A stretch of 64,000 nucleotides of DNA from Glycera tridactyla (Eukaryota): contig OZ286461.1 in assembly GCA_965644265.1 (NCBI GenBank), positions 62,186,001 through 62,250,000 of the forward strand, in the 5' to 3' direction. The position numbers were made by a program, and so were the translations under genes. The first letter of the stretch is position 1. The number at the start of each line of letters is the position of its first letter. Below are positions 1 through 64,000 of the stretch, piece after piece. Below the pieces are notes generated by a model. That model saw nothing but the letters and a program-made list of their open reading frames with translations, was not told the DNA's origin and searched no databases.

Positions 1-19
1 ACTAACTTTTTTAAGGGTT

Positions 20-190
20 TCTGTCCCTGTCAGTATAAAACACTCTTATGACTAGTATATGTGTGAATAACTTTCAATTATTGGAGAGAAGAGTGTAATC
101 CGAAATAAATTGACGAAATTAATATGATCTATCGTCTTGAAGATTTTTTGTTCCTGTCAGTATGAAAGATTCTTATGACTAGTATATCAT
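20..190 (+). repeat. Diverged direct repeat pair (~126-bp spacing)
   Basis: cctgtcagtat..aa..a.tcttatgactagtatat at ~27-60 and ~153-186. Confidence 0.7.
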
Positions 191-429
191 GCAGGGTGAA
201 AAGAGATAGCTGCCCACCTGCGTGGGGAAGGTGAACCTTTCTGGTTGGCAAGTAGAAATTTGTTATATATGACTTGCATACTGTATAAGCAGGGCAGGTT
301 GATTTTCCTGGTGTGCAGGTTAATTTTTCTGATGTCTTCTCGCCCCAATATGAGAAAGTAATTTTCGATTATTAGAGAGAAGAATTTAAGTTGAGATAAA
401 TTGACGTTGGTTGCATTTTGTGTTGACAG

Positions 430-627
430 AAGGGCTTCACTCCTCTTCACATTGCTGCTAAATATGGGAACATCAAGGTGGCTCGGCTGCTGCTGCAGAA
501 GCAGGCCGACCCCAACATCCAGGGCAAGAATGGTCTCACTCCTCTGCATGTTGCTACTCACTACAACCACGTCAACGTTGCTCTGCTACTCCTTGAAAAT
601 GGCGCATCACCACACTGCACTGCCAAG
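430..627 (+). CDS. Ank: Ankyrin exon, two ANK repeats (about repeats 17-18 of 24)
   Basis: ttgacag|AAG...AAG|gttggt; 198 nt, phase 0-0; [66 protein letters not shown]. Confidence 0.97.
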
Positions 628-3600
628 GTTGGTACCTTCACACCTACTACAGTGAAACCTGTGATGAGAGACCGCCCTAATTGTCACCAAAATGCAGTCT
701 CTCAAAGGGATGATGTGTCAGTCAAGTATATTTGACTGTGTCAAATTTGAAAGGTTCTCTAAAAAGTGGTCTTTCATCAGAGGTGGTCTCTCATCAAGGG
801 TTCTCCTGTCACAATCTTACTATGACAAAGATGCTGATAGAAATGATTCTGGAGCAAGGCTCTATGTTGCTACCTGTGGGTAGCCAATGGCTACCAAGTT
901 CATCCTCTGGCTACCAAATTTCTGAAGTTAGTAGGCAATGGCCCTGAAAATTTTGAGAGGTTGTAATTGATGATGTATTGGCTGGCTGCCAGCTTTTGGC
1001 AATGGCTACTACCAAAAATATCAATCGAGGGGTCCTATGGCTCCGAAATAATTTGACCAATGCAGAGTCCTGTGCAGTAATGATTACTTTCTTGACCCAC
1101 AAAAATTTGGTTCTTTTTCCTGTCTTTACATTGTCATCGGTGCTATGTTTGTGCATCAAAGATCAAGCAATGATAGATCAAGCTCAATGCTAACTAAATC
1201 TAATAAAATGTTCTAGAAATTCATAGCAAATCTCATGAGGTATGTTATTTGTTTTCTGCTGCAAAGATATTTTGCAAAAAGTGTTCTGGTGTGCCTGTTG
1301 GTCAGTTTGCTGTATTCTGTAATATTCGCGTATTTCTCCTGAAGTTTAGTATTTCTATTAACTCCATTTTAAAACACGTCTTCCATGGTGTACATGGGAA
1401 CATTATTCTCTGGATGTTATTGTTGAAGCAGAATGAGAATTAGAATGGTTAGAGAGGATAATGTAATCTGAAATGAAATTAACTTGTCTTTATTGCAACT
1501 TTCAGAATGGTTACACACCGTTGCACATCGCTGCTAAGAAGAATCAGATGGATATTGCCACTACACTCCTCGAATATGGCGCAAAACCAAACGCCGAATC
1601 CAAGAACGGTTTCACACCACTGCACCTTGCCGCACAGGAGGGCCACACTGACATGGTCTCTCTACTTCTTGAACGAGGCGCAGAAGTCAACTGCAAAGCT
1701 AAGGTGGGTTGATTGATTGATTGGTTGATTGATTGATTGATCTCTCATTTCTCATGACAGTACCAGAAGCGATATGGGCAGTCATCAAAATCTTAGATGA
1801 TTCAAAGAATAATGTGTGAATGCTACCTGGAGAAATCTTCCATTCTTTGAAATTACTGAGCATGTCCAGTTTTAATAATATTTTAGATAGACTATTGAGT
1901 TCAATAGAATGTGGCATAAGTAGCCATCTTAAGTTTGGAAAACTCAAATTGAAATGCATATTTTATCATGCCTCTATACTATACTTGTGTACTGGAACTG
2001 TATAAGATTCCATTCTGTAGAGTGTCTCTTCTTAGTATGTGCGATGAATTCATCAGCAGTTTTTGCGCTCCTTCAAAAACATTATTTCTTCTGTCTGAAA
2101 GATGATATCTTGTCTGCATTTCTTTCATGAAATTCACAACAATGCAAATATTTCCGCTCCTGATACTATGAATGTTATTTTGATGTTGACAGAATGGTCT
2201 TACGCCAATGCATCTAGCCGCGCAGGAAGACAAGGTGCCAGTGGCTGAGATACTCGTCAAATATGGCGCGCAAATCGACCCGCAGACTAAGGCAGGATAC
2301 AGTCCTCTCCATACAGCCTGCCATTTCGGACAGATCAACATGATTCGATTTCTCCTCGAACACGGTGCATCTGTCGACTGCACCACCAAGGTGAGTTTCT
2401 GTTTCAGTTTCAGTTTCACTCTTTGATTTGAATCAATTTGATCAGTGGGCAGTGTCCAATGAGCTCTGATTGGCCCGATGTGATCCACTCAAGATTTGCT
2501 TTCAAACTGAACTCAAATCGTGTGGCTGTTCAGGATTTTTTCGTACATGCCAAAATGAAATTTATGTCATGAAATTTTATCTCTACCTCCCCATCTCTGA
2601 TTGTATATCTAGTCTTAATTATATAATTGTTTTGCAGGGCTCTATGTTGCTACCTGTGGGTGTCCGATGGCTTCAGAATTTACCCTATGGCACCCTGTTT
2701 CGAAAATTAGAAGCAAATAACTCCCGAAATTTTGCAAGGTTGCATTAACTGGCTACTGACATATGGCGATTGCTTCCCAGAGCATGATCTTGGGATAGCT
2801 TCGAAATGTTTTGGTTAACATAGAGCCCTGTTATTTGAAAGTTTTGTATGGTTTCTATATATATTTTTTGATATGTTTGCAGCTTGGATACACTCCTCTT
2901 CACCAAGCGGCCCAGCAGGGTCATGTACTTGTCATCAATCTTCTCATCAAATACAAGGCTGATCCTAACCATCTCACCACAGTAAGTCTCACTATATACA
3001 GTCGAACCTGCTCTAAAGTCCACCTAGCTATAAAGACCACCTGCTCTCGAAGGCCACACTAAGCTGCAACCATGATAATATTTTCAACAGTAAATGACCT
3101 CTATAAAGGCCATCTTCCCACGAAGGCCACTTCTTGATGTGACTGACAGTGGCCTTTATAAGACAGGCGCAACTGTAGTTGAGTATATCAAAGGGAAATT
3201 CCTGAATAAAGAAGTGAATTGGACAGAAAACCAATGAGATCAATCTGAGCTAGATGAAACAATTTCTCATTTCTCAGAAAAAAATTGCTGGATGAATCAT
3301 ACTGTAGTGCGCACACTGAAAGAAAACGTAAGATCAAGGTTTCTAAAAGTGAAAAGATAACATCATGAGTGACAGTTCTCTGGTATCACACTTGAAAGAA
3401 CTTGAAAGAATGAGATTCAGGCATCTGTCCGACCTTGGATCAGAGCCATTGTCCCAAATATTCATAGACAAATGGAATATTGGTGAATTTGATGAGAGAT
3501 TCTCCATATTTCACTCGACGACAATATCAACAGTTGTTATAGAATAAACAATAGTCAGTAAATGGGCTGGAAGAATAATATTTATTACAATACTGTAGTT

Positions 3601-6600
3601 TTGATTGAAGTTAGTTGCACTATTCTGTTTTTGGAATGATATCGTGGATGGATGGCTGTTGTATGGATTTTACAATTGCGCCTGTTGTATTTGCAGACCG
3701 GTCAGACTCCACTGTCAATTGCTCAGCGACTTGGCTACATCTCGGTCGTTGAGGTCCTCAAGAACATCACAGAGGTCCAGACTACAGCAACTGATGAGAA
3801 ATACAAGGTCGTTGCTCCTGAGACCATGCAGGACACTCTCATGACAGATTCAGAAGATGAAGGCGGTAAGTTCAAACTTTACTCGAAATGCAAATTATCC
3901 TGTCATCAGTTTTCATTTTGTTATTCCTCTCTTAATTTAGATTTTCTGTTTATCCCTTGGAAATATCCCTGTTCGTATGCAGCACCCAGTATAGAGTTGA
4001 TTGGTTCAACAGTTTCTTTAGTTCGTTTCAAAATGGTTGTAGCTCCTTCAACTACCATTTATTTATTGCTGTGGATATTTGTAGATAGAATCCCGAGAGT
4101 TTCATTTTGTGATTGAGAATTTGTAACTTTCCCAATAGTTTGTGTCCCTTGTCACTTTTGAAGTTACTCAAGCCCTGGTCTCTGTCAATTACTTTTATTT
4201 TGATTGTAAAACCGTCAAGATGAATCTATCCTGCTATTTTGACCCAAGGAAATGCTTTGTTGGATCACAGATGATCTAATATTTGGCAATATGAAACACC
4301 AAATCAGGTGTCTTCTTTATTATATTTGGCAATTGAGCCTTTCATCTCTAAGAGGGATGGAAAAGTCAAATTTTTCTGGGGTATGAACTGATACCCGTAA
4401 GGGTTTCCCATCTGTTGAATGTGATCTTAACCAATGTATACTGGTTAAAACAGGTTTATCACACTCATTTGGCGCCAGTAAGTATGGGGTTGACATGGAA
4501 ACACACATCCTCTACTAATATGTACATACCTCCATCTGTAGTCCGTACATATGTGTATATATATATATCACTTGGGCCGCTGAACCACCCCATCTTTGAT
4601 CCTGCTTTCTCCATGGTTTCACAGTAGTAGTAATTGGTGAGAATATGGCATTGGAAATCTGCTCCTCTCACTCTCTCTTGCATCTTCCTCTGTGATTGGT
4701 GATAGTCACTGCGGAAACTATGCAATTTCTGGTGAGTTTATTGGATTGAATGGAGCAGAAAAGGGGTTCTCAGATTACTAGTCAAAAAGCTGGCTTTCCA
4801 CATGGGATTGTGATTTTGGCGTGTCTGTGTTTTCTTGTGTGTGTGTGTGTGTGATGACTACAGCAACTACCTCACAGCACCAGCGGGGTATTGATGCCCC
4901 CTTGTCACATTGGAGAGGTGCTCGTGCAAGAATACCTACTAGTTGTGATCTCAGCAATTATACCTCCCCTGTGGGAGATGAAATCAGGTATTGCACCTGC
5001 TGAGAGCACAACCAGAGTGCCTTCTTGCATTTATGCCACATATATCATGAACAACATGTCAGAAATATTTGTTGAGGCAGGTAGAATTGAATCATAATCT
5101 CATGTAATGTACCTGGAATCATTGTTTGGCACAAACTGGGCCTCGCGGTATAGTTAGGTCTGCAGCACTGGAAGCTAAAGTAATCATTTGGCACAAAGGG
5201 AGCCTCAATCATGCAGGTAATAGCTGCCTTCTCAATCAACTGGATTAGAATGGATCTCATCGAATCTCCCCTTCTTTGATATCAGTCAAGGTTGGTATTG
5301 CAGAACCACCTGCAGCTGAAAATGGCTCCCATCACAAAGTTCATGCACATGTATCACATAGAAATGTGACAAACCAGTTCACCATTCAGTCTAATCTCTA
5401 TGAATTGTTATTAGGAACATAGAGAATTCATGGGATGCATGGATCTATATGTTGTTCTTATATGTGTGGCATAATCTCTGATTCATCAAAATGCTCGCAC
5501 TTGATCTCTGCACAGGCAAGAGATGTGTGAACTTGTGGCACCATAATAACATACCCACTTCTTACTCCTCATAGTCGCATTTAAGTGGAAGGACATCTAT
5601 TATATAGGGTGGACAGCCAGGATTCAGCATTACTCACTTGTCATGGAATACAGGGAGAATATCTCACATGGTGGTAGGCTCAGAGAATCACGGAAGTCAT
5701 GACTTTTAGCCAAATAAATCACCAGGCCACTCTTGTTTTGCTTTGAAGGATGATATTCACCCTGTATCCCATGGGCATGAATTCTAGCTATGACATCATG
5801 GGGTATATGGCAGCATATCGGATTTGTAGGATGTATTTTATATTCCCCCCCCCCCCCATGTATCTATCACATATTTGAACATGTCACATAATGTATCACT
5901 AGCTTTACAAGGCATATGGACTTTGATCCAGATTAATTTAAGATCATGCCCTATCAGGTTGCTATGGCAACACAGGAACATCAGATATTTCTTGTACATA
6001 AGTCATGATGCCTCCATGTTCATCTCCATCTTGCTGCAAAACTTTCGTATTCATTCATGTGGAATGTAAAGACAATCGGAAATGAATTTGGACTATTGAT
6101 TGTTTTTGAGCCTTGGTGTTCATTCAGTATTATTTTTTATGTTCTCTCATACATTTTAATAGAACAAGTGATGAAAGCACGTCTAGTGCAAAATATACAT
6201 AGATACCGCATGAAAAATGAGAAAAAAACTCTTGTGGAATATCAAGTTGAGATTCTAGTTAATCTTTCATCACCTTTCAGTGTGCTTTTGAGTGATGTGG
6301 CCTGCTAGGCATAATTGAAAACCTCACCCAATGACTTGATTGGTAATCATTCAAATGAAAGTGGGCAGCATGATGACTGGGGAGTAAATATGAAGATGGA
6401 GGAAGTAGCGCTCTAACTGCCCATGTATATCAATATCGTATCCCTCCCAGGATTATGGCTTCATATCCCCTGACTTGCTGTACCCTACTCCTCACGTCTT
6501 GAACCCATTCTGCTGAAAGATAGATGCAATCCGAATTACTATTAATGGGTATATCCAGTTGCTATGTCATTGTGAACAGACCATAGCAACCAAAGGCAGT

Positions 6601-9600
6601 TGCTCCTACATGGGAATGAGTGACCAATATAGTTTCATGAGTTGGTTGCCAGTCTTTCACTGGTATCAACAGATGTGCTTCTTGACGTGAATGTGGCGTT
6701 TTTCATGTGAGAAATTTTGTTTGTGAGCTATGGATTGATCGATACCAGCATGGGGAGAGTGTGTGAAAACTGTAACTAACACCATTCTTCATTGTTCATG
6801 ATTGTAATTGTTGTATTTGAGGTCCGTATTGAATAGTTTCACTGTGGAATATCTAGCAAGCATTGTCATTGATGCATTTGTATATATGTGTCTATTGAAT
6901 AGACAGTACGCGTAATTCTTCCTTCATCAGAACAGGTATAGTAAATAATTAACATGGGTAGTGTGTTTAAGGGTTAAGAAGGGTTAGTTATTGACATCGA
7001 GTTAGGTTAACTCTCGCTGTCCATATCTGTTATTTGTCTGCTTCAGTCCCCTTCTATCCACCGATCAGTGTGTCTCAGTATCGAATTGTATTCAGCTCAC
7101 ACAAATCGATCACAAATGGATGCTCCGACTGTTGGTCAGTGGATAGAAATGGAAATTAGCAGACAGTCAACAGAAATGGGCACTGAAGCAGAGAGTTAAA
7201 TTCAGGCCAGTGCCATGAGATTATGAATCTGGCATATCCTGCTTACCCAAAGTTTTATTTATGAAATTTCGTGTTTTCTTGTTCCTTTGTTTGACTGAGA
7301 ACTTCTGATTCACAAACTGACTATCATTTGGAGAGTTTGCACCATAATATGCGAGACATTGACAGTGTACAGAAGTGACTTAATGATTCCTCCATATTTG
7401 ATTACAAACTTGAATAGAACACAAACAAACATTGATTCTGGATTATCGGTCATTTTGGCAGAGTGAAAGTGTTTTCTAGTCACCGTTACATACTGTATAA
7501 GCAAAGATAGGATCGAAAAGTGGTTGGGGAAATACGCATGTACTTCATGTGTGAATGCTTATGCCGCTGTAATGTTGTGATCAAAGTGGAGTGAGCACAT
7601 GAAGTCGGAAAAGGACACACACAATCATATATGATGTGCCCAAAAAGTACATGCACTTCAGCATTCTTTAATGAGATATGGGCACATACAAATCTGAAAT
7701 GGCACATGGAAACTGTACTGATGTATCCAAAAGACCCATACATATTTCTAAGTCAGAAAGTCCCCGCATTGTCCATCTCTATGTTTCTCAATTTACTGCA
7801 CATTTTGGAATGAGAAAAAAGCAAGATGCTTGGATTTGTCAACTTCTGTGCCAGTGGGTTGGCATGATGAGTTTGTTTGCTCAAACCGATGATGTGAACT
7901 TATCTCTTGAGATGGTGATGCTGATATCCAATGCTGATACAGTTGAACCTGCAATGAGAGACCTCCGATGGGAGACCACTGTTGCAGGGCAACTTTCCGA
8001 CATAGTGAAATATACCCCTAACACGAGACCACCTCTTTTTAGAGACAACATTTTGTTGAGTTTTTGGTTGTCTCTCGTCGCAGGTTTCACTGAATCTGCT
8101 CATAAGACTGTGACCAATATTGATGAGGTTGAATCACTTTTGTACACTATTACTGTCAGCATTTCTATCCAGACTTACTCAGAGATGAATATGATGTCTT
8201 CTCTACTCATTGGTTACGGGTTCTCACTAATCAGATTGTTCACAAGTCGATATATTTCCGTATTCATAATCAGATATGATAGATAACCAAGTTACGAAGG
8301 TATTGGGACATCTCGGTATGAGACAAGTCACTCTGTGATATATTACAATATTGATCCCGGGATCTATTGATTACATACAAGCCTTGAGTTTGCAGTTATT
8401 TTTGATACACCTGTGATATGAAATCACCAATATCTGAATTTAATAATCATGTAACCACTGTCTTGATTGAGGATTAATTCTTATCCACTTGTTACTTATA
8501 CTTGCATTTATAACTCAGTTGAGTTTCGAGTTGATTCTGAATTTGATTTGAGTCTTCCCCAATTATTGTTTTTTTCCAGCAAACCAGCCACATTGTCAAA
8601 ATAATGAGTTATTACCCAATCTCTTGTCAAGTGATTTCTGATGGAGTTATGTATGCCTTCATTCATTTGTGATTCAATACCTGTGCTGAGCAACTTTGGA
8701 CATCCCCTGGCTAGGGGGAATGAGGCTTGGAAAGAAATTTAGTGGGACATTGCCATCATCAAGATTATATAAAAGAATTTGAGCCTATGTTTATTCCTAC
8801 TTATGTTCCTTGTAATAATGAAGTGTTTGTTAGAGCAGTTATCATTTTCATGAATAAACAGAATTTGACCCAATTTTTTCCACATATCTCACATGATTAC
8901 GGATAGGAATTTCCCTCTTAATAACTAATCAAAACATTTTGAACTTTCACCAAATTTGACTCTTGACTCTCAATATAGAATAGAGACTGATGTTGGGTTA
9001 TATATTCCAGTATGTTTTGATGCAGTGTTATTTTTGTAAGATGTGGTATTTAGTTCTACCTTGGGTATTTTTCTACCAGCTGAGGATTTGGTTCCCGCCT
9101 CACCAGCGTTTCTACGGGCAACACCAGACCAGAACATTTACATGCCCTACCGCGAAGCAAGGAAAGATGCACAACAGGAACCGGGTAAACATCCCCGCTG
9201 TCTGTGTCATCGCATGTGTTGCTGTGACAACTAATGTTCCCATGTGACCTCCCAGACCCGTATGACCCCACACACACCAACCCCAAACACCCTTGTATTT
9301 CAGCTGACAAACCCAACGATTTAAGTCAGAGCATATTTTAAGCTTTCCGGATGAATTCTTGCCTATATGTTGATTCATATCTTGGCTCAGGGATGAGGGT
9401 AGATGAGAATATCTTTGTTGAGCTGTGAAATACTGTACTTCCTCTTGCCATTTCACATAATTAGACATACCCCCTGAATTTGCGTCAAATTTTCTGTCTT
9501 ATATTAAATGAATCACTGCATTTTAAAAAGTAAAATGGATCAGGATAGGTCAGCCAAGATCTTAATATCTTGTTTTGGATATGGTATATATTGTCACTAG

Positions 9601-12144
9601 TCCTTGTGTATATCACAGAATGCTTTGCAATTCAGATCCAGCAGTTGGAATAGTATGAGATCACGGAGGTAGCCTGATATTGAAAGTTCAACTGCTTACA
9701 AGAATGGATATTCAAAATTGAATGATATCACAGTGGTCATGTCATGAAGAGTCTCATAAATGACCTGCCCAAATTCATAGATTTGTTTAGCGGAAATTGC
9801 AGTGAAAGATATTCTCACCTTGATCAAGCTGTATCTTCCTTCTCATCTTAAGATCAGGTTTGTGTCCAGTCATTCCATTCTGGGAAAATCAACATCCCAT
9901 GGTGATTGGGTTTGAAACAATTCAATTGATTTCATGTATCACAAAAAGTCTGGGACAGATCCCTCATAGTTCTATATTACATCTTGAGGTGTCTTGAACT
10001 CTGGACCAGCCCTGATGGCGCCCCTTCTCTCTTCTGACCACATGATGATTAAGTGGGAAATTGCTGAGTAATATGTTGAATTAATCATAACGAATTTGAT
10101 CAAGAGGAGGTGGAGGGAGGTCTTTGTCTATGCTATCACCACCTATAAGGCTTTTCGTGTGAATGCGCAGCCATCGGCAAAAAATCCCCTCTGATCATTG
10201 CCACTGGAATGCTGCCTCGTCGCTTTACCAAGCAGAGTGACCGATATGATTCAATAGACTAGGTCAGGGCTCCTTGCTAAAGACTGCCCTGCTCACACAA
10301 GCAAGCAGATTTGTTGTTAGGGCAGGTGATTTTATCTGACTGCCTGTCCGATGGGCAAGTACCTGTCCATGATTATATGCAAGAGGGCAGGTGAAAATGA
10401 CATGGGGCAGGTCGAAACCCCACTATGACTAAATACAGGAGGGCAGGTGAAAATGACAGGGTGGCAGATTGAAATCCCACTCTACCTGCACGAATGGACA
10501 TCCGAAAAAAAAAGTTGATATAGAGTCTTGTAGGTGCCTCCTTATGTGCTCCCTTCCAATAGTCTTCATTCATCTCCATTCAGCCTTCTAAACTTCAGGT
10601 TTGAACAAATGTCCTTTATCTCATGAATTGAGAGATAGACCATTGACAAAGAGTTGTTTTCGAGCATGCATGGTCAGTGAATGTATCTCCTTATGCATGC
10701 AGTGTGCAGTTCTGTGGAGGCTGAAGTCGGAATGAGTATGACATGCTGCCTCAATTCATCTCAAAGCTCTTGCTTTTGTGTCAAAGATGAGGCTTTTGCA
10801 GGTGTGGGACTTCATAGGTATCTCACCTATCTTCACCTACCTTCCAAATTCAACCAACCATTAGACCGATTTGTCATCTACTAGTACATGAAGAAGAGGT
10901 TTTGCATAGCTCTATCTCCACTTAACATTTCTGATGCCCCATCATCTCGTGTTTAGGGTTTGTGAGAGTGACATCTGCAGGAGTATTCAATTCCCATTGC
11001 TGATAAATCAAGAGTCCTGCCTTTATGCGTTATTAAGTACCTGATCATTCTTTCAACATCAAATTTCCAGCCAGAATTAAGATTGGATCCCCTAAATAAT
11101 TTTCACTAAGTTTTCACTAAGTTCCACCAATTTGAGGTACACCAATGCAGTTGTCATGGATGGATATATTGGTTATTGTCATTTTCTCCCTCTTTGTTTG
11201 CCATTGTTATCGTTCACCAAAATATTATTATCATTTTTAATATAACAACTACATTGAGGAGCCCTTCATTTGCAAATGACTCAAGGCTGAAGGTTATTTT
11301 TTTCATCACCTTTCTCCAAGTTCATTGCATCTGATGACATCTTACATACATTACCCCAGGGTGGATACATGCCGTTAAACCTGAAACCAAAAAACCAACT
11401 CCTTTTTGTGTGATGTACATAGTTCTTGTCCCCATCTGCTGTGTGATTGACTCTATCTCTTTGATTATCTTTGAAGTGACTAACATGACAATTTGATCCA
11501 GATTTTACTCATCAACCCATCTGACAACACCACTAAATAATCTCCCCATTTTTTTTTAGAGAGATTCTCATATTGTTACTGTGCCACATTTGGTCTTATT
11601 TTTGAATGGGACAAATGCTCACACATTGCATGATGACTGAATACTCAGGAGGAAGAGTTTGCCAGAGTGCAGGATCTGTAGCCGACCTAGATTTCAGAGG
11701 GATTGCATGGGTTGAGAAGAGTTCGGTAGTTATCCAACTAAACCAACAGACTTGTGTATCAGACATTGCTTGTGCATGTGCATATTCTTGTGCGATGTTG
11801 CAGAGTGCCCATGCATCTGATGCAATTATTACACCTTCTGGGACAGAAGTTCAATGATTCCGATGGCGTCTTCATGGATTGGCTTCTTGAAGTTTTGCAT
11901 CCCTGATGCAAGATTTGTTATCTTCCCATAACAGGGATAGAAAGTTGATTATATGATACCATGTTGATATTCATCTTAGAAATCTGACATAGCGAGTTTG
12001 CATCATTTGATGATGGTGTGTGCCACTAGAGTGTGACCCTGAACTTGTGTGTCAAAAAAGTTTGGTTTTTACAGTAAAACTCGATCTACAGATGACCATT
12101 TTTACCTCGTCTCAACGAAGTTGAGGGGAGGTATTGCGGTCACT

Positions 12145-12182
<38 letters not shown>

Positions 12183-15100
12183 AGCGTCGGCGTCGGCGTC
12201 GGCGTCGGCGTCCTCATCTGCGTTAAGGTCAGCGTTAAGGTCATGTTGAAGTCCCTTTGCTCAGCAACTAGAGGGCCTAGCTCCATATAATTGGGCACAC
12301 ATATACTTCAGTACATTTGCTATTGAATCCAGCCATCATCAAGGTGCCATCTCAATGTTCTGCTTGATTAATTTTGGGTTGAAACTTGTGTTTTCTGAAG
12401 TGATGGGACTCTGTCATTGGGGGCAATGTTGAAGTCATGTTAAAGTCACATTGCTCAGCAACTAGAGTGCCCAGCTCCATGGAATATGACATGCATATAC
12501 TTCAGTACATCTACTGATGAATCCAGCCATCATCAAGGTAGCATCCCAGTGTTCTGCTTGATTAATTCTGGGATGAAAATTGGGTTTTTTGAAGTGATGG
12601 GACTTAGCCATCTATGAGCTATTTCTGATGATCCGATTTATTCATGTTCAGTTTGCAGTTGATTCTCCACGTGTGTCTTTATCCCCTGTGATTGTATATT
12701 GCCCATGAAAGACTGATATGTGCGAGATGGTGATTTTGGGGCAAAAAATCACTTTTTTGAAATGAATGAACTTGGTCATTTCTGTTGAGTTTTTCAGTAC
12801 CCAGCCACCCCAAACTTGATACAGAGGGATCTCATAGCATTCCTTAATGAATGCAAGTCATGGATGAGGTCTCCTAAGAGGCCTGGTTCGTTTTGGGGTG
12901 AATATTGGTTTTCCAGAAATGGATTTTTCTGAAGATGTTGGCCATCCGTAGCCACACCAAACTTGGCATAGATGCAGTTCATAGCATTCCCTAGTGAATG
13001 CGAGCCATAGATGGGGTCTCCCAACAGGCCTGGTCGGTTTTGGGGTGAAAATTGGTTTTTCAGAAATGGATTTTTCTAAAAAAGGAGGCTGTTCATAGCC
13101 ACACCATACTTGTTACAGATGTACTTAATAGCATTCTCTAATGAATGCTAGCCATAGATAGGGTCTCCCATTAGGCCTGGTTGGTTTTGGGGTGAAAGTT
13201 GCTTTTTCAGAAATGGATTTTCCTGAAGATGTTGGCTGTCTGTAGCCTCAGCAAACTTGGCATGGATGTAGTTCATAGCATTCCCTGTTGGATGCTTGCC
13301 ATAGATGGGGTCTCCTAACAGGCCTGGTTGGTTTTGGGGTGAAAATTGCTTTTTCAGAAATGGATTTTTCTAATGAAGGTGGCTGTTCATAGCCACACCA
13401 TACTTGGTACAGATGTACTTGATAGCATTCCCTAATGAATGCTAGCCATTGATGGGGGTCTCCCAACAGGCCTGGTTGGTTTTGGGGTGAAAGTTGCTTT
13501 TTCAGAAATGGATTTTCCTGAAGATGTTGGCTGTCTGTAGCCTCAGCAAACTTGGCATGGATGTAGTTCATAGCATTCCCTAATGGATGCTTGCCATAGA
13601 TGGGGTCTCCCAACAGGCCTGGTTGGTTTTGGGGTGAAAATTGTTTTTTTTCAGAAATGGACTCTTGTAAAGAAGGTGGCTGTTCATAGACAGTCCAAAC
13701 TTGGCATGGATGCGGTTCATAGCATTCCTTGATGACTGCAAGTCATGGATGGGGTCTCCCAATAGGCCTGGTTGGTTTTGGGGTGAAAATTGTTTTTTTC
13801 AGAAATGGATTTTCCTAAAAATGTTGGCTGTCTGTAGCCTCAGCAAACCGGGCATGGATGTAGTTTATAGCATTGTCCAATGAATGCAAGCCATGGATTG
13901 GGTCTCTCAACAGGCCTGGTTGGTTTTTTTGGGAAAAAAAGTTTTTTCAGAAATGGATTTCTCTAAAGATGTTGGCTGTCCATAGCCACACCAGACTTGG
14001 CATAGATGTAGCTCATAGCATTCCCTAATGAATGCTAGCCATAGATGGGGTCTCCCAACAGGCCTGGTTGGTTTTGGGGTGAATTCTTTTTCTTCAGAAA
14101 AGGACTTTTCTAAAGAAGGTGGCTGTTCATAGACAGTCCAAACTTGGCATGGATGCAGTTCATAGCATTCCTTGATGAATGCTAGCCATAGTTGGGGTCT
14201 CCCAACAGGCCTGGTTGGTTTTGGGGTGAAAATTGGTTTTTCAGAAATGGATTTTCCTAAAGATGTTGGCTGTCCGTGGCCACAGCAAACTTGGTACAGA
14301 TGTACTTGATAGCATTCCCTAATGAATGCAAGCCATAGATTGGGTCTCCCAACAGGCCTGGTTGGTTTTGGGGTGAAAATTGTTTTTTTTTTCAGAAATG
14401 GACTTTTCTAAAGAAGGTGGCTGTTCATAGACAGTCCAAACTTGGCATGGATGCAGTTCATAGCATTCCTTGATGAATGCTAGCCATGGATGGGGTCTCC
14501 CAACAAGACTGGTTGGTTTTGGGGTGAAAATTTTGTTTTTCCGAAATGGATTTTTCTAAAGAAGGTGGCTGTTCTTAGCCACTCCATACTTGGTACAGAT
14601 GTACTTATTAGCATTCCCTAATGGATGCCAGCCATAGATGGGGTCTCCCAACAGGACTGGTTGGTTTTGGGGTGAAAATTTTGTTTTTCAGAAATGGATT
14701 TTTCTAAAGAAGGTGGCTGTTCGTAGCCAATCCATACTTGGTACAGATGTACTTATTAGCATTCCCTAATGGATGCTAGCCATAGATGGGGTCTCCCAAC
14801 AGGACTGGTTGGTTTTGGGGTGAAAATTGTTTTTTTCAGAAGTTGATTTCTCTAAAGAAGGTGGCTGTCCGTAGCCACTAGACCATACTTGGTACAGATG
14901 TAGTTCATAGCATTCCCTAATGAATGCAAGCCATAGATGGGGTCTCCCATTAGGCCTGGTTGGTTTTGGGGTGAAAATTGTTTTTTCAGAAATCGATGTC
15001 TCTAAAGAAGGTGGCTGTATTCCCTAATGAATGGTAGCCATGGATGGGGTCTCTCAACAGGCCTGGTTGGTTTTGGGGTGAAAATTGGTTTTTCAGAAAT

Positions 15101-16214
15101 GGATTTTCCTAAAGATGTTGGCTGTCTGTAGCCTCAGCAAACTTGGTATTGATGTACTTGATAGCATTCCCTAACGAATGCTAGCCATATGATAGATGGG
15201 GTCTCCCAACAGGCCTGGTTGGTTTTGGGGTGAAAATTGGTTTTTCAGAAATGGATTTTCCTAAAGATGTTGGCTGTCCGTGGCCACAGCAAACTCGGTA
15301 CAGATGTACTTGATAGCATTCCCTAATGAATGCAAGCCATAGATTGGGTCTCCCAACAGGCCTGGTTGGTTTTGGGGTGAAAATTGTTGTTTTTTTTCAG
15401 AAATGGACTTTTCTAAAGATGTTGGCTTTCCGTAGCCACTCCAAACTTGGTGCAGATTCAATTTATATTATTCCCTAATGAATGCAAGCCAGGGATCAGG
15501 GTTCCTGACAATGCTTATCGACTTTTGGGACAAAAGTAGATATTCAGAAATGGATTTTTCTTCAAGATTGTTGCTGCCCCTAGCCACACACTAAACTTGA
15601 CACTGATGCCTTTCATAGCATTCCTTCACAAATGCCTGCAATGGATAGGGACCGATGACAACCTTGCTTGATCTTGGGGACAAAAATGGTAATGTGAACC
15701 AGACGTGACTTCTGATGAGCATCAGCTAATAGATCCAACCTTTGTTTGAAAATTGATTTCCACAGCATGAGTTGGGTCATCTATGTGTTACATATATTCG
15801 AGGCGTTTGAGTTGGCTTCGTTGAGACGAGGTCCGCCTTCAGTGAAGGCTATGTTTATGAAGATTTAGTAGTATTATCTCCAGTCTGCATTCAATTTCAG
15901 AAATAGGTCTGTGTAGATTTCTGGTCCCTCTTGGGAAAAAAGAAATTGAATCCTCTTGAATATTGCAGGACAAGATGTTTGAATGACATACTGTAATTTG
16001 CATGTGAATTCATTCACACACGACTAGATATGTATCCCCATCGATACGGACTGATCAATTTGAATCTGCCTGAAATTAAGGCTGTAGTCGCAATGTAACA
16101 ATTATAGGCAATACTTCTTCAAACTTGACATTGAGAAGTACCCAAAGGTTAATGTTTCGATGGAAAAGAATTTGTTGGCTTTCTTATATCATTGCTGTTG
16201 TTTGTTCAATTGTT

Positions 16215-16270
<56 letters not shown>

Positions 16271-19200
16271 TGCATGCGTGCGTGCGTGCGTGCGTGCGTG
16301 TGTGCAAACACGAATTTGTGCAGGTGTTAACATGCTCAGATTTCATCATTATTGCCAAGCAGTCTCTAGATTCAAGGTCGTATTCAATGCTTGATCTCAT
16401 CGCCTCGTTGGTGACTCGACATCATCAATAGAGGATAGATCTCATATACATCTCATTCACATCCGTCTCTTTCTCTCTCATTTCTCCAGGTGAAGACACA
16501 ATTCTTGGTGATCAGTCGATGTCGATAGACGACATGAAGTTCCTCGGTGATGACTCCATCACTCCCATCCGGGTACGTAACGCCATATGTGACGTCGTCA
16601 TTTTCGTCATGGTACCCATGACGAAAATTATTGTCTCTTCAATGGACACTAGCATTATTTTCATGATCTTACGATACTTTACTTTTGGTGTTAGATTTTA
16701 ATTTCCTCATTATGTTTCTCCTACTTCTTTTGTTTTCAAGGATATTGAATCAAAACTGACATATTCGATGATTTTCAGACTCGAAGTCATTTCACACTCA
16801 AACCCATCATCATTATTTGGTCCTTTGAAGATTGAAATAAGTATCAATTCAGTGGGTTCTATAAACTACCTGATATTGAACTGATAGCCGAATGTTTTTA
16901 GTTACAAGCTAGTCATCTGTGATGAAATTCCCCAGATTGCTGGAGTATTTACTTTACTTATGTGAATCATTCGAGATTAGTGACTACTGGGAAAAATGTC
17001 AAAATTTTGTTTTCTGCCAGTTGTAATTTGCCCCACTGGTCTTGTGATGTTTTCGTAAGCAAAATTCAAGACAGTTCATTGATATATTTGAATTGTTGTG
17101 AAAAAAAGAACTTTCATTTTGAAAGTAGTGCATAAAAGTGATACAATCAAATTCAAACAAAAATGTTCTGGTCCTTTTGATTCTTTGTGCATTTTTCAGT
17201 CGGCACAAATATTGGGCAATTGGTGTCAGGTTATTCTGTTTCAGTCCTTTTATCCATATCAAAATCACATCAAATTAGAGATATCTCCACATCCAAATTC
17301 TGTTGAAAAGAATCTTATTTTTATGTAATCGATTTTTTCGGTACATTTATTTCATTTCACAAGTTGTGGTGTTGTGAAACTGGTTTTGAGTATCCATATA
17401 CATGTATGTGGTGTGTGAATATGTCGCACTACTTTGGCCTATTGATGTTGTGATGCTTCTTGTATATTTGTGTTGTCAGTGGTTTGTAGCAGTGTTATTT
17501 TACGTATCTAGGACGAATTCTTGACCATGGATCGATTCAGTACAGCGACATCCATGTCAGGATACATGCAGGAAGACATTCAGTACCTGCACTCTGACGG
17601 TGACATGAATGCACCTGTCTTCGACACACTGCCCGGTGAAGCATCCCCGGCAGTCCGCTTGAGACATGGGAGAAATTACGACAGTCTGTCACCTCAGGCC
17701 CGACTGGCTTCACATGAGCGATTACCATCACAAGATCGCTCCTACTATTCTACAGATCCACGTGAATTGTCGCTGGACCGTGACTCAGCTCGCTACTCCA
17801 GGGACAGCGAGAAGTTGTTGAATGACTATGGTAGCTTAACACGGGAACGAGATCCTACCCGCATACATGATCGAAATGTATCACGAGACTCGCGTGATTC
17901 TCGCGATCTCTCAAATGGGCCATATCGCGATACATCAAGAGATTCCAGAGACCTCTCGAGGGATTCCCGGGACATATCACGAGACACATCAGGAGACCGT
18001 GACTACTCACGGGATCGGGATCGACAACCATCCAGAGATAGGGACCGGCGAAGACGACGGCACCGTTATCCATCACACGATCGCTACTCATCTGGTGATC
18101 GTCGTCCCCGATCCCGGTCACATTCAGCGGACCGATACTCACTGCCATACTTTGATAAGGTAAACCTCCTTCAACCTGGTAACATAACCAGCAGCGACTG
18201 CATCCTCTAACATGCTTTCACCGACTACCACCAGGAGGCGTGCTGTGAACTCGGAATTGCGCATGTTCTCCGCCATCATTACTAATGATAAGTTGGGATG
18301 ACAACGAAAGCAGTCTCAGCATGAGAAATAAATGTCTTGTGTGATGCATGTTGTGTCATTTTTCTTTTGTTTGAGATTGCTTCAGTTGTGGTGTTAGATA
18401 GATTATGGTATTCAAGTTACTAGTTTGAATGAAGCTGACCGTGCACTTCCCTGATACCAAATACAAATTCTCGGATGAATTTATGTATCAAGTGAGTGAG
18501 ATGCATAAGATAAAGCCATTGGTTCAAATGACCCATTGTTGATTGGTGATTACTCAGAACCATGCAGTACTTTTCATATTTTCAAACAGTTCCATAAAAT
18601 CGATATACAGTAGAAACTCTAATTTCAAAGATGCCGGCAATATGATTTTGGAGTAATCATCACTATTTTTTGGCTAAAATTACTCCGAGAAATTCTCACT
18701 CTTCTAATTTGACCATTGCAATGATTGTCAACATTACTATGTTTGCTATCTTTTATTATCGGCAATGGAATAGCCATAGTAAGCGCAGTCACCGGCAGCT
18801 TCATGGTATATATAGAAGTGTTTAGATGGACACACCTCATGCTACGGAGCAAACAAAATTATCACACAAAACAGGTGTTGAAAATATTGCGTTCATATTC
18901 CAGGATATTGAGCTTGTTTGAAATCTGGAACATACTGAGAAACTTTCCATCATCTAGACACAGTTGATGTATTGAATCTGTCCAAATTTTGCTCAGAAGA
19001 TTAACTCAGAATGAATATATAGTAATCCTTCAGATTATGCTTCTATTTCTCTGTCAGTGATTCAGGAACTTCAACATTCACAAGTTCATCATCTAATAGT
19101 GTTGATTTGGGATGTGTCCATCCAGGCATTTCATCAGAATAGTTGATATATTTGATGTAAGTGTTCGCATAGCGGCATACAGAAAGAGAGTCTTTGAAGC

Positions 19201-22200
19201 GTTTTCTCGGCAGGAGATCCTCCTTTTCAAACACCAGTTTTCATGATTTTGCAATCAGGCAAAGATTTGGCATTTCACTCATGGCGTGAGTGAAAATTTT
19301 CACGGAAAATGTAATAGTTGTTCCATATTATTCATTGTTCTTTGAATCCAGTACTAATTTAAGTCATTACCTTTCTGATAATTCTGAAATATAAATCAAA
19401 GGCTCTCTACCTAGTAACATGACTTCCTTTTTCAGCAAAACAAGAAAATGAACCATGTAATACCATTTCTACGCCTTAACAGCTGTATGTACCTGAAAGA
19501 TACCAACACATTCACTAAGGAGTTTGCATATGTACATCATTGTATCTCAAACATTTTAGTGTGTTTATGGGCAACCTTGAACCAAACTAACATTGCATGG
19601 GATCCCTTTTTTAGTTTCAATTGGTATTACCATCTCCTATAGAGGAGTCTTATTTCAACTCACATTTGACTCATCCATTTGTTAACCCTACTCACCTGGC
19701 ATTCACAACTAATCTTGATGGAAGTGTGGGCCTTGACTGCTTTATCCATCAGCAGAATAATATGCTTTTCATTTCTCAGCAGCTGGTTGCATTTCCATTG
19801 AATTTGGCTGCCATGTTTGTAAAGGTTTTCAAAGTATTAAGAATAATTTCTTATTCTGAATTACATCTTGCCATATATATTCTAGCTTGTAAATTAAATA
19901 TACAGAATGCAAAAGTAAGAACCCATCTCCATTCAATAGCTAGAGGTCTCGGCTTTTAGTTTTTGATGCAACATTCAGATATTGTTGAAGTGAAAAAAAC
20001 AACATATTCACTGTATAAGAACTTGAAAGATTGTATAACAAGCTTATGTAGTGTAGGTCATATGACACATGAACATAATGAAAGGGAAAGAGAAGTATAA
20101 ATAAACATTATGAGACAAAAAAGCCTGAAACAACTGTAAGACTCAAATACGAATGGCAGGGTGACATGTTTGCAAGACATATGGTAGTAGATGATAAGAA
20201 AGGTACGTATCAGCTAGAAATAGTTTTGGAAAAGTAATCACAAAAACAATTACTAGGACATAGGAGAAAAAATGCTTAGTCAGATGACCAAGTGTTGGGT
20301 AACTTGTATGAGTTGTGAGCTAGAAATAGCAATTCAGTCATTGGGATTCAATTGGGAATAACAAATTCATTTCATTTGGGGAGGGGGGGGGGGGGGGGGC
20401 TGACTATCGAGTCATTGAGTAACTGATTGATATTGCTGTTTTTGAAAACAGGAAATGTGCATCATACTCGACCTACTGTTCGAAATGATTGTAATCGGAA
20501 GTGTTGGAAAAGATAAGAGATAAGATACATGTCTGGCTTAGATATTAGGTCTGTTGACACATCTATCAGTAGTAAAAGTATTCGATACTCAGTGGTTGTT
20601 GAGATGCTTGCGTTTTATGACGGATATTATGCTTATTCAAGATTCAAATATTCTCAGGCATGTGGGATTTTTACAATGAAATGGTAGGTGTCTCCATTAA
20701 GTAAGGAGGAATTGGAATATAGTTTGCATGAATATGGACCGCTTAAAAAACTAATACTTTTTTATTATAACCAATATTACCACCATGAATATTTCTTGAC
20801 GAAATCAATTTACAGATTTGTGATTGATAGACCATGGCTTTGTTGAATTTTTTGTTGATATGATTCATTGGTCTGTTTGTGCATGTTTGATTTAGATCAC
20901 AGACCATGTGTGAAAGCTTTTGAATCAAATTGATGAGTTGATGTGAATTTGTGGGTGAGATTAGTTTTGGCAGTTGGTGTCATTATTTGATCCACACTCC
21001 TTAATTGAGGTTGATAACAATATAAGCTCAGAATCCTCAACTGTAAGATTTCATTCCTTTTCAGTGTCAATGGGGCCTCTTGGAAGCCATACACTGGTTA
21101 TCTGCTAGATTATGCCACCCTCCCATTGAACAGTCACAACATGACTTATCTCGATGCTTTCAATCAGCTCTAAGGAAGATAAATAGGATTGCAACAAGAA
21201 ATTTCAACTGTAATCTGTACCACATTGGCTAGATATTATAGATATTATGTATTATTTGTGTCTGGAAAGCAGTGTTCAGAAAGCAAAACTTTGCAGTGTT
21301 ATCAACTTGATCTTGGACCGCATTGTATAACTGAATTGGAAGGTACTCAAGGTTCGGTCTGGTGAAATCACTTTGCCAAAACTACTGTGTAAGGATATGC
21401 AATGTATAAACTTGGCTCCATCTTATATCAATTTGTGAGCTGGATTTCATCAGAAAATCATTTTAAGTCAGTGCTATAGTCAATGCTGCATTGTATAGCT
21501 AAATTGGAAGGTGCTCAAGATTTGGTCTAGTGAAATTGCTTTGCCAAAACTACTCTATTATGGCATAGAACATATCAGTGCTTAATAACATATAGGAGGA
21601 AGTCTTGAAGAGACATGAGCTCATGGATGCTTTTTATGATTTTATCATTTCAGGAGGAAAAGTTAGAAGCAACCGTTGGTGGCGGAATGCTGATGGCTGG
21701 CAAAGCGCCTTCGTCCATGGACGAGTCACGTGGTAACATCTACGGCTCGTACAGTGGCGCCTCATTCGCCAGCAGTTTCGATCCCGACAATATTGCATTG
21801 GATAGACATCCAATCTACTCTGGGTAGGTTATATCTAAATCTAGCCGAATACATGTACGGTAGTTTCCGTGATGAGAGTCTGTTGTTTTCCAAGATGGAG
21901 TCTGCTCTGCATTCACATTCGATCAACAGAGTAATTGGAGTTCATCAGTTTCGATCACTCCCATGTTTACAGGACCCATGAATGAATAGATCAGATCTTT
22001 ATCAACCCACATATTGGGGCTGCTGTGGAAGTCCTCAAGATTGAAGGTGAAGTGAAATCATTGATGCCAATTTTCCAAGGATTTTCGGAGTTTCAAAAAT
22101 TGAATGGAAATTAGAATTGAACAATTTCTACTAGTTGGTGGGAAGTTTCAGAACATATCCATTTGAGAATATGCGGACTTTTTCCCCAGAAAATTTGATC

Positions 22201-25200
22201 ATATTATTGAGTTATTTTGCTTCATCTCAATGGCATCACTGTGAAATTCATGCAATGTACAATTCAAAATTAGCTGAAATATGTATCATATGGGATACCA
22301 GTACATTTGGCAACATTTATCATCACAGTTGCTACCTGATCATATAATTCTGTTGTGGCCAGGTAGGAATGTTGATATTGTGAATGCAAGAGATGACTCC
22401 GCACTTCGAAACAGACTGACGGAGATGCCATTTGACATGCAGTGGTTTTTGAAAGCATTTCTTGTCATTCATCCATGACAAATGATGCTGTCATTCAACA
22501 TCAAATCACATTACAAACAAAACAATCTTTGCCTAAATTTTTCATGCATAAGATTTGTAAAAACGGCATTAGTGATTATTGAAAATATTCTGTCAGAATT
22601 CTGTGAATTGAAATACATTTTCTATGTGAACATGTGATTCGATGTCAAGATATGCATCAATTGAGAATTGGATGAATGGATATGATTCAAATTTATATCA
22701 TTCCGCGAAATTTATTATCAGACTAACAAAATTCATACTTGATCATAGTTAAGACAGTTGATTGTTTTTCCCTGCGAACTTGTGATAATGAATTGTTCTT
22801 GTTGTGAGAGACATGAATTACCATAGTTCATCGAATAACAGTTGCATGAGAGTTCTCTCAGTGTTTGTCCTAGATTGTACTGATTTTTGGAAGCCCGGAA
22901 TTTTCAAAGTTTGTCCTATATTTTAGGCAATCAATTAGCCCGAAATATATGATAGCATTCAGTGACATGAGGCATTAACTATTGATAGTAACTTGTGTCC
23001 AGCTTGGTGATTTTACAGAGTGTGTTGTTGATTGATTGTCATACTAATATATGTTATTCAGAAGATTAATTGCCACAAAGAACTAGTTGATTGATGACAT
23101 GGTGGGCCTTTCATCTGTAAGTGAAATCCAGAGAAGCTGCTACTATTAGCTTGATTCTGTCTATCCAGGTAGAGAATTCATGAAATTGAAAAAGAATGTT
23201 ATCGATGTCACCATGCCTGGACATAGATAGGAAAGGACAAATTTGAATGATATTCCTGTGGATTGAGTTGTAAGTGGTGATTTTAATGAGACCTGGAACC
23301 TGTTCACCATCTATTGGGCAAGTTTGCACATTTCAAACACACTCTTGGTCTCTCTGATGATGTGATTGTACAGTCCAATTCTCTCGCACTCATGCACACC
23401 AACACATGTGCACATGTACAGATTAGTCACTCTGCATTCTGTTATCTACTATCTAGATAGATAAAAAATCCATTTTTCAAGAAGCCCCAAATCATATTAC
23501 AGATTGGTAATTTTCTTTTGTGAGCTTGGTGAAACTTCCGTGGGAGTGAAGCAAATTATGAAAGATGCTGAGTGATACTCAGCATTTTCCCAAGACTCCA
23601 AAATCACCTTGTGAGATTTTCTTCAAATAGTAGCTTGGAAGAATAGAGATGTCAATCCAAGCTCATGAAAGAGAGACACCGTAGAGTGACTAGTCTGTGA
23701 ATGTTTAAAAATATATCCCTGAAAAGTCTGCTTTTTAGCAGTCATCATCTTAGTTCATTGCTGTTCAGATATGGATATTTAGTATTATGGAGCAGGCGAA
23801 AGACCATGAATGTTAGAAAGTGATCCTTCTGTAGCCATCCAAACAAATGTTTTGTGATCTTATGAAAAGATAGACAAATGTGGCCGTGAACTATTCTTGG
23901 TTGTTATTGGGATCAAGTTGGTCTCAACTTTCTTTCATCCAACCTCCTACCCAGTATACCCTGCAGTTATCCATCCTCAGCATTTTCAATTGGAATTTCT
24001 TTGATTTGATCATCTTCCATATATTCATAGACCACTTACCCTCTTTCAAGAAACTAACCCAATATATGTAGATGCAATGCTCCAATAGATTCGCTTCCCT
24101 CCGATGAATTTTACTGCCCTTCCCTGATATAGTCAACATACAAACAATCTTAGAACAAATGTGGTAACTTTATCAAAGGCTCTTTGCAAGTCAATGGGAA
24201 TAATTCAAGATCATTATATGAGGACTGGTGGCAGGGTGGAGAGTTCAAAAGACTCCTCTCACTTTTTTCAGAGAATAGAATTTGGCTAGAAAATGGATGG
24301 AAAATAATGATATAGCCATCAGATTGGAAGAATATATATAAAGGGCTGATGTTTATAAAGGGTTCTTTTTGAAAGTATAAAACCTGTGCCATTATACCAT
24401 TCAAACCCCTTCAAAGGTTGCTCCTTTCATATGAATTCAAAATGACCAGACATGTTCAATCACTGCTTCTATGGATCTTAGCTTGAACTGGGAGTACAAT
24501 TAGGTTATGGTCAAGAAATAATGTGGTCAAATTTGAGGATGATTCCCCGAATCCAATATATAAGTTAGCAAGTAGGTCATCACTTCATGATGAAAATTAG
24601 AGTGCATTGTTTACATTTATTCATGATGGTATTCGGAGGCAAACTCTTTTGCTTTCACGTGCAATTCTTTGGTGAACACTATCAAACATATCTCCCTTTG
24701 GCGCTGTAGTTGATTATACCCTCTTACCTTCGCCACCCAAGGCAACCTGTCCTCAAGGCGGCATTTCCTCCCAATTTATCTGAAGACACAGCTGTCAGAA
24801 ATGTCGGTAGTCAATCCCAACCTCCATACATCCCACCCTGCTACCACTACCACCAATGCCTCCACTACCACCACTTCCTCATTTATCCATTGGTCATAGA
24901 AGTTTACTCATGGAAGGCTGAATTTCACATGCTTCATATTCTTTGAATGGAAAGTGGATATTGCTGAAATTTGCACTGGAAATTCAGTGAGATGCAGTAG
25001 TTAGATTTCATAATGATTGAAATTGAGTTCTTGTGGTAGAATCACTTCATCTAAATTTCATGCCAGGGATGATTCGTTTTTCCTGGAATTGGGATTTCAA
25101 AACCTAGAAATATTTTTCGAGAAGGACAGAAATTTGTTTTGGGTTGTTGGTGTAGATAATATTCTCGGTGCTTATAGACTGTTATGTTTCTTTCCTGCCT

Positions 25201-28200
25201 CCCTGGTGTACAGCAAACTACAGTGGAAGAGGTAACCACAAAAAGCAGTGTAATACTCGTCCATGCAGATTGTCGTTACTTCGTGTTGTTACATTCAGTG
25301 TTTTCATTCTGCTTCCACCTACTCGCTATAGCATACTTCCACGTCACATCATCTCTTCTCGCAGATGGTGTCCAGTATTTCACACTTTTCCCTTTTTTCT
25401 TTCTATCTGTACACATTTACATTATCGGTTCCAGTCATGAAAAGGCTTCGGTTTTTCATAGGGAGTAATTTATGCTTTGGTTATTTCTAGGGAGTAAATT
25501 TTTGATTTCTGATAATTTGTTTGGCCCATCATGAACAGTTTATTTGCTAATGTATGACTGATAGCTGTCTGTTTCAGGTACATCCATGCCAATAAGAATT
25601 TTGCCAAATGATTTTGAATCTTGATTGCTATGTCTCATAGCTGGCAAAATAGCGTGCATTTTGTTGGATCCAGTTTGGAGGCAGATTTGACTGCACCTGT
25701 GCCAACAATATTTGATCAGTTTCTCAGACTGTATCAAATTATGCACTGAAATTGGATGAAAACATTGATTTCCTTTGGATTCATTGTCATTTGGCTGAAC
25801 AGGTGTGGTGTGCCGCTACTTGTATGTTATGTTGGATGTATGTGATGAACAACATGTCCTAACAATTGCATCATTAAGTTTGACTTTTTGATTTATTTCC
25901 TCATTCTACAGAAGGTATAGTATTAAATGGTGTTCTTTTCAACATACTCAGTGTGGGATTAAGATAGTTATGGGGCTAGTTTAATTTTTCGGCCAGCTAT
26001 CTGTAGATAACGGTCACAAGAGATGTACCTATCTGAGTAGAAACTGTCTTTTTACCTTGTATCACACCATCTGGGATGGATTTGACCAAATTATTGTGTA
26101 TTTAAGATGCTGCATTCCCTCAAAAAACTGTGCTGGATTGTGACTGCTCAACTGTTCTAAATTTGGAATCTGAAGAATTACCAGATTTTCATCATTAAAT
26201 GCATCAAATCATAGTTGCATGAAATGGTTATCATTCCATGATATTCAGTTCCTTGGAAGGCATATAGAACCATCAGTCTTCACTGACTGATTTCAGTCGT
26301 TCAAAATGCTGCAGTCCCTGAAAGTAGGTTCTACTCAGAAAGGCATTAGATGTAACAGCTATACGAATAATCACTCATGGTCTCAGGGTGAACGACTTCA
26401 ATATTCGCTTATCATTCTATTAATGGCCATAATGACAATGTTATAAAAAAGCCATCTTATTGGTGGACAGCTAGCCAATCAGGCTAGCCAATCAGTCAAG
26501 TCACTCTCTCCCACCAGGTGGTGGTGTTCAATGTGGAATGTGACATCTGGTGTCAATTTAGTGAAACACCCTGTAAATTCCTGCTTGGCATGGAAGAGTC
26601 GTTTTGGGGCGTACTGAAGTCGAGCCTTGAGATCAGGGATCTCTGATGGGAAATAACCAACACCCTCTGATTTTGATTTCATTCTCACCTGAACTGTCTG
26701 ATTTCTGTACAGTGATTTTTGAGGCACATGTGTTGTATGTTATGAAGAAAAAAATCAGTGACTTCTTGATGGTCAACCACTGGTCAATACATACTAATGA
26801 GGCATGAAAAAAACATAGCACAGTTATCAAGAGATAATCTGACAAGTTTATGATGATTTTTTATGATAATCAGGTGATCAATACAGAAATCGTAATTGCA
26901 TTATGAATCATATGCATACTCCTTTTTTGATTTGTCGAAAATTTGTTATTTTCCATTGCACTCATGCAAGCAGATTGATTTAGATCCAGCTAATTGAAAT
27001 GATGCTTCTGGCTTTTTTATTGTCAAGAGTCAAAATTGATATTAACCAGTGGTTTGATCCTGATTCTACACTTCTATGATTTGCACCCAATCTGATCTGT
27101 TGGGGGCCGGTGAATCTGGTTTCTGTTGTATTTGTCTGGTGTCTCTTCTCTGTAAATGCTTCAACCTCCTACTATATATATATAAATGTGTGCAAGTACT
27201 GTACATGTCTTGTTGATTTATATGTAATCGGTACTATGTGTATGATGGTGTTGGTGTAATACAGTCAGAGTGTGGGTCTATATTAGCGATCTGTGCTTGT
27301 GTTTGGGCCAGTTGTCAGCCCAATGTTATGGCAGTAGTCCGTATGATTTTGCTGTCAGATGCATCCAATTTTATGTTCAGCATTCTGGATTTTATTTTCA
27401 ATTCAGTTTGGTCACTTCAGCCCTACATACTTGTGACTTCAAAGCTGTTGCCACTATTCCAGTAAGCCTGGCTCTGGTTCTGGTAGCATATGAAAATTTA
27501 TGTGAAGATTCATGTATGAATCTGTCCTCAGACATTTCTAGACGCCACAGGTGACGAAAGTTCTGTTGCATTGAAAAATTTCCAAGCTTTTTTTTTTGCA
27601 AAACTTTCAGAAAGCCATTCAGGTTTCTCCATCAGCTCAGTCAGTACTGTGCAGATGCTCTATTGTGTGACCCCTAAGTGAAAAGAGGATTACATGACCA
27701 CAGAACAGTTTCCTGTTCAAGTTTGCTGTCCGAAGTCTCACCAATTTTCTGTGGTAGATCATAGAGCCTAAAAGCTGATCAGCCATGATCAAAATCAATG
27801 GAATCACAGGTCATGATGATGGGTAGATGTGTACTGAATGGGCTAAACCACATCACTTGTGTGCTATATTTGGTTGATGCTCTTAGATAATGTTCCCATC
27901 ATTGTACCATACTAAGAGTGTCAGTACTTTTTGAGTACATACTTATATCACGGCCATGATCTCACTATTCGTTGCCCATATGTGGCCACATGATGGTCAA
28001 TTGATGCGGAAGCAACCTCAGACTGGAGTAGAGAATCCAACATTTTTTATACATTTCATTTATGAGCAAGTTAGGTGCATCGTACATGATGTATTTCCCC
28101 CTATAGTATACAGTTGAATCCTGCTACCGTCATTTTAGGTTGGAACCAAATGTAGCAGTTTTGCTTCTTTTTTATTTTCCTTCAGTTGCCCAGGTTGATA

Positions 28201-31200
28201 GTCCCCTGTGTTCTCCCCATAATCATCTTCATTTTCAGCATTTTATAGTATTACTTGCTGAAAAAAACTGTTTCAGTATTTTCAGATTGAATGTAAGATG
28301 AATGCAATCAGTTGGTGGAAATGTATTGAGTTTGATATCACTGGTTAGGTCAAAGGTCAGAAGCCATATCAGCATTATGATGTGCGCTATTTCATAAGTG
28401 GGGGAGGGGGGAGGGGGAGGGAGGGGATGAGTTCCTCTCAATTCTGAATTATTCTGCTTTTTCTATCTCAAAGATCAGAGAATGAGAGATGAAAACCGAA
28501 GCTTTAATACATTCCAATGCGGATGCTGTTTTCTTGGTAACTGGCTTCCAATTTTGAAATTGCTTTCATTTCTCCCTTCTCTCTAGATTTTCAAGTGGAG
28601 TAGGCCAGATATCATAGGGAAGAGAGTGCCACCCAGCCTTGGCTCTTGGCTTGTATAAAATATCAGTGGTCAATGACAGTGCGCTCACCAATCCAAGGAT
28701 GAAGCAATGTTTACTCAGCTTATCAATTTTTGGAGGGAGAAAACGGTCTGTTTTAGGGTTGATTCAAATGTAGTAAACTCCGACCAATTTAATTGGTGCA
28801 AGTAAGAGAAAGCAGGCAGCTGCATGAGTTTGGTTTTGAGACTAGTGCTAAGAGAGTGACTGTGAAGTTTATACATGATGAATGCTTCATCCACTATAAG
28901 ACTCGATAGGGGACAAGAGAAATGATAATCAAGGAACGTTGGGTAATATGCTTTAAGCAAATCAGTGATGAAATGAGTTGCTCCTTGACAAGATGTTCGG
29001 GGATTCGGGACTAGTGTGAGATTGATTCATCGGGTGTCGGAACTAACACACTAAATGCTATTCTAACCTCGTCCAGGCTCTTTAAGTTAGAGTGTGAAAT
29101 GACAAATCTTCAGGTGCTACTGCTCGGGATTTGCTTCATCAAGGCTATGCTGTAAATCATCACCAAACAAACTTGAATTCTTTTTTGGGGTTGAATATTG
29201 TTGGAATCACTGGTTTCTCTATGAGGAGAAAATTTATTTGGGTAAAAGACATGCTCAGAATCAGTCTTGCATCCAATGTTATGCCATGGCATCCACTCAC
29301 TCAAATGTGATTGAATATCCAGCATTATAACATAGCATTTCTTTGTTTAGATCATACACTGTTTCATATTCAAATTTGCAGCATTGGATATCATGTTATG
29401 AACACTTCCATTGTGCTCACTTCTATTGACACCCTTAATTTCTGGTGTTGTTCCACCGGTGGCATATCATCGAGTCAACGCATTAGCATTTTAGATAATC
29501 ACGTGTATCTGATGCAATTTAACTATGAAGTGATGAATCAAAGTTTCGTTGCACTAACCTGAAATTTGGTGATTTCAGTTTTGAGTAAAAAGTGTCAGTG
29601 ATAAGTGTCTCAGGCATTGTTTGCATGGAATCACTTGTGGAATTCCCACTGAGAAGAATGTCATTCTTCTGCAGAGTGGAACTATGAGCAAAAGAAAAAA
29701 GATCATTATTGATGACACTGCTTAGATAGTGGCTTATTGTGTGAGAATCACTAAGCATAGATATTTTGTGTTTGGCTTCACTAGACATGACATTTGTATG
29801 TGATGAATAGTGAATGGTTGTACATGAAGCTGACTCAAAGTTGGTGTTTGTTTGTAGTTTCCTGGTGAGTTTCATGGTTGACGCCCGTGGCGGTGCCATG
29901 CGTGGCTGTCGTCACTCGGGCGTTCGTATCATCGTACCGCCGGGTAAGGCGTGCATGCCCACCCGAGTCACCTGTAAGCTTGTCAAGAAAGATAAGCTTA
30001 TGCATCCTCCACCTCTGTGTGAAGGAGAAGCACTCGCCAGTCGCATCCTCGAGATGGGTCCAGTTGGTGCCAAATTCCTCGGGTAAGTTGCCAGTACTCA
30101 CAGTATTTTCAAATGACAGTTCAGAAGCTTTTTTGGAATCCAATTCCTTTCATCAGCTTGTGGCATATGCAATTTTGTAGTGATTTCACGTAACCTTGTT
30201 AATGTGGGATCACGTCATTGTTGTGTGATCTCCCTGTAGATTAGCGAGAGGAAGCACGGGCCCTTATTCCTGTTTCTTGATCACTTGAAATTTTTATTGA
30301 AGAAATATGTCAAGATATCTTTGGATCACAGGTGGTCCATCAACTCGTTCTGATACAGTTCCCCAAATATGTCATGAGTGTTGGAATCTCCGGAATTAGT
30401 AATTTCATGAAGTCTACTTATCCCCATTCCCTGGAAAGAACATATTCTTATGTGGTGTTCACAATGTTGCCAATTTCTTGGGAATTCCCTGCATTTAGGT
30501 GCCAGTTTAGGCTTTCAAATTTGAATGGAAGCTCACATCCTGAATTTAACACAGTACTATTATGAGGGTTTTCAAAATATGCACATCACTGTTCAAGTTA
30601 TTGCCACATGCACGTTGTGCATTTAGAATTCTTCTGTGAGCTTCTTTGGAAATTCTGAAAATAGCAATGGTTTGTGTCCATCTAGAATGGTGCATCCTCA
30701 TCATGAAAAGAATTTCTGAACTTGATTGAAAACCAAAGATGTATTATCATTGCAGCCCCGTCATTATTGAAGTTCCACACTTCGCATCTCTCCGAGGCAA
30801 AGAGCGAGAGATCGTCATTCTGCGCTCAGATAACGGGGAGACGTGGCGCGAACATACATTGGAGGCGACGGAGGAGGCAATCCACGAGGCTCTGAACGGG
30901 AGTTTCGAAGGTGAAGGTGATTAGCCAATGGGAGATGAAAGTGAAGGTGGTGGCAGCAGCAGCATCATTTGCCGAGGCTTGGCACACAGCGCTACATTCT
31001 CCTTGTTTTATGTCTTTCGTTCTCTCACCAGGTCCTCGAGTTCCCACTCTTAATTCTCAAAACAGATCCATCATAATATGATGCACAATCAAACTGGCAA
31101 CAAGAAACTCCACCTGATGTCCAAGATGATGGTCTCTCAAAAAGGTGGTCTCTTGCCAAAGGTATTTTTCACTATTTCAAATGGAAAAGCTGTCAAGTGA

Positions 31201-34200
31201 TCCTCCATCAACTGGTGGACTCTCATTGAGGCACTCTTGTCACATTCTGCACTTCACTTCCGGTGAATGTACAAAAACGTGAAACCTGCGACGAGAGACC
31301 ATCCTATATGTCACCAAAAAGTGGTCCCTCAAAAGAGGTTGTCTCTGATCAGGGGTATATTTGAATATGTCAAGGGGAAAAGTTGCCCTGAAAAAGCGGG
31401 CTCCTGTTGAAAATTGTCTTGTTGGGGTCTCTGGTCGCAGGTGTCACTGTATATTGCACAGGATGTTTCAATAACACCCATGAAATTTGAATTTTTCTTA
31501 TGATCAAATGAATGAGCTCAAATTGATCATTATTTGTATATGGTACAGAGAAGGAATGGGGATGGATATTCATGTATATGTGCATCGCACATGCTGGTAC
31601 AATGAGTGTATTGTGGGAACTGGGAGACGTATTATTGATTGAGTTGATGGTTATACATAGGTTGCTTATCAGTCTGCAATGTTTCTACTTTTGAATCGGG
31701 AGGACAGATCAGTTCAGGAATCATGTTGGCACTGGGCATTAAAATGATGGTAAAATCAGAAAATCCCAGTTTTCCAAATATGGAATCAGCCACTGACAGT
31801 ATGATATAACTTGTGCACAACTTTGGAGTGCATAACCATGGTTTGTTCAAATTGAGAGGGGGGAGGGGCACTTTGTTAAAAAGGAGTCGTCCTTTTCTTC
31901 ATGATGACATCAGAAATTTTGTGAAAGAATTTTGTGGTGAAATAGCTTTAGATAAGTTCATAAAAAGATCTGTTTATATCATATATCTCAAACCATGGGA
32001 AATGGTTTTATTCTTGTTTTCCTTCCCTTCACTATTGAGATCTGCATGGTTTGATGAAGTTTGACGGATCATATTCTGTGGATTTTGCTGGGGTCTTATA
32101 TATAGCGATGGGTATTAAGAGGAGTAGATTGTTTCTGATGGGGCATCCTGAATTTGATGTACATTTCTTGCCTGATGTGGTGGCGGAGATGTTCATGCTC
32201 CTATCGAATTCTGGCATATTTTAGTGATTCAAATGACTTGTATATCTCTTTGAATCTCACCTATTGGGTGACGGGTGGCCTATATTACAAACACACCTCC
32301 TAGATTCTCATTTGATGAGATGGCCTGAAACACAAATCAATCTTTTGGTAATGGCCAACTGCTGTATGAAATCCCCCAAAACATGAAGTTCAGGATTATT
32401 CGTATTAAAAATAGAAAAATTAAATCCAGACATGCTCATGAACAAGCTAGTCTGATTGAATAGCTGGTCTCTCATCATGAATTCATGTGAATGAATCAAA
32501 TGAAAATTGCTCGAAAAAAATTACCTGGTCTCTATTGTATCAGCCAAACTAAGTCCATTTCCAATGAGAAACAGTGATATTCTGTGGAATGGGAAATTTT
32601 CAATGGGTAATTTTTTGGTTTTGAAAGTTTTGCAATCCACATGGAGCAATCACTTTTGTGGAAGAAAAAAAGTAGGGACTCTTACGTTAATTTTCGGAAT
32701 GTGTTTGGAACAATCACTTATCAGAATGATGTACCTCTTTATATGAGTTTGAATTGTTGGCACGTTTCAATAATTGCTTTGTCAGTGTTTCTCTTCATTT
32801 CAAATTCAATCTTTCTCCCTTTTCATGGTTGGTCAAGTGGTGGAACTCAGCCAAAATGTTAATTTTGTTGTGTCCAAGTGGATCATTTCGTAAATGAATT
32901 CAGTACCATTCACACCAAAATAGTCTGACCATGAAAAGTTGATACATGGAAATTTTCCTCCCCTTTTCCCTTCCCCAGCCCAATTTCAATGATTTGTTTG
33001 CTTCCTGAGACTGCTAGGATAGGGTAAGGAAATAGATACATGGATCATGCAGAGCCAAAGAATCATATAATATCATCAGTAAATATATAGTCATCGGTCA
33101 CAACATTTTGATCTGGAAATACTGGCAGTTGGTTCTGCATGATGGTGTGTTCATTTTCACAAGGAAGAAAAGCTGCATTTCCCATTGAGTCTAATCAGTG
33201 ATGTTCATTTTCTAATTCCACCCATTTCACTTTGGTCATATTCCGTTTAACTGAAAATCAACTTTCATTGATGTGGTGTAAATTCACTCGAGCATGCATC
33301 ACTTGAAATATTCGCCAGTGAGTTTATGCTGTGATTGGGATTTGTTCATCTTGTCTGTCAGCATCATCAAAGTTGCACAACTTCTGCGGAGTGTGAATGG
33401 ATGCCTCTAAACAATTCTAAATATATCTCAGAAATTTATCAAATTCTCAAACATCAGATCATAGCATTTAGTGGAGAATATGGACTAGATTATCAAGTCT
33501 GTGGTCACATATGTATGACACAAGAATATCAGATCATCCCTGTGGAGTGAAAATCCTCTGAAGGGATGTGGATTTGATGCTCAGAGAATGGATTGTATTC
33601 ACCATCTTGGCTACACTGGTCAGGATACAGCATCAGGTCAGTAATAGGGAATAGTACTGGCAGCTCACTGGACATTTCTCAAGTAGACATCATTAGTAGC
33701 TGATGTTGAATGTTCACAGTGTAGAAATCCCAGGGATTGAAATACCAGCATGAGTGGTGGAATGAAACAGGCATGGTTTCCAAATGCGTGCATGTGTGTA
33801 TTCAGTGATTCCTATGGTCTAAAAATATTCAGAAATTCTGAAAATTGGATTAAGAAGTGAAATTAAGAAGTTGCTGAAATATGGCTGGAAGTTCCAAAGC
33901 AGATACTTCTGAGAGTATACAGCAGTATTTTCAGAAAATTCAACCATTTTGCTTCAGATCGATGGCATCACTGTATATTGATAATGAAAGAGGAGGAAAA
34001 CACTGATCAAAACAATCCCATCACTAATTACATTTGTTAATCATGAAGGTAAGTTTAAGATAATGTCGTTAGGACCTGTATATTCAGCTGATCGTTTGAA
34101 AATGACATGATGCCTATCAGGTGGGTCGCTGTTGTGAAATGTCTCATTTCTGACACTTGCTCCCCTATCTTTCTTTCCTCCAGAACTGGAGAGTGCTGAA

Positions 34201-37200
34201 GAGTTGTACAGTAAGCGCATCACCCGCATCTTGACAGCTGATTTCCCACAATACTTTGCGGTCGTAACACGCATCAGACAAGAGTCAAAGAGCATCGGGC
34301 CAGAGTCGGGCATGCTGAGCTCGACTGTGGTCCCACAGGTACAGGCTGTCTTCCCAGAGGGTTCACTGACGAAGAAGATCAAGGTTGGACTTCAGGTATG
34401 TTGATCCCTATTATTTCACTTAATACCTGATTTGCATTTCCTATGTTCATTATTTGACAGATCCCTTGAAAACTTCTCTTGATATCCCATGTGCACATCA
34501 AGGCTCTTTGTGTGTATTGATGAACATTAAAATTTGTCACCATATGACAAGTGTACACATGAATAGGTGCTATGCACTTACAGGAAATAGATCTCAAATT
34601 GTGAATGGTTCATCCATACTAATTGACACTGTAGTTGTGTTGACCCAGCACCTAACAAGATAGCAAAATTGTGTTTCTTTCCATGCAACATTGTCATTTA
34701 AATTTTTATCAGGCTCAGCCCATTCCACCAGAAGTCGTCTCAAAGATGCTTGGTAATCGGGTCGCCGTCAGTCCAATCGTCACAGTCGAGCCACGCCGCC
34801 GCAAGTTCCACAAGCCCATCACTCTGACGATACCTCTTCCTAAGGCGTCTGGGAAGGGCATGATGAACCAGTACTCGGGCAGCGAGGCTCCAACACTGCG
34901 ACTCCTGTGCAGTATCACTGGTAAGCGTAAGTTGTCAGTTTCGCGTGCTTACTCCTTTCTGCCAGGGACTAAGGAGAAGCTTAGTGCCGCCCTGCAGATC
35001 AGTGAGCATGCATCCCAGTGCCCGATTTCAAGGGCGTTGCTGTACCACACACATGAACCTCCAGTCACCTTCACCACTACCAATTCTCTATAGGATACTT
35101 TCCTTCTTCTCTATACTCTTCTAATCAAGTTCGGCATATTTTCACAACCTGATCATCCTTCTTTATCTGAAACTCTTCTCTTTTTATTACCGTTTTTCAA
35201 AAAAAGTCACCATCCAAATTCACGTGGAGGTTATGTGAAAGTAGGAGATTTTTTCCAGCTAGATCTGATTTTTCTGTCTTGGATTATGTGTTCATTGAGT
35301 GTGCAATGATACAGTATTTTCTTGATTGCTATCACGTTTGAGTTGGAAAACAGTTTGGTTTGATTCGCCGAGTTTGTTGTTTTGATTACACTTGTATCTT
35401 GATTTGAGCTTCTCCCGCTTCTCAGTGATGAATTTATTAGTAACCTCAAATTGAAACTCCATGCATACATCGATGCAAGCAAAGCAAACGACATGTGGTC
35501 CGTCAGTCTGAGATCTCGGAACCTGAGAATGCCGCTCTACTAATCCGGGCAGCAAACAGTATGAGTGATTTGTGAATGCCGATTGAATTAAACAGCTTCT
35601 CCTCAACATCAATTTCATACACGAGTGCATTTTCAAACTCAACTGGCAGTTAGCAGTGACTGGCACTGCAGTTTGCTGTTCATTTTTTGTATGGATTCCA
35701 CTCAACTACCATTCATTGATAACTGACCACAGTCAAGGTATCCTTCTGAAATTCTGGTTTAAAGTAATACTCAGAAGGTGGTGGCAACGGACCAACCAGT
35801 GCATACTTGCATGGCTCTTTTGATAACCATTTGATTTTTAGATGAGGTGTATTGAATCAGTTCCCAGTGCCAATCTGAAGTAAGCATGGATTCTGATTAC
35901 AGTTCGGCATTAGCACCTCATACCATGATCCAAACACTGGTACAAAATTGGGAATATGTTCTTTTGGCTATTTTTTCTCATCATCAGCTGTAATATATTT
36001 TGCATGGCATCTGGCATAAGCCACATGCAGTATGGAAAATAATGAAATTCTTGATCTCTTGGTGTGAACTTCAAGGTCTTGGAAAGTACTGTGAGGCAAG
36101 AATGAGCCTATCATGAAGCTGGAGTTGAGTTTCTTTTACGATCTGTGCTCATTCGGTGCAAGGCGCTAGAATGCGCGCATTGTCTGAGTAGAGAGGCGAA
36201 GATGTTATGGAGTTATCGCTGTTTAGTTGAAGTGCCTGTAATGATCTGTGGAAGCTGTGGTTTTCGATGTACGTGACGCTGGCATGGGTTATAAGTGTGC
36301 TTGCATGTGTGTGCATCTCAAACTGCAGATTAGGATGAGTTTATCTTGCTACAAGACCACTATAAACCGACTAAACCAAGCCTGCCAAAACCTTATCCCC
36401 CTCCTTAGCCTTTGCAGACCCATACCCATTGGCGAACCCTTTCATGTAATGCCACTTTTGAAAAATCTCACCTAAAATTGAGTTGATTGCTCAAACAGAA
36501 CTATGGATCGGGTTCATATAAGATACCAATGTCTTTTGGATTTTCATTTGCATCATACAGTTAAGAGACTGGCTGATCTTGACTACATTTTGAATGGCAT
36601 TAATGAATTTCAAGCATGAAAGGGTTGAATATACTTTTTTGCCAAAGATCCTACCTAAATCCCACTGTACATTCACACCCTTTATAATCATTTTCTCTGT
36701 ATGACAAGGATGTGGATGATTTGTTATCATTGGAGGTATGAACCACTTGTTCTTCGTGGGATGCACATTACGATTTTGTATTCTGGATGTGGTTCTTGAG
36801 AGACTATAACGATGAGACACAAAACACTCTTGTTGACTGAATGTTGCATTGCTTTTGCGGATGATATACATTCTGGGTATTTTCATTCAGGGGCTAAGTG
36901 ATTGAAATTCTCGTGCAAACTGGATTTCTGCTGTTACGGTTAATGTGGGACGTTGCTTTCTTCCTTCTCTGTGTTTAGACAGTCTGCCATCATTTTACCT
37001 ACCCACTTGTTTGCAGAAGACAGTGTCCTACCAAAAATCTTGCCAATTGAAATTAGTGGCCTCTCAACCTGATCTGGAGCCAAGGTCATAGGTTGTGTTC
37101 AATCCCCACTGCCTATTCTTTGCTGTTGCATTGTTGATCTTCCATAACTTGGCTCATTCATGTGATTTTCACATTGTCAACCCAGACAAATTGAGTTTAA

Positions 37201-38030
37201 TCTTTCGATCTGCATCATTCCCACTCGAGTAATTATCATTTGGCCATTGAACAAGTCCTCTAGTGTCATCGACAGTTCAGTATGATTTTTTCCCTGAGAA
37301 ATTTACCAAAGTGGTTATCCATCAATTTCCCACCCTAATACTGTTTCTGTTGCAACATAGTTTTGTTGAAAACATGATTGAAATTCGCCATGAATTAGGT
37401 GTGCTTGTTCCCGTCTTTCCATAATGAACTTTGGTGGTGGGCAGTAATTTATATTGGTCAGAGGACTACACTAGTTGCTTTGAAACATTCTAGATGGCGC
37501 TTCCTGGCTGGCTTCAGATTGTGTCAGTAGATGGCGCTGTCCAGATGGCTTTTTATGTCTCCCCCCCTGATGGGGGAGACATATAGAATTCGTATTGTCC
37601 GTCTGTCCGTCTGTCCGTCTGTCCGTCCGTCCGTCTGTCCGTCTGTCCGTCTGTCCGTCTGTCCGTCTGTCTGTCACAAAACCTTGTGAGCACGATTGCA
37701 GAAAAACTACTCATCCGAATTGGATGAAATTTGGCGGGCATATCCCTTGGGAGGGTCCAATGAACTGATTAGATTTTGGTCCATGTGACATAATTTTCAA
37801 GATCACCAGAGGCCCAAATTTCACCAAAATTTCACCAAAGAGGTACCAACTTAATTAAATTCAGTCTCTATTGTGACCTTCCCGAAATGAACTACTTCTG
37901 TTGCCTCTCCATTAATGGTTATGTAAGATTCTTCCGGTCATACAATGCTCCTTTGTCATGCTTCAATGACTTCTCGTTGGTTTCATCTTGCCTCTCTCCT
38001 CAAACAAAAGCCCAAACTTAATTAACTTCC

Positions 38031-38118
<88 letters not shown>

Positions 38119-38246
38119 ACACATGTGTGTGCTCCTTGTTGCTACCTGTGAATATCCAATGGCTATTACTAGTATACTTGGCATATTGGTATATAACTTC
38201 TGTTAGCAATTTGACAGTCATACCCCCCCCCCGGTATTGGTTCACT

Positions 38247-38304
<58 letters not shown>

Positions 38305-40829
38305 AGGGTGAGTGGGTGGGTGGGTGGGTGTGTTTGTGTGGGTGTGTTTGTGTGGGTGGGTGTGTGTCTAAGTACATGTTCCATGATGCTACATGTGAAT
38401 ACCCCATGGCTACCATACTCGTGATATTGGTATCCAATTGCTGTTAGCAATTTGAGAGTTATAATATATATAATAACTTCATGAATTTCAGGGCTAGCTG
38501 TCTCAAACTTTGTGTACCTCCTTTTCTAGACTATGGATTTACATCTTGAATTTCAAGGTCACTGAGTGCAAAATGGTTTCCGAACAATAACTTCATGAGT
38601 TTCGGGGGTAGCCTTCTCAAACTTGGTGTACAACCTCTCATAGACTATGGCAACACACCCATCGATTTTTCAGTGGCCATCTTCAATTTCAAGGTCACTT
38701 AATGGAAAAAGTGAGTTTCTGGACAATCACTTCATAAATTACATGGGTGGCTTTGACAAACTTGGTGCACAGACATTCCCTGGCTATGGCAAGATTTTGG
38801 GGTTGCCATCTCAGTGTGCATCTACAGGCTAGTGGTGATGCACTGGTATGTTGCCAAAAGGTCAAAGGTCAAGGTCACAGGAGCTATTTTCAGAATTTGA
38901 GAATATGGACAAATCTCACTTGGTGAATTGTTTTAGTTTCCTGGGTCACTGATCAAGACCTGATCAAGAGCTTCCCTTGTCAGCAAGATTCCACTCAAAC
39001 CGCTGACCCAAATTCAACTGAACTTTTCTGATGCCTAGGCATATTCTCGTGGACAAATCCTACACAAAGAGACCCCCCTGTACCCCAGTACACCTCATAC
39101 CCCAGGACACATTTTCACTCAAAGGATAGATGTCAACCAATAATGTCTAGCTTTTCAGTGAGCATGCTCACTTGAAGATGAATAAGCAAGCAGGTGGACC
39201 CAGGCATGTATGCGGGTGGTGAATAATTACAAAGTCTGGGGGAGACATATTGAGTGAGGAGGTGCCTCACTAAAATTCTAGTTGACTGTTAACTTTAATC
39301 CTTTCATTCTCTCATTCATTCTCTCTATTGTGAAATTCCATTTGTGTTTATTTTTTCATCAAAGTATAACGGTTGCGACCGAAAATGATATTTCTTATTT
39401 ATATGATGATAAATATGAGAATGAAGGGGTTAAGCTTTATATGTGCTTCTACACCTACTGCTCCAACAATAAACCACAAAAAACACTTGCACGACTGAAC
39501 AGAACCATGTTGATTGTGGGATTGTAAGACTCCGCCAGCTAGAAAAATTTGTTGCCCAGTTAGCTGAAAGATGAGCATCAGATTGGCTCAGTGCTGCTTT
39601 CTTTGTCCCATAGAAGCCTTCAGTTGTCAAAAGGCTGACCACATGGGCTTGGTTTTTGGGTCCGACCCTTGGTTTATAGTGCGCTTGTAGCCCGCCCTCC
39701 CATTGCATTCAACTCCCTGTTCATGTTGTCCAGATCTTGCCCGAATTACCTGTCCTGCTAATTGAGAGCTTTCCGTGATGGGGTATGTCACTGAGCATGC
39801 CCAATGACACATCCCGGGAGCTGTTTCACTGACCTCAAAGTGGTATGGCTCAGCCCTGATTTCATGCCTGGTCCAGCGGAAAACAGTGGCAATGGGTCGC
39901 AGCAGACATCAGGTATGGCGCCAGTGCTGGTCCATTTGCGGGCGAGCATTGGCTCAGTAAACTCCTGGTAACTTCTCAATATTTGCTTGAGTTGAGTGAA
40001 ATATCCCGTTGAGTGCTCGACCTGTCTATCCGATGTATGCTCTACTAATGTATGATACATATATATCATGTTCTGACTGGACGTTAACTTGAGTATTGGT
40101 CTAGTAGGCCAGTTATCTGTAAACCCTCCACCCGCCAACAGCTACGATTTAGTGAGTAAGGCTGCTTTGTTACTACTCCCTACTAATGGTATGCTAATGA
40201 GATGCTATTAAGATGCTGTTTTGTCAATTATAATGATGTTATCAGTCTGCAGTAAATTGTATGCCTGTTACCCAGTCAGTATCCAGGATTGAATTGGCAT
40301 GACCCTTGATTCACCGACTGCAGCGTCATGAGTAAAAGTTTTTTCTCTCTGTCACTAATGACTTCGTCGATGGTAATATTTCCAGTTTGCCTCTCACCAA
40401 AGCATGATTACCAGTCTTGTGAAACAGGAATCTTTTCCGGCTGAAACTTGTCATGTAGTGTCCAGAATATTATATCTGATCCTTCAGCCGATATTTGAAT
40501 GTATTTCATCATGATCTTGTCGTGGGCCATTAATATAGCAATATCCACCAATGATTCATAGTTTGCTGGAGTGAAGCACTATACATTTCTCCTGCTCTGC
40601 CTGAAATTAGTGTGGCACCTGTGATTGCTGTTCAGCTCATTGATTCACATATAGACTTCCTCTTGCATTGAATATCATAATAGCCAATATTATGTATCAA
40701 TTGAACTTATAACTGACCCGTCAATGATTTGGACATCTTGACTTTAGTAGTTCAAGAACTTTAATTCAGTGAATTCAGTGTTGATGATCATTTTCAAAAG
40801 GGAACCTCCAACTGTGATCATTTCCCAGT

Positions 40830-40879
<50 letters not shown>

Positions 40880-43800
40880 TTTGTTGTGACCAATCCAGTC
40901 TGAATAAAGATGATTTGGGTATGATCCCTCAGGCTCTCAATGAAGTATGTGTGGCTGTTATGAAATGGAAGACAAGCTCCGGCTGTTCTTTTTCTTCTTC
41001 CAAACATAAGTCAAAATAGCGATGGTCACTCATCCAAAACGCACCTTGAGATACCGTATACGGATAAGGCCTCTATGGAAGATGTAATATTGGGATAAGG
41101 ATCATGTGTGATATTGTAGACACTGTTTGATGAGCTACAGTGTGTAAGCTATGTGTAATCATTACTACCATTATCATCATTACTACTACCACTACTACTA
41201 CCTCTATTACTACCAGTATTTTGCTGTTTGCTGTACTACCAATACTTGCCGCAATATTTGATGACCTGCCATGTTTTGACACTGATACATATCTCTTAAC
41301 ATTACCCCGGTTTTATTTCAGTTAACTTGTCGATAGCCGTTCTCAACCTTTCACAGTAAAGTAATGGACACTGCTACTGTCTTAATACCTTTAATTAAAT
41401 ACTCTTCCACTGCTGTACATATGTGATTCTGTAGGTACCAGTTCAAACCCTCTTTGTTTAGCTCGCCCTCAGTTCATATCGTCATCTTTTTGTTTGTTTT
41501 GTCCATTATTTGAGTTGACCTGGTCAGCACAGTGCATGAAATCATCCATAACAAATACTCCTTCCAACCATGCTCCTTTCTGTGTCATGTTTTAATTTCT
41601 CACTCTTTCCTCCGTCTATCCGTCTGTCCAGCTCTCACTCTGTTTGTGTCTTGGACACTGATCAGTTGCTCCCACCTTTTGAGTTTCATCCAGAAGCCAC
41701 CTCTTTATGATGTGATTCTGTTGGGTTGGATCCAGGACAGCCGTCCGGCGTTTATGTTGTTAGCTCCTCTCATTTTGTGGCCAGGTGCCTGCTTTTGTGT
41801 GTGTCCCATTTTACAGATTATTTTCAATTTTAGACTAGGGTACGCTTTATATTCCTCCACTGGAGAGCACGACATTCAAACAAATTCTCAAAAGCCGTTG
41901 ATGGCTGTCAGACATGAGCACACAAAGGTTTCGAGAAAGTGAGCTAATTTTGAAAATCGGGAGGTTCCGGTGTGGCCCATTCAGTCTTGGATGGCGCTCA
42001 ACCAGCACCTTCTCCCCCCTTGCGGCGCGCGAGTGCTAACATCTGCTTGACTACATGAGGATATTGACCTTGGTAACTGCAGCAGCAGCCATTATGACCT
42101 TGGCCCCATGATCCCCGTCTTCTGCTGGGTTCTCACAACAAACCTCTTGCTCTGGTGAGCCACGTGAGGCGGTTTGCCTCTTGCAACTGTAAGATCTCCT
42201 CCATAGTGAGTCGGCCAATTTTTTTCCATCTTCATGCTGAATTTTTTTCAACTTGTCATTTTATATTGCATCCGTAGTGAACTGGTTATTTTGGTGCATT
42301 GTTCCTGCTTTAGTTTCACCTATTCTGTCCTCATTTGCTTTCAGGTCACTTATATTGTAGGCTTACTGTATTGTAGTTCAAAATAGTGTATATTTGGTTT
42401 CATTTTCAATTTGTTTATGAGCGCTTGTATTTAGAGACTCCTGAATTTGTATGTACTTGGTGTCACAACTGAAATGGCCAGGTTTACAAAGACAGGCTCA
42501 AATTATCATCGACTTTTTCCAAGAATAACCTGCAGTCAGTGAGCAAGACTGGATATTCATAGAGGCCCGTGAACTCTTGGCGAGATTACTGTAGTCAAGT
42601 TTGTGTGTATGTACGTGCGTGTGTGCGTCAGTGAGTAAGTTTGTTATTAGTGCTTTTAACCACTTAATATTTTCACCCATTCTTATCTACTTGTACATAT
42701 CCTTCACCATATTTCACTGAATTCAGAAGCAGTATTTTTATGTACATATATACATGCATAAATATGTATGAAAAATCAATATTGCTGCATCGATATATAT
42801 GTACATGATATTCAGATCTATCCAGTTTCTTTTCCAAGCTTCTTTGGTGTTGAACGGTGACCTTTTTGTTCATGCCCAGACCGAGCCCGTGAACCATTTT
42901 GAAGAAGTTTGCACTGTCACTCTACTGATACTCCTTTCTTCCTGTATGTCTCCTGCCCGTCCATCTCTCCCCAAAAGCCACCACCGCTGCTGTTGCCGCC
43001 AACCATTGCTGCTCACCCACCACGTCAGCTATTGTGTCGTCCTGTCAAGCCCTGCCATACCACATGTCATGTCTCCTTATTTCAGTTTGTTCATATTTTG
43101 AGTTCCGTTTCTGTTGTTATCGGCTGAATGGATTGAGTCGCGGGTTGGGATGACCCTTCATGATTAGTGCTCCCATATGTGTTTGTTGTTTCTTCCCGTC
43201 GTTCCTTATTTCTCATCTAAATCCAGGATCAGTTGGCGGGATCACCTTTTTCGCATCGGCAAGAAATAGGTGATATCCTGCGACTAACTCTTTCAAAGTC
43301 CAGATGGAGCATTCAAACACTTGGCCAATTATGCGAGACTGATCTTTGGTTTACGTGAATTTCATTTCCCGTTCGAGATTCTAAATGTATCCCGGTACCT
43401 TCTGGTAGAAGGGTGTACTATTTTGGTACTCAGTTATATCCTCGTATTTTGAGTTCAACATTGTAGTTTATTTGTTGGTTTCTGTTGATTTCCTTTTATT
43501 TGCCAAGCAGAATCCAGTGAGCAGGGTATGTTGATTTTTTCTGGTGGACAATGAGGAAGTTTATTCTTGTCAAATTAGAAACACGTGGATGGTGGAAGCC
43601 TTTCATAGTTTTTAACTTCTGGGAGGATGGATACAATTTTCTCATTTTTTTTCCTGATTGGCCAAAGCATGTGGATTGTGTGGAGGGGTTTATGATATCT
43701 CTTGATATTGACTGTGTGAGTGACGCGTTTTCTGTGTGTGCCCCTTGTTTCTAGGTGAAACAATGGCATACATGAACAATGGTGGTGGTGGCGTCACCGA

Positions 43801-46800
43801 CGTCAGCTTGTATAACCAAGGTAGACGAGACATCACGCGTCTCCACGCTCTTCTCTCTCACTCGCTCTCTCGCTCTTCTGTTTTTGCCATCCATATCGCT
43901 CTACCTCTCTCTTATTACATATTTTATATGTATGTATGTGCATATATATCTGTCTGACGTGCCACTCACTTTTGGTTTGGTCGGCCTGTCAACGCTCTTC
44001 AGTGCGGGAGGATCGTGCCCATCACATTTGCTTCCTTGTGTACATTTGCATGTTTATGGTTGTCATAAATACACATCATACATAACAATTGGAGAATCTT
44101 CCCAGATAGCATGTTGTATACAACATGTTTAGCAAGAAGATAAGTTATCAGGTAGTCTGTAATATAGCCAGAAGGGGAGAAAAAAGCAGGATGCAAATTT
44201 TCAATTTGTTCCCATTCACATTTACTGAATATTGATTCTCAAATCCACCTCCAATTTGAATTAGAGTGATGTTGCATTGATGTATGAAAATTGCAGTGGT
44301 TTCTATTTGCTGAAAATCATCTCAATTCAGTGCATACTCTAATTTGGAATTTCCCATCAATTTAATGACTCAATAGATCTTCAAGCGTCACTTCCTCTAC
44401 ATTTCAAATAAAACTTTTCAAATCTCCATTCTGATTTCCATCTGCTCTTTTCTCCCCCTGTATATTTTCCATATTTCAAACTAGAGAGTACTTATTCTAC
44501 TAACATTGAAGAGATGTCTTATCATATCAGTATATATCTAATAGTGCAATTGATGGAGATGCTTCCAGAGACAATTTGAAGGCTGTTGTCGCCATATATG
44601 TGAGTTGCGCTTTGGGTGAGGGTGTCTTTCATCTGTTTGGATGGGTGAATCGCAAGCATTCAACATCCAACATCCAAGTCATCATCATCTGCATTTTCAT
44701 CATCATCCCCATCATCCTCATCCTCATCATATATCCATCTGTGTAGCATTCTTCCCATCCCGTCTCATGTTATGTGTTTTTCAGCTGCTTTCTCTATGCT
44801 CTCACGCTATTGATGTCTTCAATTTTTCAGTTGGCCTCTTGTTTTGTGGGTGTCTTGTGTGGCTGGGCAGGCTTGGCTACTGCGTCTCATGCTATAGTAT
44901 CCGCGTGTCCGTGGGATTTCTTCGTAGCACTGCCGTGTAATGTTAGAAGCTGGGTGCCAGATAAAAGACAAAATATAGTCAAAATGACTCGGATCTGAAA
45001 AAATGCACCTGAAGCACTAGAATCAATTTCAAGAGGTCTCTTGACCCCCATGTTTGAGGCACATTCTGCACAAGTGTATGCACTGTGTGTTTTTGTAAGC
45101 GTGTGTACAAGTTTTCATGTGCAATCATTCACGTTGAGTTTGATGACTATTTTCAGTATATTATGATATCCCATGATACATTCATCTAAGTCAAAGGTCA
45201 CGGACCTCTGAACAGTTAGTCTTGCTACATGTTGTGCACATTTTACCACAAATCACCCATAAAGGGCTCCGGCTCTACGGCTCTATTTCGCCGTGTAGAA
45301 AATGATCCTCACTAACGTAAGATCATCCGAATTCCTGGCCATTTTAGTTTGGGCTGTATATGTCTTGACATAAATGCCTACATATTTTGTATCATATTCT
45401 GTTATACATGAGCTTTAGTATGATGTGCTTATCTGGGGAGTTTCTGCAATGTACCGCTCTTGCACCATGCACACATAATCATTGTACACCCTTTCTCGCT
45501 TTGTAGGTGGACCCTCTCCGGCACAATGGGAGGACATCACTGGGACCACTCCACTTTCTTTTGTCAATGATTGCGTATCTTTCACTACAACTGTATCTGC
45601 AAGGTGGGTGTATATATCATCCTTATATTTCACGGAATTCTTTTGAAACGTTTATAAAAGTTGCCCATCTTAATTGAATTATGCACACGAGAGAAGTGAA
45701 TTATTCGATGTTATGTAACCTCAAATGACCGCTGCACCAGCAGAGGGTCCATTTTGGCAAATGAAGAAAAGTGCTTACCAAATATATGTTATGCAATGTG
45801 TGTCAAAAATCGCCAGTAATTCATCCTCCACCAAAAAAGTGAATTTAATTTATGCTAGAACTGGCTCAGTTTTTAAATTTTTCATCTGACTTTGTGTGAA
45901 ATTGGTATTTTTCATTCACATGTGCATACTTATTGCAGTCAGTTGTGAAAACTCATAGACTGATGTAAGAATCATAGGTATTTATGATGTCCAGATATCT
46001 GAGCTACCAGTCGTCAAATGACTTGTGTGTTTATCACATATGGCAGCTTGTTTCATTTATGAGCTGTGAATTCGATGAATTCCAAGTAATGCAGTGAGAG
46101 AGTGAAATGATGTAATTCACTGGTCCTCACTGCAATGTCACTGCTCCGGAGCGGTTCGGCAGGTGTGAATTTTACATAATGTCCTGTTCTCCGGATATAA
46201 AGTAAGAATTGCCATCATTACCATTTCGATTGATAACTGATACTCATTACTCCTAAATGGTCACAGTAATCAGAAAAATGGACTGAGATTTTCAGTCAAC
46301 ACTTTTTTTGCTCAAAATCCTTATCAAGTCAGAGAAATTATCTTTTTTTTCATCGCATTCAGAACACATCTTTGTATGAACAAAAGTCCTGAAATTTCGT
46401 ATCTACACTTTATATTCTTTGGTTGGAAATTTAATCCACTCTGTGATCATGATGATGTGTCACATAGGAGATACCAAATGGTTTCAGGGATTATGTTACA
46501 ATGATGGTCAACTGCACTTTCTTTCTCTTTCAGATTTTGGTTAATGGATTGTCAAAATATGAACGAAGCAGCAAAAATGGCAGCCGAACTGTATCGCGAT
46601 GCCATAGCTGTGCCATTCATGGCCAAATTTGTAGTTTTCGCTAAACGACCAGATTTACATGAAGCTCGATTACGGTTATTCTGTATGACCGACGATAAAA
46701 TGGAGAAGACATTAGAGAACCAGGAACACTTCCAAGAAATCGCACGAAGTAGAGATGTAGAGGTAAGTATCATTGTCTACAAAAGCTGGTTTGTTGGTCT

Positions 46801-49800
46801 GTCCATCCTCCATCTGTTTGTCTGTCCATCCATCCACTGCTGCTGACTGCCACCTTGAACGGGAGTGTAATGATGATAATAATGATGATAATGTGTGACA
46901 TTTATATAGTGCCATTTTATCAGGGGCAGCCCCTGCTCAAGAATTTTTGTGTGATCAGACATTGTTTAAAATCTTTGTTCTGGTCTCATATTAGTGTTGT
47001 TATTTACAGTTCTGACATCGTGAAAGCATATGATTTTCTTTTGAGACTCAATTCAATCATTTCCATTCAAGTTTTGTGTTAGTATTAGCTACGTGAACAG
47101 GGAAAACTGTAATGGGACTACATCATGAGTCATGCCTGGTCCTAAAATATTCATCGTTTTCCTTGGCAGATGCCTGTTGTATGAAGAATTCTACCCAAGT
47201 GGCAATTCAATGCCACTAATCCATGACATGACCAAGACTGCTTGTAGAGGGATCATTTGGAAAAGATCATTCCAAAGTGACTTAATATAGATCAACAAGA
47301 TATAGGTGGTAGCAGTTGATCAGACTACATGTTCAATTGAGCTATTTTATGATGTAGAAGTTATGTTTTTCTGCATTATAATTATTTGTTGTCATCTTCT
47401 CTCAATTGTAAATTACCACTTTGATTTGTTGATACAGGTACTAGAGGGCAAAGCACAATACATAGAGATGGCCGGAAATCTTGTGCCTGTGACAAAGTCA
47501 GGTGAACAACTATACATCAACTTCCATGCATTCCGGGAAAACCGGCTCCCATTCACTGTACGCGTACGTGATACCCATCAAGAGGCCGTTGGCCGTGTCG
47601 CTTTCATGAAGGAGCCTCGTGCCCAACGAGGCGAAGCACAACAGACACCTATCTGCAACTTGAACATCAAGCTTCCAGCTCCTCTCTCAGGAGAAACTCA
47701 TATTGAGTTGGAACCAGCAGATGCTGATGAGCTGCGAGCGCGGTATGATGCCGTACGAGGACAAGGAGGTGAGTAGTGTCAGTTTGTCCCATTATGATAA
47801 CATTATAGAGTATAACAGCATTTAGTTCCGGAGATTTCCAACAGGCTATTTCACTGTATTGACACAAGGTGGCACTTAAGTGAGCTGACTACCACTTCTT
47901 GTTTCTATTATGTCTATTACAAGGATATTACTCTATTATCAACCCACCCCCTTACCCCATATTTCATAACTTTTCCGGGGACTTGATACCTCTGAGATAT
48001 GAATACATGTGTATTCTATACCTCTTGCCTTTGTAGGGACATTTGTCCCGCCTACTTTCAAAATAAGGGACAACACCCTTTGAACAGGGGACATTTGCTT
48101 TAGATAGATATACTCAATAGCTAATACAGTAGCAACACTTTCCTCAGAAAATGAATGATATGAAGATAAATGTTGTGCTAGAACAATGCAGAAGAGGTCA
48201 TATCTGGAGTAGAGGGTTTATCAAAAAAGAAAGGTTAAAGCTATAAGTACTGTTTACTGGATATACAGAGCTCTCTCATTGAGGTCAAAATCAACATCCA
48301 GTCCGACTAGGTGTCAGATTGCTACACCCCGGGTGCACAAATTGATGCAAAAGGGGTCACATACCCTAATATTGTGACATTTGATGCAGCGTCGCAGCCA
48401 ATGGCAAATGCTGCTCCTGAATTCTGTATCAGCTTTGATACAGCTACCCAGCCTCTGATTACGTGTATGGGACAAGAGCACATATAAACAAATCTGACAT
48501 CATTGACGGTGGCATTGTTGCTATATTTTGCAGGTCTAACTGATGACCAGATCTCCAAAGCAGAACTGCGGCTGACAGACATCGCCGAGGCGCTGCAAGG
48601 AGATTGGGTGCGGTTAGGACGGAATCTCGACATCAGTGAAGAAGAGATTGACAAAATAGCTGGGGACTATGCATACACTAGCGAACAAGCTCTAGTCATG
48701 TTGCATCTTTGGGTGCAAAAGAATGCCGATAATGCCACAGGTATGTTGTCTTCACTGTTACCTTTTAACTTCAAGAATTACTTCAAATTGGACAACTCCA
48801 GAAGTCGAAAATATTCAGTGTGAGTCGAGATAATTGGTCATCCAGAGCTTACCTGAACATTCATACATGTCTATATGACATTTTAAGCTCACGCAATATA
48901 AAAATGATTGAAGGTATTTGATAGCAAATTATGTGAATATTCAAAATTTGAACCACGCATTCACTGAAACTTGGATCAGCTGTTTCATTATATTGGCAAA
49001 CACTCATTCATGTTGATGTTCATTTTTATTCTTTTATATTTTATTGACTGTTGAACACCAAAAACCAAATCAAGATGGGATTCTGATTCCTAATTTTCCT
49101 GGTCACAGGAAATTATAATCTTCATTCCAGCTTCAATGAGTTAGTTTGTCAGCGATAATTACGCTTGGCAGGAAAGTTGTATGTTTTAAATATAGCTAAT
49201 TATCTGTTCCATGCCTTTCTATCATTATTGTCATGTGAAACAGGTATCCTGTATGTGAGCCAAAAACGTTGTAATTCAAAATTATGATAATGAATAGAAA
49301 AGGAAACATCATTGATATTGAAGAAATGGACGTTGTCATGCACACATAAGGGTCTCACCTGTCATATCCTATAAATGACCCTTAGATCTTCTATTGTATA
49401 CATGGGTCCCAGTGTTTGCACTCTCAGGACACCCCCAGAAACTATATATGCTCTTGTGTTTGGTCATTTTCAGGTAATGAACTAGAGCGTGCATTAAGAA
49501 AAATAGGTCGGGAAGATGTAATTCGCAAGTGCATGTACAATATAGAAGAAGTCACAGATAGCATGGAGAAAGAGATGGCCAAGACACAGATCGATCAGTT
49601 ATCTGGTGAGTTTTTTTGTTGAGTCCGTTGATAGCATATGCTTCTGTATGCAGTAAAACTTGTGACAGGGGATCACCCCTATAAATCATCCTAGGTTAGC
49701 AGTAATGCTATGATTAGTGCCTACAAGTGCAGTCAGACACTTGTACATAGATTACATCAGTCATCCATTAATAGATAACAGTAGCACTGCATGGTTCCCA

Positions 49801-52800
49801 CAGTTGTGCAAAGTGCTTGGAAATCATTGTGAGTCCTTGAAAGTGCTTGAATTTGATTGCTGTGATGAAATATGTGAAAAATCATGGAAGTGCTTGATTT
49901 CTGTACGAATATGACCAGAAAATCCCCGATTTGTCATATGCTGACAGAAACATGACTCACAAGCAGTTGGATCTCACAACAAGGGCACCCTCACTTAGCA
50001 ATATTGAATGGTAGAATTTTGCCTATATGTATGAAAACAAGAGGTTATTGTGATTTGTATTGCATCAAATCTCCTAGTAGATGATAAACATTGATGTAGG
50101 TCAATGTAGCGAATGAATTTTCTCAGAGTCAACTAATGTGTAGCGGCGATAATCAGAACTAATGATGGCTTTGAGCAGATTGATGCATGAAAAATTATTT
50201 CTTAGACACAGGTAGAGGGCTTGAAAAACTAGGCGAGTCCTTGAAAATTTCTTGAAGAGAGCTTGAATTTTTTTCTCAGAATTTCTGTATGACCTGGGAA
50301 AATAAGGATTGTCAAGCTCTCTGGGTGGTACTGGGCTGAGATAAGCCATAACAGTCAAACAAACAAGCTGACAACAATAGAAAACTCATGAAATTTTGGG
50401 TGTCATATGCCAGGTTTGAATCAATGCCAGAAACAGCATGTAGTCAATTTTGCTCAATGAGTGTTGTGTCATCTCTTAACTCATGATGTATGTTTCATTT
50501 CAGAATTTGATGTACTTAAAGAAGAACTGGGCCCATCACGAGATTCATCCATGCACCGAGGAATGTCATTGGATGTTTCCTACGATGAACAAGACATGAT
50601 GAAGGTGAGTGTAGTGCTTGTTTAATATCCGTCTATATCGTATTCAGTGGACAGTTCTAGACGATCTCAATGGTTGGCTTGCAGTATGATGCACACACTG
50701 TCAATTCTTGGTGATTCCACTTGGCAACTGTTGAGGCTTTTTGTCTCACCTCTTCTCTTCACTGCTTAATATGCTTGATATCTTGACTGTCATCAGCGTT
50801 TTCTTAGATGCAGGATACTTTCAAATGTGATCGTGAGCAGATTTTGTTCAGTGAATAGTTTTGGCAGTGTTTGTATTCCTATTTGCTCAAAATAACTCCC
50901 TCACATTATACAGCGTCTAGTTATAGCCTGGCCATTATTTGATTTTTTTCTCAAATTCACCCAATCGGTAATAGTTTTGTTAGCAGTATTCTTCTTTTGC
51001 TCAAATCATCCATTCACATCATACAGTGACTAGTTTTTGGCAGTCATCACTCCTATTCATCCAAATCAATTCATTCACATCACAGAGTGACCTGTTTTTG
51101 GCGAGCATTATCAATATTTTTACAAACCGACCCATTCATTTCATGACTGTGACTAGTTTTTGCAGTTTCTCCTATATGTCCCAAATTGATCGATTTTATC
51201 AGAGAGTGCCAGGTTTTGATGATATCATCATCATGAATTTATCAATCATCCCAACATTTTTGGTATTATTATTTTCATGAGGGTCACCTGACTGATTCGT
51301 GCCCTTACAAGAGAATGATCTGAACCAAATGACTTGATTATCACAGCATGATTTTAGTTGTCTATCTCGGGGAATATTGTTAATTCAATATGATCACTTC
51401 TTGCCCATGACTCTTTGCATGTCTACCTCTCAAGTTCATGGTTATTCTCGAAACTTGTTTTAAAGCAATCTCAAGTGTGCAACTCGGGGTGCAGTAGGTT
51501 GCATTAGCAAAGGTGTGGAAAATATCATCATTCTGTCTCGTTCTACTCTTATCTCCAAGCATCAAATGAGACCGAGAGGAAGAATAATCAATTGTAGACT
51601 AAAGTTTTTTTGACTTTTTACCATAAGATTTAATAACAGAACTGCTACTTCACTATGTAGCAAGACTTGATCACTACAAGTGATGTTTTCAACAATTCCA
51701 ACATAAGTTGATTTTATGGACTCAATTCTCTTATGGGACCAGTGCTGGTGTACTTGAAGAGGTGAATTGGTGTCTAAAAGCAGATAGCTTATAGGGTTGT
51801 TGATCTAAAATCACATAGATTTTCAATGAGCCAATGGTAGCCCTCTGTGTACTGGTTGCTAATTTGTTTTATTGCCATAATGACTTTTCAGTTTTTGATC
51901 AAATGCAGTTTTTGATCAATGGCAGCAAGACATCACCTCAATTCCTCATTAAATAGGAATGTGTACTGCAGATATTTCCTATTTCATCTTGCATCTTTGC
52001 CATCTGAATTAGGAATGAATTTGTGACACTGTGATTCACACATATGACGGACCCACTTGCAATCACTTCAGATATGAAGGTCATAGTTTTAAGAAAGATC
52101 AGAGAGTGTTTATTCAAGATTTAATGGTATGTAGATAAGTGACACCGTCATGCAGCTAGAATTTGATGGATGTGAATGTCCTGTAGTGGTTCGGAAATGA
52201 AATTTAACATAGACTGACTGCATCCCACACAATATCTCTGTTTCTAGCTTGATTGCAAGTCATGTCTAGCTGCTTGCTCACTGGTTTTCTTCAATCTCTG
52301 ACTGATTCTGCCCTTTGTTTTTGCATCCCGTGTTGTCACTCTAGGCATATGAAGATATAATAGAGGTGAGAGCCACGGTTATCAGCGTGGCGACGCAAGT
52401 TTGTCTGTGTGTCTTTCTTGTTGTCGCCCTCTTTCTACATTCCTGCCCACTCGTGACTTTGCTGGACTGAAACTTGTTATGTTTTGTTTAGGCGTTCTGA
52501 CTTGTTATATTTGTCAACTAATCCTCCGTGTAGAGATATGTGTATACCACCACCGTCACCACCACAAGCACCACCACAAGCAGCGCCACAACCATGCAAT
52601 GATAGCAAGAACAAATAATTGTCCTGGAGAAGCAAACTCTGCTTGATACTAATGCCGCAATCTCCTGACAAATGAATCATATGAGGATGGCCAGTTACAT
52701 AGTCAGCTATGCCATCATTGGGTCAAGTATGTTCATGTAGAGTAGGTAGAGGTGTGTCTGAAGTGTCAGCTACTTCCACTCAACAACCTTTCAGGTTCCC

Positions 52801-55800
52801 ATCATCTTGTGTTCATGGTTTGTGTAAGTGATGCCTGCAGGGGAAAGAACATCTAGCTTTCATTGACCAGGATGACCAGGAACATGGCATACATACTCCT
52901 CTGGGTTGATACATGCTGTTAAACCTCAAACAAAGAAACGTTATATGAGGTTAAAGGCAAAGTTAAATATCTGATCCAGATTACAGAGTGTGATATTGGA
53001 AATCAGGCAGGCACATGCTCTTGCTCTCATACCACACACAGAGTTTCATTAGCAACAAGATTGGATCATCGACTGCACTATGATATTCATTCTCATTTTG
53101 GTTGATACTCGACAATGATCGACAGCATTTTATACTCATTTGGAGTAGCCTCATTCATGTTGCTTCATTGGAAAGTTGCGTCTTGCATGATAGATACACA
53201 GTTGGAGATGGCTGCATATTTGTTTTCTTCCAATAATTAGGCATGTTTGATTTCGAATACGGACGTTGAATAGGTATTATTAGTTACCAGATTCTATCCT
53301 TTGATATTTTGCTGCATTGAATATCGATTATCTGTACAGAAAAAAGAATCCTATCAGCAAACAGCGTTAGATCTGTCGCTTTATGAATAGAGGTTAGGGG
53401 GAATGTTCTTTCCCAACTTCCCTCCCCCTCAAATTGTTTGGCAAGCCCAAAATTCAGGATTTGCTAGTATGCTCTACCCTTTAATTCAGAATATGTACAG
53501 TAGTTATCCGTGTTCTTGATTTTCATGCATACTGTCCAGATTAATTTTCAGATGCTTTTCACAACTATACTCAATGACCGCAAAATTCTAAATACCCCCA
53601 AATCTCAATATGGGGGATCAGCACCTTCCTTATCCCCAAATTCATCATTGGCTTTCACTCAGGCCCCCACTATTGAATGTAATATTCTGGACATGATGTG
53701 AAACTATTCACCAAAAAGACTCAAAACCAATATTTTCAGATGCTCATTCATGTGTTTCTGAAACGCTTTGTTCTCAGAGCCATTGTCTCTTCTAGAAATC
53801 ATTTTGCATGTTAGCCTTATCATTATCATTGAAGAAAGTACAGAGAGAACGACCCTCAAATTTTTTGGACTTTATTGAGTTATGTCAACTTCATCAAAAT
53901 AGATGGGTTATTTTCTCAGGAAGCACATTTTGCAAATATATTCCTAAGCTTAGACATTACTAGATCGCAATCTTGATTTTCATATCATCCATATATTCTC
54001 AGTGACACCTTTCTCAAAGGGGATGAAGGATTGATTTCTGCATCTTGTGGAAGTGTATCCATCTCTTACGATTTCTTCAGTAGTTCATGTAGAGATTGTG
54101 TAGCCAGAACCCATACTTGTGCAACATTCACAATTGATGTGGACATTTCAGGACATTGAAGGCTCTATGGAGATCTAATGACACAGTTCTTGTATAGAGA
54201 TACATCAGTTTGTCTCACAGACATGGGTTCTTGCTTTTTGTGCCGCAGAAGTGTCAATTTTTCGTATAATGTTGCACCTCCCTGTTGAATGTTGATTTAT
54301 TTCTGTTGATGGACTTTCTTGGCTGGTCAGAGGTTGATACTGCTCTTTTGATTTTTCATCAGCAATTCAAGACTATCCTCATATTTTTAGTGTCGTTTGC
54401 TGTCTTGTACAGCTCCTCTTCATTGGGAGGAATTTTGTGTTCTTTTCTCCAGTCATCAAATACATCCAATATTTGGATTATGTTTAGCTGGTTGAGAAGT
54501 GGTCCATGAAGTATAACAATTCAGGCAGTGTCGCCATGAGTTCTGAGTATATCCACAATTCACTTTATTCAAAAGCTTGAGAATCATTTGACCATATATG
54601 TGTTTGTTCTTCAAGGGATATCATGGATACACTCTGAGCCATTTCAAAGCTTACATCTTCACCATTCAGAGCAGGCTGTTCATGTAACTCTCTGTCTGAA
54701 GGCAGCTAGTCAAATCTGAGGTTGACTCAAGTTCTTCAGATCCGATTACAATATACACATCCACGAAGCTGGCAGGCAAGGTGCTTGGGTGGACATCTCA
54801 GTGCTTTGTCACAACCTGCACACATAAGCCTTAAAACACACCATTTGATTGCATGATCACAACATTCTCTGGCACAAAAGCTGGGTAGATTTCTCTTCCA
54901 TCTCATCTCATGAACTGTTCTTCATATTCATTACATTATCAGTTGGGATGAAAACTTTGTTGAGGTTATCCATGGCTTTTTGATGGTTTAAATAGCCCAC
55001 AGGTGATTTTTGGATCAGCCGATTTCAGGAAGCAATTGTGTTTCATCATTTTGATTCAGGTCTGTCAGTTGAATGGTTGGATTAGTGAAAGTCTGGATGG
55101 AATCGGCAATCCTAATCCAACCAGAGTTATGAGATGATCTACTACAAATCGTTGTATCTTGTCTTATGAATAAGTCATATTGTCTTTTGTATATGTTGGT
55201 TTTGCTGCAGTATTGGCTATTGAGTATTTCTTTAAAAAAAATGGTTGGATTCATGAATCGGCAGATTTCAGATGTACGTGCTTTTTTTTTGCTGGGTGTT
55301 CCCCCTCACTGTCATGGAGGATACACTTTATCTCACCCCCTGCCTCTCTGATGTCTGAATGTACTTTAGCCATGAAGGACATAACCATCCTCGTTCTGAG
55401 AATGAACATGTATATATATACCGTATGTCGAATTGTTTTGACAAATTAGAGTGAAAGTTGAACAAATGTTCAGCTGAAGGGAAAAGACCATCTGTGTAGC
55501 CTTGCAAGGAATAAGGTGACAGTTTGATACAGTTTTTTGCAGGAGTTTTTCATTCATTTTTCACATGTTTTCTTTGTGGTTTTTCATTCCAAAGAAGAAA
55601 CAAGAGAAGCCATCGGCCATTCCAGCTCATGTCATGGTAGTGTACAATTATTATATCCTGTGGGAATAAGCATCATTACCTGCCTGAAATTAATATTTTC
55701 ACATGCATTTGCTAATTCCATGTGCAAGAGTTAACTTATGCAAAACCCCCATCAGCTTAACAGTCCATTGTTATTTGACATTGTGCAGCGTTATATACCA

Positions 55801-58800
55801 CTGACAATTCATGGCCAGTTTTTGGAGTTTGGATGGTATAACGATTAAAATCCCATTGATATTGCATGAAATATTCCCACCCTGAATGCATTCTTGTTTT
55901 GTCACCTTGGCCATTCTGGTTCAAACAAAACAAGAATAAAGAAAGTCCCCACTTTTGTACATTATGGTTGCCAGCTCCATGTTAACTATGGCTTTGAACA
56001 TCACTAGCTAATGGTGGTTGGGTTGATTTATTGATTGATCACTTAAATATGATCGTTTCAGTGCATAGTGGGTGATATAATTTTTCATGTCGTTGAAGAT
56101 GAAAGACACTTGGTGGTTGGGTGTCACTCGCATGTTGGTCGCTTTTTTAATCAGTCGCATTCCTAGGTTAACCTTCTAGAATTTATTCCTCATAGGTGAA
56201 ATATTAGCAATCAAATATTGTGACATGTATTCCAGGAATTTGGACAATACCAGAACCTCTTTCATGGATACTGCTGAGATTTGCTTGCTCATTGAGTGAA
56301 TGTAATTTGAATATGAATTTAATACGACTATTGTATGGAAAATCAGACAAATTGGAAGGAGTGCATTTGAAGTGATATAGTTGCACGTTGAGACTACTCC
56401 ATATATCCACTGAAAAGAGGAAAGAAATCAGTGCACTTGGTCATTAGTGAAATCCCTGTCATTTGATGGTTAATAGGTATACTTCAACTGTTTTTTTGCT
56501 CTTATGTGAGGTATAATGGCAAAAATCCATGGACACAATCCAAGACACAATAACCAAATAATGGTTGCTTGCTCAGGGATTTCACAAGGCCTCTACTCCA
56601 ATGGAATCCTTACACAAGAATCAAAGGGTTGGTTATAGTGATTCATCCTTAGTCCATGGGGTTCTTGCTATACATCACACTGGTTTATGGAATTCCGATG
56701 GCTTTGAGCCTTGTGAAATTCCCTCTCTGTCTTTCTGTGTTGGGTTTTGTTGTTTCATTCTGAAACCGTGAATTCTTGCTTTATTGTACATCATATCCTT
56801 CATGGATAGTTGGTCTGATATCCTCGTCCAAATGTTGGTTTATGGGTACCGACTTTTTTGCTTCTGGTATTTGTTTCTCTGGTGAAGTGTGTTCACATTG
56901 AAATGCTTACTTCAGTGTCATGACTTCATGTGTACTGAAGTTGATGCATTATCACACCCTGGAATGAAATAAGTGGATTCAGGGCTTGTGTATTGTGAAA
57001 AACTAAGACAGAAAAAGAGAAATTTCCTCACAGATTGTGGCCTTCAGATAAGGGAAAAACTCACCTTCGAAGATGGCTGATGGGACCCCCCAAGAAAAAA
57101 TAAGAAAAAAAGAAAACAATAATAATTGGGGACAGTCCAGTTTCAGCTGCGATTTTACAGGTCCTGTGTATTCTGTCTCGATTATGTTTCAGTATAAGCT
57201 AATTTTTCTTGCAACCTTTTCAACCTCCTTGTATCAGATTGAAGATTACATTCAGCTGAAGGTCACTTGCAATAGTTTGCTGGATCTCATGGATTACCAA
57301 TAGTTCTGATAATTCTTATCATTTCCATTGATAAAGATGGCAGGCAGTTGGGACCTTGAATCCTCATTGGATGCTGGACTGCTGTATTGAAAGTTCTGAT
57401 TGATGAGTGTACATTCTTAGAAGGAAGGCTATATAGTTGGTGTCCTTGTGTGACCCCCTCCCTATCTTTCACCCCTTTCTTGATGGACTACAGCATGCTG
57501 ATCTGTCCCTACATCTGTTCTTCCCACCATTACTCATTTTCCTCAGTGTTACAGATCAAATCTGTGATCATGTGTATCATGAAATGTATCCCCTACTGTT
57601 CTGATATAGCTGTTTCCTGAAAGCAATTCCCCTATAATCAACTGTCTCGTTGTGTACATAGAAGGAAAATCATCTTGGTGTGATGGGTCTATGACTTGTG
57701 CGTTGATGTGAGTTTGTGTACTCGCCCTAGTTGATGTGCCTACTCTTTTCTCATCGATGTATCTGGGTATTAGCAATTGTTTTTGTGCAAGGGACCTTCT
57801 TGATATGTTGTTAAAATCGCACTCAGTGTTCTTGTCTTCTCATCAGCTACCACTCTTTGGTGGTTTTCACCGCAGTGATGAATGCCTCGCACAAAATGGA
57901 TGCATTTTTTTCTCGCAGTGTGAAGGAGGTGTATCGGAGTTGATAACTGTGTGGTTGTGGGACTGACTCGGCTGACTTTAGCATGCCACTCAAACATGCT
58001 TGTACTAAAACCCATGGGTTTCCCAGTGGAATGAAATCCTCAACGTTGCATGCTGTAGCTGGATTCTGCATGTGTGTTACGTATGATTTTGTTATCTGAT
58101 GTCCTCAGTCACATGCGGATCTTGACAAAACGCGAGGGCTCCATGTCATTTTCATTTCATGACCTACATATTTTTCTGCATTACCATCATGAGCATGTTT
58201 CTATTCATCTTCACAGATGAATGACGCATTTCATCATAGGTGATTAGTACCACATGTGACTGAGTGTATCAGATAATGAATATAGGAAGTGATGAAGTTT
58301 TTGTACCGGATGCCTGTGGCATCAGGTCAAAATGGCCGCTGGATGATGGATACTGTCACACCTGTTTTACATTTGATATAAATGTATGAAAATGAATGAA
58401 TACCGGGCATCCCCCAAAATGCCATTTATGAGGTCTTGGGTGTGACATACACAAAGTTTCATTCTCATTTCATGAAACATGATGATGTAACAAGAACAAT
58501 GGAAACAAGTTGAATGAATTTCTTGATCAGAGGTGTTGTCTGGTTTACTCTGTACCCATTTCGAAGTGCTTAGGTGCTCATGATTCTCAAGTCAGAAAAA
58601 TTGGAGGGGGGGGGGGGGGGGGGGTTGGCGAAGGTCATGCTTTGGATGTTTGTGCAAGTGCCTTTTTTCCTGGAATTAGCGAGAGGATGCAATCTGTGTA
58701 GAAATAAGTATGCTAAGTAGAAGATTATACATAGGCTCCAAGTAATCCCTGCTAATTCATGAAAATTGTGTCAGTGGTCAGTACCACATTCATTCATGTC

Positions 58801-61800
58801 ATACCAGAAGAAGATAAAAGCAAAATGCTTTTTAGATGGTGAGATATTTGAAGTTATATTGGACAATGGAATGACTGCTTTTGGTATTCATGTAAATTAT
58901 TTGGCAGAAACTGGAATCTTTAATCTGACATGATCAAATCGAGGGAAGTGTGAGCTCCATTTTTCTGGAATTCAATTTTATGACCTCGAGTTGTTGACAT
59001 TCTATGGTTGGGTCCCCTTGGAAATGGTGGTGGGCAAAGCAGGCTCATCTGTGGGAATAGTTTGATGATTCAGATGTATTATTGTGAATATTTTGAATTT
59101 AAATAGTGGCTTTTCTCGTTTGAATGTAGGAGTCTGAATCGGTTGAGGGATCAGCCAGCGAAGCCGGATCTATTGTCGATCAAGGAGAACAACCAAGAAT
59201 CGGTAAGTTATCCTCATTGAACACAATTTATCATCCAAGGATCAAAAAATAAAAAATAAAACTCAAAGCAGAAAATGTAGATGTTCCTCCTGGAATCCCC
59301 CTGGTTTGAAATGCTTTCTCTGAATGCTATCATTCATTCATTAGACTCTTTTAATTAATTGACTGCTTTCACAGTCAGTTCAATGCTACTTATATGAATG
59401 CAAATGCGAAAGCAGTTCACTTTCCTGATAATATTTATTTGAAGTTCGCTAATACTTTTCAATTCTGGACGTGCTGCTTTCTTGAATTTCCTGCAGTTGA
59501 TCTTGAGGGCCTTCACTCCAAATCTCACATGCTCTGTTCCCCGTTTGATTGGCTAACATCGAGCTGTTTCTCATATTGACTAATTATTCATACAAGCCAT
59601 GACTTGCCTGGATAATTCTCAACCAGGAATGAAAGTTTTCCCTCCTACCCAATTTGCATTTATGATTGGCTTTTGAAATGATTGGTACCATTTCATGGAA
59701 CTGAAGGCAGAATGAGAGAATAGAGAATCTAAGAAGACCAATCCAATTGAATTTCCGATGATAAGCTGGATGGTGCATTGCATTCTATCTGGCAAATCCT
59801 CACCCTTACTAAGTTTTCACTATGTACCAGTGATGTCCTGCTGAATACGTCTTGATGTATAATCCTCTTATCCACTCTGTAGCGAGACGATTGGTTATGC
59901 TACCGACAACTCAAAAGATCAAACAAACAAATCATTCTGAATCATGGCATTTTCATTGAGAAATATCCTGTTCTTATGGTTGTTGAATGGCCATGTTAAT
60001 TTTGATAAAAATTTATAAATTTTGAAAATCAACAAAGAAATTGAATTCTCATGTTGGTGGAATCTGACTAGATATTTTGAAAAGGATACTTCCCAGACCA
60101 TTGGGGGTATTCTCAGACATTCAGCCATATTAATCTCATCGGCATTACTGTTAGAGTAAATGACTTCTACAATTACCTCAAATTGTTGGCCTGTGACTAG
60201 GTGACAGTTGTTATGGTATCTTGCCTTGGTACCAACTCCATTTGCCCAATTGGATTTGTCCATTGTGCTGATTCTGTCTCTCATTCATATGCAATGTTTC
60301 ATGATGAGGTATCAACCTTTTGGAACGGGCTATTCACATTTAAGAGCCTCATTCTGCAGTTTGCGCTCGCTAAATGGCGTGAACACGTAATGGATGCATT
60401 ACCATGTAGCGTGTGATGTATGAGTTTAAAGCCGATCTTCATGGCAATGCTGCTCGGCCTCCCTCTACTATTGTCTTTGCTGTGCTTACCATGAGCTTTG
60501 TTGTCTTGTCACTCCGTGTGTATGAGATGTACTCAAGTTGGAATGATTGTCGTGGCTCTAGTCACAAGTATTTGTGCGAAACACATATATTATGTTTGCC
60601 AGTTACTCACCTTGATTGTACTTTAAACTTGATCACTAGCCTAATGAAATGTTTTTTTTTATCTGTAGGCTGCTGATTTTCATTTCTAATCAATTTTAGG
60701 TTTTTAAAAACTTGAGCTGACACTCGACTGTTGAGAGAATACTATCCATTAATAGCCAAAATTAAATTATAAAGAGATGGTTGTTAATTCTACCTCCTAT
60801 GTGCGCCTCCATTGCATGACTCTTCAGTCTAATCTGCTGTCATGTCCGGAAATTTCAGGATGATACAATGATATGCAGTGCATTCAAATTCCAAGTCATC
60901 CAATCACTGTGCTCATGCTTATATCAGTGAGATAAGTTCCATGCTGATTCTCATATTTATTGAGTTTTCATCCCTCATTTTTACCTGCAAACAGACAAAA
61001 ATTTGTTTCAAATGCAATCTTGGTTTGGCTTGGCCTGAGATGATTTGATTGTCAAAATTACCTCTTGATCAAAGCAGATTCAGACTTATGGAATTCAACC
61101 ATTCAAAATGACTCTGCATTTCAATATTTAGGAGCCTGTTCACTGAAGTAGTGCCCCAGATACATAAGCACGCCTCTCCTATAGTGGCCACTTTGATTTC
61201 ATTAGTCACATGGCTATGGCATTATCAAACTGGAATCAGGAAGGTCAGAAATTTCTTCTGATGTCTCAGGATAGTCATACTCATTAGTAACTGCTTTCAT
61301 CAAGGCTCTCTCAACTGATGTCCTGAAGACATCATCATTTCTGAAATGGCAGTAATTGCCATGGCGTGAATCATGATCATTTTTCATGCTATTGATTTAC
61401 AAAGTGCCCAGTTGATATTTCTTTCCCATTTGAATTTCCATTTACTGTGTTATTTGGATGGACTTTGCTGCATGATTATGATAAGAAGCAAACAAGATTC
61501 TGATACTAATGAAGTCAACTGATATTTTCATCACAGCAGTGGTGATGATGCCATGTTTAACAGATTTTTGTAAATCTCGTGAAGTGATTCTGACATGGCA
61601 TCTTAAGAATCATTTCCCATCCATGAAATGATTTTGAGGCATGGGCATTAATTGCAAGGCAATGATCTACTCAATGTTTGAGTTGCTTTTAATGGGACTA
61701 TTCACCACCATTCAAGTTACAAAGAATATGTCCGATTTGCAATTGATAATTTCTCTCTAGGAAATTCTTTCTATGGTTAGACATGAATCATTAGCGAACT

Positions 61801-62143
61801 AAATTTGAGATCTCATTACTTAATAGGCAGCAAAATTCATCTCAAAAGCCATGGAGTTTTAGTGTGAATTTTACTTCATCCTTGACTTTTAACCTTTGTG
61901 CGGCTATAGAGGAACTTCGGGATCGGGTAGTGCCTAAACCAAGGCCCGATTCCCTTTCGGAAGAGGAGTTACTAGTGGCAACGAAGGACGATCGTCATGG
62001 CACGATCATTTCACCGACAAGCGAGGACGAAAAGCGAGTCATGAAACAAAAACAAGAGGCATATTTACTCTTGGCATCAGCCTTGGGTGATGAGCCAAGC
62101 GATGATGTGGTGATTGTACGGCCGCCGTCCCCAGAAGAACGAG
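430..62143 (+). CDS. Ank: Canonical ankyrin gene (ANK repeats-ZU5-ZU5-UPA-death domain-tail), partial at both ends; core join 430-627,1506-1703,2193-2390,2883-2981,3697-3865,16490-16572,17512-18159,21654-21823,29858-30082,30756-30916,34184-34395,34713-34920,45507-45603,46534-46762,47438-47768,48534-48740,49474-49605,50504-50604,59130-59202,61910-62143
   Basis: All exons are flanked by AG/GT and intron phases are mutually consistent. The translation contains hallmark ankyrin motifs ([67 protein letters not shown]) in the order known for ankyrins. Confidence 0.97.
650..808. mobile_element. MITE family A (Tc1/mariner pogo/Tigger-like), copy 1
   Basis: ta|CAGTGAAACCTGTGATGAGAGACC ... GGTCTCTCATCAAGGGTTCTCCTG: imperfect ~24-bp terminal inverted repeats. 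Confidence 0.7.
855..1072. mobile_element. MITE family B (CAGGGCTC-TIR, hAT-like), degenerate copy
   Basis: CAAGGCTCTATGTTGCTACCTGTGGG start shared with the 2635 copy; right end AATGCAGAGTCCTG. Confidence 0.55.
1506..1703 (+). CDS. Ank: Ankyrin exon, two ANK repeats (about 19-20)
   Basis: tttcag|AAT...AAG|gtgggt; 198 nt, phase 0-0; [66 protein letters not shown]. Confidence 0.97.
1710..1741 (+). repeat. (TGAT)n tetranucleotide repeat 6 nt after a donor site; similar tract at ~63636-63678
   Basis: Direct reading. Confidence 0.85.
2193..2390 (+). CDS. Ank: Ankyrin exon, two ANK repeats (about 21-22)
   Basis: ttgacag|AAT...AAG|gtgagt; 198 nt, phase 0-0; [66 protein letters not shown]. Confidence 0.97.
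2635..2830. mobile_element. MITE family B, copy with perfect TIRs
   Basis: CAGGGCTCTATGTT (2635-2648) and AACATAGAGCCCTG (2817-2830) are perfect 14-bp inverted repeats; no clean 8-bp TSD (ttgttttg vs ttatttga). Confidence 0.75.
2883..2981 (+). CDS. Ank: Ankyrin exon, one ANK repeat (about 23)
   Basis: tttgcag|CTT...ACA|gtaagt; 99 nt, phase 0-0; [33 protein letters not shown]. Confidence 0.97.
2999..3175. mobile_element. MITE family A-related element
   Basis: ta|CAGTCGAACCTGCTCTAAAGTCCAC ... GTGGCCTTTATAAGACAGGCGCAACTG|ta: imperfect TIRs, TA on both sides. Confidence 0.72.
3697..3865 (+). CDS. Ank: Ankyrin exon, last ANK repeat plus start of linker
   Basis: tttgcag|ACC...GGC G|gtaagt; 169 nt, phase 0-1; [56 protein letters not shown]. 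Confidence 0.96.
7940..8092. mobile_element. MITE family A copy
   Basis: ta|CAGTTGAACCTGCAATGAGAGACC ... GTCTCTCGTCGCAGGTTTCACTG. Confidence 0.72.
9080..9184 (+). CDS. Ank: Predicted 105-nt cassette exon in the ANK-ZU5 linker
   Basis: atttttctaccag|CT...CCG G|gtaaac; phase 1-1, stop-free; (A)[34 protein letters not shown]; GC/CpG-richer than flanks. Confidence 0.7.
10265..10530. mobile_element. Possible decayed CAGGGCTC-TIR MITE with internal ~55-65-bp repeats
   Basis: Starts CAGGGCTC, ends TATAGAGTCTTG; GGGCAGGTGA repeated at 10320, 10385, 10441; TAGGT on both flanks. Confidence 0.4.
12147..12212 (+). repeat. (GGCGTC)11 CpG-rich microsatellite
   Basis: Direct reading; one unit is AGCGTC. 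Confidence 0.95.
12240..12620 (+). repeat. Two ~194-bp tandem units at the 5' side of the HINE
   Basis: gtcatgttgaagtc...ctcagcaactagag...gaatccagccatcatcaagg...gaagtgatgggac repeated at ~12240 and ~12434. Confidence 0.85.
12780..15700 (+). repeat. ~20-copy tandem array of a ~147-148-bp satellite unit
   Basis: The anchor (gg)tctc recurs at 12870,13017,13164,13311,13459,13606,13755,13903,14051,14198,14345,14496,14644,14792,14943,15050,15202,15349, with degenerate copies at ~15502 and ~15651. Confidence 0.97.
16219..16304 (+). repeat. (GT)n(GCGT)n compound microsatellite
   Basis: Direct reading. Confidence 0.95.
16490..16572 (+). CDS. Ank: Ankyrin linker exon (GEDT...LGDDS motif)
   Basis: Long pyrimidine tract ...tttctccag|GT...CGG|gtacgt; 83 nt, phase 1-0; (G)[27 protein letters not shown] resembles the vertebrate ankyrin linker (EDLKELGDDSLP). 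Confidence 0.92.
17512..18159 (+). CDS. Ank: 648-nt linker exon encoding an Arg/Asp/Ser-rich low-complexity tract
   Basis: tatctag|GAC...AAG|gtaaac; phase 0-0; lies within the 229-aa ORF 17521-18210; joins the phase-0 exons on either side. Confidence 0.85.
20378..20399 (+). repeat. Poly-G run (another at 58603-58624; G-rich tract at ~28399-28428)
   Basis: Direct reading. Confidence 0.9.
21320..21555 (+). repeat. Diverged ~67-bp direct repeat pair, 168 bp apart
   Basis: gcattgtata...ttggaagg...ctttgccaaaactact at 21320 and 21488. Confidence 0.8.
21654..21823 (+). CDS. Ank: Linker exon immediately before ZU5A
   Basis: catttcag|GAG...TCT GG|gtaggt; 170 nt, phase 0-2; [57 protein letters not shown]. 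Confidence 0.9.
25214..25231 (+). CDS. Ank: Predicted 18-nt microexon inserting KLQWKS before ZU5A
   Basis: tttctttcctgcctccctggtgtacag|C AAA CTA CAG TGG AAG AG|gtaacc; phase 2-2 matches the host intron 21824-29857. Confidence 0.78.
29858..30082 (+). CDS. Ank: ZU5A exon 1 (spectrin-binding DARGG motif)
   Basis: tttgtag|T TTC...CTC GG|gtaagt; 225 nt, phase 2-2; [74 protein letters not shown]. Confidence 0.97.
30756..30916 (+). CDS. Ank: ZU5A exon 2 (alternative donor possible after 30910)
   Basis: cattgcag|C CCC...GAA G|gtgatt; phase 2-1; [53 protein letters not shown]. Confidence 0.94.
31272..31449. mobile_element. MITE family A copy (a more decayed copy lies just upstream, ~31084-31250)
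   Basis: ta|CA(aaaac)GTGAAACCTGCGACGAGAGACC ... GGTCTCTGGTCGCAGGTGTCACTG|ta. Confidence 0.72.
34184..34395 (+). CDS. Ank: ZU5A/ZU5B exon
   Basis: ttcctccag|AA...CAG|gtatgt; 212 nt, phase 1-0; [70 protein letters not shown]. Confidence 0.97.
34713..34920 (+). CDS. Ank: ZU5B exon
   Basis: ttttatcag|GCT...ACT G|gtaagc; 208 nt, phase 0-1; [69 protein letters not shown]. Confidence 0.96.
37551..39282 (+). mobile_element. Second HINE-like element (possibly composite or nested)
   Basis: 5' TTTTATGTCTCCCCC with hairpin partner GGGGGAGACAT (37572-37582); (GTCC/GTCT)n 37597-37675; internal tandem units; 3' subterminal IR GGGGGAGACATA (39238-39249) followed by stem-loop AGTGAGG-AGGTG-CCTCACT (39253-39271). 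Confidence 0.75.
38037..38302 (+). repeat. Two long (GT)n tracts (38037-38115, 38248-38302)
   Basis: Direct reading. Confidence 0.95.
39877..39912 (+). CDS. Ank: Predicted 36-nt microexon within the ZU5B intron
   Basis: gatttcatgcctggtccag|CG GAA AAC AGT GGC AAT GGG TCG CAG CAG ACA TCA G|gtatgg; phase 1-1; (A)[11 protein letters not shown]. Confidence 0.5.
40832..40871 (+). repeat. (AT)20 microsatellite
   Basis: Direct reading. Confidence 0.95.
43755..43820 (+). CDS. Ank: Predicted 66-nt cassette exon within the ZU5B intron
   Basis: ccccttgtttctag|GT...CAA G|gtagac; phase 1-1, stop-free; (G)[21 protein letters not shown]. Confidence 0.68.
45507..45603 (+). CDS. Ank: ZU5B C-terminal exon
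   Basis: ttctcgctttgtag|GT...GCA AG|gtgggt; 97 nt, phase 1-2; (G)[31 protein letters not shown](R). Confidence 0.97.
46534..46762 (+). CDS. Ank: UPA domain exon 1
   Basis: ctctttcag|A TTT TGG...GAG|gtaagt; 229 nt, phase 2-0; [38 protein letters not shown]...IARSRDVE. Confidence 0.97.
47438..47768 (+). CDS. Ank: UPA domain exon 2
   Basis: gatacag|GTA...GGA G|gtgagt; 331 nt, phase 0-1; [39 protein letters not shown]...ICNLNIKLP...VRGQG. Confidence 0.96.
48534..48740 (+). CDS. Ank: Death domain exon 1
   Basis: attttgcag|GT...ACA G|gtatgt; 207 nt, phase 1-1; [68 protein letters not shown]. Confidence 0.95.
49474..49605 (+). CDS. Ank: Death domain exon 2
   Basis: cattttcag|GT...TCT G|gtgagt; 132 nt, phase 1-1; (G)[43 protein letters not shown]. 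Confidence 0.95.
50504..50604 (+). CDS. Ank: Post-death-domain exon (absent from the ORF track, under 60 aa)
   Basis: ttcatttcag|AA...AAG|gtgagt; 101 nt, phase 1-0; (E)[33 protein letters not shown]. Confidence 0.9.
52345..52365 (+). CDS. Ank: Predicted 21-nt microexon (AYEDIIE) in the C-terminal tail
   Basis: ccctttgtttttgcatcccgtgttgtcactctag|GCA TAT GAA GAT ATA ATA GAG|gtgaga; phase 0-0. Confidence 0.7.
59130..59202 (+). CDS. Ank: C-terminal tail exon
   Basis: ttttctcgtttgaatgtag|GAG...ATC G|gtaagt; 73 nt, phase 0-1; [24 protein letters not shown]. Confidence 0.85.
61910..62143 (+). CDS. Ank: C-terminal tail exon
   Basis: ggctatag|AG...CGA G|gtagca; 234 nt, phase 1-1; (E)[77 protein letters not shown]; donor only moderate. 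Confidence 0.78.
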
Positions 62144-64000
62144 GTAGCAGACCCAGACATTGTTGTGCTTTCAGTCTAGCACTGTTGTAGTTCCATCGTT
62201 GCTCAGCTTGCATGGGTGTTGTCACTTGTCATCGAGATGTTCTTCTTGATATATTTTCACTTTTTTTTCAACTTTCTTCACAGGTGTTTTCATCACACTA
62301 ATCACAGTGGTTCTTTGGGATGTCTACTTCTGTTTCAGTGATCTTTGCACATTTTTCAGCATGGTGTATACTCTATATATACCAGGCTTTTGTTGAGTTC
62401 ACTTCACTTTTTCTGATATTTTTTCTTTTTTCTTTTGCTGTAGAAGATTTTTCAAAACCCTCCTGACATGGTAGTCCCGTTAAAAAAGATCTCCTTCATG
62501 ATCTCTATACAATTTTGGCTGTATCATGATAGAATTTTACATCATGCCATTATAACTTTCTGGCGGTTTTAGTTCATGAGATCTGTCTTACATCAGTGAG
62601 GGACTGTGAGTGAAACTGGATTGTCTTAGCTTAATTTGGAATTTTTGAAAAAAAAAAGAAACAGTTTTATAACATTTTGTAGCATCTAATCTCACTCAGT
62701 GTATTGAACCACATGATTTTCTTACTCAGTCAGTTTCATTTGTGAGAATTTGTCACTTTTGACACGTCATTACCAAAAAAGCAGGTCACCTCATTGTGGC
62801 ATAATTGTTACTTTTTTTCGGACTGGATTGCAGATAGTACCACCATAAATTTTGAGAATATACATCATCACTATCATAACATTTAATTGATGGCGTCCTC
62901 ATGATTCGAACTTATAAAGACAATTTGCTAGTCATGAAAATCAGAATAAATGGTTATTTGATCCCAAATACTAAGATGAAAATCATGTGGCTGGGAGTTC
63001 AAGTTGAAGACAAAGAAAGTTGAAAGTTGATTCATTTTGTGTGTGTATCTGTTAGGTGTGTGTGTTTAGTTTACATAGTGTGGGTATAACCTATGTGTTG
63101 TGTGAGTTGTAGTCTGGTATGCACCTATTGGCAATGATTGGAAACAGTGTGCTGATCGTTATGAGTTGGAAGAGGATGGATAGAAACTAAATTTAGCGAT
63201 GTGAAACCTGCCATGGGAGACTGCCCGAAATGTGACTCACCAACCACTGGTCTCTTGCTAATTATATCAGGGGTGGACTCTCACCGGTGTCATTGTCAAG
63301 TCTGTCAGGAAGAACTGCCTCTCATTGGACGCATTTCAGAAAGCAGTCTCCTATTGGAGGTCAATAGGTTGATTGGATTTATTAGTATTGTGAGATATTA
63401 TTCACCACAATATCTGATGACAACTATGAACAGCTCTGTGTGAGCCAAATTCATTGTGATGAACAGAGCCTTCTGGATAAGCCTTTTTAAGAACTGACGC
63501 AACCCTCCAGTCTTATATAACCCTTTCTGGGTTGAAGAGAAGTTAATCATTATTCAGTCAGCCAATATCACAATGCAATTATTTGAATCCTGCCTATTCA
63601 GATAACTCCAACGAGAATGATTCTCTGATTGTTTGACTGATTGATTGAGTGATCGAATGATTGATTGATTGATTGATTTGTGTTGTTGCACCATATCATG
63701 TACCAGTTGGCCTTACCTTGAGCACGAGTTTATCGCTTCCATCTTGTCATGCTGCATGCTCCGTGTTCGATCTCCCTACCTTCACCTGCATGTCTTTGTT
63801 TGCACGCTCATGTTCTTGTGGTGGTTCATCAAATTCCTTGTAGAAAACTTGTAAGTTATTATTAGTTCTGTTTAAAATTATGAGAAATGTATGGTGGGAA
63901 GATTTTTTGAATGCTGAAGTCAAGAAGATTGACTTTTCTTCATCATTGTCCTGTTTAGAAGTCTTTTCCCATATGCTAATATTGGAATTATGGCTGTCTT

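Follow-up and report, generated by a model that had tools for sequence, protein, structure and literature searches.

Ankyrins tie the spectrin skeleton to ion channels and adhesion molecules, and where in neurons this link forms depends on the ankyrin isoform. Single mini-exons of vertebrate Ank3 change how excitable neurons are and how the protein binds spectrin or the InsP3 receptor. In vertebrate ankyrin-B and ankyrin-G, a strand contributed by an extension ahead of the ZU5 domains, beta0, strengthens spectrin binding (bioRxiv 10.1101/2020.03.04.976142), and an Ank3 mini-exon upstream of ZU5N weakens beta-spectrin binding when it is included (PMC6906172; bioRxiv 10.1101/2023.10.29.564567; bioRxiv 10.1101/2020.03.04.976142). 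Another Ank3 microexon, the 27-nt E35a, also alters partner binding (PMC13046794).

Here we consider the window, a stretch of 64,000 nt from Glycera tridactyla, which covers the central part of a lophotrochozoan ankyrin gene on the + strand (ANK repeats, ZU5, ZU5, UPA, death domain). A preliminary description had proposed that five short segments in its introns, here ME1 to ME5, form a combinatorial programme of cassette exons and microexons at ankyrin domain junctions. The explanation that we consider best, and probable, is that the gene carries four real small frame-keeping exons at domain borders, each of which could be included independently, with ME2 as the likely working point.

The ankyrin gene and its exons

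Pfam matches follow the canonical ankyrin order: first an array of ANK repeats, then two ZU5 domains, then UPA and finally the death domain. Ankyrin chains in the PDB match the gene as well, the ZU5B exon matching 6M3P, 6M3Q, 3UD1 and 4D8O. The exons neighbouring the small segments were rebuilt from tblastn matches and splice sites, with phase tracked by arithmetic; all searches were run exon by exon.

427-3059, + strand: exons with Ank repeats (Pfam)
3697..3865, + strand: last exon of the ANK domain and linker, donor phase 1 (tblastn to mollusc and chelicerate ankyrins, splice sites)
16490..16572, + strand: constitutive linker exon (GEDTILGD...), phase 1 to 0
17512..18159, + strand: 648-nt exon, phase 0 to 0 (splice sites)
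21654..21823, + strand: exon before ZU5A, ending in a 15-residue stretch not spelled out here, donor phase 2
29.8-30.9 kb and 34.7 kb, + strand: ZU5 domains (Pfam)
29858..30082, + strand: first ZU5A exon, opening with a 12-residue stretch not spelled out here (Pfam ZU5, E=4e-22)
34713..34920, + strand: ZU5B exon ending ...LRLLCSIT + G, phase 1 (Pfam ZU5, PDB matches)
45507..45603, + strand: ZU5B exon opening with (G) and 12 further residues, acceptor taking phase 1
46.5 and 47.4 kb, + strand: UPA_2 (Pfam)
48.5 kb, + strand: death domain (Pfam)
50504..50604, + strand: exon after the death domain, ending ...DEQDMMK, phase 0

The best matches in exon-level protein searches were genomic open reading frames of relatives, 88-91% identical, and no transcript of the same species turned up when the 648-nt exon, the ZU5B exon and the exon preceding ME2 served as queries. 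The extension encoded by 21654..21823 has a counterpart that forms strand beta0 in vertebrate ankyrins (bioRxiv 10.1101/2020.03.04.976142); a PDB search with this exon alone gave no meaningful match. The 648-nt exon is rich in Arg, Ser and Asp (R42, S35 and D34 among 216 residues) and none of the fetched proteins or loci contained a homologue of it, its alignment to the related locus L012 covering the first 27 nt alone. Given its phase symmetry, this exon is skippable in principle.

The small exons and their counterparts

All five segments are present as described, with a pyrimidine tract and AG upstream and GT downstream, and each has a length of 3n, is free of stops and matches the phase of its host intron, so that inclusion preserves the frame.

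9080..9184, + strand: ME1, 105 nt, ANK-ZU5 linker, phase 1 to 1
25214..25231, + strand: ME2, 18-nt microexon encoding KLQWKS, edge of ZU5A, phase 2 to 2
39877..39912, + strand: ME3, 36-nt candidate with good splice sites and TGC at -12, phase 1 to 1
43755..43820, + strand: ME4, 66-nt exon in a ZU5B loop, phase 1 to 1
52345..52365, + strand: ME5, 21-nt microexon encoding AYEDIIE, tail, phase 0 to 0

In size, ME2, ME3 and ME5 fall within the usual range of microexons (3n, up to about 51 nt), whereas ME4 and ME1 are longer. When the introns were aligned with those of related genomes, here denoted by locus (L001, L006 and so on), colinear orthologues of ME1, ME2, ME4 and ME5 stood out amid otherwise non-aligning sequence, and the positions first claimed for these four (ANK-ZU5 linker, ZU5A edge, ZU5B loop, and tail after the death domain) are right. 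Judged from such comparisons, all four are genuine, evolutionarily conserved exons with kept borders, but ME3 has no counterpart.

ME1 encodes the conserved motif '..P.SP.F..(Q).(I/V)Y(L/M)PY.E', and its peptide aligns from the first to nearly the last codon with proteins of Pomacea, Babylonia, Octopus, Saccostrea and Tachypleus; at the genomic level, L012 and L014 have matching exons in colinear position. It would supply the ANK-ZU5 linker with a conserved linear motif. Its homologue is absent from one of 15 Saccostrea isoforms and present in all six of Arion, and this occurrence in almost all annotated isoforms of relatives suggests that ME1 may be near-constitutive.

The six residues of ME2, KLQWKS, fall exactly where the N-terminal extension meets the first strand of ZU5A. 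Orthologous exons of 18 or 21 nt occur in three related lineages:

L010 16733-16750, also in L011: same peptide, two synonymous changes
L014 6654-6671: KLKWK
L015 7127-7147: 21 nt

The differences from L010 are synonymous only, and at this junction molluscs, chelicerates, insects and the crustacean Artemia have peptides of the types KLKWKS, RLKWKS, KLKWKT and KLHWKN. KLKWKS is optional in Arion vulgaris, where two of six transcript isoforms carry it and four skip it, and two Trichonephila models (P0014 and P0153) differ by KLKWKT, one lacking the insert. The ME2 peptide is found in all 15 listed Saccostrea isoforms. AlphaFold2 models of the ZU5A region from Arion, one containing KLKWKS and one lacking it, had mean pLDDT of 35 and 43, too poor for use.

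The long intron inside ZU5B holds further elements in addition to ME3 and ME4, listed here together with the orthologue of ME4 in L001:

34921..34926, + strand: six bases between tandem GTAAG donors; use of the second would add Lys-Arg
41322..41359, + strand: exon-like element with an in-frame stop, reading (V) and 11 further residues after ...CSIT
43991..44114, + strand: conserved intronic block downstream of ME4, 74% identity to L001
L001 7253-7315: ME4 orthologue, 63 nt, both splice sites kept, 3-nt indel, same frame open

The tandem donor is kept in L001, L006 and L014 and is seen as 'GKRK' read-through in many genomic open reading frames; at this site Octopus isoform P0013 reads ...SISGKRGTTP. 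ME3 is single copy within the window and has no DNA or peptide similarity in L001, L006, L014 or L015. The introns of these four related lineages hold no comparable candidate, and with no homologue in any place searched we reject ME3 as a conserved exon. ME4 is conserved in one of the four lineages (L001) and was not detected in L006, L014 or L015. It would extend a surface loop of ZU5B, at a junction that has optional inserts in Arion, Saccostrea, chelicerates and Diptera (in Arion vulgaris, in two of six isoforms). The block past ME4 contains TGCATG at 44047-44052, a hexamer kept in L001.

The element at 41322..41359 is identical to L006 at 34/34 positions and to L001 at 32/34. Its open reading frame of 10-13 codons, which follows a TTTCAG acceptor and ends in a stop, is kept in five species, with the short frame and stop retained in L001, L006, L014 and L015. 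We consider it likely, from this pattern of conservation, that it is a truncating exon, either terminal or poison. Better conserved than the coding exons, it would truncate ankyrin inside ZU5B and leave a conserved hydrophobic tail. An ATTAAA at 41394 is retained in L006 and not in L001. A structured RNA was considered for the 41.3-kb conserved block and rejected: there is no matching Rfam family, and the fold is no better than that of shuffled sequences.

ME5 would append an acidic heptapeptide after the death domain. Its orthologue in L001 (17203-17220) is 18 nt long and encodes ANEELK, with a conserved acceptor region and a GTGAGA donor. Inserts at the same junction are found in the gastropods Pomacea (NLEDIK) and Elysia (NLDDIQ), Saccostrea has an optional LSVE, and the Babylonia, Octopus and Mytilus isoforms examined have none.

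Chance, constitutive use or a neural programme

A small open segment between AG and GT is by itself weak grounds for an exon. The four host introns contain 2,003 AG..GT stretches, 9-120 nt long, that are free of stops and keep the frame; the property alone is thus no more than chance provides and means little. Simple splice-site filters leave nine of the 2,003, ME2, ME3 and ME5 among them, and splice-site quality alone leaves decoys such as 7069-7134, 43511-43525 and 57193-57261; for ME4 and ME5 the required frame is the sole open one. These numbers, and the lack of a conserved counterpart to ME3, are what speak for chance pseudo-exons. However, colinear orthologues exist for ME1, ME2, ME4 and ME5; their borders and peptides are conserved, and the length differences are multiples of three. 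For these four the pseudo-exon reading is already refuted by the alignments, and for the set as a whole it is extremely improbable. The small exons might instead be ordinary constitutive exons in this species, merely easy to miss and with no combinatorial programme behind them. Consistent with this are the ME1 homologue, which is also in all other mollusc and chelicerate isoforms examined, the universal ME2 peptide in Saccostrea, and the empty transcript search. However, most Arion transcript isoforms and one of the two Trichonephila models skip ME2. In Arion and Saccostrea, inserts in the loop and in the tail are optional, and such inserts vary among gastropods; Saccostrea isoforms skip the ME1 homologue, a loop insert and a tail insert. 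The flanks of ME2, ME4 and ME5 are CpG-rich, and a conserved intronic block such as that after ME4 is usual for regulated exons. We therefore regard purely constitutive use as unlikely. The optional use originally proposed thus holds in relatives, where counterparts are both included and skipped (Arion, Saccostrea, Trichonephila), and by analogy with them we infer it for this species.

A further reading names the regulator: an Srrm234 eMIC-domain protein would drive inclusion by way of UGC close to the 3' splice site, as part of a neural microexon programme like that of flies and vertebrates. The TGC noted 10-23 nt upstream of four segments is there, at -18 (ME2), -12 (ME3), -16 (ME4) and -23 (ME5). 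By comparison, 19% of AG sites in the introns have a TGC at the same distance, as do 3 of the 14 constitutive exons; the enrichment has a nominal binomial P of 0.006, with a distance window picked after the data had been seen. Mouse ANK2 appears in the gene lists of the eMIC paper's supplement. However, a nearby TGC is kept in only two of five orthologue comparisons, those of ME5 in L001 (-17) and ME2 in L015 (about -12). The ME2 orthologues in L010 and L011 have none within 45 nt upstream and that in L014 none within 30 nt, nor does the ME4 orthologue in L001 within 45 nt. ME1 and ME4 also exceed the typical length of eMIC targets, and the conserved UGCAUG 227 nt downstream of ME4 points to Rbfox-type control at least as much as to eMIC. 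The claim that the flanks are unusually CpG-rich stands for ME2, ME4 and ME5; within 200 nt on either side, ME1 to ME5 rank at the 67th, 95th, 80th, 98th and 91st percentiles of intronic windows. An eMIC programme is possible but doubtful on balance, and with a motif that is present in the window and mostly not conserved in orthologues, the case for UGC and Srrm is weak. The small exons may be used specifically in nerve cells.

A proposed mechanism and its significance

In the reading with four real small exons, a set of small phase-symmetric exons occupies long introns at domain borders, beside constitutive exons. Since each real exon keeps the frame, ME1, ME2, ME4 and ME5 may be included independently, thereby multiplying isoforms. 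ME2 would be the most likely working point, tuning spectrin binding as the vertebrate mini-exon does.

Invertebrate ankyrins have conserved small exons at the kinds of positions known from vertebrates, and annotators gain concrete small exons overlooked by ordinary gene finders. ME2 lies at the exact junction of the vertebrate spectrin switch and is common to molluscs, annelid-like relatives and arthropods, which opens a direct test of an ancient origin for splicing-tuned ankyrin-spectrin affinity. More tentatively, and as a conjecture to which we give slightly less than even weight, the KLKWK-type microexon may be a beta0/ZU5N splice switch that spans the protostomes and dates back more than 500 million years, accompanied in the same gene by the conserved short exon that truncates ankyrin inside ZU5B with a hydrophobic tail.

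Comparison with known systems

The ankyrin isoforms of molluscs and chelicerates (Arion vulgaris, Saccostrea cucullata, Pomacea canaliculata, Octopus bimaculoides, Trichonephila clavata), which are database models, annotated or transcript-derived, share the ME1 and ME2 peptides in varied combinations and have ZU5B-loop inserts at the same junction as the window and tail inserts at the ME5 junction. Their loop inserts (GNSSHGR, GSNNALR, STKSG, VFRKRSLKG) are dissimilar to ME3 and ME4. Our literature search found no paper that describes these isoforms or their inserted peptides.

With the Srrm3/4 (eMIC) neural microexon programme the gene shares that it encodes a neuronal scaffold, that some of its exons are short and of 3n length, and that UGC lies close to their 3' splice sites in the window sequence. 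It differs in that the UGC is mostly not conserved in orthologues, and Srrm dependence and neural specificity are putative here. Like ME5, Ank3 E35a is a 3n ankyrin microexon; it is deeply conserved and lies in a disordered stretch beside the death domain (PMC13046794). However, E35a falls between UPA and the death domain, ME5 beyond the death domain and the exon that comes next, and their sequences are unrelated.

The closest parallel is between ME2 and the 33-nt mini-exon of vertebrate Ank3 and Ank2 (exon 34 or 27a). Both are 3n exons at an identical protein junction (...SG and a 12-residue stretch not spelled out here), where the beta0 extension gives way to ZU5N: the window reads ...HPIYSG, KLQWKS, FLVSF, and Lacerta ankyrin-3 X11 reads ...PIHSG, 11 residues, FLVSF. 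In contrast to the six basic and aromatic residues of ME2, the vertebrate insert has 11 (YSSPLPQYDSS in Lacerta), with no visible sequence similarity by which to call the two homologous, and regulation of the Ank3 mini-exon by Rbfox and Elavl3 is known for vertebrates only. The functional analogy thus depends on position alone, and by that analogy the protostome hexapeptide would do a job similar to that of the vertebrate mini-exon, affecting spectrin binding. On the conjecture above of a protostome-wide switch, the intron would be the one at which vertebrates control spectrin affinity with an unrelated 33-nt mini-exon. In that case bilaterians either inherited regulated spectrin binding at this junction from their common ancestor, or exonisation of this intron happened twice to the same end.

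Exon structure and the background of chance

The plus strand of the window covers the central part of a gene for a canonical ankyrin, in which Pfam places ankyrin repeats in exons between 427 and 3059, ZU5 at 29.8-30.9 kb, a second ZU5 at 34.7 kb, UPA at 46.5 and 47.4 kb, and the death domain at 48.5 kb. The closest named proteins are mollusc ankyrins (Pomacea, Octopus, Babylonia, Saccostrea, Elysia, Arion, Mytilus), with chelicerates next; none of the matches of any search was a contig or protein of Glycera tridactyla itself. Constitutive exons were set by tblastn matches and splice sites, reading phase was tracked arithmetically, and every search was made with single exons rather than a spliced, joined sequence. 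ZU5A and ZU5B denote the first and second ZU5 domains, ME1 to ME5 the five small exons proposed in the preliminary description, and handles such as L001 the related genomic loci used for comparison.

Exons discussed in the text (window coordinates, strand, phase)
3697-3865, +, ANK-last exon, phase out 1
9080-9184, +, ME1, phase 1 to 1
16490-16572, +, linker exon, phase 1 to 0
17512-18159, +, 648-nt exon, phase 0 to 0
21654-21823, +, extension exon, phase 0 to 2
25214-25231, +, ME2, phase 2 to 2
29858-30082, +, ZU5A first exon
34713-34920, +, ZU5B exon, phase out 1
39877-39912, +, ME3, phase 1 to 1
43755-43820, +, ME4, phase 1 to 1
45507-45603, +, ZU5B exon, phase in 1
50504-50604, +, post-death-domain exon, phase out 0
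52345-52365, +, ME5, phase 0 to 0

The properties for which these segments were proposed are indeed present: all five have a pyrimidine tract and AG upstream and GT downstream, and all five have a length divisible by three with the required frame open. In all, 2,003 stop-free, frame-keeping AG..GT segments of 9-120 nt lie in the four host introns; 9 survive simple splice-site filters, three of the nine being segments from the preliminary description; AG/GT borders and frame preservation alone are not beyond chance. The reported upstream TGC is likewise found, at -18 (ME2), -12 (ME3), -16 (ME4) and -23 (ME5), against a background of 19% (nominal P 0.006). Near orthologous exons it is kept for ME5 in L001 and for ME2 in L015, and is missing for ME2 in L010, L011 and L014 and for ME4 in L001. 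The eMIC domain of Srrm3/4 may act through this motif here; in the searched part of the eMIC paper's supplement, the Drosophila Ank2 exons listed are all longer ones. The claim of CpG-rich flanks holds in part, the flanks of ME1-ME5 ranging from the 67th to the 98th percentile of intronic windows, with those of constitutive exons scattered about the median.

A microexon shared among protostomes

ME2 is the best-supported case among the five segments. Its 18 bases encode KLQWK and a split Ser codon, placed between ...HPIYSG and FLVSF. The orthologues in L010 and L011 differ from it at two synonymous positions and share its GTAACC donor, the intron around them being otherwise unalignable. An 18-nt KLKWK exon in L014 and a 21-nt QKLKWK exon in L015 each lie about 0.7 kb before ZU5A. 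At the same junction, mollusc proteins carry KLKWKS (Pomacea, Babylonia, Octopus, Arion, Mytilus) or RLKWKS (Saccostrea), chelicerates KLKWKT or RLKWKT (Tachypleus, spiders) or SKLRWKT (a tick), insects KLHWKN (Coccinella), RKLSWKS (Ceratitis) or IPSWKN (Chelonus), and Artemia KKLHWRQ. Drosophila Ank2 likewise possesses a KL(S/H)WK exon. The peptide is optional in Arion, where two of six transcript isoforms carry it; of two Trichonephila models, one has precisely these six residues in addition, and the insert is absent from the Priapulus, Schistocerca and sea-star isoforms compared.

The linker between ankyrin repeats and ZU5

The ME1 peptide aligns from its first codon with Pomacea, Babylonia, Octopus, Saccostrea and horseshoe-crab proteins, where the homologous peptide lies directly C-terminal to the end of the ANK domain (...DSEDEG(G)), and it has colinear genomic counterparts in L012 and L014. 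The homologues have in common the motif ..P.SP.F......(Q).(I/V)Y(L/M)PY.E. They are skipped in only one of 15 Saccostrea isoforms and retained in all other isoforms compared (Arion among them). ME1 is thus a real, old exon, and one that is probably included most of the time.

The phase-symmetric exon at 17512-18159 encodes 216 residues, 51% of them Arg, Ser or Asp. None of the proteins and loci fetched for comparison contained a detectable homologue; the sole alignment, to L012, covers the acceptor and the first 27 bases of the exon. A comparable position in Saccostrea is occupied by an optional cassette of 125 residues.

Inserts in the ZU5B loop

The intron holding ME3 and ME4 divides ...LRLLCSIT-G from G-PSPAQWED, a junction at which short optional inserts recur in relatives: GNSSHGR in Arion (2/6), GSNNALR in Saccostrea (14/15) and KR in Octopus; STKSG, SRMSG or SSKSG in chelicerates; and VFRKRSLKG in Ceratitis and in protein P0102. 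ME4 has a clear orthologue at 7253-7315 of L001 (63 nt against 66 nt, same frame open), with conservation of the two splice sites and of eleven bases in the next intron; no counterpart was detected in L006, L014 or L015. Some 170-290 nt downstream of ME4, the conserved intronic block 43991-44114 contains a conserved UGCAUG at 44047-44052. UGCAUG is a classic Rbfox site, and the block may be an Rbfox-type enhancer. ME3 is single-copy and exon-like in appearance, with no counterpart in any related locus compared; it is either young or spurious.

At the 3' end of the exon preceding this intron (34920-34932), two GTAAG donors follow each other at a distance of six bases (34921-34926), an arrangement that is conserved in three relatives, L001, L006 and L014. 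Splicing from the downstream donor would extend the loop by Lys-Arg, and the Octopus protein shows such a KR. The second ZU5A exon also has a pair of tandem donors at its 3' end (30910-30916), six bases apart and both in frame. Immediately before the ZU5B exon at 45.5 kb, 24 bases (45430-45453) are identical in L001, in surrounding intron that is unalignable.

The most conserved piece of the ZU5B intron, 41322-41359 (in block 41259-41442), lies between ME3 and ME4. It is identical to L006 at 34 of 34 positions and to L001 at 32 of 34, where coding exons are 72-88% identical. A structured RNA was considered, and the element gave no Rfam RNA and no fold. It has a good acceptor upstream, and in phase after ...CSIT it encodes a 12-residue hydrophobic peptide followed by a stop; a similar ORF of 10-13 codons with its stop is retained in four relatives. 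From its sequence, the element looks like a truncating exon, terminal or poison.

The tail

The L001 orthologue of ME5 has 18 nt and encodes ANEELK against AYEDIIE, with acceptor region and donor conserved. At this tail junction, after ...DEQDM(I/V)K, Pomacea has NLEDIK, Elysia NLDDIQ and Saccostrea an optional LSVE; the Babylonia, Octopus and Mytilus isoforms compared have no insert.

Also in the tail intron, 57238-57261 is a 24-nt frame-keeping candidate with good splice sites, whose peptide, IEDYIQLK, bears a loose likeness to the ME5 and NLEDIK inserts. This region is unaligned to L001, L014 and L015.

Relation to known ankyrin mini-exons

A lizard ankyrin-3 isoform carries an 11-residue insert at the same junction as ME2, but of unrelated sequence; it is the product of the known 33-nt Ank3 mini-exon. 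The window's extension before ZU5A is visibly homologous to the vertebrate extension (..DTLDNVNLVSSPVHSG). In vertebrates, the 33-nt exon lies just upstream of ZU5 and is reported to weaken beta-IV-spectrin binding (PMC6906172; bioRxiv 10.1101/2023.10.29.564567). The preprint on the crystal structure places the insertion site exactly at the junction of the N-terminal extension, which forms strand beta0, and the first ZU5 domain (ZU5N), where an insert is expected to disturb beta0 (bioRxiv 10.1101/2020.03.04.976142). From the position of the insert, we hypothesize that ME2 would tune spectrin binding.

Invertebrate ankyrin isoforms with such inserts are present as database models, and our literature search found no paper on the protostome exons or their peptides. 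Alternative mini-exons of vertebrate ankyrins are well described (PMC6906172; PMC13046794; bioRxiv 10.1101/2023.10.29.564567; bioRxiv 10.1101/2020.03.04.976142); the point of note here is a protostome-wide microexon at the junction of the vertebrate spectrin switch.

What the first reader, a model, noticed from the sequence alone, without database searches (positions are those of the whole stretch)
17512..18159. Ankyrin with a 216-aa exon carrying an Arg/Asp/Ser mixed-charge (RD/RS-like) domain
Seen: a phase 0-0 exon between the ANK repeats and ZU5 whose second half reads [11 protein letters not shown]...[67 protein letters not shown]. The synonymous codons vary, suggesting old, protein-level selected repeats. 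Established: alternating Arg/Asp(Glu) and RS tracts characterise U1-70K, NELF-E and SR-related proteins, promote condensates and nuclear-speckle targeting, and are SRPK/CLK substrates. Vertebrate ankyrin linkers are much shorter and I know of no such tract in them. Inference: a skippable module that could confer condensate formation, phospho-regulated self-association or nuclear import (R5 cluster) on a membrane-skeleton adaptor.
Basis: partly seen in the sequence, partly recalled or inferred. Interest (0 to 1): 0.7.

Follow-up and report, generated by a model that had tools for sequence, protein, structure and literature searches.

The report
Ankyrin linker exon with Arg/Asp/Ser tract
This is a real, evolutionarily conserved coding exon in the floppy linker of a worm's ankyrin (membrane-skeleton adaptor) gene, but its eye-catching Arg/Asp/Ser tract is a species-lineage-specific low-complexity expansion that fails the tested definitions of RS or mixed-charge domains, and whether the exon is ever skipped could not be tested.

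Summary
Window 17512-18159 (+) is an open 216-codon AG...GT-bounded exon, the longest open frame in the window. It lies between the ANK-repeat exons and ZU5 of a canonical ankyrin gene, and its second half is the quoted SRD/RD-rich tract.

The exon is genuine. Two other species carry an orthologous exon with the same splice boundaries and phase (133 and 149 codons). In one it lies downstream of the same conserved linker exon. Only the exons align between species, and dN/dS is about 0.2 in the N-terminal block.

The RD/S tract (aa 123-205) has no counterpart in either orthologue. They carry [DE]-R-x-x-S type repeats instead. The tract fails the published mixed-charge-domain criterion unless every Ser is counted as phosphorylated. 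RS/SR dipeptides are no commoner than composition predicts. AlphaFold2 predicts disorder throughout.

Skipping would keep the frame, because the flanking exons end and start in phase 0. A UG-rich tract upstream of the acceptor in all three species hints at regulated splicing.

Best reading: a lineage-restricted, disordered, probably phospho-regulated extension of the ankyrin membrane-binding/spectrin-binding linker. Condensate or nuclear roles are unsupported. Interest is modest.

The parts
3697..3865 (+). Last ANK-repeat exon. It includes the segment that in vertebrates folds back on the repeats (AI-c-like, ending in the acidic ...DSEDEG). It ends in phase 1 at GGCG|GTAAGT.
   Evidence: The translation aligns over its full length to Ankyrin-1/2 chains 4rlv, 1n11, 5y4f and 7tw3.
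16490..16572 (+). Conserved 83-nt linker exon (phase 1 to 0; ...[15 protein letters not shown]). It is needed to join the ANK exon in frame to the exon under study.
   Evidence: Found by a phase-aware scan. Splice sites are tttctccAG| and |GTACGT. Its orthologue in L001/L002 is 24/28 aa and 84% nt identical.
17409..17508 (+). UG-rich intronic tract just upstream of the acceptor (G+T 0.72, 18 TGT/GTG triplets).
   Evidence: top ~1% of 100-nt windows in this window. The same enrichment is seen upstream of the orthologous acceptor in L001, L002 and L003, although these introns do not align.
17512..18159 (+). The exon: 648 nt, 216 codons, phase 0-0, acceptor AG at 17510-11, donor GTAAAC at 18160-65.
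   Evidence: Orthologous exons with the same boundaries are L001 9986-10384 and L003 138-584.
17512..17739 (+). Conserved N-terminal block (aa 1-76): [19 protein letters not shown], then G..SPA, then LAS.ERL.S.
   Evidence: Three-species alignment A3. Identity to the orthologues is 46-50%. Over 91 codons dN is 0.44 and dS about 2.
17878..18126 (+). Window-specific Arg/Asp/Ser tract (aa 123-205), including the R5 cluster at 18046-18060.
   Evidence: It has no counterpart in L001 or L003. AF2 pLDDT here is 41-48.
18127..18159 (+). Conserved exon end (...[10 protein letters not shown]), with the PY[FY] motif and the donor shared by all three species.
21654..21823 (+). Next linker exon (phase 0 to 2; [10 protein letters not shown]...DRHPIYSG). 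It joins the first ZU5 exon at 29857.
   Evidence: ZU5 by Pfam, E 4e-22.

Best explanation
Window 17512-18159 is a genuine coding exon of a canonical ankyrin gene. The genome is probably an annelid's, according to other agents' notes. The exon lies in the intrinsically disordered linker between the 24-ANK-repeat membrane-binding domain and the ZU5-ZU5-UPA spectrin-binding module.

It has three parts. The first is a conserved, acidic-aromatic N-terminal block of about 76 residues. The second is a fast-evolving low-complexity tail whose shared theme across species is repeated [DE]-R-x-x-S/T, the minimal consensus of basophilic kinases. The third is a short conserved end. In the window's lineage the tail has been remodelled and lengthened into an SRD/RD-rich, net-positive tract.

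Shown: the exon, its conservation and the predicted disorder. Inferred: it works as a length- and charge-tunable, multi-site-phosphorylatable extension of the linker. In vertebrate ankyrin-B/G this linker folds back on the ANK-repeat groove and autoinhibits membrane-partner binding. Inclusion would then change how tightly the membrane-binding and spectrin-binding halves are coupled or autoinhibited. The conserved N-terminal block is the likely interaction segment, and the RD/S tract is a spacer or charge switch. Whether it is a cassette exon or constitutive is open.
For: - Gene context: ANK, ZU5, UPA and Death domains by Pfam. A coherent in-frame exon chain runs 3865 > 16490-16572 > 17512-18159 > 21654-21823 > 29857, with canonical sites throughout.
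- Orthologues: phmmer against 1.84e9 representatives gave P0001, and a word search with P0001 gave P0002.
- Their loci show exons of 399 and 447 nt with the same AG|GACGA(A/G)TT start and AG|GTAAA(C/T)CT end. In L001/L002 the exon lies 3.8 kb downstream of the orthologous small linker exon.
- Only the two exons align between the window and L001, and the alignment starts at the acceptor.
- dN is 0.44 against dS of about 2. The two haplotypes L001/L002 differ at 4 of 399 exon sites, all synonymous, against about 5% in the flanks.
- The exon has GC 0.52 and CpG o/e 1.10, against 0.35 and 0.38 in the flanking introns. This includes 22 CGN Arg codons kept open in a CpG-depleting background.
- AF2 gives mean pLDDT 47, with no residue at or above 70.
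- R-x-x-S/T is enriched over composition shuffles in all three tails: P 0.0008, 0.012 and 0.002.
- The vertebrate linker's autoinhibitory role is described in PMC3663501 and PMC5779224.
Against:
- No detectable sequence similarity to vertebrate linkers or to any solved chain.
- The resemblance of the conserved [IF]-Q-Y-L-[HQ] to the AnkB AI-b contacts Met884, Tyr886 and Arg888 is partial. The Arg position is not kept, and the match is partly recalled from memory.
- The R-x-x-S/T enrichment was found post hoc among eight motifs tried.
- The RD tract's absence from both orthologues means its specific function, if it has one, is not conserved. It could be tolerated low-complexity drift.
- The ANK repeats 10-13 that bind AI-b lie outside the window, so co-conservation of the binding groove could not be checked.
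Confidence: 0.55

Rival explanations
1. The RD/S tract is a functional arginine-rich mixed-charge or RS-like domain. It would give ankyrin condensate formation, SRPK/CLK-regulated self-association or nuclear/speckle targeting, with the R5 cluster acting as a nuclear localisation signal.
For: The tract is R/D/S-rich, at 28 R, 19 D and 19 S in 96 residues, and ordered. It contains RDRDR twice and an RRRRR cluster. If all Ser are counted as negative, the 60-residue window reaches a charged fraction of 0.77 and a ratio of 1.09, which meets the phospho-inclusive criterion of 10.1101/771592.
Against: Unphosphorylated it fails that criterion, at 0.58 and 0.59. RS/SR dipeptides are not enriched over composition (P 0.39), there are no long RS runs, and SP/TP sites are absent. 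The tract is missing from both orthologous exons. The host is a membrane-skeleton adaptor with no RNA-binding module. Nothing was tested on localisation.
Confidence: 0.1
2. A constitutive linker exon with neutral low-complexity expansion. The exon is always included. The conserved N-terminal block carries whatever function exists, and the RD/S tract is replication-slippage-derived filler tolerated in a disordered linker.
For: The acceptor and donor are as good as those of the neighbouring constitutive exons. The tail differs in length and sequence in all three species, at 216, 133 and 149 codons. Vertebrate linker segments AI-b and AI-c are retained in all documented isoforms (PMC5779224).
Against: There is no DNA-level repeat signature of recent slippage. 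Twenty-two CpG-containing Arg codons, eight of them CGA (one transition from TGA), are kept in a gene whose introns are CpG-depleted, which argues for some constraint. The ordered SRD and R-x-x-S spacing exceeds composition. The UG-rich tract upstream of the acceptor in three species hints at regulation.
Confidence: 0.3
3. Not an ankyrin exon. It would be a chance open frame, or part of an independent nested gene or transcript in the ankyrin intron.
For: There are no RNA data. No annotated protein in the searched collections contains it; only ORF calls on raw assemblies do.
Against: The AG/GT boundaries, the phase and the position after the small ankyrin linker exon are conserved in independent species. 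Exon lengths are multiples of three in all three. dN/dS is about 0.2. The frame opens exactly at the acceptor and has no conserved start codon.
Confidence: 0.05

Closest known systems
Vertebrate ankyrin-B/G linker between the ANK repeats and ZU5 (autoinhibitory segments AI-c and AI-b; the 'single divergent exon' of He, Tseng & Bennett 2013, PMC3663501; Chen et al. 2017, PMC5779224)
   Same: The position in the protein is the same. Both are intrinsically disordered and Ser/Arg/Asp-containing, and both diverge quickly between paralogues or lineages while staying conserved within them. The upstream AI-c-like segment and the ...LGDDS... block are conserved here.
   Different: HMMER detects no similarity to the vertebrate linker. 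The exon structure differs, because here the ...LGDDS... block is a separate 83-nt exon. The insert is 216 residues against a whole vertebrate linker of 138. The AI-b contact pattern is matched only partly.
Arginine-rich mixed-charge domains (U1-70K, NELF-E RD region, synthetic RD repeats; Greig et al., 10.1101/771592)
   Same: Both have alternating Arg and Asp, a net positive charge, disorder and interspersed Ser.
   Different: The tract fails the charged-fraction and charge-ratio thresholds unless all Ser are phosphorylated. RD alternation is short, with a maximum of RDRDR. The host is a cytoplasmic membrane adaptor, and the tract is not conserved in orthologues.
RS domains of SR and SR-related proteins
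   Same: Both have Ser and Arg as leading residues and many SR dipeptides (12).
   Different: RS/SR content peaks at 36% of a 50-residue window and is no more than composition predicts. The register is S-R-D, not R-S-R-S. There is no RRM.
Inserted giant or low-complexity exons of ankyrins (480-kDa AnkG, 440-kDa AnkB, Drosophila Ank2-L/XL, unc-44; Jegla et al. 2016, PMC5135030)
   Same: Both are lineage-variable, frame-symmetric exons that add non-globular sequence to a conserved ankyrin core.
   Different: Those exons sit after the UPA or death-domain region, not in the ANK-ZU5 linker, and they are kilobases long.

Membership tests
Canonical ankyrin (ANK1/2/3, Ank2, UNC-44 type) | ANK-repeat solenoid followed by ZU5-ZU5-UPA and a death domain in one gene, same strand and order | tested here: met
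   Pfam finds Ank (E 7e-24), ZU5 (4e-22 and 2e-3), UPA_2 (3e-22, 8e-27) and Death (3e-10) on + strand ORFs in that order. The last repeat exon aligns to Ankyrin-1/2 structures. Only the C-terminal repeats are in the window.
Arginine-rich mixed-charge domain (Greig et al.) | A 60-residue window with charged fraction >=0.7 and a positive:negative ratio of 1:0.7-1.3 | tested here: not met
   The best window (aa 143-202) has a charged fraction of 0.58 and a negative/positive ratio of 0.59. The values are 0.77 and 1.09 only if every Ser is counted as negative.
RS domain (SR / SR-related proteins) | A stretch of about 50 or more residues dominated (>40%) by consecutive RS/SR dipeptides (threshold recalled from the Manley & Krainer nomenclature, not re-read here) | tested here: not met
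   Maximum RS/SR coverage is 36% of 50 residues. The only alternating run is RSRS. The count equals the composition expectation, 15 against 13.7.
Ankyrin-B type AI-b autoinhibitory segment | A short extended peptide after the ...LGDDS... block with hydrophobic-x-Tyr-x-Arg contacts (Met884, Tyr886, Arg888) to ANK repeats 10-13 | tested here: inconclusive
   A conserved [IF]-Q-Y-L-[HQ] lies 23 residues into the exon in all three species, but the Arg position is H/H/Q. There is no HMMER similarity. Repeats 10-13 are outside the window, and binding is not testable here.
Alternative cassette exon | Length a multiple of three, with flanking exons in matching phase, so that skipping keeps the frame | tested here: met
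   The exon is 648 nt. Exon 16490-16572 ends in phase 0 and exon 21654 starts in phase 0. The orthologues are 399 and 447 nt.
Alternative cassette exon | Both inclusion and skipping junctions seen in RNA | not testable with these tools
The only hint is the UG-rich tract upstream of the acceptor in three species.

The most novel reading that the evidence does not exclude
The exon is a regulated cassette, controlled through the conserved UG-rich tract upstream of its acceptor. It would switch an annelid ankyrin between a short, vertebrate-length linker and a long one. The long linker would carry its own ANK-groove-binding (AI-b-like) segment plus a tract that becomes a true mixed-charge, self-associating domain only when multiply phosphorylated. 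That would be a splice-plus-kinase switch for ankyrin autoinhibition or clustering at membrane domains.
Probability: 0.12. Interest if true: 0.6.

Novelty: new variant of a known kind. Interest (0 to 1): 0.3.

Why it matters
In vertebrates the ANK-ZU5 linker decides whether ankyrin-B or ankyrin-G reaches the plasma membrane, by autoinhibiting the repeat groove. How this control evolved outside vertebrates is essentially unknown.

This exon is a conserved, lineage-restricted addition that more than doubles the linker, from about 120 to about 335 residues, and carries dense R-x-x-S sites. It is a natural entry point for asking whether invertebrate ankyrins use the linker in the same way, and whether splicing or phosphorylation tunes it.

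The finding also shows that a striking RD/RS look in one species can be a local elaboration of a different ancestral repeat. On present evidence it is an ordinary disordered-linker variant and does not point to a new mechanism.

Tried and rejected
- Word-index protein searches with the whole exon and with its residues 1-100 found nothing. The length filter also excludes full-length ankyrins.
Exons were searched one by one.
- A JGI metagenome scan with the two-species alignment gave 247 pattern matches, none confirmed.
- PDB sequence searches with the exon, its first 34 residues, the small linker exon and the next linker exon gave no meaningful match.
- Pfam finds no family for the exon.
- Supplement S2 of PMC5135030 (invertebrate ankyrin sequences) is stored truncated and holds none of the motifs.
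- Walking 5 kb further downstream in the second species did not reach the next linker exon.
- An in-frame internal donor before the tract was considered. Only a weak AAT|GTATCA at 17878 exists, matching 3 of 6 consensus positions.
- A direct splice from 3865 to 17512 was considered and rejected, because the phases do not match.
- CK2 (S-x-x-D/E) and proline-directed (SP/TP) motifs are depleted or absent.
- Fold search was not run, because the model is low-confidence throughout.

Full report
**Observation**

The frame opens at the acceptor...tatcTAG, where the TAG at 17509-11 is both an in-frame stop and the AG. It is followed by a good donor, AAG|GTAAAC. At 232 codons stop to stop it is the longest open frame on either strand of the 64-kb window. 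The chance of 216 open codons at this base composition is about 1e-6.

The second half is strongly ordered. SRD occurs 10 times against 1.1 expected from shuffles of the same residues (0 of 20000 shuffles reach it), and RD occurs 14 times against 5.6. At the DNA level there is no array, only a 12-bp x2.2 match. Third-codon-position identity at a 9-nt offset is 0.19, and all six Arg codons are used.

**Gene context and model**

Pfam scans of + strand ORFs give ANK repeats (478-3800), ZU5 (29.8 kb and 34.7 kb), UPA (46.5-47.7 kb) and a Death domain (48.5 kb). This is a canonical ankyrin. The last repeat exon, 3697-3865, aligns over its full length to solved Ankyrin-1/2 chains, including the fold-back segment that follows repeat 24. 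It ends in phase 1.

This exon cannot be joined directly to 17512 because the phases do not match. A phase-aware scan found the missing piece, an 83-nt exon at 16490-16572 with strong sites. It encodes ...[15 protein letters not shown] and ends in phase 0. The next exon, 21654-21823, starts in phase 0 and ends in phase 2. It joins the first ZU5 exon at 29857, with the 18-nt microexon noted by another finding (25214-25231) fitting the same phase.

The exon under study is therefore phase 0-0, and skipping it would keep the frame. Without it the linker is about 120 residues. With it the linker is about 335, against 138 for vertebrate ankyrin-B residues 828-965. Each exon was searched by reference on its own.

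**Is it a real exon?**

The case therefore rests on comparison.

- phmmer of the exon against 1.84 billion cluster representatives returned one relative, P0001 (E 3e-9). It is an ORF call on two roughly 95%-identical contigs of an ENA assembly (L001/L002, probably two haplotypes).
- A word search with P0001 found a third species, P0002, on a 1-kb Logan contig (L003).
- In both cases the ORF calls read through the donor into the intron, so these are genomic or unspliced sequences.
- The orthologous exons are L001 9986-10384 (399 nt) and L003 138-584 (447 nt). Both start AG|GACGA(A/G)TT (Asp-Glu-Phe) and end ...AG|GTAAA(C/T)CT. Both are multiples of three.
- In L001/L002 the exon lies 3.8 kb downstream of the orthologue of the small linker exon, which is 24/28 residues and 84% nt identical.
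- Between the window and L001 only these two exons align, and the alignment begins at the acceptor dinucleotide.
- Over the 91 confidently aligned N-terminal codons, dN is 0.44 and dS about 2, which is saturated.
- The two haplotypes differ at 4 of 399 exon positions, all synonymous, against about 5% in the flanks.
- Within the window the exon has GC 0.52 and CpG o/e 1.10, against 0.35 and 0.38 in the flanking introns.

I take the exon as genuine, with about 0.9 confidence.

**Anatomy**

The three-species alignment (A3) shows three parts.

- A conserved N-terminal block of about 76 residues: [19 protein letters not shown], then G..SPA, then LAS.ERL.S.
- A variable low-complexity tail.
- A conserved end with PY[FY] before the donor.

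The window's RD/S tract (aa 123-205; 17878-18126) has no counterpart in the other two species. Their tails are shorter and built of [DE]R[LFY]PS and DRSY units: 6 and 5 matches to [DE]R[LFYS].[ST], against 0.2 in shuffles. The C-terminal end of the window's tract (...[14 protein letters not shown]...) still looks like those units.

A post hoc motif screen (eight motifs, three species) found one shared order. R-x-x-S/T is enriched over composition in all three tails: 16 against 8.0 (P 0.0008), 6 against 2.4 (P 0.012) and 8 against 3.2 (P 0.002). RS/SR dipeptides are not enriched (P 0.39-0.94). S-x-x-D/E is depleted or at expectation in the three tails, and SP/TP sites are absent.

AlphaFold2 with the two-sequence alignment gives mean pLDDT 47, no residue at or above 70 and two tiny helices, which amounts to predicted disorder. 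Pfam and PDB sequence searches find nothing for the exon.

Greig et al. define natural mixed-charge domains as a 60-residue window with charged fraction >=0.7 and a positive:negative ratio of 1:0.7-1.3. They also offer a variant that counts phospho-Ser as negative (10.1101/771592). Here the best window reaches 0.58 and 0.59, so the criterion is not met. If every Ser is counted as negative the values become 0.77 and 1.09.

RS/SR coverage peaks at 36% of 50 residues, with a single RSRS run. The tract therefore resembles these domains in flavour, but it is not a member by the features I could test. Its absence from both orthologues argues against an old, conserved RD function.

The R5 cluster (18046-18060) could be read as a nuclear signal. 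In a membrane adaptor it could equally be read as a polybasic lipid-binding patch. Nothing here tests either reading.

**Mechanism (inference)**

The vertebrate counterpart of this region is functionally important. A divergent linker exon keeps ankyrin-B off the plasma membrane (PMC3663501). Two disordered linker segments, AI-c (828-852) and AI-b (865-896; contacts Met884, Tyr886, Arg888), bind the ANK-repeat groove. These segments carry known phosphosites (PMC5779224).

In the window's gene the AI-c-like segment and the ...LGDDS... block are conserved, and the exon follows directly. Its most conserved motif, [IF]-Q-Y-L-[HQ], partly echoes the hydrophobic-x-Tyr-x-Arg contacts of AI-b. The basic position is not kept, however, and part of the comparison rests on my memory of the vertebrate sequence, so this is a lead only.

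My best reading has overall confidence 0.55. The exon is a lineage-restricted extension of the autoinhibitory and coupling linker. The N-terminal block is the interaction segment. The tail is a spacer whose charge (net +10 unphosphorylated for aa 121-216) can be reversed by multi-site phosphorylation at R-x-x-S sites.

**Alternative or constitutive?**

This is undecided. The splice sites are as good as those of the neighbouring exons. The only in-frame internal donor before the tract is weak: AAT|GTATCA at 17878, exactly at the tract's start.

One hint of regulation exists. The 100 nt upstream of the acceptor are unusually UG-rich in all three species, although these introns do not align. G+T is 0.70-0.73 and there are 14-21 TGT/GTG triplets, against a window background of 0.53+-0.07 and 4.6+-4.8, which is the top 1-2%. 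UG-rich elements upstream of a 3' splice site are typical binding sites of CELF- and TDP-43-type regulators (established knowledge, not tested here).

**Novelty and limits**

Among 1.84 billion representatives and the 90%-cluster collection, the only relatives are unnamed ORF calls on raw assemblies. No annotated ankyrin with this exon surfaced. This absence is weak evidence for three reasons.

- The word search cannot see proteins longer than 1.75 times the query.
- Isoforms may be hidden behind cluster representatives.
- A disordered exon at under 35% identity would escape phmmer.

The taxon (annelid) is taken from other agents' notes on this genome and was not tested here. Earlier notes of the scan cover the same gene's giant exon beyond the window (s1-307303, s1-307316) but not this exon.

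**Verdict**

The exon is real and conserved. It is a new variant of a known kind, the disordered ankyrin linker. The RD/RS interpretation is mostly unsupported. Interest is 0.3.

Noticed in passing
window 16490-16572 (+): An 83-nt conserved linker exon (phase 1 to 0, ...[15 protein letters not shown]) is required to keep the ankyrin frame between 3865 and 17512. It is 84% nt identical to its orthologue in L001/L002.
   Followed up: yes
window 17409-17508; L001 9883-9982; L003 35-134: A UG-rich tract upstream of the exon's acceptor is present in all three species, although the introns do not align. It is a possible CELF/TDP-43-type splicing control element.
   Followed up: partly
window 17512-18159 versus 16600-17500 and 18200-21600: There is a sharp CpG contrast, with exon CpG o/e 1.10 and flanking introns 0.38. 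This suggests a CpG-depleting (methylated gene body) background in which the CGN Arg codons are maintained.
   Followed up: partly
window 17878: A weak in-frame GT (AAT|GTATCA) lies exactly at the start of the RD/S tract. If used, it would give a 122-codon exon without the tract.
   Followed up: no
window 16190-16330 and 37990-38440: Long (GT)n/(CA)n microsatellites lie in ankyrin introns. They show up as CVCVCV and THTHTH ORFs in the ORF list.
   Followed up: no
L001 versus L002 (ENA ERZ26052378, contigs of 294 and 412 kb): An assembly filed as a metagenome holds long animal contigs in two versions about 5% apart. These are probably two haplotypes of a highly heterozygous invertebrate.
   Followed up: partly
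window 61864-62190 (+): An open frame with an acidic and Ser-rich peptide (...[16 protein letters not shown]...SPEERGS) lies downstream of the death domain. It may be a regulatory-domain exon of the same ankyrin, and it has no Pfam match.
   Followed up: no
window 25214-25231 (+): The 18-nt microexon of another finding (s1-340510) has canonical sites (gtacAG|...|GTAACC) and fits the phase 2 to 2 slot between 21823 and 29857.
   Followed up: partly
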